Source of the DNA: Bispira polyomma
Taxonomy: Eukaryota
Direction of reading: 5' to 3'
DNA: 64,000 nucleotides
Assembly (NCBI GenBank): GCA_965649765.1
Contig: OZ287753.1
Span: forward strand, 9,052,001-9,116,000
In this document: positions 1-64,000 of the stretch, piece after piece
How the letters are laid out: each line of letters starts with the position of its first letter
Numbering within the stretch: the stretch's first letter is position 1
Translations under genes and position numbers: made by a program
Notes under the pieces: model-generated
What the model saw: the letters and a program-made list of their open reading frames with translations, nothing else
What the model was told of the DNA's origin: nothing
Databases searched by the model: none

Positions 1-548
1 AAACTATTGGGGTTTCATGAAACTAAACATCTATCATCAAAAGCTAAACATCCATCATGTGCAACAAATAACCAAGCAGAATTTTGAAGAACAAGAAATG
101 TTATCAAAAATTGATAGTTCATATTAGGATTTTACAAGAAAATGGTTATTCTGGAAAGCAATATATTCAATAAGTATATAAAAATGTTTAAATCAAAACT
201 TTTTAAAATGAAGCATTGTTAATATATAAAATCTCCTCCCCTATACGATATTGTCAAGTTGCCTTTGTTGTGTTTTATTTTGTGAATAACAGTTGTGTGT
301 TAACATTAGCTGATGGAATATATTTGGCATTGAAGGTGCGCATGCGTGGTAATAGGAAAAGCGTCCCTAGGAACTGCGATCAAAATCAATTTTATTTCAA
401 ATCTTACTGGATATTTATAATTTGTAATCACTCAAGTAGTTGGAACATTGTTTAGTGATCATTTTCAACTGGATATCATATATACAGAAATTATTATCAC
501 TCTGTATTTTGAGTTAGAACATTTCTCGTCATGATTCATTAAACCAAA

Positions 549-3513
549 ATGGCCACTGCTTCGTCTACCTTCTCATCAATACTCTAAGTCACACTTGCCA
601 TGAAGATCATCAAACTAAAAAAAAAAACGTGCATACAGGCTTAAGCACCAGCTTCACCAATCTCAATAGTTTATCCTTGGTTTAATTTGGGTCAGCACCT
701 TCAGAAGAAGATGCCACAATCTTACCGCAGACCCATCGCAATACAAAAACGGAAATGGAAACATATCGTGGTATGTTTTATCATTACTGCTTACTTCTGG
801 AGACATAAACATCAATCCAGGTCCCTGTAAATTTTCTATGTGGTTGTTGTGATAAACCCGTTCGCTGGAACCAAAAAGGTATATGCTGTGACAACTGTAA
901 TATCTGGTATCATAAATCCTGTGCAAATGTATCCTCAGCTGTTTACAGCACACTACACCATTCAAATGTGTCTTGGATTGGTTGCAATTGTGGTCTGCCT
1001 AATTTTGACTCCTCATTATTTAATTCTTATGAACTAGATGTTTCAAACCGTTTTGAATCCTTGTCTTCAAATACAACCTCTGGACTACCGTCCACACCTC
1101 CACCAACTCCAATCCCTCTGGCTACATCTTCTCCAAGAACTCCAAAACCAAAGCTGACAAAAGGTCCTGCCAGTAAAAAACACTGGAGAACAATAGTCAT
1201 TAACTGTAGGAGCGTAATAAATAACCCACAATTCTTAACAGCCATTGATTATATTAAACCAGACTGTATTATGCGATCAGAAAGTTGGTTAGAAAGCTCC
1301 ATTACAAACTCTGAAATATTTCCACCAAATTATAACATTTATAGAAAGGACAGGAATAGTAACGGAGGTGGTGTATTCACACTGATCATATATCTTCTGC
1401 AATGAATTTAGATCAAGACAACACCGAAATTATATGGGCTAGAGTAGACTTAAAAAACACAAAAAGTCTGATTATTAGAAGCTTCTATAGACCCCCTAAC
1501 CACTTAGAAGAACCGTTAGAAGGCCTGAAAAACACACTAGAACAACTTCCAAAAGACATTAGTAACAAGCATATAATACTTGGAGGTGATTTTAACCTTC
1601 CAGATATTGACTGGTCTACTAAATGTACAAAACCAAGTGGCAAGAATATTAAACTTTGTAGCGCATTATTAAATACAACAGATGACTTCTCACTGGAACA
1701 GCAAGTGGAAGAACCAACTAGGGACATAAATACCCTCGACCTGTTCTTTACCAACAAACCATCACTGGTAAATAAAGTAAGCACTACACCAGGCATTTCT
1801 GATCACGATATAGTAGTTATAGATTCCAACATCCAACCAAAACACAACAAGAAAAAACCAAGAACTATCTATAAGTACACAGATGAAAACATAGCTGCGG
1901 TAAAACATCAACTAAGTGATTTTAGTGATAAATTCTACAAATCCAAGTGTAAAACTCAAATTGTGGATGAACAATGGGAGTATTTTAAAAACTCAATTAA
2001 TGAAGCAGTTGTTAAAAATATACCATCTAAAATTACATCGACCAGATACAACCTATCATGGTTAAACAGAAACCTAAAACATCTGATTAAGAAGAAAAAT
2101 ACACTATATGAAAAGGCTAAAAGCTCAAATAGCAGTAGTGATTGGAATAAATTCAAAGATCTAAAACACCAATGTCAAAAAGAAATCAGAAAAGCTCATA
2201 GTCATCATGTGGGGAACATCCCAAAACCCAGCTTTGAAGAAAAAGACACTAAGAAATTTTGGAACTATGTGAAGAGTAAGAAAAATGAAAACATTGGTGT
2301 CCAACCCCTGAAATCAAATGGAAAGTTTAACAGTGATGATGAAACAAAAGCCGAAATTCTTAACAATCAATTCCAATCTGTCTTCACCCAGGACACTGAC
2401 GATGATACATCACCTCCTAATCCAACATATCCTGAAATAGACCATCTTTATGTCTGCCGTAAAGGAGTAACCAAACTCCTCCAGCAACTAAAAACAAATT
2501 CTGCATCAGGACCAGATAATCTGGCAAACAGAGTATTAAAACATTGTGCTGAGGAATTATCACCTGTTCTCACCTATATTTTTGAACAGTCCCTAAAAAG
2601 TGATACACTCCCTAAAGACTGGCTAGAAGCAAATGTGGCACCCATCTTTAAGAAAGGTGACAAACACAAACTACAGACCAGTATCTTTAACTAGCGTATG
2701 TTGTAAAACTATGGAACATATTGTGTGCAAACATATTCGAAACCCTCTTGACAAACATCACATTTTAACACCCCACCAACATGGTTTTCCTTGTAAACAT
2801 TCATGTGAGACCCAACTCATTGTAACAATAGATGATATATGCAAGCACTACAATAATAAAGCACAACTGGATATGATAATACTAGACTTCTCGAAGGCCA
2901 CAGTCTCCTAGTGAAAAAACTGCACTCTATGGGAATTACAGGGTTAGCTCATAACTGGGTATCCTCCTTTTTAGCTAACAGAACACAAAGAGTTATAGTG
3001 AATGGAATATCTTCGTCTGAAGCACCAGTTACATCAGGTGTACCACAGGGTTCAGCACTAGGTCCCCTACTGTTCTTATGCAACATAAACGATCTACCAT
3101 CTCGTGTAAAATCCCAGGTACGACTTTTTGCAGATAACAGCCTTTTATACAGGACTATTAATACAGTAACTGATGCTCTTATCCTCCAGCAAGAGCTACT
3201 CTCCTTAGAAAAATGGGCAAACCAACGGAAAATGCACTTTAATCCCATAAAATGCTATGTTATGAGATTTAGCAGATCAAAAGCTACAATTATCACAACG
3301 TACACTCTTTGTAACCACATCCTAGAGGAAAAGGATACAAACCCTTACTTGGGCGTCCTATTTCATTCAAGTGCTAAATCGAGTACTCACATCTCCACAG
3401 TATGTAAGAAAGCAAACTCTACTTTGGGATTCCTCCGACGCAACCTGTTTAACTGCCCTAAAGAACTCAAGGAAGTTCCTTATTTCGCTCTGGTACGCTC
3501 AAAACTGGGGTAT
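549..3513 (+). mobile_element. LINE A, 5' part (CR1-group non-LTR retrotransposon: 2A-like motif, PHD finger, APE endonuclease, RT), frameshifted
   Basis: LLLTSGDININPGP (784-825); PHD finger CGCCDKPVRWNQKGICCDNCNIWYHKSC...WIGCNC (~839-990); APE motifs INCRS, SESWL, YRKDR, GDFN, SDHD; RT motifs GVPQGSALGP, LFADNS; reading breaks off at LVRSKLGY at 3513. The 5' boundary is approximate. Confidence 0.92.
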
Positions 3514-5885
3514 TTTTTTTTTATTTAAACATAATTTATTCAATGACAATTACCCACAGCTACAAGCCACTTGGGGTTCTTGTCCCAAAATACACATTTT
3601 ACAGTCAAACAACAACATATAGTACAAAAAGAAATACAATACACTATTGAGTAATAATTTAGCAAAACAGGATGTTATTACATAGTACAAAAGATGAATG
3701 ATAGGATGACATGTAACATGTGTGACATTAAAATCTAATTTATAGTGAACCGATTGGTGTGTGAAATAAACAACTGTACTATGTCAAATAGTGTTCGATC
3801 AATTTTAAAAAAACCAGTGCCATACAGTAAAATATGTGATAACTCACTTGGACTACCAAGTAGATTAATTTCAGGTATATGAGTACTTATGTTCTGTAGC
3901 ATTTCATCTCTATGAGCAGCAAAAGCAGGGCATTTTATGAAATAATGTGTCACAGTTTCTGGACCAGTTTTACACACAGAGCAGCGGTCGTCTTCTATGA
4001 AATTTCATGATCTACGGTGGAAGTTCAAAGCACTGAGACCCATTCAAAGCCTACTGTGGTATACTGCAGGTTTACCTATGTGCCACAAGTTCGCTTTATT
4101 AAATTTTACTTGATAGTTTGATTTTAGCTTTGACTTAAAAGTTTGAAGTGATAAGACACCTCTCATATCAGAGCTAAGATGGTTCCAAAATCTTATAACT
4201 GATGGAAAGAATGATTTGTAGTAATAGTCTTTCTTACAAAGAATTGGCTGAATATGCGTACTATTTCTCAGATTATAGCCATGCACACCACCCTTGGGAC
4301 ATAACTTGTAAAGATATTCTGGAGAGTAATGATTCAGAATTTTATACATTAGGACAAGTTTTTTTATCAAACGTCTGTCCTTGAGCTGTTTTAATCCACA
4401 TTCAGATAAAAGACATTTATGTTTAGTAGCTTTATAGTCCCCAGTAATTGTTAAGCAAAACGGTCGTTGTATCGACTCTAACATCTTTTGTTGTTCAACA
4501 GAGCAGCTATCATACAATTCTGCCCCATACTCTAATATAGGTCTTGCATAGCTCACATATATCTGTCTCTTAGCTAAACGGGGCAGCTTGAATGACAATC
4601 GCTTTAGCTGAGATAGTATTTTGAGTGCTTTATCTGCCATATTTTCTAAATGATTGTTCCATGTCATCTTAGAATTAAATGTTACTCCAAGATGGGTCAG
4701 ACAGCTTACTTTTTTAAGTTTACTGTCGCCCAGATACAGATCAGGATTATCTGTTGGTGTCAATTTCTTTGAAAATATTATGTATTTGGTTTTGAGAGGG
4801 TTAAAATTCACTAACCATTTTTTGCCCATTTATTTAAACAATCAAGGTCTTTATTAAGGAGCAAGAAATCATATTCAAGACTTGATATTGGCCTACACAA
4901 AGATGTGTCATCTGCATATAGAAAACTTTCAGACTCAAGATCATCAGCTATATCATTAAAATAAATTAAGAAAAGTAATGGACCAAGGATAGACCCCTGT
5001 GGGACCCCACAATTAATGTCAATATAATTTGAACTCTTACCCCCAATCACAACTCTTTGTTTCCTATTTTTTAAGTAATCTTTTAACCATTGAAACAGTA
5101 TGCCACCAATTCCAACTTTTTTAAGTTTATGTAATAAACCGGGGTGCCAAACTCGATCAAAAGCTGCTGTGGCATCAAGTGACACAAAGCAACAGTCCTG
5201 TCCATTTTCTAAAGCACTATAAATTTTATGAGTGATGGCAATGAGATGATTAATAGTGGAGTCCCGAGGTTTGTAGCCGGAGTTCCTCCAAGTTAAAATA
5301 TTATTTTGGATACAGTAGTTATACAGGTGAGAAAAGACTACTCGTTCCAGTACTTTACCAACATTTGACAATAATGAGATTGGCGGATAGTTGTTTATAT
5401 CTTGCTTATCATTTTTTCCTTTGTAAACTGGAGATACATTTGCTCTTTTCCAGCAACTAGGAACTTTGCCTTGAGATAAGGAGCTGTTAAACAGGTCACT
5501 TAAAGGTTTTGAGATAACACCACATGTTTCCTTTAGTAGCCTATTACTCACATTGTTAGGACCATTTGCCTTATTAATATTTAGGGATTGTAATATTTTG
5601 TACACTTGCTCTTCGGATGTCTGTATTGAACATAAGCTGTAGGGGGTATGTTCCAATATTTTTGGCAGTTTAGGTGATTCAGTATTATCTGGATGTTTCG
5701 ACTTCCTGAAGAAATGCTGGTTAAATACCTCACACTTTTGTTCATTTGTGGAAACAACATTTTCTCTGTAAATAAGTACTGGTATGCTAGACCTACATTT
5801 TTGGCCATAGGTTGTCTTTAGCAAATGCCAATAAGTGTTTTTCAATACTTCTATTGTGGTAGTTTTCCTTAGATTGCATAATACA
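3514..5885 (-). mobile_element. LINE B, 3' part (RT, C-terminal Cys/His region, poly-A tail)
   Basis: ORFs 4811-5968, 4044-4829, 3735-3977: GVPQGSILGP, LYADD, ARPILEY, SFFPSVIRFWN, C..C...ET..HY..C. Poly-T on the + strand at 3513-3522 abuts the TSD. Confidence 0.92.
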
Positions 5886-8800
5886 TTGCCCATCAATATA
5901 AGTGATTCATCCGTGAGAAGGCAGGTAGATGTACGCCCCAAGACTGTTAAGTCATCTCTATCAGCCAATGTCAGTGATCAGCTCATATGTAGTAATCTCC
6001 CAAGTCAGCACTCACGTTTCGCATCCAAACCTACAGGTATTAACAACACTGATAATCTTCCTCCATCCCAAGATTCCCGTACAATGAACGACAGTCCTGA
6101 TGAATTCAGATTGCCAACGGAACATGTTAAACAAATGAGAAGAAGGGAGCGTCGACAGGCTATCATAGGAAAGGGAAGTACTGTATCAAGACTTAAAGGT
6201 GCACCAGAACCCGGACGAGATTTTTTTGTTTTTCGACTGGACCCGGTTATTACAGACAGTGATGTGAAATTTTACTTAGAGGCTCAGAATGTATCTGTGC
6301 TAAAGATAGAGCAAATGTCACACGAGAATTCCAAGTATAAATCTTTCAAAGTGACAATTCCTATATCCAGTTTGAATGATTTACTCAATGAAGAAGCATG
6401 GCCAATTGGGATAGGTGTTAGAAGGTTTCGTAATGTCAAGAAACAACTTGATGAACACAAATAATATGTATATTATTCATGATTTATTGGTGTAATAGTT
6501 TTAAAACTGAAAGTGAACAAATTACTCTCTATCTGTACATATAATTCTCACGGTAGTGGTGCAGGAAGGTTTGAATATTTAAACCAACTTTTTGCAAAGG
6601 CTGATATAGTTTTAGTACAAGAACTTTGGTTAGCTGAAATCAGTTTAGTTTTTTTAGTAAAAAACTATCTAATATTAATTTTCATAGTGTGACACCCATG
6701 TCCTCCAGTAAAATTAATTATGGACGCCCATTTGGCGGATGTGCAATACTGTGGAATAGCTCACTGATAGCATCTGTTACTCCTATTGTAAACCAATCAA
6801 AAAGAGTATGTGCTGTAAAAGTAAAATTTGGCCCTTGCAGTTACCTATTGTGTAAATGTATACATGCCTACTTATCAGGCTGCTCAAAATTAATATATAG
6901 AAGAACTAAACGGTGTCTTGAATGATTTAGAGTCTTTAATAAAAGAATCTGATGAAGAACATATAATTATTGGTGGGGACTTCAATACATCGTTTTCCAG
7001 AACTGGTTATAATACTGATGCACTGTTATCTTTTATGAGTAGAGAACAATTGAATTGTGGTTTAAATCATGACAATTGTGAAATTCAGTTTACATTTGAA
7101 AGTAAGGTAAATGGATCTAGATCAATAATTGATCATTTTCTACTGAGTGACGTACTTATGAATAAGGTTTTACAGTATAGATCTTTACATGATCATGATA
7201 ATTTTTCTGATCACTGTCCAGTTTTAATGCAATTAAATGTACCTACTGATTATTCGTTGAATGATTCTGCGGATAATAAACAAAATGTGCCACTGTGGCA
7301 TAAAGCAAGTGTTTCTGATTTAAATTCCTACAAAACTATGTTAGACTCAATGTTATCCAGTATTAATATTCCATCCTGTGTTGTTAACTGTACAACATTA
7401 AAATGTGAAAACAGGAGTCATTGTCAAGCTATTGAAAACTTTCATAATATGATTGTCAGAGCCTGTGGTGTTGCTTGTGATTCATGTATACCAAAAACAA
7501 AAAAATGAATAATTCAAATGTAAATAAAATTCCTGGTTGGTCAGAATATGTTGAGCCACATAGGCAGCAGAGTATGTTTTGGCATCGGTTATGGAAAGAA
7601 AATGATTGTCCAAGATCAGGTTGGATCGCTGAGATTCGCTAGAAAACTAGAGCCAAATACCATTATGCTCTAAGGCAAGTAACGAGAGACAAAGAAGTTA
7701 TTCTTGCAAATAAACTAGCTGAATGTGTTTTATGCAATAAAACTAATGATTTTTGGACCAGTGTAAAAAAAGTCAAAGGAGTTAAATCATTTAATCCTAA
7801 CAATATAGATAGTGTTGTTGGTGGTATAAATATAAGTAACCATTTTTCTAATAAATACGAAGAGTTATATAACTCAGTTGGTTATAATGTTAATGAAATG
7901 CAATCTCTTGTTTCAAATATGAATGAGTCAATTGTGCAAAAATGTACTTCAGATAGCTGTTACTTTAAACACTTCTTTAATGTTAGTGAAGTTATTGATG
8001 CTGTTAAACTACTAAAACATAACAAAAGTGATGGAGTTAATCAATGGTCTGATAACATTATTCATGGTTGTCATAAATTATATGTATATCTGAATTTACT
8101 GTACAACTCTATGTTAAAGCATTGTTTGTCACCTGGCGACCTACTTGTATCAACAGTTATACTAATCCCAAAAAATAGAAAGAAATCATTAAATGATTCA
8201 AAAAATTACAGAGGTATAGCCCTTAGTAGCATCATAGATAAGGTTCTTGAATCGTTAATTTTATCCAGCAGTAGAAATATTCTAAAATCAAGTGATTAAC
8301 AGTTTGGTTTTAAAAGAAAACAGTCAACTACTCAATGTACATTTGTGTTAAATGAAGTAATCAAATACTATAATAATAATAGGAATGACGTATATGTAAT
8401 GATGTTAGATGCCAGTAAGGCCTTCGATCGTGTAGAGTATACAAGACTGTTTTCTCTATTGGTAGAGAAAGGTTTATGTCCTCTTATATGTCGCCTACTG
8501 GCTTATATGTACACACATCAAACAATTAGAATTAAATGGGCCATTATGTTTCAAAATCTGTTAAAATATCAAATGGTGTAAAACAAGGGGGCATTCTATC
8601 CCCTGTGCTTTTCACAATTTATATGGATGAAATGTTTGAAAAATTAAAAGGGAGTGGTTTAGGTTGTTATATTAGAAATGTGTTTATGGGTGGATTAGGG
8701 TATGCTGATGATGCTGTATTAATATCTCCTACACTATCTTCAATGAAAGAAATGCTTAAAATATGTGATGTTTTCGGACATAAATATAATGTGTTGTTTA

Positions 8801-9697
8801 ATGCAGAAAAATATGAACTTCTGCACTTTCCAGCTTCAAAAGGGAAAATGATTGCAGACGTATGTCATAATAATATATATATTAAATGTGTTTCACAGTC
8901 TGTGCATTTAGATCACATAATTGGTTTAAATGCAAAAGTAAAAACGATAGATGAAGCTATAAATTCATTTAATGTTGCTTTAAATAGTATACTTAATACA
9001 TTTCAAAATGCATCTGTGTCAGTGAAATACAAATTGTTTAAAAGTTATTGTATGCCTCTCTATGGCTGTGTACTATGGGATTCTGAATCTAGAGAAATTT
9101 TAAAATTTTATACAGCATGGAGAAAAGCAATAAGAAGACTATTTAACCTGTCAAGCAGAAGCCATAGTAGATACATATATTTAGTATGCAATGATGTCCC
9201 AATTAATGTGCAGTTGTATAAAAGATTCAACAAAATTATAAATACAATACTGACCAGTGATAACATTTGTGTAGAACTTGCTAGTAGACTGGCTGTTTAT
9301 GGAAGTCATTCCAATGTGGGAAAAAATATTAATGTAATGTCAAAGGAACTTAATTGTAGTTATAAATGTGCTCTTAAAGCACCTCAAGAATTTAAAAATA
9401 TAAGTGACAAGAATGTTAACTCTCAGATTAACATAGAGGATGAAATAATATGTGGAAATATTAGAGATCTCATTAGTATTAAAGAGAGAAATCATACTAA
9501 ATTTAATTATACTGAGATTAGTTGTATGTTAGAATGTTTATGTACATCTTGAAGATTTGTATAAAATTTAACGTAACTGCCAAACTGTAAATAGTGTTTA
9601 ATAACATTGTTCCTTGTTCCTGGTTGAAAAAAACATTTATGTATTCTGTATTTGTAATATTATACCTTGTGTAGGAATAAATAAATTAAATAGAAAT
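5886..9697 (+). mobile_element. LINE C (CR1/L2-group, 5'-truncated in ORF1), nested in LINE B
   Basis: ORF1 RRM-like tail to 6464 (DFFVFRL...YKSFKV...WPIGIGVRRF); ORF2 fragments TYNSHG, VQELWL, GDFN, IDHF, SDHCPV, DASKAFDRV, GVKQGGILSP, YADD; A-rich tail gaataaataaattaaatagaaat at ~9675-9697. Boundaries approximate. Confidence 0.92.
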
Positions 9698-10454
9698 ATC
9701 CAGAGTACTAAGAGCTTGCCAAGGTACAAGTTTTAGCTCCCCACAAAAATTCACAAAATCACCCCTGTTATAATGCCACACATCTCTTGTGTAAGAATGA
9801 TCTTTGACATGAGTAATAGCTGTTTCACAAAAAAATCATATTGTGATGTGGATCTCCAATTGGTTCAGCCACACCATAATCCAAAATAATACCAGGAGAA
9901 TCAGTGATAATTAAGTCAAGCAGATGAGCAGATGTTGGTGTAGTGTGTGTTGGAGATTCTATGATTTGAAAAAGATTATTTTGACTGATCAAATTTGTGA
10001 ATTTATCTTTTAATTCACTACTTGGATGGTCATCAACCCAGTCTACACACCGGTCATTAAAATCACCTAATATAAAGAGAGAATCATATTTACTGTTATA
10101 TATCAAGTCTAACATACACTGGAAGTCAGCAATGAAGCTATCAGCTTGTTCAACTGTTGCCCCAGGTGATCTGTAACAACACACAATTAGACAATGTTTT
10201 GAATTTACAATCACTTCCAATACAACTGCTTCTAAGTTTGAGTTACAAAGGTCAATTCCATTTTTAACAGCTAAATTTTCTGCAGTGTATATAGCTACAC
10301 CACCCCCATGTCTATTTCGATCTTTACGATAAACACTATATCCTTCTGACAATATATCGGAGTCAGGTATACTTGAATCCAACCATGTCTCACTCATACA
10401 GATCAAATCATATTGACCATCTAAGCATAACTTGTAATTTATCACATCAAGTTT
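9698..10454 (-). mobile_element. LINE B, APE endonuclease region
   Basis: KLDVINYK...DLICMSETWL...YRKDRNRHGGGVAIY...YRSP...GDFN...LDLI; same orientation as the 3' part; cut off by LINE C at ~9697. Confidence 0.9.
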
Positions 10455-11018
10455 GAAAAAATTACCTTCAATAATTAGAGAACAGCGACAAGCCCAAGTA
10501 CCCAAAATGCAAGAACTTAGAAAGCAATTACCTGACAAGAAACAACATACTGTCAAATTAGTTAATAATAAGCTATTACATAACAAGCATATTGTGGATG
10601 GTGAATTTGTTAAAAATCCCTTGCCAGCTGCTGAGGCTACTGATGATGTATTTGAGTACAATGACTTGGTGCACTCTGAAGTGAAGGAATATAAAGACAG
10701 TTATTTCCAGGCTCATGCTATTCAGGTCAAAAGCACCATGGAGGCATGTTTGGCAAGGGGTGCACTTTATCAAGGAACATCAGCAGGCTCTGCACATCAC
10801 TTGATCTATGTGTACCGATTTGAGGATAGTCCTGGAGACCTAGTGGAAGGTTACAGTGATGACGGTGAGGTCAGAGGCAGCATGGAAATTAGACGGGCAA
10901 CAGGAAAAATTTGTTTATAGCCGTCACACGTGTGCATAATGGGCCAAACATTGGCCAGAGGAGGTTTGATTTGATTAGGGATGTAACAGAAGTTGTGCTT
11001 GACAATGCTGGGCTGTGA
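10453..11018 (+). pseudogene. LINE B ORF1 C-terminus: ORF1p CTD-like segment fused to an IMPACT/YigZ (UPF0029)-like domain, one frameshift at ~10900
   Basis: LPSIIREQRQAQVPKMQELRK...VKLVNNKL (ORF1 CTD-like), then SYFQAHA...AHHLIYVYRF...EGYSDDGE and, after the frameshift, NLFIAVTRVHNGPNIGQRRFDLIRD...GL* (TGA 11016-11018). Confidence 0.8.
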
Positions 11019-11687
11019 ATCTTGAGACTTATATGCTTAACAAATTTTAAGTATTGTAAATGTATATGGTTACCCAGAATAAATGTAATTAAGTTGTGCT
11101 TCCCAATGCTGGGCTGATATTGACACTTGTATTCTTAACAAATGTTGTACTAAAAATGCATATGTTTAACCAGGATAAATGTAATTAAGTTATAAAATCT
11201 TCTAGCTACCAGTAGCGTCAGTTAAATTATATCAATTAAAATATATACTCAAACCTCTAAATTGATCATTTCGTTTAAACTGTTCTAATCACAGTTTACT
11301 GTTCTTCTTTACTAGATAACAATTTTTAATTGAATCAAACCATAAAGCATGATAACCTATAAAATTCTGTACATGTTTTAGTTTGCCAGTGGGAGATTTC
11401 CTAGTGTAAATCCTTTATTTATGTTTATTGTAATTTCCCTTGCACTCCATTTATCATCTCATTCATTTTCAAACAACATGTGTGACTTATACGTAAGGTT
11501 AGGTTGTTTTAAAGGTATATTTTCCTTTGAATTGAGACTGTTCTGTAGCATTTCATGTTTATACTTAATATATTTTCTTCCGTGACTGACACATTACAGA
11601 ATCGAGCAGCTCCAGGGCAGTTACTGTCAAATTGTAGTAAATCTAGATTTAAAATATGTCATATAAATGTTCGAAGTGTATGTTCTA
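10455..11687 (+). mobile_element. LINE B, inverted 5' segment (end of ORF1, inter-ORF spacer, first ~45 codons of ORF2)
   Basis: + strand 11555-11689 reads MFILN...SRFKICHINVRSVCSK, which joins in frame to the minus-strand KLDVINYK starting at 10454. The segment lies inside the TSD. Confidence 0.88.
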
Positions 11688-12195
11688 AAAACTGGAGTAT
11701 GCTGCCATTGCATGGAACCCTTACTTGAAGAAGGACATTTACCAACTTGAGGCAATACAAAGAAGGAGTGCACGTTTTGTATGCAGAAACTATGACAGAG
11801 AGAGACAAGTGTGATCAAAATGATTGCGGAGCTAGGTTGGGACAGACTGGAACATAGAAGGACTGATGCTAGCCTCAGTTTCTTTTACAAGACCATTAAC
11901 AACCTGATAGCAATAGATCACCAAGAGCACCTGGAGCGGTCAACCTCATCCACAAGAAAGAAACACCACCTGCAGTTTCAACACATAAGATCTACGTGTG
12001 ATCAGTTCAAATACTCTTTCTTTCCTAGGATAATTCCAATATGGAATAATTTGAATAGTAACATTATTGACGCAAAATCAATTGAACAGTTTAAAACGAA
12101 AAATTGAAAAACCCTTACTAATTTTATTTAAACCACCACGCATGCCTGGATGTGTTACTCCAATAGGAGGTTATCCAGTATACTACAGATACAGA
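11688..12195 (+). mobile_element. LINE A, 3' part (resumes after the LINE B insertion)
   Basis: Reads KLEYAAIAWNPYLKKDIYQLEAIQRRSARFVCRNY... then (frameshift) LGWDRLEHRR...YSFFPRIIPIWNNL, the expected continuation of LVRSKL. TSD aaaactggggtat (3501-3513) / aaaactggagtat (11688-11700). Short tacagatacaga tail at ~12183-12194. Confidence 0.9.
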
Positions 12196-13889
12196 AGAAA
12201 AGCTCTAAAATCTAAAATATTGATTATTCAAACACTGTCTATTTTTTCTTATCACGTAAATGAAAAACAAATGCATTGTAAGTATACATAATATATTTTT
12301 GTTTGTTAATTTTTTTGGCACTCTGTAATAATTGCAATGGAAATAGACAAAAATATTTACAAAAAGAGACCAAAAAACCCTCTTAGGGCTTCACTTTTAA
12401 ATCTACCATTGCAAGGGCAAGATACTATTTTATTATTTACAAATTTACCCACCCTCTTCTCCATATGCACCTGTTGGAGGGAGAGCTTTTTAGCCTTTCG
12501 GGAGCAATTAATAGGGGGAAGGGGTTGTTATGGCCCACTTCACGCCTTTTGTGCGCATGGGAGGGCAACCGGCCACTGGGGTGAGGGCTTTAAAAGGTGT
12601 TGACTTCCACTTTGGTGATTGCTTGTGTGTCATAGTGGTCCCATCCTCCTCCAAAAACTCTACCAGGTTAAATCAGGCTCCTGTATGCAGCACTGGATAA
12701 CCAGAACACATGTCAGTACAAGTACAATTGCTCCAATACACATCAACAATCACGTTTCCTGCATGTGATTTATATCTTGTAGCAGTACATCTAATCTATA
12801 ATAATAATAATATAGTCTTTGATATTTTCTTAATTTTAATGAAAACTATATGTGACCAATTGTTGAGTTTACGTGCCACAAGTGTTTCTAGCATATCGAT
12901 AACATTGTTCATAGTTGACCAAAATGGTATTTTAATGACCAAAAAACTGTAATTCATAGCATTTTCAATTTTTACCTTGTGAATACGTCATGATTGCACA
13001 GAGAAACAAGTTTGCACTTTTCTTAATATTCCATAAGCATGGATGTATGTAGTCTTAAAAAACTGCTTCATGGAGTTTTTCACAGAAAGATAGGCTTTCT
13101 GTAAAAATGTGGATCGGATGAGACACATATATACATCTTCTACGCTATAAACTCTCTGTTATCTTAATGGATATACAGCAAATGTAGTTATTATATAAAA
13201 AGATATGCTCACAGTGCTATGGGTTCCTACAACCATGCAGATATCAGGGAATTGTGTGAGCTGTGTGCAGAATTCTCGACTAAAATCAAAGAACTTGATC
13301 TAAGTTAATTAATTTATAACCTATCTGGTCACAAGTCCATTTCTGTGAAGTGAGTCCGCTGTTGATTAGATATTACTTAGTTTACAAAAAATCAACGAAT
13401 ATTTTAATGAAATGGTGACTTGAGAAGATTTGGAAGAGTAAATACATTTATATCTGTAGTTTGCTTTATATTTATTTGTACGTTTTTTACATATTTGTAT
13501 AAAAAAATAATATTGCTTGTGTCACAGATTTTTTTTTAGGAATCTGTTTGGGTGAGGCTAGAAATAATCGAGTAATAGATGTGTTTATGTAACACAATTT
13601 TTAGGATATATAAAAATGAAATAAAATTTGAGTCATCCTGCAAAACTCTTACATTATTATTTATATTCAGTCTTGATCATTGCATTAGTGGTGCATGTTC
13701 TGGAAAAGAATAATTAAAATATCGGGTCAAGGCCCATTTCTGTCATCTGACTATCCATTCGGACAATCAGTGCCTTTGAGTATCCTGTTTCAATTTGGCG
13801 TTACATCAGTTCTTCAATAATAATAATAATAATATTAAATGTCATGGTAGAAAGTCCAATTTTGGTAGAATTTGAAATTATTTTTATTA

Positions 13890-14110
13890 TTATTATTATC
13901 AATTTTTAATGCACTTTCTTAATGCTAGGTATCGTCTAAAGCGCAACAGCAGAATCATTGATCCAATCGTAAAATTCATGGGCACAGCAAAGTCGTAAGG
14001 AAAGATGTGGGAGCGTGCACGAGGAAAGCTAAGGTGGGTAGGCAAGGCTAAAATAGGTTTTAAGCTTTTACTCAAATAGAGAAGCGAAGCAAGGTAGGAG
14101 GGCTGTTGAG
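13890..14110 (-). mobile_element. 3' end of an L2-like element (dispersed repeat)
   Basis: Segment gcaacagcagaatcattgatccaatcgtaaaa..catggg..agcaaagtc.taaggaa recurs at ~33905-33970 and ~50765-50830; (aat)n tail on the - strand. Confidence 0.55.
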
Positions 14111-15055
14111 TGACTACAACTATGGGTAGAAAGTTCTATTGAGTATACTTCAAATGACCAGTAGATATGTGTTTCACACATGTCACTTAATTAAATATGT
14201 TTCACATGGCCATTTAGCATTCACATGCCACTTCATCAAGTATAATTCACATAGATGATAGATCGAGGCTTCACATTTAACTTTATTGGGTATGAATATA
14301 GTACGTCAGAATTTGAATAAAATATGATGTACAGAACACCAATAAATAAATAAAAATTGTACCATTAGTTAGCACGACATATCCATACATTTTTAAAAAT
14401 CAACATATTTGTTTCTTGTATTTATAATATGGGTATTCATAATGCATTCATTTATTTTACCAAATTAATTAAGAAAGATCTAATCTAATCTAATCTAGTC
14501 GTACTTTTATAGCGCTTAATCTTTGTACAACAAATTCTAAGGCGCAACAAACCCAAAACGTTAAGATATGACTGCAGTGAGAATATACATCCAATAAATA
14601 AATGAATTCATTTTGAGTAACACATGATTTGCCTGACTCCTCATATAGTTTATACTACTGCTGGATTTTTACAAACAATTTTCTCTGTCACAACCAAGTT
14701 GTTAGGAATTGTGTTTATATTAGATATATATTTGACTAACTACCATTTACTGCTAACCTAAAACACGGTTGTACCTATGTATACATTTACAAAAGCAATG
14801 TCTACTTCATTTTTTATTTTTTTTTTTTTTATATTATTTTATTTTACCCATGCCTGTTGTTAATTTTTACTAATTGGGTGCTAAAGGGCATATGCAGTTT
14901 TTGTCCATACGTCATGTTATATGTATTTAAAATGAAGCAAAAAATCTAAATTTGTGCTCATCTGCTGGTACTGACCCCTTATTATTGTTGTTAACTCACC
15001 ACATTTCAATGTTCAATGACCAGTCAAATGTGTGTGATGTCAACAGAGGTAAATA

Positions 15056-16105
15056 CTATGTACCCAACACGGCTATAGTTGTTGGGACAATTCTGCTCCC
15101 ATTGGCATTATCTGACTGGCGGCACATGGTAGCCACAACCTGTCTCCGAAGACGACTGTTTTGCATGAGAAACATCATTGGCATTGCAACAGTGTCCAGG
15201 TAGCTGAGATTGATGAAGAAACGGGTGATGTTTAGCAGCTGCAGTGGGTCTTTCGTGAGTTGCGGGATGATGGCTAGGAACCATCCAACATAAGGCGAGA
15301 TGTAGGTGAAGGCGAACACGCAGCTCAGAAGTACACCCGCCTTGAGTGTGAATGCATCGCTCTTGCCCACTTTGAAGTTACTTTTCCTTTTACGGATGAG
15401 GTAGGCGATGAGAGTATAGCTAATGAAGACCATACTGAACAGGATGATGAGCATACTAGCCTTGATCAATGTTAAGTAACTAAGTGAAGCATCTCCGCTG
15501 AATGGCAGACGGGCAAGGCAGATATTTTGTATTGAGCTTTCAGGCAATAAGGTCGGTACAGTTAGGAGGCCACTAATGATGCTGTTGACTACCAGGATCT
15601 TTCGAACGGTGGCTCCCTGTAGCTTAACCACAGATGCCACAATGCAGACATAGGCCCGTAGTAAGGCAATGGCTGCGGTCATGATGAGACCAAAGTTGTA
15701 ACCATAGCCCCTCATGAAGATCTTCACGATGCAATACGGTTCTGTCTGAAAGTCGAAATTGCGGCAGATCTCTACCATCTCCATGATTGTTGTGGTACAG
15801 GAACGTAGGATGTTGATAACCAACATGGCTGACACAAGATTATTGAAGGGTGTTCTTAGGTGCTTGCTCCGCTGGATGGTCCACACAACAAGGGCATTGG
15901 GAACAGTGAACAGGAGAATGACCGACAGCCAGGTAATGTTAAGGATACTGTACCACTTCAAAGGCCCACTGGGGAAATACAACCTGTTAATGGTGTGGAG
16001 GCCGGATGTGGACATTGTAGTGTGCTCACTGTCACTGAAGTTCTCCACTTTTTCTGTCCAATTTGTTGTCTGGCCAGGAAAGTCCCTCGATGTGGATTCA
16101 TTCAT
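15056..16105 (-). CDS. Intronless rhodopsin-like (class A) orphan GPCR, 349 aa
   Basis: N-terminal N-glycosylation sequons (NES, NWT, NFS), seven hydrophobic segments, TM1 PNALVV, loop RTPFN, Cys at the top of TM3 (PYCIV), IALLRAY at the DRY position, basic ICL3, helix-8-like NSRLRRQV; GC higher than the flanks. Confidence 0.9.
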   Translation of the reverse strand: MNESTSRDFPGQTTNWTEKVENFSDSEHTTMSTSGLHTINRLYFPSGPLKWYSILNITWLSVILLFTVPNALVVWTIQRSKHLRTPFNNLVSAMLVINILRSCTTTIMEMVEICRNFDFQTEPYCIVKIFMRGYGYNFGLIMTAAIALLRAYVCIVASVVKLQGATVRKILVVNSIISGLLTVPTLLPESSIQNICLARLPFSGDASLSYLTLIKASMLIILFSMVFISYTLIAYLIRKRKSNFKVGKSDAFTLKAGVLLSCVFAFTYISPYVGWFLAIIPQLTKDPLQLLNITRFFINLSYLDTVAMPMMFLMQNSRLRRQVVATMCRQSDNANGSRIVPTTIAVLGT

Positions 16106-18035
16106 TGTCTTATCTCAGTTTCCTCCCCTTATTTCCTATGCCAAAAACAGCTTTTATAACTTCTTCCTCAAAGTAAACTAAACTTAGAAAAACCTTGCTC
16201 CAACAAACAAATAATCAAAACATTAGTAGTCAAATCAAACATATGCTACTAAAATGGCCTCCCAAAGTAACCCCAGAAAAGGATCTGGTTATAGAAACAA
16301 CCAGACAATCTCTTTTTATATAGAAGAGTCACCACCAGACAGATGACCAGGGCCCAAATTCTCCAAAGAAACTCAACCTCAACCTCAAACCCTACGCAAA
16401 TGAAGGCCATGTGGAAGTTGTTGCATATGGATACCATAAGATATACTACCTGTACTGAATGTTGAATTTAATATAGCCGTTAATATTAACTTTAATATAA
16501 AGTCAAATTTTAGCTTCTCTTTAGCCAGAGATATAGGAAGACCTAACTTACAGTTGAAGTTGAGTCTGAGCAAAGATTGAGATTTTTGGAGAATGCAGCA
16601 AATTTCACCATCTTCTTCAAACACTTAATTGTTGTCAACCGACAAACTTTTAGCAGCTGTATAATGAGCAGAATCTTATAATTTGGTACTTAAGTGCATC
16701 TTAGCTATTGTTTGGACAGCCTGATCATGCCTTCTATGTGTTACTAGTTTCCTTCTTTCGTCACACACACCCCAATCCTATTATACTGTAGCTTATTATA
16801 ATTTGCACCCCTCCCCTCCCCTCCCCCCCAACACACACACACCAACCCCCCCTAGAAAGAAAGACAAATAAGAGACAATAATATATTCTTTTCCATTTAT
16901 TTCTGATCACAATAAGGGGTTTAGGATTAAAAACTACAGATTGATATTTATAGGTGCACTCATTAATAAAATTAAGAATCAAAAGTATATGTTTACTGAG
17001 CCTTTAGTTTAAGGTTGATTTCTTGTTTAGAAGAAAAAGGTGTATTTTTGGGGGGTTTTTTTTCTCAACCTTAACACACCTCCTACACACGTCATTAGTC
17101 CTGGCTGTGAAAGTATCCTATCAGTATTGGCTGGTTATTCTCTACTATATGCATCGTATATTCTTGTAACATAGTTAAATGGTCTGTAATTTATATGATT
17201 GGAACAGTGCATTCGGAATGCCTGATGTGCTAGGTTTCTGAAAAAAAACAACTTACATTCGTATTTATGGAATGTTCATATTTCATATTTTATAGTGTAA
17301 CATTGTTCCTCTGTGTAATCATACTTACTCACAATTTCAAATTTGACAATTATATGTGGTACAGGATTTTGATCAATAAGTTACTGACACAGTTCAATCA
17401 ATCTCCTAGAAATATTTGTGGCCGATACACGAGGACAGAAGTGTACTTAGTGTACTATCAATGATTATAGATTATGTACTGCTACAATTAAGGACATACC
17501 TTAATAATTAACAACACAAGGGGTCAACATCGCTACAGGTTCAACAACCTGAATATCAGAGTAAAGTAAAATCAATCCAAAAAACAAGGAAGGGCTAGAT
17601 TCAAAGCCTAGTATGATGCCTATTCAAATAGCATGAATTACTTGTGCGCAGTACTTAGACATGGACCTCGTTGGGAAAATAAAGAAACACAAAATTTGCT
17701 ACACATTTATTGTCTTCAATAACATCAGCAGCAACTGTTAACAGCAGTATTAAAATTTCTCATTATGTTTTTTTTTTACTTTTCCATTTGCATTCTGTGA
17801 ATATTTGAGAGAGTTGTGCCATTTTTCATGTTACCAGTTGTATTTGTAAATGCAAACGAAAACTATTTATTAAAATTGCTAATTAACATCAAAATTAAAC
17901 TAAAACATAATGATGAGACATACTGTAGGCAATGTATATATTTCTAAAGTTTAATAGGCTTCATGTACTACTCTGCAATTTATATATACATGTACAGTGA
18001 TCTTGTTGTTTAGCTCCCTCTATTGGTGACTTGCT

Positions 18036-21000
18036 TTAATTGCCCCCAGGTTCACCTTTTGGGCCGCGTGGACCACGGAGGCCAATTATACCAGGACGAC
18101 CTTCGAAACCTAGAAATACCAAACATATGTATGCTGAAGTTATTTTTTTAATGTCTTTGGTCATTACGGCAGTCAGAATATCTTTTAACAAAATCAAATG
18201 ATATAGAAGGGCTAAACTATGTGAAAGCTTTACAAAATATAAAGAATGAAATAAGAAAATGGAATACTGGATATTTAACACCATTTGGTCAAAAAACAAT
18301 AATAAACATCATTTCCAACTGTATCCACCTGTTAAAATCAATGCAAAGCTCAGGTTCTTTTATTTGTGCCAACTACATCTAAGGGGGGAAGGGGGGGGGG
18401 GGGATAAACTGATAAATATCTCTCACTTTCAAAAGGCTCTTGAAGTAAGTTGGATAAAAACTCCATCAAGCACTCAGTCGTGGAAATTATATACAAACAT
18501 AAACCATATTGGCAATGAGTGGTGTAAAACAATTTAATAAAAAAAAACAAAAAAACACACAATCAGTTCTGGCACAATGTTCTAGAATATTGAGTAGATT
18601 TATGCACGAAACAAACCTGTACCTCTAACTGGGATATTTTAAGGACTTGCATTTGGTATAACTCATATTTTTGATAAGCCTACATTTCTTTCAGATTGGT
18701 ACAGAAGTCGAATATATAATTTTTAAATCACAAATTTAACTGCAGTGTTAACATTTTAAAATACCATAGAGTAAAACTAAATGTTAAATCCTTTAGTTTA
18801 AAAAATACAATTGAGTCTCAATGGATATCTTAGTAGCTAACATATCCATTACATTTGAATGCAGGTTATCAAAATTACCAAGGATGCAAGAAATTTTTTT
18901 TGTTTACAATGGGGCTAATCCAAAAGAAAAGGCACTTTGCCAAAAAATATGGAGAAGCATACTTAGGGAGGAGTCCACAGATATTGAGAAAGAAGATAGG
19001 TGGGCTTTGGTTTACAAAATATACTTTGAGAGTATACATGACAATAAACTTATTTAGTTTTAATGCCGAATTTTTTTATAAAATTTGGGAACTAAATATC
19101 AACTAATAATAAAAGTAGTTTTTGTAAGCCACATGCGAAAACCAATATATTAAATAAAAGATGGGTAATTTGGGGAAAATATTTTTTTAAGTACTTCCTG
19201 CATTTTTCTTGTTATTTTAAAAAAATTAATAAAGATATATATTCAGTGATTATTTGAGTGTGCACAGATTGTTAAAACCTTTTATATGCTTAGTTAAGTG
19301 GGAAAATAAAGAATTTAAATAAAAAAACAAAAACTTACCAGGTCGTCCCGGATGCCCTTTCTCTCCACGCAGTCCACTACGTCCATGTAATCCTTCTGCT
19401 CCCATGCCACCTGTCATTCAATTCATAAAAAAGTACCAGTACCTGTCACCATATATATCTGCCTTAAGCTGGCAGCCACAGGATGGGATGAAATAGTACA
19501 TTTGTTATAGTGCACTTACAGACCACAGTGTCCTTTTAAATGCGCTTCCTGATGGGCAGCCACTATGGGCACTGAGGTGCTTAATGATGACCATTTATCA
19601 ACGTCCCCAAGGATCTTTAATCTGCCACTGGAGATATTACTCAGTGACAGAGGACTGTCATTTTAAGTGGCCATCCAAGCCACTAGGCAAACTTGTGTTC
19701 ACATCTTGCCTATGGATGTTATCCCACCAAATGAAACTAGCAGCCGGTACTGGGAATAGAACCGGGGACCTTCTGATCATCAGACCAACAACCTAACCAC
19801 TAGACCACGGTGGATCAAACCAATGTGATTAATGTTCCCAGGCAAGTGTTTTCCCACAAGGAGGTTACTGACAGAATAGAAATTGACATAAGGGGGAAAC
19901 AAAGCGGACATACCTTTAATACCTGGAAATCCACCGTTTCCATTCTCTCCTTTGTCACCCTTCACACAAAATCCTGTATCATATAACATTTCGATTCTAC
20001 AGACACAGAAATTTGTATTTGGAATTGTTCACCTAAAATAAGCTTTACTAGTGAACGTTACTGGACAATAAAAAAGTTGACTTGTTTTCAGTTAAAATTA
20101 ATCAGAAGTGAAAATAATTTCCAGTAAAAATTGTTCCTAGTTAAAAGTTACTCAAGACTGTAATTATTTAGTATTTTTTAACAAAGCCCATATTCTATTA
20201 TTATTTAGGTTGAATAGAACCATCAGCATTCAATTTAAATATGCAGTCAATTTTATTTAATCTTCCCTGTCGCCACAGATAGGATGACTGTTTTTATTCA
20301 GCATTTTATGTCAATCTTGGAAGCTACACACCTCTGATGGATAGAATAAAATAGAAATACTATTCTAATGAACCATCTATGATCTGAACAAAACCTTTCA
20401 CTCCTAGCATGTTTGAAAAATAGAGGTTTTTCCTTCATATATATTTATACACACATTATTGCCATCATTACCACACATAGTTACATACCACTGGCTGCCG
20501 GCATATCCAGTTTGTGTTTGTCAATCATCTCTTGGATCTTGTTCAGTCTATAGTGTAAGGTGACCGAGGCTCTGTCAAACTGGTTTTCATCCAGACTTTC
20601 GGGATCTGTACCTAGTGTGCTCACAACATCCTATAAAGCATAACCACAAGCCATGATTTCCATTCATCCAATTTAGTACTTTTTTATTGTTGGATAAATT
20701 AGATCTTCTATTATCTAAAACTTTATATTATCCAAATATGACATCAGATTGAACCCGAAGCAGCATCTAGCATTGACAGTCTTAAAACTAGACATTTAAA
20801 CTGTTGCTAACTTGAATAACAAGCAACATCATAACTAGGAGAATGAACTGGGCAGGAGAGTTTACTTCAAAAGGGTTTTGCCTGATGTTGAAATCTAGCT
20901 TTAACTGATCTTCAGAAAATATACTCTAGAAGTGGACTTCTTACCAAATACACATTTCGGCTATATTCTTCTGTGAGCCTGAATATTAAAAAGTACTAAA

Positions 21001-21305
21001 AGTACTGAAAGACTAACACTTATTAGAGGCCATGTACATACAGACAACTCAACGTGTGATGGCTTCCTCCACCAGTAAACTACGCATTTTGATATATTCA
21101 GATGCTGAAAGTGAATTTAAACTCTAATTAAGGTGAAAAAAAACTATATTAATAAGATGGTGCGATAGCAGACTAGAAGGAGAGAACCTTATTTCAACTT
21201 ACATCTAGTTCTGTAAGTTTTGTGGACAGTTTTGTACACAGTTTACTCAGATGCTTGATGTCTGCACGGATGTAAGAAACCATGGCTTTCTCTTGTGCCT
21301 CACCC
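18036..21305 (-). CDS. Collagen-tailed protein gene copy 1 (divergent; five exons, signal-peptide exon not found)
   Basis: GT-AG exons 21305-21203, 20630-20489, 19973-19914, 19410-19339, 18109-18036, all in frame: GEAQEKAMVSYIRADIKHLSKLCTKL...DMPAAS-GFCVKGDKGENGNGGFPGIK-GGMGAEGLHGRSGLRGEKGHPGRP-GFEGRPGIIGLRGPRGPKGEPGGN*. Confidence 0.8.
18740..19320 (+). mobile_element. Decayed L1/Tx1-like ORF2 3' fragment in an intron
   Basis: W..VYKIYFESIHDNKLI.F..RIFYKI.GT pattern resembles the zf-RVT-proximal region; A-rich end at ~19315-19333. Confidence 0.45.
19495..19812 (-). mobile_element. tRNA-derived SINE
   Basis: Minus strand begins ccaccgtggtctagtggttagg (A box) ... ggttctattccc (B-box-like); central ggatggccacttaaaatgacagtcctctgtc...ttaaagatcc; L2-like tail aagtgcactataacaaatg. 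Confidence 0.7.
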
Positions 21306-24136
21306 CTGAAATGTAGCATAAAAAATACATATGGATAGAAAGAAACCTGGATTTTCTACATAAATCTAAGCTCTGACATGTTGTGTAAATCAAAGCTACA
21401 GCAAGTGGATAAATTATTCCAAACATGGCACCTTAACCCAATATGTACTACCAGGTACTACATTTGTAAATACCAGGTTTATATTTGACATAATAATATT
21501 ATAGTGTCAGAACCCCCCAAAAAAGGATATGAAATAACTTGTGATATTGAGTTGATAGATCACTTGAAAATATATGCGTGTAAAATCAGTGACAGTGTAA
21601 TATCTACAGTGGCAGTGTAAACTATTGTGGCAACTTTTAAATTCCTAATGTAATCCCTAAAAATGCTATTTTATTGATAGCAGTGTATTTTAAGTGGTAG
21701 TTAAGTGTAATACCTAAAGTATTAGGCAAATCAAATACTTTCAGTGTTAGTAAAGTGGTAGTCAATGGTAGTGTAATACTTAAAGTATTAGGCAATGCTA
21801 GTATCAAATGTAGGATATTCATGAATAGAGAATCAAATACTTAGGAGAATGCATTATTTAAGGCTGTATTTTGTGACACTGTAATACTGTATGTGCTATT
21901 TATTGGTAATAGAGAACATTTTATTGTTGCTGATTGAGACCAGTCTCGATAATATGGTTGAAATTATATTTCCTAAACAAGTCTGGCTATTTAATTTACT
22001 TTGGGCTGGTCGCATTGTTTGAGGTAATGTTTATTGACACCTCACTCCTTTGACTACTACATTCTTACTATTACATCGTTACTGGCTAGCATTTCAAGTA
22101 TAATACCACCACTGACTAAAACTTTTTGTGTCAAAAGGTTTCTCTAACTAATTCATATTGCCATTTCATAGCATAATAATTATATATATAGTTTATTTGT
22201 AAATTTTTGTACATGAGACATGTACAACTCGTGTTCACATTATATATACTTGCTGTATGCCCCTTAATTCTACAAAAGTATCTCTAATAAGAACTGTTGC
22301 ATATTATTATGATTTGAATAAATTTGTATTAGACAATAAAGAAAAAAGCAGAAAAATATTATTTTGAGTCATGAAAACTCTTGGAAAAGAGGATATATAT
22401 CAGGTTATAATAACACCTTGAAACCTTATCAGTAATCAACAACATTAGGTTAACCATTTAAAATAACAAGCCCTGAAACAAAAAGCAGACAAGAAAATAC
22501 TGACTGTATTCAGTGACTTGTCCAGATTTAAAAACTTATATCAAACCTAAATAATGCAGTCTTCATGGAATAGGACAGTGATTTCTTACCTATGGAATGA
22601 CACACAGTTAATAGTATGTATTTAAAAATGAATGATACATATCATGCAATTGTTAAGTCATTTTATTTCTAAATGTAGAGATTGGATGAACTCTGAACAT
22701 CCACATATATCTCTATGAGTTTATTTGGTGAAAATAAAAAAAACTATTGTTTTTATAATACTAAAATGTTTTTTTCCCCTCAAAGTCATTCACCTTATTG
22801 TGTAATACTGCCATCTATTTTCATCACTTATAGTAGCCTTTCTTTGGATCCAATTGTGTGACCTCTCCAGTAAAATTTGTTTATCATAACAAACACACAG
22901 CTCAAAAGAAAAATAACAAAACAAATGGGTTATAAAGTTTGCTGTAGAAGCCTGCTTAACTTAATTCCAAAACTCAAAATAGGCTTATTATATGTAATAT
23001 TTTAATTTGAAAACAAATGCTGGATATCACATGGAGCCAGATAAGGCTACGGTTGCAGGTTTGTAACCTATTGTGTTAAAACAATACTCACACTTGTTGG
23101 TCACCAATATAGGGATGGGATACAGATCGTATTAGAATCATTAAAGTTTTAGAATAGATCTGCATGCAGGGCTGCTGCAAGAATATGTTTTTAAACCCAT
23201 TTTGACACTTAGTATAGAGTTAATTTTAGGATGTTCTTGTTTAACTTGGCCATTTGAAAAGAACGTAATACTGTCAGTACAATATAGACCTTTCCTAAAT
23301 GTTCCCCTTAATTTGATTAAGAAAAAGGTTTGCTAAATAACTATATGTGGGGAAAAAAGACTTTGCAAACTTTGCAGCACATTTTTTATAATCCAGCATT
23401 TTAGAGTCAAGCAATACCATCAGTACATCAACATCAGCTACAATTATTGTACTGAATTTTCTCATAAGGGTTTATATACCTGTAATTACCTTATACATAT
23501 CACCTGGTACATGCTGTAATCGAATATTCACTGTATCAATACCCAATGAGACCGCTTATGAAATCCCCTAACCGTTTGTCAGATGATGGTTTCAAACAAG
23601 TTCAAAATTTTGGCTCTCCAGGGACGGTTCAAATTAAACCACCTGTTGCAGTTGGTTGACAACCTCAGACTGTAGCTCAACCATTCTTGATAACCGTCTC
23701 CACTTCTAGTCACTTCAAACCGTCTATTACCATTGGTGGAATATTTGCAGATGGTAGAGCACAGTGATAGGTAAGAGGCGGTGATGTGCTCCCATCCGGT
23801 AGACTCCCAGTGAGAGCAGTTAATCCCGGCGATTGAAGCAGTGAGAAGTGGTGGCAAAGCGGTGGTCAAGCATGGCGAAGCAGTGACAAAGCTGTTGTGT
23901 ATGGGTGAAATAAGGTGACAAGAGGTGACCATATATGATAGTAACGGTTTGGAACGTTGTCCTATATATAGTCTACATGTGCATATCACAATCATTTCAT
24001 TTTGCAGTGTCAGTGGTTAAGTGTATTTTGAGGGTTTACTTAAACTGGTGTACCATATGATTTTTTTAATGGATCTTAACCTGGACCTCGAGATCCTGTA
24101 TGGCTCTAGTGGACCGGGGGAATGGGGGACCAAATA

Positions 24137-24292
24137 TGACGAGAAAGGCCAAGCTACACCTGGAAGATGTTGGGGAGGACATGCTCATTGACTGGGTCTG
24201 AGATAACCTCTGCCTATATAGCAAGGGTTTACAGAAACACCAAAGAAGGGCCAACCTCTGGGACGACAAGGCTGTTGAGATGAACCTGACCA
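24137..24292 (+). pseudogene. Decayed MADF/Myb-SANT-like exon (paralog at ~39377-39532)
   Basis: MTRKAKLHLEDVGEDMLIDWV*DNLCLYSKGL / TKRRANLWDDKAVEMNLT; stop and frameshift present in both copies. Confidence 0.55.
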
Positions 24293-25991
24293 GTGACAAA
24301 TAAAAAAATTTAATATGTAATAGATATGTATATAACGTGTAATATATCAGAATTAAATATGTCCTGAATTTATGATATAAATAATGTATAGATAATGTAT
24401 AAGTAATAAATATGTAATTGGTATAATACAGTGAAAATGTGAAGTATGGGTACATGTGTTTTCTGTATTGTAAGGCTGCAGTGGATGATAAACTTTATCC
24501 TGTTTTTCCTGTCTATCCAGGAGGCGGGGCCTTTAACATTAGGTTCCAGGATGATTAGCCCCCTCTTGGAGGTAGAGGATGACATCCTAGTGGATTCTCC
24601 ACCTCGACCGAACACAGGCGATAGCACCACCCCAACTTTGCAGCCTGCAAAGTACAGCAAGAAGGTTACCAGTACAGAGAGTATGGAGGATCATAAACTA
24701 ATAAAAATTTTGATGGAGGGCAATGAGGGCCCAAAGAAGGCCTTTGAGAGGATGGACAAGGCTCTGTGTCAGCCATTATCAGTTGAGAAGCCTACAAAGC
24801 AACATGGCTGGGGCCTATATTGATGAATACATCTCTTCCATGGCTTGCAGTCTCTGATGGTTACACCAGGGTCCTCTCAATGTGTTCACACTACTACTAT
24901 CCAGGTGCCCAGATATAAAGTCAGAATGAGAAGACAGTTGGCACAAAACATTGTGGATTTAGATTTATAATTACACAAGCTTCACTGAACTGAAGGTTTG
25001 AGCTCAACTAAAAGGACAATTAGCAAACCAGATGTAATTTTATTAACAGAGGTACATATCACACAAGAGAATGTGTATTCTATGTACAAATCATTTAAAT
25101 ATTTAAAATAAATTGCTGACTTATATAATTTAATACAGAACCAATATTGTATCAACGGAGGTATGAAGAATCAAGGACATGAGCAGTGCTGTGTTTTGTA
25201 TATAAGTGGCTGATATTATCAAATAGGTTATCTTCGAAAAAAGTCTAGCAGGAGGTTAAAAATATCAGACACATTTTTTCTTTGTGTTGGTTTTTTTTAT
25301 GAAAACAGTATATTTTTTGTTGTAATAGCTTCCCATTAGGGGGTACAATTTTTTTTTTTTTTTTGTTGACAGTCTTGCAACTACTATTTACTTATTAATA
25401 AAATAAATAAACCAAAATCATTTACCAGTGGGTTGAAGCCTCACATGAACATGTTTATGGTATTTTACTTTTCTGTGTCAACATCTTTGGAACAGTGGAT
25501 AAGATCACCTGGTTCAGAAACTGCTAAGGACTGGTAAGGTAAACCATAGGGCAGTGTAGGTGTGTACAAACTATACTATAGCTGTAAATATATAGTCCTG
25601 CTTCTAACTGGTCAAAACTTCAAGTAAAATAGTTACTTTGTAGTTATTGTTTGCGTAAAAATAAAATAAAACACCTATAATTGACTATTATGGTGATTTG
25701 GCACACAGGTTACGATTTTCAGCACCAACTAACCTTTTCATGTCTCCCTAAGTACAACCAACCGGCATCGGTCACTGTCATTCTGATAACTAACTGTGGA
25801 CAGATACTTGGGGATGAGCAATTTATACTGGGGAAACTTTTTCCTGGCTATTTCTTGCAAACCAAGAAAGTTCATATTTGGTACGTATGAATATTGCTTA
25901 CAGGGGGTAGATGTGCCAGAGCATGGTCTAATTTTATCTCAAGGCCGAGGGGTTTACGGAATATGTGAAGCTATCTTTCAGAATCTGTCCT

Positions 25992-26240
25992 TGAATTTGA
26001 ATTTGGATATATAACGTCCACTCTAGTACCTTTTAGTAGGTTATATTGGGACGGGTAGTTGGAAACGCTGGAGGAAACACTGCATACAGTCGGTCAAGGT
26101 TCTGCAGAGAAACCAGCAGTAAGGAACTACCACCTTTCCCACATAGGCATCGGCGAGATTCGAAGTGAGAGACGAGTCAGAGGTGAGAGACCAGTGATTG
26201 CGAAGTGCAATGCTTGCTAACCACTAGGCCACTGCGGCCC
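25992..26240 (-). mobile_element. tRNA-derived SINE, full length, 15-bp TSD
   Basis: Minus strand gggccgcagtggcctagtggttag (A box), cttcgaatc (B-box-like), (ttcaaa)n tail; TSD ttcagaatctgtcct at 25977-25991 and 26241-26255; empty site in unit II at ~41455. Confidence 0.9.
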
Positions 26241-26409
26241 TTCAGAATCTGTCCTATAGGTGTCCAAATGATATTACCAAACAGAGGTTTGCTCTCCCAA
26301 CATGTAATCGAATCTGTCTTTACCAAATTTTACATTGAACCTAATGGCTTAAGTATATTACCTTTAGCTTAGCCATTTAAAACAAGAATATGTAACTTGT
26401 TATAAGTCA

Positions 26410-26550
26410 TAATTACATCCACCAAGGAGGTTAAGTTCACCCATGTCTTGTGGTTGGTTTGTCACTAGGATTACACTAAAACCACTCAACCAATTTACAT
26501 ATAATTTGGTGGATGGATGGAGTATGGGCCAGGGATCAGATCTGGATAGT
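26410..26550 (+). mobile_element. Helitron/Helentron-type non-autonomous repeat remnant (paralogs ~41625, ~60540)
   Basis: attacatccaccaaggaggtt...ggtttgtcactaggattacactaaaaccactcaaccaatttacatataatttggt resembles a widespread DINE/HINE-like pattern; recognition from memory only. Confidence 0.45.
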
Positions 26551-27367
26551 AGAAGAACTAAAAAGATGATTTTCACTTATTGACACTGTGGTGCGTTTTA
26601 TACCAGTCTTTTACTTAAGTGGTAGGTTTCTTGATTAATATGTCATTGTATTAAACCTCATGGCAGTATAGATTACTGGTAATCAGGCCAATACAACATC
26701 TTCACTCAATGTATTTTGTGACAAATCTCTGAATGACTTTTAATTTTCGGTAGGCATATGCCCATGATATAATCATATGATATTTGTTAGTGGATCTATA
26801 ATAAAGGACAAGGATATCAGTAGATAATAAGAAAGGAGATCATTATAAGTTCAAAATGGAATCAAAAGTTCATTTTGTGCATTGAACATTATGTAACGAT
26901 AATATGGAAATATATCAGGGAAAAATTGATCGCAAGGATTTAAAGTCTGGTAGGGTGGTTCAAACACTATGAATGACAGTACATGGACATGAACCCCATT
27001 GGCTTCTTTCCCAATGTTTGCTGCTCATTTATTATAAGTACTTTACTGTCAATCAATAAGTCATTATGGTTACATTAATACAATTTCTCATTATGTTTGA
27101 TATAGTTCATCATTTGCACTATTGTTCTTCATTTTAACATTTTCATATCACACTGAGAAATTTTTAATCTATACTAAAAACAGTTAATAAACTTATTTAT
27201 TCAATTTTTTAAATAAAAAAACATCACAAAAACAAATAACATATAGTAACATATAGTAGGCAATGTATCAAATTTAAGTGTGTTATATGCCTTATGTACA
27301 ACTCGTGAGCTATCTGCATATTCATGTGTATTAATGGTGGTGTCCAGCTCCAAAAAAGTGGCTTGCT

Positions 27368-30300
27368 TTAATTGTTCCCAGGTTCACCTTTTCGGCCACG
27401 TGCACCACGCCCCCCAGGAAGACCAGGCCGGCCATCTAAACCTAGGAATACAAAAACTAGAAGTAGTTAATTGAGAAAAAAAAAACAAATTGTGTGTGGT
27501 CTATATGGTGGTTAAGATATTAATGCAGCATAATGGGCACTAACCCTCGACAAAGTTATGTGTGTGTAACAAGAATAGATTTACTGAATCACATGCTTTG
27601 TTTGCTATATCACTTTTATGCTATTGACCTTCTGGTGATGAACTAAAGCATCTGTAAGAATGACTTCAGTCAATTTGGTGCGAAAAAATTTTAAATATTG
27701 AGTCAATATTATTTTAACTTTGTCACTTCCTCTCACAAATTGCTGTGATTTGTATTTCAAGCCTCCTTATTTTGTGAAAGATGTAAATCCTGTGACAGCA
27801 GTGATCAGGCTGACGTTTTGTCCAATCTTGGTATTTTGTCAAATATCCTAAACTTCAAAAATAATATCATGATTTTTCTATATAAGAAAGATATTTAAAA
27901 TCTGACATATTTTTATTCCTTGCTGATGTCTCTATTTAATATAATGACAGAATGTCTAAGCCTATTTCGATTAATTCTGTATACCTATATGTATATTATT
28001 TGGCAGCATGTTTAAGCCTATTTCCATCAATTTTGTATACCTATATGTAAGATATTTGACAGCATGTCTAAGCTTATTTGCATTAATTCAGTATACCTAT
28101 ATCTATGTTACTTTGCAGCATGTCTAAGCCTATTTCCATTAATTTAGTATACCTATATGTATGTTATTTGGCAGCATCTCTAAGCCTATTTCTAATAATT
28201 CTGTATACCTATATGTATGGTATTTGGCAGCATGTTTAAGCCTATTTTCATTAATTCAGTATACCTATATCTATATTACTTGGGAGCATGTCTAAGCCTA
28301 TTTTCATTAATTCAGTATACCTATATGTATGGTATTTGGCAGCATGTTTAATTCTAATTCCATTAATTCAGTATACCTATATCTATGTTATTTAGCAGCA
28401 TGGCTACGCCTTTTACCATTATTTAGAAAACCTATATCTATGTTACTTGGCAGCATGTCTAAGCCTATTTCTAGTAATTCTGTATACCTGTATGTATGAT
28501 ATTTGGAAGCATGTCTAAGCCTATTTCCATTAATACAGTATACCTATGTATACTATACCTATCTTATTTGAGTTTAAGCATGAGTTTAAGTTTTAGATCA
28601 TTGATAAATACGACCCATACTAATTTACCATCTTCTCCTCGATCTCCTTTAATACCAATGCCAGTGTCACCTTGATCTCCTTTCATTCCATCACGTCCAT
28701 CCCGTCCTGGTAATCCCATGTCACCTGTAATAAAATTTATAGTGACACCCATAATGATATTGACAAGGAAGTGTTTGATTACAGGGTTGTTGTGATTAAA
28801 AGTCACACATCATTATAGTCTGAAGACTTGTCAATCAGCAGCTTTTATCAATATTAGAAATTAACAATGGATCGATAGCCATAGGCCAGCCTAATTGGTG
28901 ATAGTCTTTGAAAGATGAGTTCTTTAGAGCTCTAATTTTGTTCAGTTTTCTATTTTAACAAAAATGATTGAGTTAAGTTATGCTTTTGATTCTAATAATG
29001 TTTGGGGCTTTATAACTTGTTGGGATCTATGAATGGTATAAGTATTACAACAAAAGTATGTCTGAACTGAAACTTTCTGAATTATTATATTTGACTACTG
29101 TTTATAAATTTAATACAAATGAGTTGTTCAATCAGTGTGTTGGTCACATTGTGTGGTATGAAGATAAACTTATAAAAATGAACAATTCCTCAATTGTTGC
29201 CATACAAAAAGGTCAAATTCCTGTTAAATAGTGAAAACTCATGTTTTATTATTTAAACCATGTTAAATTGTTGTTTCTATCAAATCATAACTCTATGTAT
29301 TTATAATATATAAGTAAGAGGACATTAATAAAGATATAAAGATAATATGTATACAATCATTAGTTTGAACCAATGTATATATTGTGTACCTGCTAATACA
29401 GGCCATTGGTAGATCTTATCCCAGATTTAAGCTGAGAACTATGCTTCTTTCTATTAACTGTTGTTTCAAACGAACATTAATTTGAGAATCCTGATTTTAC
29501 ATTCACCCGAGAAGTTCCACACTTAGAACAACACTGAAAACATTACAGAAACAATTGTCCTGACATTTTGCACAAACAAAGCCATAAATTTGACTAGAAG
29601 TGGTTTTTAAAGGAATGTGACAGCATGGAGCTAGATTGTCTGTAAATTAAAAACACATTCACTCACATGGGTTCTAATTAAATTTTGACATATGTGCATC
29701 TTAAAAAAAATGTCCTTTGTTATCTTTTGCAAAGTTTTTCTCACAGCAATCTTTCATACTTTATCTTCCCATATATTATAACTGCATATTAAAATCCAGG
29801 GCAAGTCATTGGTCATCTTGTCAACCAATTAGATAAGGATATGTTTTTATCATGTGAAACATTAGTCACCTTTAGACCTTAGGGTCCTTAAAGTCACAAC
29901 CTCAAACACATCTGATGAAATATATTAAAATGTCAAAATAATTTCAATAACTTAAAGTATTTACAAATATTCAGATATGCTAAAAATCATACTGTGAGAC
30001 AGGCTTTAATTCTGTAAATCATAACTGGAAACAGACTACAAAACTACATCCAGCAAACACCACCAACTGTCATTCACCTAACTTAAAATAAGCACAATTT
30101 GTCATCTCCAAAGCTATTTGGATTGCCACTGAGGACAGGAACCAATGACTGAGGACCACCATTTTAAAGTTGTAATTTTCTGCCTGTAGTTGGGAGGCCT
30201 AGGTTGTGATTGAACCCGGGTAATATATGTTCTAAGCTGATTGTAAAACCTATAAGGCCGCTATTGACAGAATATGAAGTGACAGAAAAAAAGAAAATTC

Positions 30301-32928
30301 TGACATACCTTTAATACCTGGAAATCCAGGGAATCCATCATCTCCTTTGTCACCCTTCCTGCAGATTCCTGTGGGTTAACAGCATATAAAACAGACAATT
30401 TTTCATCTACAATAAGCTCCATAGTAAAAGTTAATAAACCATGCAAATATCAGTAACAAGAATTTAAGTGAAAATATTTTTATTCTAGGTAAATTTTTCA
30501 CAATGTTGTATTCTCAACCTAAGAAACTCAAACTCAAACTAAGATTTAACTGAAGGATGGCGATGTAAAAGTTCCTGTACATAGATATTACCTGTACCCA
30601 TGACCATTTCTTTTCCTAGAACTGTCAGCACTGAATTCAAATATGTAATAAGATTTCATATATGTATCGTCCTTGTAGCCAAAAAGGAGACCTTAGAATT
30701 AAGCTTGATATTTTGTAAGAATAGGGCTACAGAGTTGTAGTTACATGTATGAGGTTTGGCTGTGTCAGCTCTTAGTGGGATGGGGTAAGTGATATTTGTT
30801 TGTAGTGAGGTTATGTGTATGCCCAGCAACTTTAAGATTTATCACTGTGATAGCAAACCAACTTGCTCTCCTGTTTCCTTTGGATAACGGAAGCTTTAAT
30901 GTATACGTACACACAATAAACAAGTTCTTACCACCTGCTGCAGGCATGTCCAGTTTGTGTTGGTCAATCATTTCCTGGATCTTGTTTAGTCTGTAGTGTA
31001 AAGTGACAGAGGCTCTGTCAAACTGGTTCTCATCCAGGCGTTCAGGATCTGTACCTAGTGTGCTCACAACATCCTATAAAGCATAACCACATGGCATTAT
31101 TGGGCGTCAGTCAATATATCACTTTCCTATTGCAAAATATACAATACCTCTTACCATAAAATTTTTATTATCCAAATACACTATCTGTTTTTTTCAAAGT
31201 ATGCCTATAATAGAGGTTTCTACTTTTCTCCTGTAGTTCCAATTGATCTCAAGGCAGCATCTAACATTTTCAAATTCCAAAGAAGGGACAACAATTCTTT
31301 TTGTAATCTGTGTAAAACTTCTAGGATAGTGAGGTGGATAAGTTAGTGTGTGTCACTATATGTTTTGTTAGATGTAGCTTTAGAAGACTAGAAGAAGAGA
31401 ACCTTATTTCAACTTACATCTAGTTCTGTGAGTTTTGTGGAGAGTTTTGTACACAGTTCACTCAGATGTCTGATGTCTGCACGGATGTAGGAAACCATGG
31501 CTTTCTCTTGGACCTCATCTCTGAAGTGTAGCACAAACATCACATGAGTACAGAAAGGACGAGTTAAAAGTAAAAACATCCAACATCATGTTCAAAACTT
31601 CTGTGGGTAATTCGCTCTGAAAGCGCATCTTGAGAGAACAAGAGAATGCGGGTGTGGTTGGGGCTTAAAGGGGCAAAAACAGGGCTTAAACTGCTCGGAA
31701 CTTGTGTAAACGGCACTTCAACTGCTTAAAACTTGTGTGATCTGGCCAATGCCAGAATGCCCCTTCCCACCACCTTTAAAAAGTAATTTTAGATGACTGA
31801 ACCCTAATATGTCAGAAGGTGCTACACAAAATATAATTTATTACGAAATTACAGTATTTATTTGGAAATTATACAATTTTATTCGTTTGAGTGGGATATA
31901 TACTAATCAACACCATCAATACCATGTTCGTATTTCAATAACCGACTACCAAGTAACAGGACATTCTGTGTTACACTGCCACATCATACAAGTACAGCAT
32001 TATCAGTGAATGCCATTTCAAGGTATAAATTGTCAACAATGTCACTGAGTATCACCTTAACCCCACCACTAAATACAACTTTGACTATTACACTATCACT
32101 AACTAGCATTTTATGTGTGACACTATTATCACACTAAAACTGACCACCACTTTAAGTATAACACTATCACCGACTACCACTTTAAGTATAACTCTAGCAC
32201 TGACAACCATTTTAAGTATAACACTACCACCGACTACCACTTTAAGTATAACACTAGCACTGACAACCACTTTAAGTATAACACTACCACTTACTACCAC
32301 TTTAAGTATAACACTACCATTGACTACCACTTTAAGTATAACAATACCACTGACTACCACTTTAAGTATAACAATACCATTGACTACCACTTTAAGTATA
32401 ACAATACCACTTTAAGTATAACACTAGCACTGACTACCATTTTAAGTAAAACAGTAGCACTGACTACCACTTTAAGTATAACACTAGCACTGACTACCAC
32501 TTTTAGAGTAACACTAGCACTGAGTACCACTTTAAGTATAACAATACCACTGACTACCATTTTAAGTACAACACTAGCACTAACTACCACTTTAAGTATA
32601 ACACTAGCACCGACTACCACATTAAGAGTAACACTACCACTGACTGCCACTTTAAGTATAACTACTTCATATTGCTATAACATTGGTTACCATATTAATT
32701 ATAACACTATTACAGACTATCATGATAACTATCACACCACCGTAAGACTTACCTGGGAGGTGAAGGCACTGGTTGACTTCCAGACACAATTCTGGTCACC
32801 ATTCTTTCAACAGAGGCAAGTCTTTCTTGCATATCCACAGCCACATTACCACTGTCCTGGGTCCATACCCCAGAAATCACTATCCCCAAGCCAAAGGTGG
32901 CTACAAGACAAAGGTACTTTAAAGACAT
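27368..32928 (-). CDS. Collagen-tailed secreted protein gene copy 2, six coding exons, 216 aa
   Basis: GT-AG exons 32928-32753, 31520-31418, 31073-30932, 30368-30309, 28724-28629, 27441-27368 (651 nt; intron phases 2,0,1,1,1). Signal peptide MSLKYLCLVATFGLGIVISGVWTQ; Gly-X-Y run from KGDKGDDGFP to GARGRKGEPGNN*. Confidence 0.9.
27947..28562. repeat. 56-bp minisatellite, ~11 copies, intronic
   Basis: Unit approx. gcagcatgtctaagcctatttccattaattcagtatacctatatgtatgttatttg; only ~2 copies at the paralogous site 43160-43270. Confidence 0.92.
32120..32662. repeat. 30-bp minisatellite, ~18 copies, intronic
   Basis: Unit actgactaccactttaagtataacactacc. Confidence 0.95.
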
Positions 32929-34332
32929 TCTTCTCAAGATACTCTAGGTCTGTACGCTGAAATAATAAGATATGATTTGTCCAGTCTACTTTCTAAGTAA
33001 GATATTTGAAATAGACTTGTACAACTCTTGTAGTTTTGCACACTGAAATTAAGGGATGTGTTTTGTTCGCTCAGCTTGTATCAGCCAAAAAATTTACATA
33101 GACTTGTACACAACTCTTATATTACTTGCTTGCAGGCTTTGTGCACTTATCTCTACAAATATGTACAACAATGAGGACGGCTTTATTATGATAAAATTTT
33201 AATAAATTTGCATAATGAAATAAAAACAAAACAAATCTGGAGAACAATATTATTTTTAAGTCATGGAAATTCTTGGAAACAAGGATGTATATCATTGTTC
33301 AGAAGTAGTTCAACCAAGTTGTAACAAGACACTGAACCTTTTCAATATTTAAATAACACACTGTTTTAGTGTGTAACTGCATAAACTAAAAATCTCTGGC
33401 TGTGCTGAGTGATGAGTCAATGTGCATGTTGCTAGAAGGTCAATCAGTAGACTGCATACCTCAGCTAAAGTGCCACTGTCCCAAACATTAAAAAACAAAA
33501 TCTTGGATCTGGACTTTTACCTGGATTTATCGTTGGCCCAGTGCCTCCTCCATTCCCTACATCAAATGTTATTTCAATTCAGTAATTTAATGTTTTCCAA
33601 ATTGGTAATGTTCTGTCATATCATATTTTACTAAAACTCCACATTCATTGCTCATTCAGTAATTGTCCATTTGTCTACTAAAATTATAGCCCCAATTAAA
33701 TAGATCAAATTTGACGCTGATGACACTGACCTCCCCCCCCAGGAGTTCGCCTAGTAGGTACCTAGACTTACTAAAAGTAGATTTTAGATGTTGGTTACAA
33801 ACAAATGAGTATTTAGAAGTGCTTTTCTAATTTTCCGTGTTAATATTCTAGGCAACTGCATATCACCCAGTGATTAATTTAGGTGTCTAAGATGGCGGTC
33901 TTCTTAAGTGCAACAGCAGAATCATTGATCCAATCGTAAAATCCATGGGTATAGCAAAGTCATAAGGAAGGGATTGGGAGGGTTTACTCCCTGGCAAAAG
34001 TACAGAGCATTGATCTACGAAACATAGATAGCCTTACTATAATACTAACAATAGTCGTTGATTATCTGGAGTGGCCAGTTGTCTATACTTATGGAGCATT
34101 GATTTGTTGACATGATAAGCCACACAATGGAGTGGCTTCGGTTTCACAGATTGATGTCCAGCTAATTAGATTCTCCGCAGTAGAATTGATTGTTGACACA
34201 CTAATGTATAAGGTGTGGTGATATATCCAGAGACAATCGTTGTTGAACGCTGCTCTCTAAAGGCGACATAAGCTACAATTTTAAATACAAATTACGAAAA
34301 CTAAGCTTCAAAACTCCAGTTACAAAGTCATC

Positions 34333-34428
34333 ATGGCATCTAATCAACGATTTTATTGATTTTTTAAATTTGGGGACTGCAACAAACTGTGGGAAAGTGC
34401 ACAAGTGTACCAGAAAGGAACAGAGGGT
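34333..34428 (+). pseudogene. ZAR1-like zinc-binding gene pseudogene (exon 1 only)
   Basis: Paralog of 51185-51280 with GGA>TGA at 34357-34359 and TGT>TTT at the first Cys; exon 2 removed by a deletion at ~34840. Confidence 0.88.
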
Positions 34429-34574
34429 GTAAGTTATTATTTCAAGATTATTATATGTTATATTAAAAATATTTCTCCTATGAAGGATAGGTTCATCAGG
34501 CTCCCAGACGTCCTGAGAACTATCTATAATGTTCACATACATTTAATTACTTCATATAACATATTAAAACATGT

Positions 34575-34840
34575 TCAAGATGGTATTAGTAAAGTGAATG
34601 TAACAAGGCCCCAGAGAGTCCAAAATGCTACCTGCCATATTGTCACACCATGCCATACAAACTCTACTGGCTACCTATCAAAGAGCATATTCTTCTTAAA
34701 TACAACCTGCACATGTTCAAACCTATCAAACTCAACCAACCTCTGCATTTGTCCTCGCTCATTAAGTCTGGCAGCCTTACTATCGGAAACCATCTCTCCA
34801 TTTCCTTAACCGGATCAAATAGAAAAATCGGCAGGTGCTG
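34575..34840 (+). mobile_element. L2-like LINE 3' fragment (paralog 51435-51790)
   Basis: RVQNA..R, L.WLPIKE.I..K motifs. Confidence 0.7.
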
Positions 34841-35356
34841 CTTAATACCGAAATGTCTGTTATATTTCATTACATTTCTGCTGTCCAAATAAACTAAACA
34901 TATACATGTATAAAGTGTTCTATGGGGGCTAAGTATAACTTGTTAAATTGTATTTTGAGTACACTTATTGTTAAAGTCAAAATGATATAGTCTAGTTTTT
35001 ATTAAATGTGTACCAATTAGTTCATAAGATAAGATTATTTGAAATGTGTAAACACTTGAACATTGAATTCATCAAGCAGTTTATTTAAAACATGGTTTAG
35101 ACATTGACACTAAATGTTAGCCACACACAAGTTAGTACTACCAAAACATTATTAGATTTAACTTAAACCTCATGTTATGGCTAAGGCAATGTTTAATATA
35201 GTTGGTAAACTGAACTTAGGATACCATAAACTGGAGCTACCTGACGCTATACCTAATTTTGTACTCAATTAATTATCCCTAGATTACACATACTAAGTGG
35301 ATGCATTTATTATCCCTGTACTGAGTTGCATGTTAAATGTTTAAATAACGTGTAAA

Positions 35357-35519
35357 TTTGAATTTAAATTGGGATATTTAACGTCCACCCTAGTACCTGT
35401 TTAGGTTATATTGGGACGGGTAGTTGGAAATTCTGGAGGAAACACTGCATACAGTTGATCAAGGTTCTGCACTGAAACCAGCGGCCCACAGTAAGGAACT
35501 ACCACCTTTCCCACATAGG
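35357..35519 (-). mobile_element. 5'-truncated copy of the 25992-26240 SINE family (paralog ~54628-54792)
   Basis: Near-identical to the SINE 3' half; flanked by aataacgtgtaaa / aataatgtgtaaa direct repeats. Confidence 0.82.
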
Positions 35520-35727
35520 AAATAATGTGTAAAGAAATGAAATATAGTGCCATCATGTGACACTAATGTACAATCATTTTTAGACGAGTGTTATTTCAAA
35601 AGATACTGTTGGAAATATTTAAAAACCTGCTTTCGGGGAGGGAAGGATGCGACACCACAAAGCGCGACACCACAAAGCAGGCCCATCAAGAAAAAATTCC
35701 AGTGTGAATGTGTGTTTAAGCTTATAT

Positions 35728-35932
35728 CCTGTTCACACTACGCCGGTATGGTAAGGTGGTAAGAGACATTTTAAAAATTGGCTGTTTGAGTTCTTTTCCG
35801 ACTAAAAAATGACCTGAGCAAGTTTCAAGAGGTTTCTTTCGGCCAAGATGGAACAGCCAATTTAATAGGTAGAAAGATTAGCAACAGTATCTTCTGGTAG
35901 CGCCTACCATACCGTCAATGTGTGAATGGGCC
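35728..35932. mobile_element. PIF/Harbinger-like MITE (paralog ~55001-55205)
   Basis: Imperfect TIRs cctgttcacac...cggtatggta and taccataccg...gtgtgaatgggcc. Confidence 0.6.
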
Positions 35933-36339
35933 TTTATATAGAGAGAAATTTGTAGGGGAAAGCTGTAGACAGTTCTCTAATAGCTTGCTGAGGAGTGAAT
36001 ACAGACGGTTCAAGCTCAGTGTGTTCAATATAAAAATATTGAACGTGTGCAAACCTAGTCCCTAGGCTTATGTATTGACACTAATTGCTAGTTCCCACCC
36101 ATATATTTGCATATTGAATTGAAAACCTGCAATATTTTGATATAAACTGTCAAAATTGACCAACACTTAAGATACCGGTATGATTCGTCAGAAGGCTATT
36201 TTCATATTATGGTCATTGTACGTTTTTAGTAAAGTGGTATTTCTTGTTTCATAAACATTGATGAAATAATGCATGTTTATCATAATACTAAACCTCTTCA
36301 CTAATAGGGAAGTAACATAATATTAACAATATATCATAT

Positions 36340-37210
36340 ATCAGACTTTTTTAGCGCTTATTTTCGTTGTGAAGAACTCTAAGGAGCAAAAAACCACAGC
36401 CAGAGCCAAAAATCAATGGTGATAGACAGAAGGAAATCGTCATTAATGAGTTCACCGAGAACAGGAAAGAGACTATGGAGGGAATCCATCATTGAACAGA
36501 TAGGTTTTAAACTGTACTGGAAGAAATACAGGGACAGAGCTATCATGATATGTTGAGGTAAACTATTCCATAGTGTAGGAGCATCATTTGAAACTTTTAT
36601 CAAAGTAAACCTTTGACCGGTGCACTTTGGACTTATATTTTGCAACAAGGAGACATCTATTTTGGGAGCAGCTCACCTGGTATTAACATTATACTTGTAG
36701 TAACACAAGTGTAGTTTAAAGTATTTAGGCGAACCCAAATCGAGAAACATGCTATTGTAGCAGTTTTAAAAAAACACCGATACCTAACAGGAAGCCAGTG
36801 GGGTGACTTTAGAATCGGTGAAGCATGTGAAAGCCGAGCTGAACAACTGACCAGACGTACCAATGAGTTCTGGATGCATTGCAAGTTGTTTAGGTCATTT
36901 TTGGTCAAACTACGACACAGTAAATTGCAGTAGTCCAGTCTGTTACCAACCAGAGCAGTTATTGCAACCGATTTTGGAAGGTATCTTCTTATTCTCCAAA
37001 GGTCTCTAAGACCCATGAAGCATGACTTACACACTGATTGGATATGACTGGAAAAGGAAAAAATCACTATCAAACACAACTCCCAGGTTCCTCACTTTAT
37101 CAGTTGGGGATAACAGTGTCACAAGAATGTTTACTGAAAAATAATTTGCTCGAGTCAAACAATTGAATTCGGTTTTATTAGGATTCAGCCGAAGGTTGCT
37201 ACAACACAAA
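36340..37210 (-). mobile_element. L2-clade LINE 3' fragment (paralog ~55615-56462)
   Basis: LRLNPNKTE, VRNLGVVFDS, RIRRYL, RLDYCN, LQCIQN, HWLPVRYR, APTLWNSLP. Confidence 0.88.
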
Positions 37211-40200
37211 TATACTTCACAGACATCCCTCTCCAGATATTAGTCCTGCCAACTAAAGTGATCAGATGTGTTTTGTCTAGTCAATTTTTGTAAGTAAGAT
37301 ATTTCAATGATACATGTACTCGTGTTCACATTATATATACTTGCTGTATGCCCCTTAACTCTACAAAAATATCTCTAATAAGAACTGTTGCATATTATTG
37401 TGATTTGAATAAATTTGCATTAGACAATAAAGAAAAAATCAGCAGGAAAATATTATTTTGAGTCATGAAAATTCTCAGAAAGGAGGATATATAACGCTGC
37501 TTAAAATAACTTAAAATAAATTTAGATTCTAATAACACCTTGAACCTTATTCATGATCAACAACATTAGGTTAACCATTTAAAATAACAAGCCCTGAACC
37601 AAATTGCAGATAAGAAAATCCTGACTGTATTCAGTAACTAGTCCAGATTTAAAAATTTATATCAAACCTAAATAATGCAGTCTTCATAGAATAGAACAGT
37701 GAATTCTTACCAATGTAATGACACACAGTTAATAGTATGTATTCAAAAATATATCAGCTAGTTGAACAAAACATGAGCGCAAAATAGAGTAGAAAATGTA
37801 TTTACTACAAATTAAGTTTAAAGCTTGTTTTATAAAGAATTTATATCCAGATGCCAATAATTATGCAGTATATCATATGTATGATACAATTGTTGAGTCA
37901 TTTTATTTCTAAAATTTGAAATTGGATGAACTCTGAACATCCATATATTTCTATGAGTTTATTTGGTGAAAATTAAAAAAATGACTATTGTTTTTATAAT
38001 ATTAAAATGGGATTTTTTCCACAAAGTCATTTACGTTATTGCATAATGCTGCCATCAATGTTCATCACTAATAGTAGCCTTTCTTTGGATCCAATTGTGT
38101 GACCTATCTAGTAAAATTTGTTCATCATGCACACACAGCTTAAAAGAAAAATAGCAAAAAAATGGGTTATTAAGTATGCTGTAGAAGTCTTCTTAACTTA
38201 ATTCCAAACCCCAAAATAGGCTTATTATAATGAATATTTTTTATTTGAAAACAAATGCTTGATATTACATGGAGTCAGATAAAGCCACTGTTACAGGTTC
38301 GTAACCTATTGTGTGAAAACAATACACACACTTGTTGGTCACCAATGTAGGGATGGGATACAGACCATATTAGAATCATATAAGTTTTAGAATAGATCTG
38401 CATGCAGGACTACTGCAAGAATATGTTTTTAAAAACTATTTGACACTTAGTGTAGAGTTAATTTTAGGATAGTCCTGTTTAGCTTGGCAATTCGAAAAGA
38501 ACGCAACACTGTCAGTGCAATATAAACTTTTCCTCAATGTTACCCTTAATTTAATTAATAAAAAGGTTTGCCAAATAAATGCATGTGGGATAAAAAGACA
38601 GACAAACTTTGCATAATATTTCTTATAATCCAGCATTTTACAGTCAAGCAATACCATCCGTACATCAACATCAGCTACAATTATTGTACTGAATTTTCTG
38701 ATAAAGGTTTATATACCTGTAATTACCTTATACATATCACCTGGTACATGCTGTAATCGAATATTCATTGTATCAATACCCAATGAGACCGCTTATGAAA
38801 TCCCCTAACCGTTTGTCAGATGATGGTTTCAAACAAGTTTAAAATTTTGGCTCTCCAGGGACGGTTCAAATTAAACCACCTGTTGCAGTTGATTGACAAC
38901 CTCAGACTGTAGCTCAACCATTCTCTATAACCATCTCAGTCCAGTTCTAGTCACTTTAAACTGTCTATTACCATTGGTGGAATATTTGCAGATGGTAGAG
39001 CACAGAGATAGGTAAGAGACGCTGAGGTGCTCCCATCTGGTAGACTCATAGTAAGAGGGGTTAATCCCGGCGATTGAAGCGGTGAGAAGCGGTGGCAAAG
39101 CGGTGGTCAAGCATGGCGAAGCAGTGGTGAAGCTATTGTGTTTGGGTGACATCAGGTGACAGGGGGTGACCATATATGGTAGTAACGGTTTGGAACGTTG
39201 TCCTATATATAGCGTACATGCGCATATCACAATCATTTCATTTTGCAGTGTCAGTGGTTAAGTGTGTTTTGAGGGTTTACTTAAACTGGTGTACCATATG
39301 ATTTTTTTAATGGATCTTAACCTGGACCTCGAGATCCTGTATGGCTCTAGTGGACTGGGGGAATGGGGGACCAAATATGACGAGAAAGGCCAAGCTACAC
39401 CTGGAAGATGTTGGGGAGGACATGCTCATTGACAGGGTCTGAGATAACCTCTGCCTATATAGCAAGGGTTTACAGAAACACCAAAGAAGGGCCAACCTCT
39501 GGGAATACGAGGCTGTTGAGATGAACCTGACCGGTAACAAATAAAAAGATTTAATATGTAATAAATATGTATATAACATGTATTATATCAGAATTAAATA
39601 TGTCGTGAATTTATGATATAAATAATGTATAGATAATGTATAATGACTAAATATGTAATTGGTATATATACAGTGAAGTATGGGTACAAGTGTTTTCTGT
39701 ATTGTGAGGCTGCGGTGGATGATAAACTTTATCCTGTTTTTCCTGTCCATCCAGGATGCGGGGCCTTTAACATTAGGTTTCAGGATGATTAGCCCCCTCT
39801 TGGAGGTAGAGGATGACATCCTGGAGGATTCTCCACCTTGACCAAACATAGGCGATAGCACCACCCCAACTTTGCAGCCTGCAAAGTACAGCAAGAAGGT
39901 TACCAGTACAGAGAGTATGGAGGATCATAAACGAATAGAAACTTTGATGGAGGGCAATGAGGGCACAAGGAAGCCCTTTGAGAGGACGGAGAAGGCTCTG
40001 TGCCAGGCATTATCAGAGAAGTCTACATAGCAACATGGCTGGTGCCAATATTGATGAATAAATCTCTTCCATGGCTTGCAGTCTCTGATGGTTACACCAG
40101 GGTCCTCTCAATGTGTTCACACTACTACTATCCAGGTGCCCAGATATAAAGTCAGAATGAGAAGACAGTTGGCACAAAACATTGTGGATTTAGATTTATA

Positions 40201-42592
40201 ATTACACAAGCTTCACTGAACTGAAGGTTTGAGCTCAACTAAAAGGACAATTAGCAAACCAGATGTAATTTTATTAACAGAGGTACATATCACACAAGAG
40301 AATGTGTATTCTATGTACAAATCATTTAAATATTTAAAATAGATTGCTGACTTACATATTTTAATACAGAACCAATATTGTATCAATGGAGGTATGAAGA
40401 ATCAAGGACATGAGCAGTGCTGTGTTTTGTATATAAGTGGCTGATATCATCAAATAGGTTATCTTCGAAAAAATGTCTGGCAGGTGATTCAAAATACCAG
40501 ACACCGTTTTTCTTTGTGTTGGTTTTTTTATGAAATATATATTTTTGTTGTAATAGCTTCCCATGAGGGGGTACAATTTTTTTTTTTGTTGACAGTCTTG
40601 CAACTATTAGGTATTTTAAGTAGATGTATCTTGTATGGAAGAAAAAATAATATTTTCTAAAATTGCAAACACTGACTAAAGAAACGTAATAATGCATTAT
40701 TTTACATAAAATGCTGTCCTGTTCAGTCTGTTTAAGATTTTTTAAGAAATCGTTTTTCTGGTGTTCTTTCAAAGTCATTTTTCTTCTAGTTAATACCCCA
40801 AGCTACAACCATGTCTAATAACAACTATTAACTTATTAATAAAATAAATAAACCAAAATCATTTACCAGTGAGTTGAAAGCCTCACACGAACATGTTTAT
40901 GGTATTTTACTTTTCTGTGTCAACATCTTTAGAACAGTGGATAAGATCACCTGGTTCAGAACCTGCTAAGTACTGGTAAGGTAAACCATAGGGCAGTGTA
41001 GGTATGTACAAACTATACTATAGCTGTAAATATATAGTCCTGCTTATAACTGGTCAAAACTCAAAGTAAAAAAGGTACTTTGTAGTTATGTTTGGTTAAA
41101 AATAAAATACAACACCTATAACAAAAGTAAAGACTTTCCTTTAAACAAAAGCTGATAATTATGGTCATTTGGCACACAGATTACGATTTGCAGCACCAAC
41201 TAACCTTTTCATGTCTCCCTAAATACAACCAACCGGCATCGGTCACTGTCATTCTGATAACTAACTGTGGACAGATGCTTGGGGATGAGCAATTTATATT
41301 GGGGAAACTTTTTCCTGGCTATTTCTTGCAAACCAAGAAGCTTTGGAAGTTTATATTTGGTACGTACAAATATTGCTTACAGGGGGTAGATGTGCAAGAG
41401 TATGGTCTAATTTTATCTCAAGGCCGAGGGGTTTACGAAATATGCGAAGCTACTTTCAGAATCTGTCCTATAGGTGTCCAAATGATATTACCAAACAGAG
41501 GTTTGCTTTCCCAAAATGTAATCGAATCTGTCTTTACCAAATTTTACATTGAACCTAATGGCTTAAGTATATTATCTTTAGCTTAGCTATTTAAAACAAG
41601 AATATCTAACTCGTTATAAGTCATACATACATCCACCAAGGAGGTTAAGTTTACCCATGTCTTGTGGTTGGTTTGTCACTAGGATTACACTAAAACCACT
41701 TAACCAATTTACATACAATTTTGTGGATGGATGGCGTATGGGCCAGGGATCAGATCTGGAGAGTAGGAGAAATAAAAAATTGATTTTCACTTATTGACAC
41801 TGTGGTGCCTTTTCTACCAGTCTTTTACTTAAGTGTCAGATTTCTTGATTGATATGTCATTGTATAGTTTTGCATGGCAGTATAGTTTACTGGTAATCAG
41901 GTCAATACAACATCTTCACTCAATGTATTTTGTGACAAATCTCTGAATGACTTTTAATTTTCAGTAGGCATATGCCCATGATATAATCATATGATGTTTG
42001 TTAGTGGATCTATAATAAAGGACAAGAACATCAGTTGGTAATAACAAAGGAGATTATTACAAGTTCAACAACCAGAGGTTCCAGTAAAATGGAATCAAAA
42101 GTGAATTTTGTGCATTGAACATTATGTAACGATAATATGGAAATATATCAAAAAATTGATCGCACGGATATAAAGTTTGGTAGGGTGGTTCAAACACTAT
42201 GATTGACAGTACATGGACATGAACCCCATTGGCTTCTTCCCCAATGTTTGCTGCACATTTATTATAAGTACTTTACTGTCAATCAATAAGTCATTTTGGT
42301 TACATTAATACAATTTCTCATTATGTTTGAAATAGTTCATCATTTGCACTATTGTTTTTCATTTTAACATTTTCATATCACACTGAGAAATTTTTAATCT
42401 ATAATAAAAACAGTTAATAAACTTATTTATTCAATTTTTTAATTAAAAAAACATCAAAAAAACAAATATAATAACATATCGTAGGCAATGTATCAAATTT
42501 AAGAGTTTTATATGCCTTATGTACAACACATGAGCTATCTGCATATTCAAGTGTATTAATGGTGGTGTCCAGCTCCAAAAAAGTGGCTTCCT

Positions 42593-45500
42593 TTAATTGT
42601 TCCCAGGTTCACCTTTTCTGCCACGTGCACCACGCTCTCCAGGAAGACCAGGCCGGCCTAGGAATACAAAAACTAGAAGTTGTTAATTGAGAAAGAAAAA
42701 ACAAATTGTGTGTGGTCTATATGGTGGTTAACATATTAATGCAGCATAATGGGCACTAACCCTCGACAAAGTTATGTGTGTGTAACAAGAATAGATTTAC
42801 TGAATCACATGCTTTGTTTGATATATCACTTTTATGCTATTGACTTTCTGGTGATGAACTAAAGCATCTGTAAGAATGACTTCAGTCAATTTGGTGCGAA
42901 AAATTTTAAATATAGAGTCAATATTATTTTAACTTTGTCACTTCTTCTTACAAATTGCTGTGATTTGTATTTCAAGCCTCTTTATTTTGTGAAAGATGTA
43001 AATCCTGTGACAGCAGTGATCAGGCTGACGTTTTGTCCAATCTTGGTATTTTGTCAAATATCCTAAACTTCAAGAATAATATCATGATTTTTCTATATAA
43101 GAAAGATATTTAAAATCTGACATATTTTTATTCCTTGCTGATGTCTCTGTTTAATATAATGACAGAATGTCTAAGCCTATTTCGATTAATTTTGTATACC
43201 TATATGTATGTTATTTGGCAGCTTATCTAAGCCTATTACCATTAATACAGTATACCTATATGTATCTTATTTGAGTTTAAGCATGAGTTTAAGTTTTAGA
43301 TCATTGATAAATATACTAACATACTAACTTACCATCTAATCCTCGATCTCCTTTAATACCAATGCCAGTGTCACCTTGATCTCCTTTCATTCCATCACGT
43401 CCATCCCGTCCTGGTAATCCCATGTCACCTGTAAAAAAATTTATAGTGACACCCAAAATGATATTGACAAGAAAGTGTTTTGATTCCAGGTTGTGTGATT
43501 AAAAGTCACATATGACTGTGGTCTGGAGACATTTCAATCAGCAATCATTATTAACGCTAAAAATTAACAAAGGATCGATAGCCAGAGGCCAGCTTAATTG
43601 GTGATAGTCTTTGAAAGATGAGTTCTTTTGGGCTCTAATTTTGTTCAGTTGCTATCTGTTCACCCATTGGATGTTGAAGGCTTTTTCTTGATGCTAGTAT
43701 TTCAGCTAAAGTGTCGACAAAAGTGTATTTTCTATTTTAACAAATATGATTGAGTTGACTCTAATAATGTTTGGGGCTTTATAACTTGTTGGGATCTATG
43801 AATGGTATAAGTATTACAACAAAAGTATGTCTGAACTGAAACTTTCTGAATTATCATATTTTACTACTGTTTATAAATTTAATACAAATGAGTTGATCTA
43901 TCTGTGTGTTGGTGACATGGTGTGGTATGAAGATAAACTTATAAAAATAAACTGTCGCCTGTCGCCATATAAAAAGGTCAAATTCCTTTCAGATATATAA
44001 ACCTTGTAAATTTATACATTATGTAACATTATCTTTTATATCTTGTATATTAATTGACATGTTAAATAGTGAAAGCTCATGTTTTATTATTTAAACCATG
44101 TTAAATTGTTGTTTCTATCAAATCATAACTGTATGTATTTATAATATATAAGTAAGAGGACATTAATAAAGATATAAAGATGATATGTATACAATCATTA
44201 GTTTAAACCAATGTATATATTGTGTACCTGCTAATACAGGCCATTGGTAGATCTTATCCCAGATTTAAGCTGAGAACTATGCTTCTTTCTATTAACTGTT
44301 GTTCAAACAAACATTAATTTGAGAATCCTGATTTTACATTCACCCAAGAAGTTCCACACTTACAACAACATTGAAAACATTACAGAAACAATTGTCCTGA
44401 CATTTTACACAAACAAAGCCATGAATTTGACTAGAAGTGGTTTTTAAAGGAATGTGACAGCATGGAGCCAGATTGTCTGTAAATTAAAAACACATTCACT
44501 CACATGGGTTCTAATTAAATTTTGACATATGTTCATCTTAAAAAAAATGTCCTTTGTTTTTCTCACAGCAATCTTTCATACTTTATCTTCCCATATATTA
44601 TAACTGCATATTAAAATCCAGGGCAAGTCATTGGTCATCTTGTCAACCAATTAGATAAGGATATGTTTTTATCATGTGAAACATTAGTCACCTTTAGACC
44701 TTAGGGTCCTTAAAGTCACAACCTCAAACACATCTGATGAAATATATTAAAATGTCAAAATAATTTCAATAACTTAAAGTATTTACAAATATTCAGATAT
44801 GCTAAAAATCATACTGTGAGACAGGCTTTAATTCTGTAAATCATAACTCGAAACAGTTTCTAATGTAACATTTCCAAAGAAATATTTTTAAAAATAACCA
44901 AATTTAACTATTATATTGTATTGTATTTCTATATTCATATTTTTCTATATTTCTATATTCAGCATTGTATTTGTGTACTCAACGCTGTATATCCCTGCTT
45001 CATTCAGAACTGCTAATTTACATTTTCTTGACTTGCAAAACTACAACCAGCAAACACTAATAACTGTCATTCCCCTGACTAAAGATAAGCACAATTGGTA
45101 ATCTCCAAGGCTATTTATAGAGTGTCACTGAAGACAGGACCCAATGACTGAGGACCACTATTTTAGAGTTGTATTTTTCTGCCTGTAGTTGGGAGGCCTA
45201 GGTTGTGATTGAACCCGGGTAATCTATGTTCAAAGCTGATTGTGAAACTTATAAGGCCGCTATTGACAGATTATGAAGTGACAGAAGGGAAGAAAATTCT
45301 GACATACCTTTGATACCTGGAAATCCAGGCAATCCATCATCTCCTTTGTCACCCTTTTCACAGATTCCTGTGGGTTAATAGCATATAATACTACAGACAA
45401 TTTTTTATCTAAAATAAGCTCTATAGTAAAAGCTAATGAACAGTGTAAATGTCAGTAACAAGAATTTTCAGTGAAAATATTTTTATTCCAGGTAAATTTT

Positions 45501-46540
45501 CCACAATGTTGTATTCTCAACCTAAGAAACGCAACCTCAAACTAAGATTTAACTGAAGGATGGCGATGTAAAAGTTCCTGTACATAGATATTACCTGTAC
45601 CCATTTCTTTTCCTAGAACTGTCAGCACTGAATTCAAATAGGTAATCAGATTTCATATATGTATCGTCCTTGTAGCCAAAAAGGAGACATTCGAATTAAG
45701 CTTGATATTTTTGAAGAATAGGGCTACAGAGTTGTAGTTACATGTATGAGGTTTGGCTGTGTCAGCTCTTAGTGGGATGGGGTAAGTGATATTTGTTTGT
45801 AGTGAGGTTATATGTATGCCACTCAACTTTAAGACTTGTCACTGTAATAGCAAACCAAGCCTGCTTTCCTGGTTGCTTTGAATAACGGAAGCTTTACTGT
45901 ATACGTACACACAATAAACAAGTTCTTACCACCTGCTGCAGGCATGTCCAGTTTGTGTTGGTCAATCATTTCTTGGATCTTGTTCAGTCTATAGTGTAAA
46001 GTGACCGAGGCTCTGTCAAACTGGTTCTCATCCAGGCGTTCAGGATCTGTACCTAGTGTGCTCACCACATCCTATAAAGCATAACCACATGGCATTATTG
46101 GGCGTCAGTCAATGTATCACTTTCCTATTGCAAAATATACAATACCTCTTATCACAAAATTATCATTATCCAAATACAATATCTGTTTTTTAAAGTCTGC
46201 CTATAATAGAGGTTTCTACTTTTCTCCTGTAGTTCCAATTGATCTCAAGGCAGCATCTAACGCTTTCAAATTCCAAAGAAGGGACAACAATTCTTTTTGT
46301 AATCTGTTTAAAACTGCTAGGATAGTGAGGTTGATGAGGAAGTGTGTGTGTCACTATATGTTTTGTAGAAGAAGAGAACCTTATTTCAACTTACATCTAG
46401 TTCTGTGAGTTTTGTGGAAAGTTTTGTACACAGTTCACTCAGATGTCTGATGTCTGCACGGATGTAGGAAACCATGGCTTTCTCTTGGACCTCATCTCTG
46501 AAGTGTAGCACAAACATCACATGTGTACAGAAAGGAAGAG

Positions 46541-46597
<57 letters not shown>

Positions 46598-48422
46598 TAG
46601 AAATCGTGGTAAAATAAATTTTAGTTGCTAATGTGGCAGTCACACTGTCCACGTTCTATAGGGCCGTGTACTCCCGATGTGAAGACTTGTGTGATCTGGA
46701 GAAAACGTCCAACATCATGTTCAAAACTTCTGTGGGTGATTGTCTCTGAAAGCACATCTTGAGGAAACAAGAGAATGCGGGTGTGGTTGGGGCTTAAAGG
46801 GGCAAAAACAGGGCTTAAACTGCTCAGAACTTGTGTAAACATCACTTCAACTGCTTAAAACTTGTGTGATCTGGCCAGAACTGGAGATATTTAGTGTGAT
46901 CTGGAGAAAAAGTTTCATGAATGTGTGGTGAACTGCTTAGATTTTATCCGGTCTGGGCATAAATACGTCATAAACTGGTGAGATCTGGTCAGAACTGGGC
47001 ATAAACGGGGCTAAACTGGGCATAAACTGGGTATGCAAATATATGCAAATGCAAATGAACATTTTCCCCCAATTCTCTCTCGACCAGACCAGTCGGGAGT
47101 AAACTGATATACATGTGGCAAGAACCCGGACAGTGTGACTGCCGCATTATATGAGTTATATTTAAAATGCCCCTTCACACCACCTTTAAAAAGTAATTTT
47201 AGATCACTGAATCCTAATATGTCAGAAAGTGCTACACAAAATATATTTTATTGCCGAAATTACAGTATTTATTTGGGAATTATACAATTTTATTCGTTTG
47301 AGTGGGATATGTACTAATCAACAGCATCAATACCATGTTCGAATTTCAATAATCGACTACCAAGAAACAGGACATTCAGTGTTACACTGCCACCTTATAC
47401 AAGTACAGCATTATCAGTGAATGCCATTTCAAGGTATACATTGTCAAGAATGTCACTGAGTATCACCTTAACCCCACCACTAAATACAACTTGGACTATT
47501 ACACTATAACTGACTACCACTTTAAGTATAACAAATACCATTGACTACCACTTTATCTAGTACAATAGCACTGACTGCCACTTTAAGTATAACACTAGCA
47601 CTGACTACCACTTTAAGTATAACACTACCACTGACTGCCACTTTAAGTATAACACTATCACTGACTGCCACTTTAAGTACAACACTAGCACTGACTACCA
47701 CTTTAAGTATAACACTACCACTGACTACCACTTTAAGTATAACACTACCACTGACTACCACTTTAAGTATAACAATACCACTGACTCTCACTTTAAGTAT
47801 AACAATACCACTGACTCTCACTTTAAGTATAACACTACCACTGACTACCACTTTAAGTATAACACTAACACTGACTACCACTTTAAGTATAACACTAGCC
47901 CTGACTACCACTTTAAGTATAACAATACCACTGACTACCACTTTAAGTATAACACTAACACTGACTACCACTTTAAGTATAACACTACCACTGACTACCA
48001 CTTTAAGTATAACAATACCAATGATTACCACTTTAAGTATAACAATACCACTGACTCTCACTTTTAGTATAACACTACCACTGACTGCCACTTTAAGTAT
48101 AACACTACCATTGACTACCATTATAAGTATAACACTAGCACTGACTGCCACTTTAAGTATAACTACTTCATATTGCTATAACATTGGTTACATATTAATT
48201 TTAACACTACTACAGACGATAAATATCACACCACCGTCAGACTAACCTAGGAGGTGAAGACACTGGTTGACTTCCAGACACAATTCTGGTCACCATTCTT
48301 TCAACAGAGGCAAGTCTTTCCTGCATATCCTGAGCCACATTACCACTGTCCTGGGTCCATACCCCAGAAATCAATATCCCCAAGCCAAAGGTGGCTACAA
48401 GACAAAGGTACTTTAAAGACAT
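42593..48422 (-). CDS. Collagen-tailed secreted protein gene copy 3, six coding exons, 213 aa
   Basis: GT-AG exons 48422-48247, 46497-46395, 46071-45930, 45367-45308, 43428-43333, 42657-42593 (642 nt, open frame); ends GLD-GRPGLPGERGARGRKGEPGNN*. Confidence 0.9.
46543..46595. repeat. (TA)n microsatellite
   Basis: About 26 TA units; absent at the paralogous site ~31565. Confidence 0.95.
47500..48162. repeat. 30-bp minisatellite, ~22 copies, intronic
   Basis: Same unit as 32120-32662. Confidence 0.95.
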
Positions 48423-51184
48423 TTCTCTCAAGATACCTTAGTTCTGCACACTGAAATTAAGGGATGTGTTTTGTTCGCTCAGCTTGTATCAGCCAAAAAA
48501 TTTACATAGACTTGTACACAACTCTTATATTACTTGCTTGCAGGCTTTGTGCACTTATCTCTACAAATATGTACAACAATGAAGATGGCTGTATTATAAT
48601 AAAATTTTAATAAATTTGCATAATGAAATAAAAACAAAACAAATCTGGAGAACAATATTATTTTTAAGTCATGGAATTTCTTGGAAACAAGGATGTATAT
48701 CATTGTTCAGAAGTAGTTCAACCAAGTTATAACAAGACACTGAACCTTATCAGTATTTAAATAACACACTTTTTTAGTGTGTAACTGCATAAACTGAAAA
48801 TCTCAGGCTGTGCTGAGTGATGAGTCAATGGGCATGCTGCTAGAACGCCGCTCAGTAGACTGCATACCTCAGCTAAAGTGCCACTGTCCCAAACAACAAA
48901 AAACAAAATCCTGGATCTGGACTTTTACCTGGATTTATCGTTGGCCCAGTGCCTCCTCCATTCCCTACATCAAATGTTATTTCAATTCAGTAATTTAATG
49001 TTTTCCAAATTGGTAATATTCTGTCATATCATATTTTACTAGAACTCCACATTTATTGTTCATTCAGTGCATTTGTTTACTAAAATTATAGCCTCAATTA
49101 AATAGATCAAATTTGACGCTGATAACACTGACCTCCTCCCCCCAGGAGTTCACCTAGTAGGTACCTAGACTTACTAAAAGTAGATTTTAGATGTTGGTTA
49201 CAAACCAAGGAGTATTTAGGAGTGTTTTTCTAATTTTCCGTGTTAATATTCTAGGCAACTGCATATCACCCAGTGATTAAGTGAGGTGTCTAAGATGGCG
49301 GTTTTCTCTGTTTAATCTGACATATCACCTACTGATTAAGTGAGGCGTCTAATATGGCAGTTTAGTATCTGACACACCTCTGTTTGGACTGGTCGATTGC
49401 TGCCAACCAATCCATGAATGCCTTACTTATTATTTCTAAGATGGTGGCCCCTATTTCAAAATGAAAACAACATCAGGCTGCACCTGATCATAACAAATGC
49501 TAATACTCCTGGTAGTGGTATACCAGAAATTCAGAAATTCCTTTTGCTTCCGGTCAAGCAACAGTTTGTATATAAGATAGCTTACCATTATTTACAAAAT
49601 CATTCAACCTAAACTATGCCAGTATACATGCCAAGCAAACGCCAGACACAGCAGCAACTAGCAGTAACCCTATGTAAACAAAACTTGCACGTCCTCCATT
49701 TACAATAAAATAGTTAAAAAAACAAAGGTTTAGTGTGTTAACTAATTTTGTCATGATCTGTAAAAAGAAGTGGATAGCATCTTGGACAAGTTGCTATTAC
49801 ACAATTAGAATAATTAGGTATAGCAAACAACTCTGCCACAAACAGCTGCACAACAGATAACTCTGTCTAGGGGAGTACCGTAGAGAAGCGCTTTTTGTTC
49901 TATCGTGAGATTTGTTGATAAAGAACAATGTACACATCTAAAATACAAATTCAAACACAAGTAAGCCTTTTTGTCTATACGTTCAGCTTATCTAAATGGA
50001 TACTTTGAAAAATAGAGAAATCCAAGAGGGTTGTCTAACTTTGCAGAAAATTCTGACGTCTTTTTTGAACGATGATTTTTAAGCCACTTTCATTTTATTT
50101 TCCTTTCTTGATTACAAATGTACCCTAAAGAAATATATATTATCAAAAGTTTCATCAAATGCATATAATTAAGGAAAATATATAAGCAAATACATGCAAT
50201 CAGACAGGATATCATTGTCAATGTAATTTAGCAGTTTATATTGTGCAATTAGTATGAGTTTTAATAATGTTAAAAAGTGTTCTTAATGACTGTGCCTTTA
50301 ACCTGTCACAGCCCATAATAAAAAATAATATACGCATTTATGGAATTTTGATCAGGCGCAGCAGAATGTTGTTTCCATTCTTGAAAAGGGCACTGTCCTC
50401 TTAAAAATAGTATATAAAACCCTCATGGATTGGTTTAAAGTAATTAACCCGTCCAAACTAACAGGTGTCAGATTCGCCTAAATATATAATGGCCAGATCG
50501 ACATCAATGTATTTCATATGGTGCATTCTTTTTTAAAGACAATTCTTGTCTTTTTTTTACTTTGTTTGTAACAGAAGCGTCCCAATATTTTATAGCTATA
50601 GGAGTCCAAGCCGGAAATAATTGTCTCTGATAATTATAAGAAGTGGCTAAGTATATATTTCAACATTAGGGATTACGAAATCCTTTCCTCATTATTATAA
50701 TTACAGTAAACTAATTATTAATATGATTTTTTCAACAGGATTTATTGATGCTAGGCATCTTCTAAAGCGCAACAGCAGAATCATTGATCCAATCGTAAAA
50801 TCCATGGGTATAGCAAAGTCATAAGGAAGGGAGTGGGAGGGTTTACTCCCTGGCAAAAGTACAGAGCATTGATCTACGAAACATAGATAGCCTTACTATA
50901 ATACTAACAATAGTCGTTGATTATCTGGAGTGGCCATTTGTCAATACTTGTGGAGCATTGATTTGTTGACATGATAAGCCACACAATGGAGTGGTTTCGG
51001 TTTCACAGATTGATGTCCAGCTAATTAGATTCTCTGCAGTAGAATTGATTGTTGACACACTAATGTATAAGGTGTGGTGATATATTCACAGACAATTGTT
51101 GTTGAACACTGCTTTCTAAAGGCGACATAAGCTACAATTTTAAATACAAAAACTAAGCTTCAAAACTCCAGTTACAAAGTCATC

Positions 51185-53792
51185 ATGGCGTCTAACCAAC
51201 GATTTTATGGATTTTTTAAATGTGGGGACTGCAACAAACTGTGGGAAAGTGCACAAGTGTACCAGAAAGGAACAGAGGGTGTAAGTTATTATTTCAAGAT
51301 TATTATATGTTATATTAAAAATATTTCTCCTATGAACGATAGGTTCATCAGGCTCCCAGACGTCCTGAGAACTATCTATAATGTTCACATACATTTAATT
51401 ACTTCATATAAAATAGTAAAACATGTTCAAGATGGTATTAGTAAAGTGAATGTAACAAGGCTCCAGAGAGTCCAAAATGCCATCTGCCGTATTGTGTACA
51501 AGTTTGACAACTTCAGCCATGTCACACCATGCCATACAAACTCTACTGGCTACCTATCAAAGAGCATATTCTTCTTAAACACAACCTGCTCATGTTCAAA
51601 CCTATCAAACTCAACCAACCTCTGCATTTGTCCTCGCTCATTAAGTCTAGCAGCCTTACTAGGGGAAACCGCCTCTCCATTTCCTTAACCGGATCAAATA
51701 GAAAAATCGGCAGGTGGTGCTTCGAGGCCACAGGTCCTTTTGAGTGGAATAAGTTCCCACAGAATGTCAGATCACAAGATGCAATACCTATTCATGGTAA
51801 TTCTTTGTTTATTCTTGTTAATAAATAAATGGCCACTCGGTAGAGTGCACACCTCTACGAATGTACCACAGGGTCAAAATAACATAAACAGAACAAAGAC
51901 ATATTATGACATGATATGATAGATTTTTAATTGATGCCAGATATCTTCTAAAGTGCAATATCATTGACAAATTTGTGGTCAGTTTTCAATTCAAATTCGT
52001 GAGTGACGTAGATGTGTAAAATTTCTATGGAGGGAAGCGAGGATGAAGAGATAGGTCCTAAGGTTGCTTTTGAAACAAGAGAGGTTTTTTTGGGATATTT
52101 TTAGCTGATAAACTATTTCATAGCATTGGAGCTGCAACAGAGATGGCATACAATCCAATCTGTTTTCTGGTTCTAGTATCAAAGACTGAGATTCTATTTC
52201 TCCCTAGTAAGCCTGCTGAAAGACAACAATGAGGCAAGATATGAGGGTGGACAAACTTTGACACCTTTGTATGTAGTGACATTGATCTTGGATATAATGT
52301 AATACTTCATAGCAGCCAATGGAGCCATTTTATAAAAGGAGTTGTATTGACGCGAGATCCCACACAGCAATGTGAATAGTATCTTTGCCAACTCTGAAAG
52401 GGCCTCTTTCAAACTTTTCTTTTTGTGATATCCAAAAAGTACAATAAAAATCACAATATCACCTCAACAATGACAAACTTTACAGGATATGTACATTACC
52501 TAGATTAATACATAATACAAGAGCACATTTTTAAATTAAATGTTATGTACATAACTTCATATATTAATCCAAGTACAAGCCAAATTCATAACTCAGATCA
52601 ATGTGTAATACAGAAGCAGATTATCATATTACAAGCTGAGCCCATAACTATGATTTATATGTAATACAGGAGTACATTATCATATTACGGGAGCATTATA
52701 AAATAAAGGCCTTATGTCCTAGTCACACCTACACAGTCTAGATCTACGTTTGTGTCACGTTGTGTGAATTTTGAAAATGTTTTGAAACATAGTACAAAGT
52801 GGGGATCCCTTCTATGATAGTTTTGTTACGTTGTGCGACGGATGATATCAATCCGGAAACGTCTCTGTTTCGTCTTCTGCGTGTAGTGTTTCAAACTGTT
52901 TGAAACACTACAGTCACAGCTCCCGTTTCCCCCTGTTTCTCTGTGCGTCCCCGAACGTTTCCGAAATTAGGATAGACGTATCAGTAAGTAGCTATATGTA
53001 GTAGTATGTAGCGAGGAAGTCCCAGTAAGTAGTGAGATCGTCTCCGTTAGTCGAGAAAGTTTCACTAAGTAGCAGAAGGCAGCAGAACGCAGCCATAAGT
53101 AGCAGTACATTAGCTTTACGTAATATCCTACCAGTAAAGGGTCCGTTTTTTGCCCCCGCTCTGTGTGTATAAGTACCAACATTGTCACGAAACGTCATGA
53201 AACGTCACAATCAACTCCCCTTTTTTGAAAATGACGTCACTTTGACACAAAGCTGCCACGTTTTTAGTGTATGTTGCTTAGGTACGTTAGGGAACGTTAC
53301 CACGTGTAGGTGTGACCAGGCCATTAGTAACTGTAAAAATGGTGTTTCCAGGCAGGAAAGTTTCATCACATTCTAAATATCCCAAAATAATGTTGCATGA
53401 GTTTATGTCCAAAGTAATATGTACAGACTCAAAAATCTAGTCTTGTAAAGAATTTCAATGACAATGACAAACTTGGTATAACATTAGCTGGGTGGATATA
53501 AATGCGCAAAAGTATAAATTTGAATGCTAAAAAGAGAAATTGGGTATGTGTTTCACTACAACAATACTGATGGTGTGTTTGTCGCATTCAGGTCTATTGG
53601 AAACAAGAATGCAAAAAGTGCAAAAGTGCCTGGGCCCCGTACAAAGCGGATCCGGTTGTATGCCGTCTCTGTGGGGAGCGAAAGTGCAACTGTACTCGTG
53701 AGCGACACACAGACCCAAGGCTTGACCATCGCAGTGACCTCTGCACTAAATGTCAGGCTGGATATCCCTGTCAACGGGCCAGGTTTATGTAG
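51185..53792 (+). CDS. Stand-alone ZAR1-like zinc-binding (zf-3CxxC) protein, two exons, 98 aa
   Basis: Exon 1 51185-51280 MASNQRFYGFFKCGDCNKLWESAQVYQKGTEG|gtaagt; exon 2 cattcag|53592-53792 VYWKQECKKCKSAWAPYKADPVVCRLCGERKCNCTRERHTDPRLDHRSDLCTKCQAGYPCQRARFM*; phase 0/0. Confidence 0.9.
51960..52240 (-). mobile_element. L2-like 3' fragment in the ZAR1-like intron
   Basis: LSCFKSNLRTYLFILA-type terminal motif; tgcactttagaagatatctggc 3' end. Confidence 0.55.
52715..53323. mobile_element. PIF/Harbinger-like non-autonomous DNA transposon, TTA TSD
   Basis: tta|tgtcctagtcacacctacac ... gtgtaggtgtgaccaggcca|tta. Confidence 0.8.
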
Positions 53793-56570
53793 GGTACATG
53801 GTGCAAGTGAAGATTTGATAGGATCGGTGGTGAAGGTACACAGAGAGAATCTTTAGACAGACATTTACAGAGAAAGGGAGAAATGTGTAAACTACTAAAA
53901 TAAATTTAGATATAAATAGGTATAAATATATAGTTTACTAGATAATGATGAGTCAAAATTGTTTTATTTTATGGTTTCTTAACACATTAATAAATATTTG
54001 AAATCAGCAAAGAATGTTTAAGTACAGTAGATCCTATATTACGCAAAGTTCAATTACCCCAACATTTAATTGTATGAACAGATTTTCACTCTCCCACAGT
54101 TATGTTTTATTATTGTTTAATACCGAAATGTCTGTTATATTTCATTACCTTTCTGTTGTCCAAATAAACTAAACATATACATGTATAAAGTGTTCTATGG
54201 GGGCTAAGTATAACTTGTTAAATTGTATTTTAAGTACCCTTAATGTCTATGTCAAATGATATAGTCTAGTTTTTATTAAATGTGTACCAATTAGTTCATA
54301 AGATAAGATTATTTGAAATGTGTAAACACTTGAACATTGAATTCATCAAGCAGTTTATTTAAAACATGGTTTAGACATTGACACTAAATGTTAGCCACAC
54401 ACAAGTTAGTACTACCAAAACATTATTAGATTTAACTTAAACCTCATGTTATGGCTAAGGCAATGTTTAATATAGTTGGTAAACTGAACTTAGGATACCA
54501 TAAACTGGAGCTACCTGACGCTATACCTAATTTTGTACTCAATTAATTATCCCTAGATTACACATACTAAGTGGATGCATTTATATCCCTGTACTGAGTT
54601 GCATGTTAAATGTTTAAATAACGTGTAAATTTGAATTTAAATTGGGATATTTAATGTCCACCCTAGTACCTGTTTAGGTTATATTGGGACGGGTAGTTGG
54701 AAATTCTGGAGGAAACACTGCATACAGTTGATCAAGGTTCTGCACTGAAACCAGCGGACCACAGTAAGGAACTACCACCTTTCCCACATAGGAAATAATG
54801 TGTAAAGAAATGAAATATAGTGCCATCATGTGACACTAATGTACAATCATTTTTAGACGAGTGTTATTTCAAAAGATACTGTTGGAAATATTTAAAAACC
54901 TGCTTTCGGGGAGGGAAGGATGCGACACCACAAAGCGCGACACCACAAAGCAGGCACATCAAGAAAAAATTCCAGTGTGAATGTGTGTTTAAGCTTATAT
55001 CCTGTTCACACTACGCCGGTATGGTAAGGTGGTAAGAGACATTTTAAAAATTGGCTGTTTGAGCTCTTTTTCGACTAAAAAATGACCTGAGTAAGTTTCA
55101 AGAGGTTTTCTTAGGCCAAGATGGAACAGCCAATTTAATAGGTAGAAAGATTAGCAACAGTATCTTCTGGTAGCGCCTACCATACCGTCAATGTGTGAAT
55201 GGGCCTTTATATAGAGAGAAATTTGTAGGGGAAAGCTGTAGACAGTTCTCTAATAGCTTGCTGAGGAGTGCACACAGACGGTTCAAGCTCAGTGTGTTCA
55301 ATATAAAAATATTGAACGTGTGCAAACCTAGTCCCTAGGCTTATGTATTGACACTAATTGCTAGTTCCCACCCATATATTTGCATATTGAATTGAAAACC
55401 TGCAATATTTTGATATAAACTGTCAAAATTGACCAACACTTAAGATACCGGTATGATTCGTCAGAAGACTATTTTTCATATTATGGTCATTGTACGTTTT
55501 TAGTAAAGTGGTATTTCTTGTGTCATAAACATTGATGAAATAATGCATGTTTATCGTAATACTAAACCTCTTCACTAATAGGGAAGTAACATAATATTAA
55601 CAATATATCATATATCAGACTTTTTTAGCGCTTATTTTCGTTGTGAAGAACTCTAAGGCGCAAAAAACCACAGCCAGAGCCAAAAATCAATGGTGATAGA
55701 CAGAAGGAAATCGTCATTAATGAGTTCACCGAGAACAGGAAAGAGACTATGGAGGGAATCCATCATTGAACAGATAGGTTTTAAACTGTACTGGAAGAAA
55801 TACAGGGACAGAGCTATCATGATATGTTGAGGTAAACTATTCCATAGTGTAGGAGCATCATTTGAAACTTTTATCAAAGTAAACCTTTGACCGGTGCACT
55901 TTGGACTTATATTTTGCAACAAGGAGACATCTATTTTGGGAGCGGCTCACCTGGTATTAACATTATACTTGTAGTAACACAAGTGTAGTTTAAAGTATTT
56001 AGGCGAACCCAAATCGAGAAGCTATTGTAGCAGTTTTAAAAAAACACCGATACCTAACAGGAAGCCAGTGGGGTGACTTTAGAATCGGTGAAGCATGTGA
56101 AAGCCGAGCTGAACAACTGACCAGACGTACCAATGAGTTCTGGATGCATTGCAAGTTGTTTAGGTCATTTTTGGTCAAACTACGACACAGTAAATTGCAG
56201 TAGTCCAGTCTGTTACCAACCAGAGCAGTTATTGCAACCGATTTTGGAAGGTATCTTCTTATTCTCCAAAGGTCTCTAAGACCCATGAAGCATGACTTAC
56301 ACACTGATTGGATATGACTGGAAAAGGAAAAATCACTATCAAACACAACTCCCAGGTTCCTCACTTTATCAGTTGGGGATAACAGTGTCACAAGAATGTT
56401 TACTGAAAAATAATTTGCTCGAGTCGGTTTTATTAGGATTCAGCCGAAGGTTGCTACAACACAAATATACTTCACAGACATCCCTCTCCAGATATTAGTC
56501 CTGCCAACTAAAGTGATCAGATGTGTTTTGTCTAGTCAATTTTTGTAAATAAGATATTTCAATGATACAT

Positions 56571-59500
56571 GTACTCGTGTTCACATTATATATACTTGCT
56601 GTATGCCCCTTAACTCTACAAAAATATCTCTAATAAGAACTGTTGCATATTATTGTGATTTGAATAAATTTGCATTAGACAATAAAGAAAAAATCAGCAG
56701 GAAAATATTATTTTGAGTCATGAAAATTCTCAGAAAGGAGGATATATAACGCTGCTTAAAATAACTTAAAATAAATTTAGATTCTAATAACACCTTGAAC
56801 CTTATTCATGATCAACAACATTAGGTTAACCATTTAAAATAACAAGCCCTGAACCAAATTGCAGATAAGAAAATCCTGACTGTATTCAGTAACTAGTCCA
56901 GATTTAAAAATTTATATCAAACCTAAATAATGCAGTCTTCATAGAATAGAACAGTGATTTCTTACCAATGTAATGACACACAGTTAATAGTAGGTATTCA
57001 AAAATATATCAGCTAGTTGAACAAAACGTGAGCGCAAAATAGAGTAGAAAATGTATTTACTACAAATTAAGTTTAAAGCTTTTTTATAAATTTATATCCA
57101 GATGCCAATAATTATGCAGTATATCATATGTATGATACAATTGTTGAGTCATTTTATTTCTAAAATTTGAAATTGGATGAACTCTGAACATCCATATATT
57201 TCTATGAGTTTATTTGGTGAAAATTAAAAAAATGACTATTGTTTTTATGATATTAAAATAGGTTTTTTTCCACAAAGTCATTTACCTTATTGCGTAATAC
57301 TGGCATCTTTTTTCATCACTAATAGTAGCCTTTCTTTGGATCCAATTGTGTGACCTATCTAGTAAAATTTGTTCATCATGCACACACAGCTTATAAAAAA
57401 AATAACAAAATAAATGGGTTATTAAGTTTGCTGTAGAAGTCTTCTTAACTTAATTCTAAACCCCAAAATAGGCTTATTATACTGAATATTTTTAATTTGA
57501 AAACAAATGCTTGATATTACATGGAGCCAGATAAAGCTACTGTTACAGGTTCGTAACCTATTGTGTGAAAACAATACACACACTTGTTGGTCACCAATAT
57601 AGGGATGGGATACAGACCACAATAAAATCATTTAAGTTTTAGAATAGATCTGCATGCAGGACTGCTGCAAGAATATGTTTTTAAACCCATTTTGACACTT
57701 AGTGTAGAGTTAATTTTAGGGTATTCTTGTTTAGCTTGGCAATTCGAAAAAAAAGCAACACTGTCAGTGCAATATAAACTTTTCCTCAATGTTCCCCGTA
57801 ATTTAATTAATAAAAAGGTTTGCCAAAAAAATACATGGGGGGGGGGGGGGGGGGGGGTAAAAAGACAGACAAACTTTGCATAATATTTCTTATAATCCAG
57901 CATTTCACAGTCAAGCAATACCATCAATACATCAACATCAGCTACAATTATTGTGCTGAATTTTCTCATTACGGTTTATATACCTGTAATTTTGTATATG
58001 CATGATTCAGTCTCACATTGGCGGCATAGCGGCATGGAAAGACTGTATACATATCACCTGGTACATGCTGTAATCGAATATCACTGTTTCAATACCTAAT
58101 GAGACTGCCTTTGAAATCCCCTAACTGTTTGTCAGATGATGGTTTCAAACAAGTTCAAAATTTAGGCTCTCCAGGGACCCTTAAATATGTAATTGGTATA
58201 ATACAGTGAAAATGTGAAGTATTATTGTATGGGTACATGTGTTTGTTGTATTGTAAGGCTGCGGTAGATGATAAACTTGATCCTGTTTTTCCTGTATTTG
58301 TATAAAACAGCTTAAGGCACAGGCAGCCACTGCCGATTAGGGATCTACCCAGGGATCCACCGATGGATCCATCCAGGAGGTGGGGCCTTTAACATTAGGT
58401 TCCAGGCTGATTAGCCCCTCTTGGAGGTAGAGGATGACATCCTGGAGGATTCGCCACCTCAACCACATACAAGCAACAGTACCACCCTAACTTTGCAGCC
58501 TGCAAAGTGAAGCAAGAATGCTACTAGTACAGAGAGTATGGAGGATCATAAACTAATAAAAACTTTGAGATTATGGACAAGGCTCTGTGTCAGGCATTAT
58601 CAATTGAGAAGCCTACAATGCAACATGGCTGGGACCTTTATTGATAGATACATCTCTTCTATAGCCTGTAGCCTCTCCTCTATATTAATGGTTACATCAT
58701 TGTCCTCTCCCTCTCTGTGTCCACACTACTACTATCCAGGTGCCCAGATATAAGGTCAGAAAGGAAAGACAACTGACACAAAACATTGTGAATTCAGATT
58801 TATAATCACACAAACTTCAGTGATCTGAAGGTCTGAGCTCAATTCAATAGACTATTGGCAACCCAGATGTAATTTCATCAACAGAGCTACATATTGCACA
58901 AGAGAACCTTCATTCTAAGTATAAATCATTTAAATATTTGAATAAATGGGTGACTTATATATTTAAATACAGAACCAATCTGGTATCCACGGAGGTTCTA
59001 AGAATCAAGAATATGAGCAGTGCTGTGTTTCGTATACAACTGGCTGATATTACCAAGTAGGTTATCTTTAGAAAATGTCTGGCAGGTTAAAATAACAGAC
59101 ATATTTTTACTTTGTTATGATTTTTTGTTGTAATAGCTTTCTATTAAGAGGTACAAATTTTTTTCTGTTAACAGTGTTGCAACTATTAGGTATTTTAGGT
59201 GCATGTGTCTTGTATGCATGAAAAAATAATATTTTCTAAAATTGCAAACGCTTACTAAGTAAATATAATAATGCATCATTTTACATAAAATGCAGTCCTG
59301 TTCAGTTTCTCAAGAGAGTTGGTTACATCTGTTTAAGATTTTTTAAGAAATCGTTTTTCAGGGCTGGTATTCTCGAACGTATACTCACCTTAAACTCATA
59401 CTCAACTCAAATCTGGATTCTTTATAACTCTGACTACAGTGAATATATATAAAATCTGACTTGATATTTGAATTCCAGGTTAAAAGCTCTATTAAAATGG

Positions 59501-61430
59501 TCACAAGTATAGGTTATTTACATTTACAATGATTTCCACATGGCCTGTATTTGAGTTGAGTATGAGTTTAAGCCGAGTATACGTTTGAGAATACGGGCCC
59601 AGGTGTTCTTCCAAAGACATTTTTTTAGTCAATATCTAGTCTTTCTAAAGCCACACTCATGTCTAATGACTACTATTAATAAAAAATAAACCAAAAATAT
59701 TTACCAGCTGAAAAGCCTCACATAAACAGGTTTATGTTATTTACTTTTCCGTGTCAGCATCTTTATAACAGTGGATAAGATCACCCGGTTCAGTACTTGC
59801 TAAGTACTGCTAAGGTAAAACCATAGGGCGGTGTAGCTGTACAAGCTATCCTACAGCTGTAAATATCCTACTCATAACTGATCAAAACTCCAAGTTAAAT
59901 AGAAACATTGTAGTTATGTTCGAGTAAAAATAAAATATGCCAGCTATAACAAAAGTAAAGACTTTCCTTTGAACATAGGCCGAAAGTTAAGGTCGTATGG
60001 CACACAGGTAATGATTGTCAGCACCAACTAACCTTTTCTTGTCTCAACAACCAACAACCAACCGGTATCAGTCACTGTCATTCCGCTCACTAACTTAGAA
60101 CAGATGCTTAGTAATGACCATCTATTAACATCCCCAAGGACTAAACACCATGCCACTGGTCAATGTCAGATGGCAATTTTGGATTCATAGTAACCCTAAA
60201 GATGATTTCCAAAAAAAACACAATCTATGATTATAGAGAGTTCAACCTGTGACCATCTAGTCAATGAACAACTGTCTAACCACTTTATAATAGATGATAA
60301 AAATATAATAATAACCATTTTAACGAGTGTTAAACTTTTTCTGTGCTAGTTCTTGCAAACCAAGAGGCTTTGGAAGTTCATATTTGGTACAAATATTGCT
60401 TACAGGTTCTAGATGTGCAAAAGCATGGTCTGATGTCATCCACAGGAACTCACCAAATTTAACAGTGAAGCTTAATACTCAAGTATATTACTTTTAGCCT
60501 ATCCAAATAAAACAAGAATATCTAACTTGTTATACGACATAATTACATCCACCAAGGAGATTATGCTTACCCATGTCTTGTGGTTGATCTGTGTGTCACT
60601 AAGTTTATACTTAAACTACTCAACCAATTTACATATAATTTGCTAGCTAGATGGGGTATCGGTCAGGGTACTAGACAGTAGGATAGATCTAGGAATTGAT
60701 TTTCACCTATTGCCAGTGTGGTTCCCTTGAAACCAGTCTTTGACTGAAGTTATTAGTTTATTCGCTTTCTGAATAAAGTTTCTTGATTTAATTGTCACTG
60801 CCTTTAACCTCATGGCAGAATAGTTTACTGGTAATTAGGTCAACACAACATCTTTACTCAATGTATCTTGTCTCAAATCTATGGATGACTTTCAGCAATT
60901 TTCAGTAATTTTCAGTAGGTGTATGCTCATGGCATAATCACATGATATTGGTTAGTGGATCTCTAATAAAGTACAAGGACATCAGTAATTAATAGCAAAT
61001 GAGATTATTACAAGTTCAACAACCAGAGATTCCAGTAAAATGGAATCAAAAGTGAAATTTCTGCAGAGAACGTTATGTCACGATAACATAGAATTGCATA
61101 ACGGTAAAATGAATCACAAGTATTAAAAGATTAATAGGATGATTCAAACATTATGAATGACTTATCACAGTACGTCGACATGAACATCATTGGGAAAATA
61201 TAAACACACAAAGTTTGCTGCACATTTTTTATAATCAAACATTTTACTATCAATCAATAGGTCATTTTGGTTACGGTACTACAATTTCTCATTATGTTGG
61301 ATAAAGTTTATCATTTGCACAATGGTTCTTCATTTTAACATTTTTATATTATACTGAGAAATTTTTAATATTATAATAATAATAATAAACTTATTTATTC
61401 AAATTTTTAATCAAATAAAAATTAAATAAA
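56571..61430. repeat. Tandem segmental duplication unit III (partial, more diverged)
   Basis: Colinear with 22200-27220 and 37311-42450 up to aaacttatttattcaa, where LINE D interrupts. Confidence 0.88.
59362..59599. mobile_element. Harbinger-like MITE with ~50-bp TIRs, CAG TSD
   Basis: cag|ggctggtattctcgaacgtatactcaccttaaactcatactcaactcaaat ... atttgagttgagtatgagtttaagccgagtatacgtttgagaatacgggcc|cag; empty site at ~40757 (tttttctggtgttc). Confidence 0.88.
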
Positions 61431-61434
61431 GAAA

Positions 61435-64000
61435 CTATAGATAGATAGATAAATTTTATTTATTACAGTGACATGTAAATACAAATATTTTGAAAATATA
61501 ATGGTTTGGTTTTGTTTTTTTACCCAGCCCTACATGGGCTTATATGTCACTTTAAACACGTCTACATTATTCATAGGTCATATTTCAAATTGATAAATAC
61601 TTTGTTGTACATGTATGTATCCAATTGTAAACAATTAAACAACTATTTAAATACAATTTCCTTACGCTTCTCCCATGCTGGTACAAGATATCTTTTCGAC
61701 AATTTTTGTTAATATATATAAATTTCTCTCTGTTATCCATGGATGAAAGACCTTCAAAGTGTGATGCAATATTACAATGCATTTGTTCTCGTAAAGAATT
61801 AGAAACTGTACAAATACATAAAAAGTGAAATTCATCTTCGACTAATTCGCTTGAACAAACTAGACACAGGCGTTCATCTGGATGCAATTTTCTTGGATGA
61901 TCTAAAGTTATGTCTCACATAATATTAAACCAGCCAGTTTCAATTCGAAGTGGAATTATTTAAGACCGAAATTGAGATAATAGTGACCTTTAGTATCTTG
62001 GTAAACAACTTTTGATGTAGGGTTCAGTAGAAAGTTTTGGCTTAGCAATAACCTCCTGTTGCCATTCTGTGTCAGAAATTTTATGTAACCTTGTTGTTGC
62101 TTCAGCTATATTGCATTTGTTTTTATGTAAAAATAGTTGATTCATTTCTAACAATTTCAGGATATTTTTGACATCAGAACATCAGTAGTTTCGATTGGAG
62201 CACGCATGATCCCATTCAAAGGTTATCCTAGTTAACCTAGAATTGTTCATATTCAGAATTCTGTTCCAAAACCGTAAAATACTAATAAAACGTCTAAATC
62301 TACCTGGAAGCCAACCCATGTCTCCCAGGAAAGCAGCAGTCAGAACAAAGCTATGTACACCTAGAAAGTACCTCATTGCTTTATTTTGTACTACATTTGG
62401 CGTAGTTCTCTTGGAATAACCCCAAATATTACTGCCATAATCAATTATTGAAGAAACACCAGAATTAACTAGTCTATTAAATATATTATACCCAATAACT
62501 TTATAATATTTGAATTTTGATACAATCCTTCCAAGAGCTCTGCTACTTCAGCTAAGGTATCAATACATTCATTATAGCTTAAATGTTCATCGAGAATTAA
62601 ACCCAGGTATTTATACGTCACTACTACTTTTAAACTAAAACCGCCATATCTAAAATCATGACTGGTTTTAGGTTTTGATTTGATTTTTCTTTATTTACAG
62701 TTGATCGCCATTTTTTGCACCATTTCAACATTGTATTAAGCATTGTTTGTAATTTTACTCCACTATCTGAAATAAGTACTATATCATCTGCAAAAAGAAG
62801 ACTTGAAACATAAGTACCATTTATATTGATGCCCAAAGTCATTTTCCTGATTTCTTTGGTTAGTTCATTAATGTATATTGCAAATAAAGTCGGTGACAAT
62901 GTATCCCCCTGTAAAACACCATTTCTCACTTGGAACCAGTCACTCATTTAGCCTAATACATGAGAATGTAGTTGAATAAATATTTTTTATTGCATAATAT
63001 ACTTTCCCATCAATGTTATACTCCAAAAGGCGATATAATATGTCCCTATCTATATGATCAAAGGCCTTTTCCATACAATATGTTGATTTATTGTCTGAAA
63101 TTCTATTTCTTATTATCGAGTTGAGTACAAAAAGGTGATCCTCACAAGAACGGCCTTTTCGAAACCCATTTTGTTCTTCAACTAATAGATCTAGTATCAA
63201 TAAATATGTGTTAATTTGCTTATTTAATAATGCATGATAAACTTTAGCTACATAAGAGTTTAAACTTATATCTCTATAATTTAATGGAATATAAGGGTCT
63301 TTATCACTACTCTTGGGTACTGGTGTAATGAGGGATTTTGCCATACTGTGGAAGTAAGACTGTAATCAAAACACATATTAAATAGATCTGTAATGTATGC
63401 AATTACTGTATCTTCCTTAAAAAATATCATTTGGAATACAGTTTAAACCTACTGATTTTTTGTTCTTCAGTGCCTTAACAACTTAAAAAACCTCAAATTT
63501 TGTAATCACCGAATTGACGCAGTCATTATTTGAATAGTGTTGATCTTCATATTCCATTCTAGAATTGACTTATGGTGTAGGATACTAAAATAGAAATTAT
63601 TGTTAAAATCAGAGAAGTCAGATTTATTTGAAAGTGTATTAAAGTCATTCTGCCATTTCTGTAGCACTACTGAAGGATTAGATTCTAAAGCATCATTTTG
63701 TTTTACTTTCATTGGAATAAGATTATTTTTGGTAGACCTAATTAATTTCTTAATATGATTCCAAAATTCTTTTGGATTTTTGTGGTAAAATTTTCAACTT
63801 TTAAAACTTGATCTCGGTTGTACCTTCTATCATATAAACTTAGTTTTTTATCAAAGTTTGCCCTTTTTTCTCGGAAAATACTGTGTAAATGAAGTTTAAC
63901 CTGTCGATTACCTACAAATTTAAGATATTTATTTTGTGCATTGCCCATGTCTTTCCAGACCTCGGTTAAATCACTGTTCTAGAAAGGGTTTAGCATATTT
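61435..64000 (-). mobile_element. LINE D (RTE-X-like, clade uncertain), decayed, continues beyond the window
   Basis: EEQNGFRKGRSCEDH, GVLQGDTLSPTLF, LLFADD, C-terminal ERLCLVC...VEDEFHFLCIC; (tcta)n tail at ~61437-61450. Confidence 0.88.

What the first reader, a model, noticed from the sequence alone, without database searches (positions are those of the whole stretch)
10453..11018. A LINE ORF1 that ends in an IMPACT/YigZ (UPF0029)-like domain
Seen: an ORF1p-CTD-like stretch (LPSIIREQRQAQVPKMQELRK...VKLVNNKL) runs directly into S-F-AH...AHHLIYVYR...SDDGE...NLFIAVTRVHNGPNIGQRRFDLI. Knowledge: this is the motif order of the IMPACT/Yih1/YigZ 'ancient' domain (S-F-A...A-HN-AYR...DDDGE...NV-VVV-RW-GG-LG-RF-I). 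The RWD domain that IMPACT uses to bind GCN1 is not present. The accessory domains I know in CR1/L2 ORF1s are PHD, esterase, RRM and zinc knuckles, not this one. Inference: the segment is inside the TSD and ~540 bp upstream of the element's own ORF2 start, so it belongs to the retrotransposon and is not a neighbouring gene. The lineage may have captured a host translation-stress or nucleic-acid-binding domain for its RNP.
Basis: partly seen in the sequence, partly recalled or inferred. Interest (0 to 1): 0.85.

Follow-up and report, generated by a model that had tools for sequence, protein, structure and literature searches.

The report
LINE ORF1 protein with IMPACT domain
A jumping gene (LINE) in this animal genome encodes an RNA-packaging protein that ends in a full copy of the universally conserved but still unexplained IMPACT/YigZ domain; hundreds of LINE lineages share this design, and no paper I could search describes it.

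Summary
Window 10462-11018 (+) is the 3' part of a LINE ORF1. It holds a CTD tail followed by a UPF0029/Impact_N domain that is broken by one frameshift near 10905.

Copies of the same family with an unbroken frame match Pfam PF01205 over the whole profile (44-52 bits, cut-off 27). An intact 370-aa ORF1 from a second assembly folds at pLDDT 92.9 into coiled coil, RRM, CTD and a UPF0029 domain. The first three parts resemble human L1 ORF1p. The last resembles Yih1 and TT1547.

The window copy lies on the minus strand. Its 5' 1.23 kb is inverted in the way twin priming produces, and it has a poly(A) tail and a 12-bp target-site duplication. The domain therefore arrived in the same insertion as ORF2.

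This is not a one-off capture. The genome holds at least 427 UPF0029 candidates, many in intact ORF1s. Public data hold 506 clusters at E<=1e-10. The LINE-borne domains form one clade next to animal IMPACT proteins. They occur in L1-like LINEs, in L1-like LINEs with an esterase ORF, and in non-L1 (CR1/Jockey-like) LINEs such as this one. RWD and DUF1949 are absent.

What the domain does in ORF1p is inferred only. I found no description in searchable papers. This scan noted the same design in two other windows of this genome.

The parts
10462..11018 (+). 3' part of ORF1: end of the CTD (about 10462-10600), a linker, and the UPF0029/Impact_N domain (about 10693-10997). A frameshift lies near 10905-10909. 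The ORF1 stop TGA is at 11016-11018.
   Evidence: Translations; Pfam hits on both pieces; alignment to unbroken copies and to P0001.
11019..11554 (+). Spacer between ORF1 and ORF2. It holds two ~101-bp tandem repeats (10990-11097 and 11091-11191); the first starts in the last codons of ORF1.
   Evidence: Self-matches seen in every copy; sequence.
11555..11691 (+). Start of ORF2: ATG plus about 45 codons, the beginning of the endonuclease. It ends at the insertion boundary.
   Evidence: ORF list. Family copies run on from here into the EN domain.
9695..10464 (-). ORF2 endonuclease domain. It is the direct continuation of 11691 in family coordinates (element 2248-3013). The inversion junction shares 3 bp at 10462-10464.
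   Evidence: Pfam Exo_endo_phos E=1.4e-10; collinearity in 18 loci; map to the full-length copy.
5883..9694 (+). Nested insertion of an unrelated LINE with its own EN and RT on the + strand. It interrupts ORF2; 223 bp of the family element are missing here.
   Evidence: Map to L027; ORFs and Pfam RVT_1.
3513..5882 (-). Rest of ORF2 (RT and C-terminal region, element 3236-5614), the 3' UTR and the poly(A) tail (T-run 3513-3522 on the + strand).
   Evidence: 93% match to the full-length copy; minus-strand ORFs of 385 and 261 aa with RT motifs; sequence.
3501..3512 (.). Left copy of the target-site duplication (AAAACTGGGGTA).
   Evidence: Sequence. The uninterrupted target sequence appears in contigs of other copies of the target LINE (loose end at 11688).
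11688..11699 (.). Right copy of the target-site duplication (AAAACTGGAGTA), with 1 mismatch. It overlaps the last bases of the inverted segment, which points to microhomology.
   Evidence: Sequence.

Best explanation
The stretch is the tail of the first protein (ORF1p) of a ~5.6-kb, poly(A)-ended LINE. This ORF1p is of the L1 kind: an N-terminal coiled coil, an RRM and a CTD. It carries a fourth, C-terminal module, a complete UPF0029 'ancient' domain of the IMPACT/Yih1/YigZ family, without RWD or DUF1949. The domain is an integral part of ORF1p and has been kept by selection. It was most likely captured once, long ago, from an animal IMPACT gene. It has since diversified in hundreds of LINE lineages, and records for the related clusters are mostly molluscan. 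It is found with L1-like ORF2s, with L1-like ORF2s plus an esterase ORF, and with the non-L1 (CR1/Jockey-like) ORF2 of this family. The window copy is dead. It lies on the minus strand, is 5'-truncated inside ORF1, has its 5' 1.23 kb inverted by twin priming, carries a frameshift in the domain, and is split by a later LINE insertion. How the domain works is inference (my odds about 0.35-0.4). By homology with L1 ORF1p the protein trimerises through its coiled coil and coats its own RNA. The UPF0029 module, which has an S5-domain-2-like fold and conserved loop residues on one face, would add one more contact per subunit to a conserved ligand. That ligand is most likely RNA or the ribosome, and the contact would help form the RNP next to the translating ribosome.
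For: Domain identity. Pfam PF01205 is over its cut-off in unbroken copies and relatives: 44-52 bits in this lineage and 87-91 bits in other families. A profile of 49 ORF1s hits Yih1 6bqi at E=5.5e-31, TT1547 2cve at 1e-8 and YigZ 1vi7 at 2.7e-3. The same profile hits human L1 ORF1p 2ykp/2yko at 2.5e-6 and 2ldy at 3.5e-5. The AF2 model of P0001 has pLDDT 92.9 and pTM 0.82. Foldseek matches it to the L1 ORF1p trimer (TM 0.67 by target), Yih1 and 2cve (rmsd 3.0 over 120 columns).

Linkage to ORF2. 18 loci in this genome show ORF1 end, spacer and EN in one line. L033, from a second assembly, has an intact 370-aa ORF1 followed by EN and RT. A young sister family (L076-L080) has copies 98-99.4% identical, an intact 434-aa frame and the same EN type.

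Selection. F263, H266, H294, Y297/A298/Y299, D314/D315/E317, R342, G346/G350 and R353/F354 are invariant or nearly so across 49 ORF1s that average 22% column identity. Between the two assemblies dN is 0.27 with saturated dS, the same as for the RRM-CTD. Dead copies within this genome give dN/dS of 0.6-1.1.

Spread. There are 427 candidates in this genome, and all 150 that were scored reach at least 60 bits, many in open frames of 400-530 aa. A second search gave 600 candidates for a full ORF1. Public data hold 2422 representative clusters at E<=1e-3 and 506 at E<=1e-10. Of the top 150, 79 also match an RRM-CTD model.

Single origin near animal IMPACT. All 95 LINE-borne domains fall on one side of one branch (SH-aLRT 94), next to IMPACT-like proteins and a group that includes nemertean and nematode IMPACT. 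The host's own IMPACT exon is separate and much closer to nemertean IMPACT: 64% identity against 30-40% for the LINE copies.

One insertion event. The inverted and direct segments abut in element coordinates (2250|2248), and the copy has a poly(A) tail and a 12-bp TSD.
Against: No experiment or expression data bear on the domain's role. The RNA/ribosome-contact idea rests on fold class and on what is known of ORF1p and Yih1; the ancient domain's own function is unknown (PMC4503747). In this lineage the motifs are degraded relative to the canonical ones: RVHNG replaces RWYGG, and DDNE replaces DDGE in the young family. The biochemical role may therefore have drifted. Pfam's own L1 ORF1 model (PF02994) does not detect the RRM-CTD. 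The tree rests on about 130 columns, was built with a quick search, and has no bacterial outgroup. The nearest IMPACT-like neighbours are unnamed metagenomic proteins. All family copies in this genome that I examined are broken. Repbase and Dfam could not be consulted.
Confidence: 0.85

Rival explanations
1. The domain does not act as an extra RNA contact. Instead it mimics or decoys a host factor. Like IMPACT's ancient domain it would engage the translation machinery or a conserved partner, such as the ribosome, actin or a CDK. This would let it tune translation or the stress response around the LINE mRNA, for example to aid ORF2 translation or to blunt GCN2 signalling.
For: The LINE domains are closest to eukaryotic IMPACT/Yih1: 111 bits against 38 and 20 bits for the bacterial proteins. 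They sit next to animal IMPACT in the tree. Yih1 and IMPACT associate with ribosomes, actin and Cdc28/CDK1 (PMC4503747).
Against: The RWD domain that binds GCN1 is absent. In Yih1 the regions sufficient for ribosome, actin and Gcn1 binding were mapped to the RWD-linker part rather than clearly to the ancient domain (PMC4503747). No partner was tested here.
Confidence: 0.25
2. The domain is an enzyme or a small-ligand sensor. The invariant His, DDGE and Arg residues would form an active or ligand-binding site that acts on a nucleotide, an RNA end or a metabolite during retrotransposition.
For: His, Asp/Glu and Arg residues are strictly conserved across very divergent ORF1s. In Yih1 and YigZ the invariant features cluster in loops on one face of the domain (PMC4503747). 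Other LINE accessory modules are enzymes: some of these same elements carry an esterase ORF.
Against: No catalytic activity is known for any UPF0029 protein. The young CR1-like family has DDNE instead of DDGE and this lineage has lost RWYGG, which would be unusual for an essential catalytic site.
Confidence: 0.15
3. The domain is a neutral passenger: a host IMPACT fragment picked up by chance and carried along without contributing to the element.
For: All copies of the window's own family in this genome are decayed. The domain's motifs are eroded in this lineage.
Against: The domain is kept full-length at the same position in at least 95 divergent ORF1s, with invariant family residues. dS is saturated while dN is 0.27. 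Young families have intact frames. The domain is retained across three element architectures.
Confidence: 0.04
4. The stretch is a one-off chimera or an assembly artefact in this window: a host gene fragment or a mis-join next to a LINE.
For: The window copy is rearranged by an inversion at 10462-10464, and public contigs did not span the junctions specific to this window.
Against: The same ORF1-domain-spacer-ORF2 order is found in 18 other loci and in a second assembly. The rearrangement has the exact geometry of twin priming, with a TSD and a poly(A) tail.
Confidence: 0.02

Closest known systems
Type II (L1-type) LINE ORF1p: coiled coil + RRM + CTD (human L1ORF1p, PDB 2yko/2ykp/2ldy)
   Same: The domain order, the fold and the position upstream of an EN-RT ORF2 are the same. 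The profile hits at E=2.5e-6 and Foldseek gives TM 0.67. Type II ORF1s are already known in the L1, CR1, L2 and R1 clades (PMC4120745).
   Different: It has an extra ~110-residue UPF0029 domain after the CTD. Pfam PF02994 does not reach it. The domains listed for ORF1s in PMC4120745 are CC, RRM, CTD, CCHC, PHD, esterase and zf/lz. UPF0029 is not among them.
IMPACT / Yih1 (eukaryotic RWD + ancient domain; PDB 6bqi)
   Same: The ancient domain is the closest solved relative (E=5.5e-31, 111 bits). It shares the S-x-F-x-G-H, H-x-x-Y-A-Y-R, DDGE, V-x-R-W-x-G-G and RF motifs. The tree places the LINE domains next to animal IMPACT.
   Different: There is no RWD domain and no linker, so the known GCN1-competition mechanism cannot apply. 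The domain is intronless and multicopy and sits inside a LINE ORF1. The host's own IMPACT exon is separate.
Bacterial YigZ / TT1547 (UPF0029 + DUF1949; PDB 1vi7, 2cve)
   Same: The N-terminal domain has the same fold (Foldseek 2cve rmsd 3.0 over 120 columns).
   Different: Sequence similarity is much weaker (38 and 20 bits). The C-terminal DUF1949 domain is absent.
Esterase- and PHD-bearing ORF1s of CR1-like LINEs (e.g. ZfL2-1 esterase, PMC3905857)
   Same: These are another case of a cellular-type accessory domain recruited into the 5' coding part of a LINE. Some UPF0029-ORF1 elements also carry a GDSL esterase ORF.
   Different: The domain family is different. Here the accessory domain is fused behind a complete RRM-CTD rather than replacing it.

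Membership tests
UPF0029 / Impact_N domain (PF01205) | Match to the Pfam model over its gathering score across the whole profile | tested here: met
   The window copy is split by a frameshift into 25.5 bits (profile 1-60) and 13.3 bits (profile 74-106). Unbroken copies score 46.4 and 44 bits, P0001 52.2 bits and L077 49.3 bits, against a cut-off of 27.
UPF0029 / Impact_N domain (PF01205) | Conserved family motifs (F-x-x-H; H-x-x-Y-A-Y-R; DDGE; V-x-R; G-G..G..R-F) | tested here: met
   These are invariant or nearly so in 49 LINE ORF1s. In the window's lineage they are partly altered: RVHNG replaces RWYGG, and DDNE occurs in the young family.
UPF0029 / Impact_N domain (PF01205) | Fold of the ancient domain as in Yih1 / TT1547 / YigZ | tested here: met
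   The AF2 model has pLDDT 92.9. Foldseek gives 6bqi E=5.5e-6, 2cve E=2e-5 with rmsd 3.0 over 120 columns, and 1vi7 E=2.5e-3.
IMPACT / Yih1 proteins | N-terminal RWD domain (PF05773) that binds GCN1 | tested here: not met
   PF05773 does not hit any LINE ORF1. The region upstream of the domain is CC-RRM-CTD. True IMPACT proteins in the same searches do carry PF05773.
Bacterial YigZ | C-terminal DUF1949 domain after UPF0029 | tested here: not met
   The ORF1s end within about 5-25 residues of the UPF0029 domain. Pfam finds no second domain.
Type II LINE ORF1p | Coiled coil, then RRM, then CTD | tested here: met
   The model has a helix at 16-83, then RRM and CTD elements. The profile hits 2ykp/2yko at 2.5e-6 over profile 60-232, 2ldy at 3.5e-5 and 2w7a at 1.4e-4. 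Foldseek matches 2yko_A at TM 0.67.
Type II LINE ORF1p | Match to Pfam Transposase_22 (PF02994) | tested here: not met
   There is no PF02994 hit at E<=0.05-0.1 in any of the ORF1s scanned. The relationship is visible only by profile and by fold.
Type II LINE ORF1p | Encoded upstream of an EN-RT ORF2 in the same element | tested here: met
   18 loci in this genome, plus L033, L064, L067, L068 and L080.
L1 clade (ORF2) | Strong full-length similarity of ORF2 to L1 ORF2p; zf-RVT-type C-terminus | tested here: not met
   In the window's lineage (L033) the RT reaches only 43 bits over 150 residues against human L1 ORF2p, and the EN has no PDB hit. Other UPF0029-ORF1 families do meet this feature: L064 scores E=1.8e-114 and carries zf-RVT.
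CR1 / L2 clade (ORF2) | Placement of the RT within the CR1 or L2 clade in a phylogeny with reference elements | not testable with these tools
   No Repbase or RTclass1 reference set was available. The EN and RT motifs look like the CR1/Jockey superfamily, but that judgement is from my own knowledge only.
Twin-priming (5'-inverted) LINE insertion | Inverted 5' segment that abuts the direct 3' segment in element coordinates, with poly(A) and a TSD flanking the whole | tested here: met
   Element 998-2250 is inverted at 10462-11691. Element 2248 onward runs directly on the minus strand from 10464. The junction overlaps by 3 bp. The poly(A) tail starts at 3513 and the 12-bp TSD has 1 mismatch.

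The most novel reading that the evidence does not exclude
The UPF0029 'ancient' domain is a self-sufficient module that docks onto the ribosome or onto RNA. LINEs took it from animal IMPACT, without the RWD domain, to hold ORF1p at the translating ribosome, either for cis-preference or to evade translational stress control. The module has since been passed between unrelated LINE clades by ORF1 swapping. [quoted passage not shown]
Probability: 0.15. Interest if true: 0.85.

Novelty: new variant of a known kind. Interest (0 to 1): 0.62.

Why it matters
UPF0029 is one of the few domains found in bacteria, archaea and eukaryotes whose molecular function is still unknown. Here it has been kept by selection for a long time in a very different setting: the RNA-coating protein of hundreds of LINE lineages, without the RWD domain through which IMPACT is understood to act. 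This adds a new accessory domain to the known set for LINE ORF1 proteins (CC, RRM, CTD, CCHC, PHD, esterase). It also gives a concrete case of an ORF1 module shared between L1-like and non-L1 LINEs. Finally, it offers abundant natural sequence variation and a simple biochemical system, recombinant ORF1p with and without the domain, for asking what the ancient domain binds.

Tried and rejected
- **Single-sequence AF2 of P0001.** The model was useless (pLDDT 36.5). It was replaced by a run on a 49-sequence alignment.
- **Bacterial YigZ outgroup.** A scan of genome contigs with the IMPACT domain of P0163 confirmed no locus. The tree therefore has no prokaryotic root and was rooted on a stramenopile IMPACT.
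- **Further own-genome loci.** I used the loci returned by the genome search instead.
- **Public sequencing runs.** Only short Logan contigs were available, and these collapse repeats. They show the canonical ORF2-start-to-EN joint and the empty target site, but they do not span the junctions specific to this window. They give no RNA evidence.
- **Literature.** No relevant paper was found for 'UPF0029' + retrotransposon, for ORF1 + non-LTR + 'IMPACT domain', or for 'PF01205'. 'Impact_N' and 'YigZ' returned only unrelated matches.
- **Pfam PF02994 on the ORF1s.** No hit.
- **dN/dS between assemblies.** dS is saturated, so only dN and the qualitative conclusion are given.
- **Readings rejected.** A host IMPACT pseudogene is ruled out because the host exon lies elsewhere and is far closer to animal IMPACT. 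Chance similarity and a one-off capture are also ruled out.
- **Not built.** All proteins used are natural open frames.
Full report
**1. The observation**

Frame 1 runs from the CTD-like stretch through the first two thirds of the domain to a stop at 10918-10920. Frame 3 carries the remainder up to the stop at 11016-11018.

Pfam PF01205 (UPF0029) matches the first piece at E=1.3e-5 (25.5 bits, profile 1-60). It matches the second at E=0.084 (13.3 bits, profile 74-106). The two matches are collinear.

The window copy is one of about 25 copies in the genome, 87-94% identical to it. Copies whose frame is unbroken hit the whole profile well over the cut-off: L003 scores 46.4 bits and L012 44 bits, against a cut-off of 27. 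Compared with these copies, the window copy has lost a few codons at the A-run near 10905, and this causes the frameshift.

**2. Anatomy of the element and of this copy**

In 18 other loci the sequence equivalent to window 10462->11691 is followed directly by the reverse complement of window 10464->9695. The first segment holds the ORF1 end, a 537-bp spacer and the ORF2 start. The second is an endonuclease domain (Pfam Exo_endo_phos).

Full-length copies are about 5.6 kb. They start about 1 kb upstream of the point where the window copy begins, and they end in a poly(A) tail.

Mapping a full-length copy onto the window gives this layout:

| Element coordinates | Window coordinates | Strand |
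|---|---|---|
| 998-2250 | 10462-11691 | + |
| 2248-3013 | 10464->9695 | - |
| 3236-5614 | 5882->3512 | - |

An unrelated LINE is inserted at 5883-9694.

So the copy lies on the minus strand. It is truncated inside ORF1 and its 5' 1.23 kb is inverted. The two segments abut in element coordinates with a 3-bp overlap. This is the geometry expected from twin priming.

The poly(A) tail is the T-run at 3513-3522. The insertion is flanked by AAAACTGG[G/A]GTA at 3501-3512 and 11688-11699. The target was the C-terminal coding region of yet another LINE. Its reading frame resumes across the insertion, and its uninterrupted form is seen in public contigs.

The UPF0029 stretch therefore arrived on the same RNA as ORF2. 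Public contigs did not span the junctions specific to this window, so the inversion itself rests on the assembly.

**3. What the protein is**

No copy of this family in the genome has an intact ORF1. A protein search found an intact 370-aa ORF1, P0001, at 64% identity in a second assembly. It is followed there by EN and RT ORFs.

With an alignment of 49 natural ORF1s, AlphaFold2 gives a confident model (pLDDT 92.9, pTM 0.82). The model has a long helix at 16-83, an RRM-like α/β unit, a CTD, and a separate α/β domain at about 256-365.

Foldseek's best hits are the human L1 ORF1p trimer (2yko, TM 0.67 by target over 191 columns) and then Yih1 (6bqi), TT1547 (2cve, rmsd 3.0) and YigZ (1vi7).

The sequence profile of the same 49 proteins gives these hits:

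| PDB entry | Protein | E-value |
|---|---|---|
| 6bqi | Yih1 | 5.5e-31 |
| 2cve | TT1547 | 1.1e-8 |
| 2ykp/2yko | L1 ORF1p | 2.5e-6 |
| 2ldy | L1 ORF1p RRM-CTD | 3.5e-5 |
| 1vi7 | YigZ | 2.7e-3 |

Pfam's own L1 ORF1 model does not reach these proteins, and no RWD or DUF1949 domain is found.

The protein is thus a type II (L1-type) ORF1p with an added C-terminal UPF0029 domain. The added domain is much closer to eukaryotic IMPACT than to the bacterial proteins.

**4. How widespread and how constrained**

- *This genome.* It holds at least 427 candidate UPF0029 matches. All 150 that were scored reach at least 60 bits. Many lie in open frames of 400-530 aa, and one 513-aa frame recurs in at least seven copies.
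- *Full ORF1 query.* A search with a complete ORF1 gave 600 candidates, and 97 were scored.
- *Public data.* A profile of the domain finds 2422 representative clusters at E<=1e-3 and 506 at E<=1e-10. In the top 150 the domain is C-terminal in 137. An RRM-CTD model cut from the alignment also matches 79 of them, and 35 of those 79 were not used to build the model.
- *Annotation and taxa.* None of the LINE-type representatives I looked up carries a name. The two matching ESM Atlas clusters (57 and 242 members) are 'hypothetical protein, Impact_N', with Mollusca the commonest phylum.
- *Conserved residues.* Across the 49 ORF1s mean column identity is 22%, yet the family's signature residues are invariant or nearly so.
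- *Substitution rates.* Between the two assemblies dN is 0.27 with saturated dS for the domain, the same as for the RRM-CTD. Decayed copies within this genome give dN/dS of 0.6-1.1.
- *A young sister family.* L076-L080 has copies 98-99.4% identical to each other, an intact 434-aa frame, a UPF0029 score of 49.3 bits and 54% identity to P0001. This shows the lineage was active recently.

**5. Origin and movement between LINE types**

In a tree of the domain (162 rows), all 95 LINE-borne copies lie on one side of a single branch (SH-aLRT 94). When the tree is rooted on a stramenopile IMPACT, their neighbours are IMPACT-like proteins and then a group that includes nemertean and nematode IMPACT. 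Among the IMPACT-like representatives that score next after the LINE-type ones against the domain profile, P0085 is named 'protein IMPACT-like' from a beetle and P0087 is an unnamed beetle protein. The host's own IMPACT gene is separate. One of its exons on contig 4 is 64% identical to nemertean IMPACT, while the LINE copies are 30-40% identical. The most economical reading is a single old capture from an animal IMPACT gene. This rests on about 130 alignment columns and has no bacterial outgroup.

The ORF2s linked to these ORF1s are of at least two very different kinds.

- The abundant 513-aa family has an intact 1200-aa ORF2. It matches human L1 ORF2p at E=1.8e-114 and has a zf-RVT C-terminus.
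- The loci of P0002 and P0006 are of the same broad L1-like kind.
- The loci of P0009 and P0027, and two loci from this genome, have a GDSL-esterase ORF after ORF1. In L071, the one locus that extends far enough, an L1-like EN follows the esterase ORF.
- The window's lineage (L033, L080) has a different EN and RT. The RT reaches only 43 bits against L1 ORF2p, and the EN has no PDB hit.

From my own knowledge, the EN and RT motifs of the window's lineage look like the CR1/Jockey superfamily. I could not test this against reference elements.

In a tree of full-length ORF1s (61 rows, 394 columns), the ORF1s linked to the non-L1 ORF2 form one clade (support 100). That clade is nested, with supports of 75-87, among ORF1s of esterase-bearing and L1-like elements. 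This fits horizontal acquisition of an ORF1 between LINE clades, as proposed for other ORF1 types in PMC4120745. Only a handful of tips have a typed ORF2, so I put this at about even odds.

**6. Mechanism**

*Shown.* The domain is a complete, well-folded UPF0029 module fused behind the CTD of an L1-type ORF1p. It is conserved like the rest of the protein.

*Inferred.* ORF1p trimerises through its coiled coil and binds its own RNA, by homology with L1 ORF1p. The extra module gives each subunit a further binding surface for a conserved ligand.

I favour RNA or the ribosome as that ligand (about 0.35-0.4). An IMPACT-like host-factor or translational role comes next (about 0.25), followed by an enzymatic or ligand-sensing role (about 0.15). 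The known IMPACT mechanism, RWD competing for GCN1, cannot apply because RWD is absent. The function of the ancient domain itself is unknown. In Yih1 and YigZ its invariant features cluster in loops on one face, which suggests a conserved partner (PMC4503747).

**7. Novelty**

The ORF1 surveys I could read list CC, RRM, CTD, CCHC, PHD, esterase and zf/lz domains and do not mention IMPACT or UPF0029 (PMC4120745, PMC5203782). Full-text searches for UPF0029 or PF01205 together with retrotransposon terms found nothing relevant. I could not check Repbase or Dfam.

Earlier notes of this scan report the same design in two other windows of this genome. My counts agree with them.

I rate this a new variant of a known kind: a type II ORF1p with a new accessory domain.

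Noticed in passing
window 3513-11691: The whole insertion is a minus-strand LINE with a twin-priming-type 5' inversion. Element 998-2250 is inverted, the junction overlaps by 3 bp, and the copy has a poly(A) tail and a 12-bp TSD. The right TSD copy overlaps the last bases of the inverted segment, which suggests microhomology at the internal priming site.
   Followed up: yes
window 5883-9694: A third, unrelated LINE on the + strand is nested inside ORF2 of the family element. It has its own 5' ORF, EN and RT. 223 bp of the host element are missing at the insertion site.
   Followed up: partly
window 2911-3512 and 11700-12107: The target of the insertion was the RT C-terminal region of yet another LINE on the + strand. 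Its frame (...ALVRSKL.Y | AAIAWNPYLKKD...) resumes across the 8.2-kb insertion. Public contigs show the uninterrupted form.
   Followed up: partly
window 10990-11191; L080:2610-3138: The ORF1-ORF2 spacer carries tandem repeats in all copies. The window's family has two ~101-bp units, the first starting in the last codons of ORF1. The young sister family has three 177-bp units plus two ~100-bp units. Their role is unknown.
   Followed up: no
L071:4053-9180, L073:5714-8101, L075, L081: Some LINEs have three ORFs: ORF1 with CC-RRM-CTD-UPF0029, then a separate GDSL-esterase ORF, then (seen in L071 only) an L1-like EN. Two accessory modules thus sit in one element.
   Followed up: partly
ESM Atlas cluster, row 3: A 64-member cluster of 419-aa proteins with an ORF1p-like fold (TM 0.56 over 266 residues) carries a NADAR domain (PF08719) in all members. 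This may be another accessory domain on the same ORF1 scaffold.
   Followed up: no
G000:C4:58684798-58684968 (+): This is probably the last exon of the host's own IMPACT gene. It is a short open frame 64% identical to residues 202-257 of nemertean IMPACT, and it is clearly distinct from the intronless LINE copies.
   Followed up: partly
L076-L080 (e.g. L077:1162-2463): In the young non-L1 family the otherwise nearly invariant DDGE motif reads DDNE, and RWYGG reads RVHNG, although the ORF is intact in several near-identical copies.
   Followed up: no
window 15056-16105 (-): An intronless 349-aa ORF with several hydrophobic segments that looks like a seven-transmembrane receptor. I did not test it.
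   Followed up: no

Follow-up and report, generated by a model that had tools for sequence, protein, structure and literature searches.

Gene copies and exon layout

The window analysed here, a 64-kb stretch of Bispira polyomma DNA, contains nine minus-strand Gly-X-Y runs of at least six triplets, all between 18039 and 45353, while 50 block shuffles yielded none. Three genes, A, B and C, were delineated, all on the minus strand and with canonical splice signals predicted from the DNA. Gene C (ATG at 48422, stop at 42593) encodes 213 aa. Its exon 1 (48247..48422) comprises the ATG, a predicted signal peptide (residues 1-23), helix 1 and a Pro-rich linker, exon 2 (46395..46497) the heptad helix 2 with Cys82, and exon 3 (45930..46071) the end of helix 2, a loop and helix 3. 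Cys143 and the first Gly-X-Y triplets are found in exon 4 (45308..45367), collagen with one interruption in exon 5 (43333..43428), and the last triplets and the TAA in the coding part of exon 6 (42593..42657), with AATAAA 162 nt downstream. Gene B (32928-27368, 216 aa) has exons 1 to 4 at 32753..32928, 31418..31520, 30932..31073 and 30309..30368. Its exon 5 (28629..28724) matches Pfam Collagen at E=1.7e-4, under the curated cut-off on a piece of 33 aa, and the coding part of exon 6 with the TAA (27368..27441) is followed by AATAAA after 167 nt. Gene A (21305-18036, 150 codons) consists of exons 2-6 only, with exon 2 (21203..21305) as its first remaining exon, exons 3 and 4 at 20489..20630 and 19914..19973, an exon 5 that is 8 codons shorter and uninterrupted (19339..19410), and the coding part of exon 6 with the TAA at 18036..18109, 165 nt ahead of AATAAA. 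Gene A has lost its exon 1 to a deletion near 22213. Contigs of both DNA samples run across the junction without difference, and an assembly error was therefore rejected as the cause. In three sequencing runs of one study, all consisting of DNA contigs, no joint fell exactly at an intron, a result that does not bear on expression.

The family reaches outside the window. Genome-wide it comprises five intact copies (B, C, D, E and F), the partial gene A and two decayed copies, all on one contig. A divergent paralog, H, has an intact exon 1 just ahead of the window (contig positions 9051684-9051863) and a decayed exon 2 that has lost its donor (13195..13299, plus strand). Five exon-1 relics, all on the minus strand, accompany the two pseudogenes and the loss of exon 1 in gene A: three of H type with approximate ends, two of them with stops and a frameshift (24790..24951 and 40020..40182) and one frameshifted (58620..58786), and two stubs of 13 codons (37188..37226 and 56443..56481). 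In the six end-bearing copies (A-F) all 29 introns are GT-AG with conserved phases, and in four of the six an AATAAA follows the stop at a distance of 162-167 nt. An intact copy runs from the predicted signal peptide through about 120 helical residues with Cys82 to Cys143, 21-23 Gly-X-Y triplets and KGEPG(N/G)N before the stop. The first-pass annotation of this DNA had proposed three spliceable paralogs (216 aa, 213 aa and one partial) with one Cys in an amphipathic region, a second just before the helix, and triplets running to the stop codon; the splice sites, Cys82 and Cys143, and a TAA that closes the collagen in all six end-bearing copies agree with it on each of these points.

Conserved N-domain and variable collagen tail

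Cys82 sits in an LSELCTKL motif and Cys143 three residues ahead of the collagen helix. Heptad a/d positions of helices 1 and 2 are 83% hydrophobic, and the AlphaFold models of the pieces encoded by exons 1 and 3 are single helices. A trimer prediction that combined the exon 2 and exon 3 peptides in three copies each reached 0.51, with 0.01 for the best control, which is weak support. The exon 2/exon 3 complex runs gave 0.57, 0.51 and 0.04, with contacts agreeing to at least 65%, a partner pLDDT of at least 42 and no interface given; this set-up is unlike the calibration set, and pieces of the same gene can pass through their likeness to solved helical bundles. In that calibration 51 of 78 solved pairs came up to the mark, as did 2 of 108 mismatched ones, yet scores up to 0.60 covered only 5 of the 78 solved pairs and all four passing mismatches. 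Of 120 aligned N-domain columns, 98 are invariant, and between intact copies the N-domains, which are the putative assembly domains, share 91-98% identity. As judged from these alignments, the predicted N-terminal helical domain is the conserved part of the protein. It would be a new candidate N-terminal trimerisation module, 120 residues long, for short proline-poor collagens.

In the collagen tail, which genes B and C each interrupt once, all 24 Gly columns are invariant (omega 0.001). Only 14 of the 52 X/Y columns are invariant, seven of them Lys/Arg, and the tails of intact copies differ at up to half of their X/Y positions. The middle of the predicted collagen rod is the variable part. 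The protein ends two residues past the last Gly. A basic patch had been proposed at this end, with the collagen tip as the ligand-binding part. The patch itself stands in so far as the last 15 residues carry a net charge of +1 to +3 (whole tails, -1 to +4), but the last exon is net neutral in copies E and F (2/6), and invariant basic residues near the end are limited to a single Arg and the Lys within KGEPG, so that a conserved basic tip that binds the ligand is not supported in the form proposed.

What is new in this analysis is that, across the predicted coding sequences, the N-domain is constrained while the collagen X/Y positions evolve fast. Omega is 0.20-0.24 in the N-domain, below 1 (2dL 18-31), and 1.5-1.9 at collagen X/Y, exceeding the N-domain (2dL 17-29). 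Between B and E, 112 of 120 N-domain residues are identical and only 25 of 50 X/Y residues; dS for this pair is 0.10 in the 5' half and 0.23 in the collagen. An X/Y omega above 1 was obtained under shared rates (p 0.001-0.003), whereas it was not significantly above 1 once the collagen exons were given their own mutation rate (p 0.08; p 0.19 without gene A), and constraint at X/Y may therefore simply be relaxed. Among the site models M2a beats M1a, with p 0.03 for the collagen alone and p 0.0006 for the whole gene, the latter signal resting on two sites of which one lies beside an uncertain gap in gene A. All these tests draw on a set of just six sequences that includes a near-identical pair, and their results can be inflated by gene conversion. 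dN at X/Y exceeds collagen dS in six of seven pairs and is below it for B and C. For B/E and D/E, dN at X/Y is 0.35-0.40 against an aligned intron 4-5 divergence of 0.12-0.16, a value that local intron alignment underestimates. Positive selection on the X/Y positions is supported in part, as it would follow from the site models and not from the strictest partition test. A comparable pattern, with invariant Gly, X/Y under selection and a discussion of pathogens, is described for sea-urchin collagen IV in the portion consulted of PMC5521101.

Relatives and known collagen proteins

The first-pass annotation had recognised no family, and in single-exon searches the N-domain likewise matched none, a conclusion that these searches support. 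Exon 3 against 5.8 billion proteins gave 0 of 11 candidates and the exon 1 alignment 0 of 1437. PDB sequences against the three exon profiles returned nothing better than E 0.16, and Pfam scans of exons 1-3, each taken singly, nothing significant; Col_cuticle_N had no match at E<=1 in these scans, which are less sensitive than full-length ones would be. One match of the exon 3 profile among 1.84 billion representatives covered 9 positions in an unrelated repeat protein and was rejected. Exon-sized queries are weak, and the blanks carry little weight because the control, an exon from a known family of sodium channels (Pfam ASC, E 1e-12), likewise drew a blank when put through the same word-indexed search. 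A mollusc haemocyanin search was blank along with its control and is uninformative. No description of this headless collagen family was found in the open-access literature searched.

C1q, collectins and ficolins are secreted and have about 20-25 triplets after a Cys, with Lys in the Y position. The Bispira proteins would share secretion, the short collagen, the Cys ahead of the triplets and Lys at Y with them, but lack a C-terminal recognition head or neck and carry a helical domain of about 120 residues at the N-terminus. The order of parts is reminiscent of nematode cuticle collagens, streptococcal Scl and the SCARA3 ectodomain. The helical region of the Bispira proteins is much shorter than that of class A scavenger receptors, and C-terminal cysteines and the Col_cuticle_N domain are typical of nematode cuticle collagens. 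With SCARA3 and the class A receptors, as far as the consulted portion of PMC3567963 describes them from vertebrates, the family shares a helical coiled-coil region followed by collagen of about 70 residues and some basic residues near the end, and SCARA3 also ends at its collagenous domain. The Bispira proteins differ in having no cytoplasmic tail (30-55 residues in the receptors), a probably cleaved signal, no evident conserved lysine cluster and no sequence match. Nematode cuticle and MACIT collagens, according to excerpts of PMC10538796, have in common with them a short interrupted collagen, an N-terminal signal or anchor, a non-collagen N-region, a Cys ahead of the helix, no globular C-terminal head and a multigene organisation. 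Among the cuticle collagens an N-terminal RxxR convertase site occurs in 109 of 173 members (PMC10538796), whereas residues 21-145 contain none in any of the five intact Bispira copies, which also lack Col_cuticle_N and C-terminal cysteines and have only 21-23 triplets. In the sections seen on Scl1 and Scl2, an N-terminal helical domain nucleates trimerisation ahead of the collagen, in Scl2 as a six-helix bundle with two antiparallel helices per chain (PMC6736723, PMC8968730). The likeness in layout is an analogy only; the Scl N-domain is variable and the C-end wall-anchored, whereas the Bispira N-domain is constant and the collagen end would be free and variable. Other invertebrate short triple helices, some without a further recognised domain, are reported in part of PMC12549020 for Nematostella collagen-like proteins, spongin-like short-chain collagens and minicollagens; the Bispira proteins lack the NC1, cysteine-rich end domains and poly-Pro flanks of the latter two.

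Proposed assembly and competing explanations

Our best explanation, which we hold tentatively and at somewhat less than an even chance, is a young, recently duplicated birth-and-death gene family encoding a predicted secreted trimer, in which the three chains likely come together through the constrained helical domain at the N-terminus and the headless short collagen rod would be an exposed, diversifying contact surface. The signal peptide would be cut after residue 23. Helices 2 and 3 of three chains would pack into a bundle with Cys82 in its core, and Cys143 could tie the chains together where the triple helix begins. The triple helix of about 70 residues, roughly 20 nm at the usual rise per residue, would fold from this N-end and, because its proline content is only 8-14%, would owe its stability mainly to Lys-Gly-Asp/Glu pairs and to prolines in the Y position. 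In the last and weakest step, rod side chains that differ between copies might touch a partner that itself changes; the likeliest candidates are microbial or parasite surfaces or collagen-binding proteins present in mucus, cuticle or body fluid. Recognition in the known defence collagens falls to the head, which sits on a conserved collagen stalk. The Bispira family would reverse this arrangement, with a constant assembly domain and a changing collagen surface. Provided that the tail is truly under selection, the family offers a small, tractable case in which to ask if a triple helix can act as a diversifying recognition or decoy surface.

A possible, though on balance unlikely, alternative is a structural secretion or matrix protein of cuticle, tube, cocoon, jelly or glue, in which the N-domain assembles or binds, the tail is a spacer or cross-linking arm and X/Y drift. 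The concentration of constraint in the N-domain (98/120 invariant columns against 14/52 at X/Y) is consistent with it, as is the Lys/Arg share of the invariant X/Y columns (7/14), expected of stabilising or cross-linking residues, and the strict selection test fails to reject omega=1. Moreover, the ligands tested for Scl1 bind its N-terminal helical V domain rather than the collagen in the portion consulted of PMC6736723, and in Nematostella, short collagen-like proteins that lack other domains show broad expression, as reported in part of PMC12549020. However, the site models and the shared-rate test favour an X/Y omega above 1, and the X/Y dN for B/E and D/E exceeds the (underestimated) intron divergence. 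If the tail merely drifts, the family is one more lineage-specific short invertebrate collagen.

We consider it unlikely that the hydrophobic N-terminus remains uncleaved and anchors a type II membrane protein, a SCARA3-like receptor with a helical stalk and terminal collagen. The part order fits SCARA3 (PMC3567963, in the portion cited above), hydropathy reaches 1.9 in a 19-residue window, and residues 1-23 are unusually conserved (omega 0.07), with 23/23 identical in six of ten pairs and 22/23 in the remaining four; in excerpts of PMC10538796, a type II topology is predicted for about two thirds of the cuticle collagens of nematodes. However, only about four residues precede the hydrophobic stretch. 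All five intact copies have an in-frame stop no more than 90 nt ahead of the ATG, which bars an extension and excludes a cytoplasmic tail like that of the class A receptors. The plausible cut after residue 23 has small residues, and VWTQ at this site is retained in paralog H at 39% identity.

The secreted trimer could also work as a combinatorial recognition or decoy system, with diversity driven by collagen-binding microbes or parasites, which we regard as improbable. The assembly domains are near-identical and the tails differ, therefore chains from different genes could mix into heterotrimers; five genes would give 35 possible compositions, more with chain register. If so, many distinct triple-helix surfaces would arise from few genes.

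That the protein is headless, its collagen ending at the stop with no usual head domain, is supported by the predicted gene ends. The terminal motif with TAA occurs six times in the 1.04 Gb genome, all within the family (reversed control, 0). A downstream globular-domain exon, named by the first-pass annotation as evidence against its headless soluble trimer, was looked for with Pfam, and none of 128 same-strand frames of at least 45 codons downstream of the collagen held a C1q, lectin, fibrinogen or SRCR head or an NC1 related to collagen IV; together with the upstream in-frame stops, this is in line with the earlier proposal of a trimer that lacks a head and is probably soluble. Splicing of the mRNA on to such a head is very improbable. 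Exons below the 45-codon frame size or unknown domains would escape the scan, and the only internal donor candidate common to all six copies, AG/GTGAAC, is placed 20 nt ahead of where the stop ends. However, it is a poor donor without the G that 28 of the 29 real donors have at +5, the reading register continues past it to the shared stop, poly(A) signals follow in four of six copies, and the DNA beyond, which diverges at an intron-like rate, consists of the next paralog, relics, LINEs or a GPCR. Read-through of the stop into a hydrophobic tail was rejected: past the stop the frame stays open over 47 codons in B and 49 in C, but over only 5 in D, 24 in A and 30 in each of E and F. A decaying cluster whose protein is no longer made is hardly credible, since the pseudogenes, exon-1 relics and truncated gene A stand beside five intact copies in which the N-domain is under purifying selection and no Gly has been lost.

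Gene models in the window and intact copies on contig C6

The window contains nine Gly-X-Y runs of at least six triplets, all on the minus strand (0 in 50 shuffles), which represent three repeats of one gene. With exon joining by splicing predicted from the DNA, gene C (ATG 48422, stop 42593, -) has six exons and encodes 213 aa, gene B (32928 to 27368, -) has six exons and encodes 216 aa, and gene A (21305 to 18036, -) consists of exons 2-6 only. The protein lengths, cysteines and triplet counts of the first-pass annotation are correct in these models. Exon 1 of gene A was removed by a deletion near 22213, and contigs from both DNA samples bridge the junction unchanged. Since exon 1 of gene B ends in phase 2 and exon 2 of gene A starts in phase 2 (32753 to 21305, -), gene A could in principle be expressed from exon 1 of gene B, skipping the gene B body; its intact frame may also be a mere trace of recent exon 1 loss.

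Intron 1 of the intact copies carries a 30-bp minisatellite (window 32127-32662 and 47469-48163). It creates extended frames without stops, rich in Val or Thr (47522-48121 is one), which resemble ORFs; they were rejected as repeat artefacts. A 56-bp minisatellite is repeated ~11 times within intron 5 of gene B (27948-28547) and occurs twice in gene C.

Searches of the same genome with exons 1, 2 and 3 and the terminal motif placed all family members on contig C6, of which 174 kb surrounding the window and a further 50 kb at a second site, that of copy F, were inspected. Copies D (9044151-9049419, +, 216 aa), E (9122291-9116959, -, 219 aa) and F (6848102-6853139, +, 219 aa) are intact and lie outside the window. 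E and F are inside an inverted duplication of ~30 kb with 96-99% identity, which could be a recent event or an uncollapsed haplotype.

Constraint on the predicted helical domain and the collagen rod

Residues 24-142 contain three amphipathic segments (~30-47, 68-99 and 108-135), with Cys82 at a core heptad position in the second, and Cys143 is followed by 21-23 Gly-X-Y triplets. Each chain has 3-7 Lys-Gly-Asp/Glu motifs, charge pairs with a role in triple-helix stability. Proline makes up 8-14% of the collagen, mostly at Y, where it is described as being hydroxylated and stabilising the triple helix (PMC12403961).

In codon models over the six copies, omega was 0.07 in residues 1-23 and 0.20-0.24 in the N-domain; at Gly positions it was 0.001, and at X/Y positions 1.5-1.9. 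The difference between N-domain and X/Y is well supported (2dL 17-29). With shared rates, omega at X/Y was significantly above 1 (p 0.001; 0.003 in the set without A); when the collagen exons had their own rate, it was not (p 0.08; 0.19 in the set without A). M2a was preferred to M1a both over the whole gene, where two sites drove the result (p 0.0006), and in an analysis restricted to the collagen (p 0.03), and dN at X/Y exceeded collagen dS in six of the seven pairs computed. Variable X/Y columns are mostly mid-rod, and seven of the 14 invariant ones are Lys or Arg. With only six sequences and probable gene conversion among copies, we lean only modestly towards diversifying selection, rather than relaxed constraint, as the cause of this pattern. 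Selected X/Y positions with fixed Gly are also described for sea-urchin collagen IV, with pathogens discussed as a cause (PMC5521101).

A complex prediction with exon 2 and exon 3 peptides, three copies each, scored 0.51 (best control 0.01; contact agreement at least 65%, partner pLDDT at least 42), with one of three runs at 0.04; in the calibration, which this job does not resemble, passes at or below 0.60 came from 5 of the 78 solved complexes and from all four passing mismatches. This weakly hints that the N-terminal helices of three chains may pack together.

Our best reading, held tentatively, is a secreted trimer: the signal would be cleaved, an N-terminal helical bundle would bring three chains together, and the free collagen rod with its changing side chains would contact a changing partner, most likely microbial. 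Less likely is a structural secretion with a working N-domain and a drifting tail, for which relaxed constraint, as allowed by the own-rate test, would suffice; the shared-rate test and M2a point the other way. If a secreted trimer is formed, the near-identical assembly domains (109-118 of 120 N-domain residues among intact copies) could allow chains of different paralogs to combine in heterotrimers and so give a large variety of collagen surfaces, an improbable extension.

Ends of the protein and relation to known collagens

Residues 1-23 are hydrophobic, and VWTQ at the likely signal cut is common to the family and the divergent paralog H. In all five intact copies, the ATG is preceded by an in-frame stop no more than 90 nt away, so there is no cytoplasmic tail. 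Judged from sequence, the N-terminus is probably a cleaved signal; a hydropathy of 1.9 over 19 residues would also permit an anchor, and a type II anchored, SCARA3-like receptor is thus conceivable, if rather improbable.

The genome has six instances of the terminal motif KGEPG(N/G)N with TAA, one for each copy that retains the last exon (A-F); in four of these, copies A, B, C and D, AATAAA lies 162-167 nt after the stop. In E and F no AATAAA was found within 400 nt of the stop because the UTR is interrupted by other sequence, identified from its reading frames as a LINE. A LINE-like insertion (window 61440-64000, -) lies ~110 nt past the stop of E and parts it from its ancestral 3' flank and poly(A) signal; the UTR of F is truncated in the same way. 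Only one GT of the last exon is shared by the copies, and it is without the +5 G present in 28 of 29 true donors. A scan of all 128 same-strand frames of at least 45 codons that lie within the window 3' of A, B, C and E gave two reverse-transcriptase matches, two sub-threshold chance matches and no head domain. As the first-pass annotation had proposed, the protein is very likely headless, and splicing from this poor donor to a downstream head domain is highly improbable.

The conserved basic patch proposed for the tip is only partly there: the tip has a slight positive charge (+1 to +3 in 15 residues), and the last exon carries no net charge in E and F. The final 24 coding bases (window 18036-18059, 27368-27391 and 42593-42616, -) are identical in five of six copies, silent positions included; gene A has two base differences, yet is ~0.3-0.4 diverged at silent sites elsewhere. 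Either a conversion tract or an element acting at the RNA level could account for this identity.

There are precedents for collagens that lack a C-terminal head. The SCARA3 protein ends at its collagen (PMC3567963), short collagen-like proteins lacking any further domain occur in Nematostella (PMC12549020), a signal or anchor and, in most cases, an RxxR site characterise nematode cuticle collagens (PMC10538796), and a helical N-terminal domain nucleates the trimer of Scl (PMC8968730, PMC6736723). The present family lacks the cytoplasmic tail of class A scavenger receptors, the head of C1q, collectins and ficolins, the RxxR of nematode cuticle collagens, the NC1 of spongin short-chain collagens and the wall anchor of Scl; as one defining feature of each is absent, we assign it to none of them. 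Its layout resembles that of a soluble SCARA3 ectodomain, or that of an unanchored Scl in which the variability is reversed. The family had been called unrecognised, in agreement with single-exon searches that found no sequence relatives, although a control exon from a known family was equally blank. No description of it was found in the literature, searched without supplements, which often hold proteome lists.

Family history and neighbouring elements

Copy G (from 9028418) is interrupted by stops. In copy H, exon 1 is intact but divergent (39% identity), the intron has retroelements throughout and exon 2 lacks a donor; several nested elements on both strands, which we take to be LINE-type from their endonuclease and RT motifs, fill intron 1 of H (window 540-11000). 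Five exon-1 relics are interspersed among the genes. Gene copies, pseudogenes, relics and the exon 1 loss of gene A together identify the family history as birth-and-death evolution. A wholly dead cluster would fit these remnants; set beside the intact copies and the constrained N-domain, it is very improbable. The gene family is genuine and apparently lineage-restricted.

An intronless rhodopsin-family GPCR of 349 aa (window 15056-16105, -; Pfam 7tm_1, E 3e-8) lies 1.9 kb downstream of gene A, and broken partial GPCR copies lie head-to-head ~2 kb upstream of copies E and F. An ENaC/degenerin channel exon (excerpt L015:9574-9822, -; Pfam ASC) was found upstream of copy E, with adjoining exons duplicated near copy F. 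At 9001000-9025000 of C6, frames provisionally named by motif as DNA polymerase, integrase, packaging ATPase, capsid-like and BIR-like ORFs resemble a Polinton/Maverick-type element and are partly present as an inverted duplicate (excerpts L020, L019, L009, L010). On contig C7, at 48.56 Mb, a cluster of extracellular-haemoglobin linker genes (L056, L057, L058), a hint that the animal is likely an annelid although linkers of this kind are reported from other metazoans too, gave three matches over the cut-off, one gene having an LDL-A-like exon.
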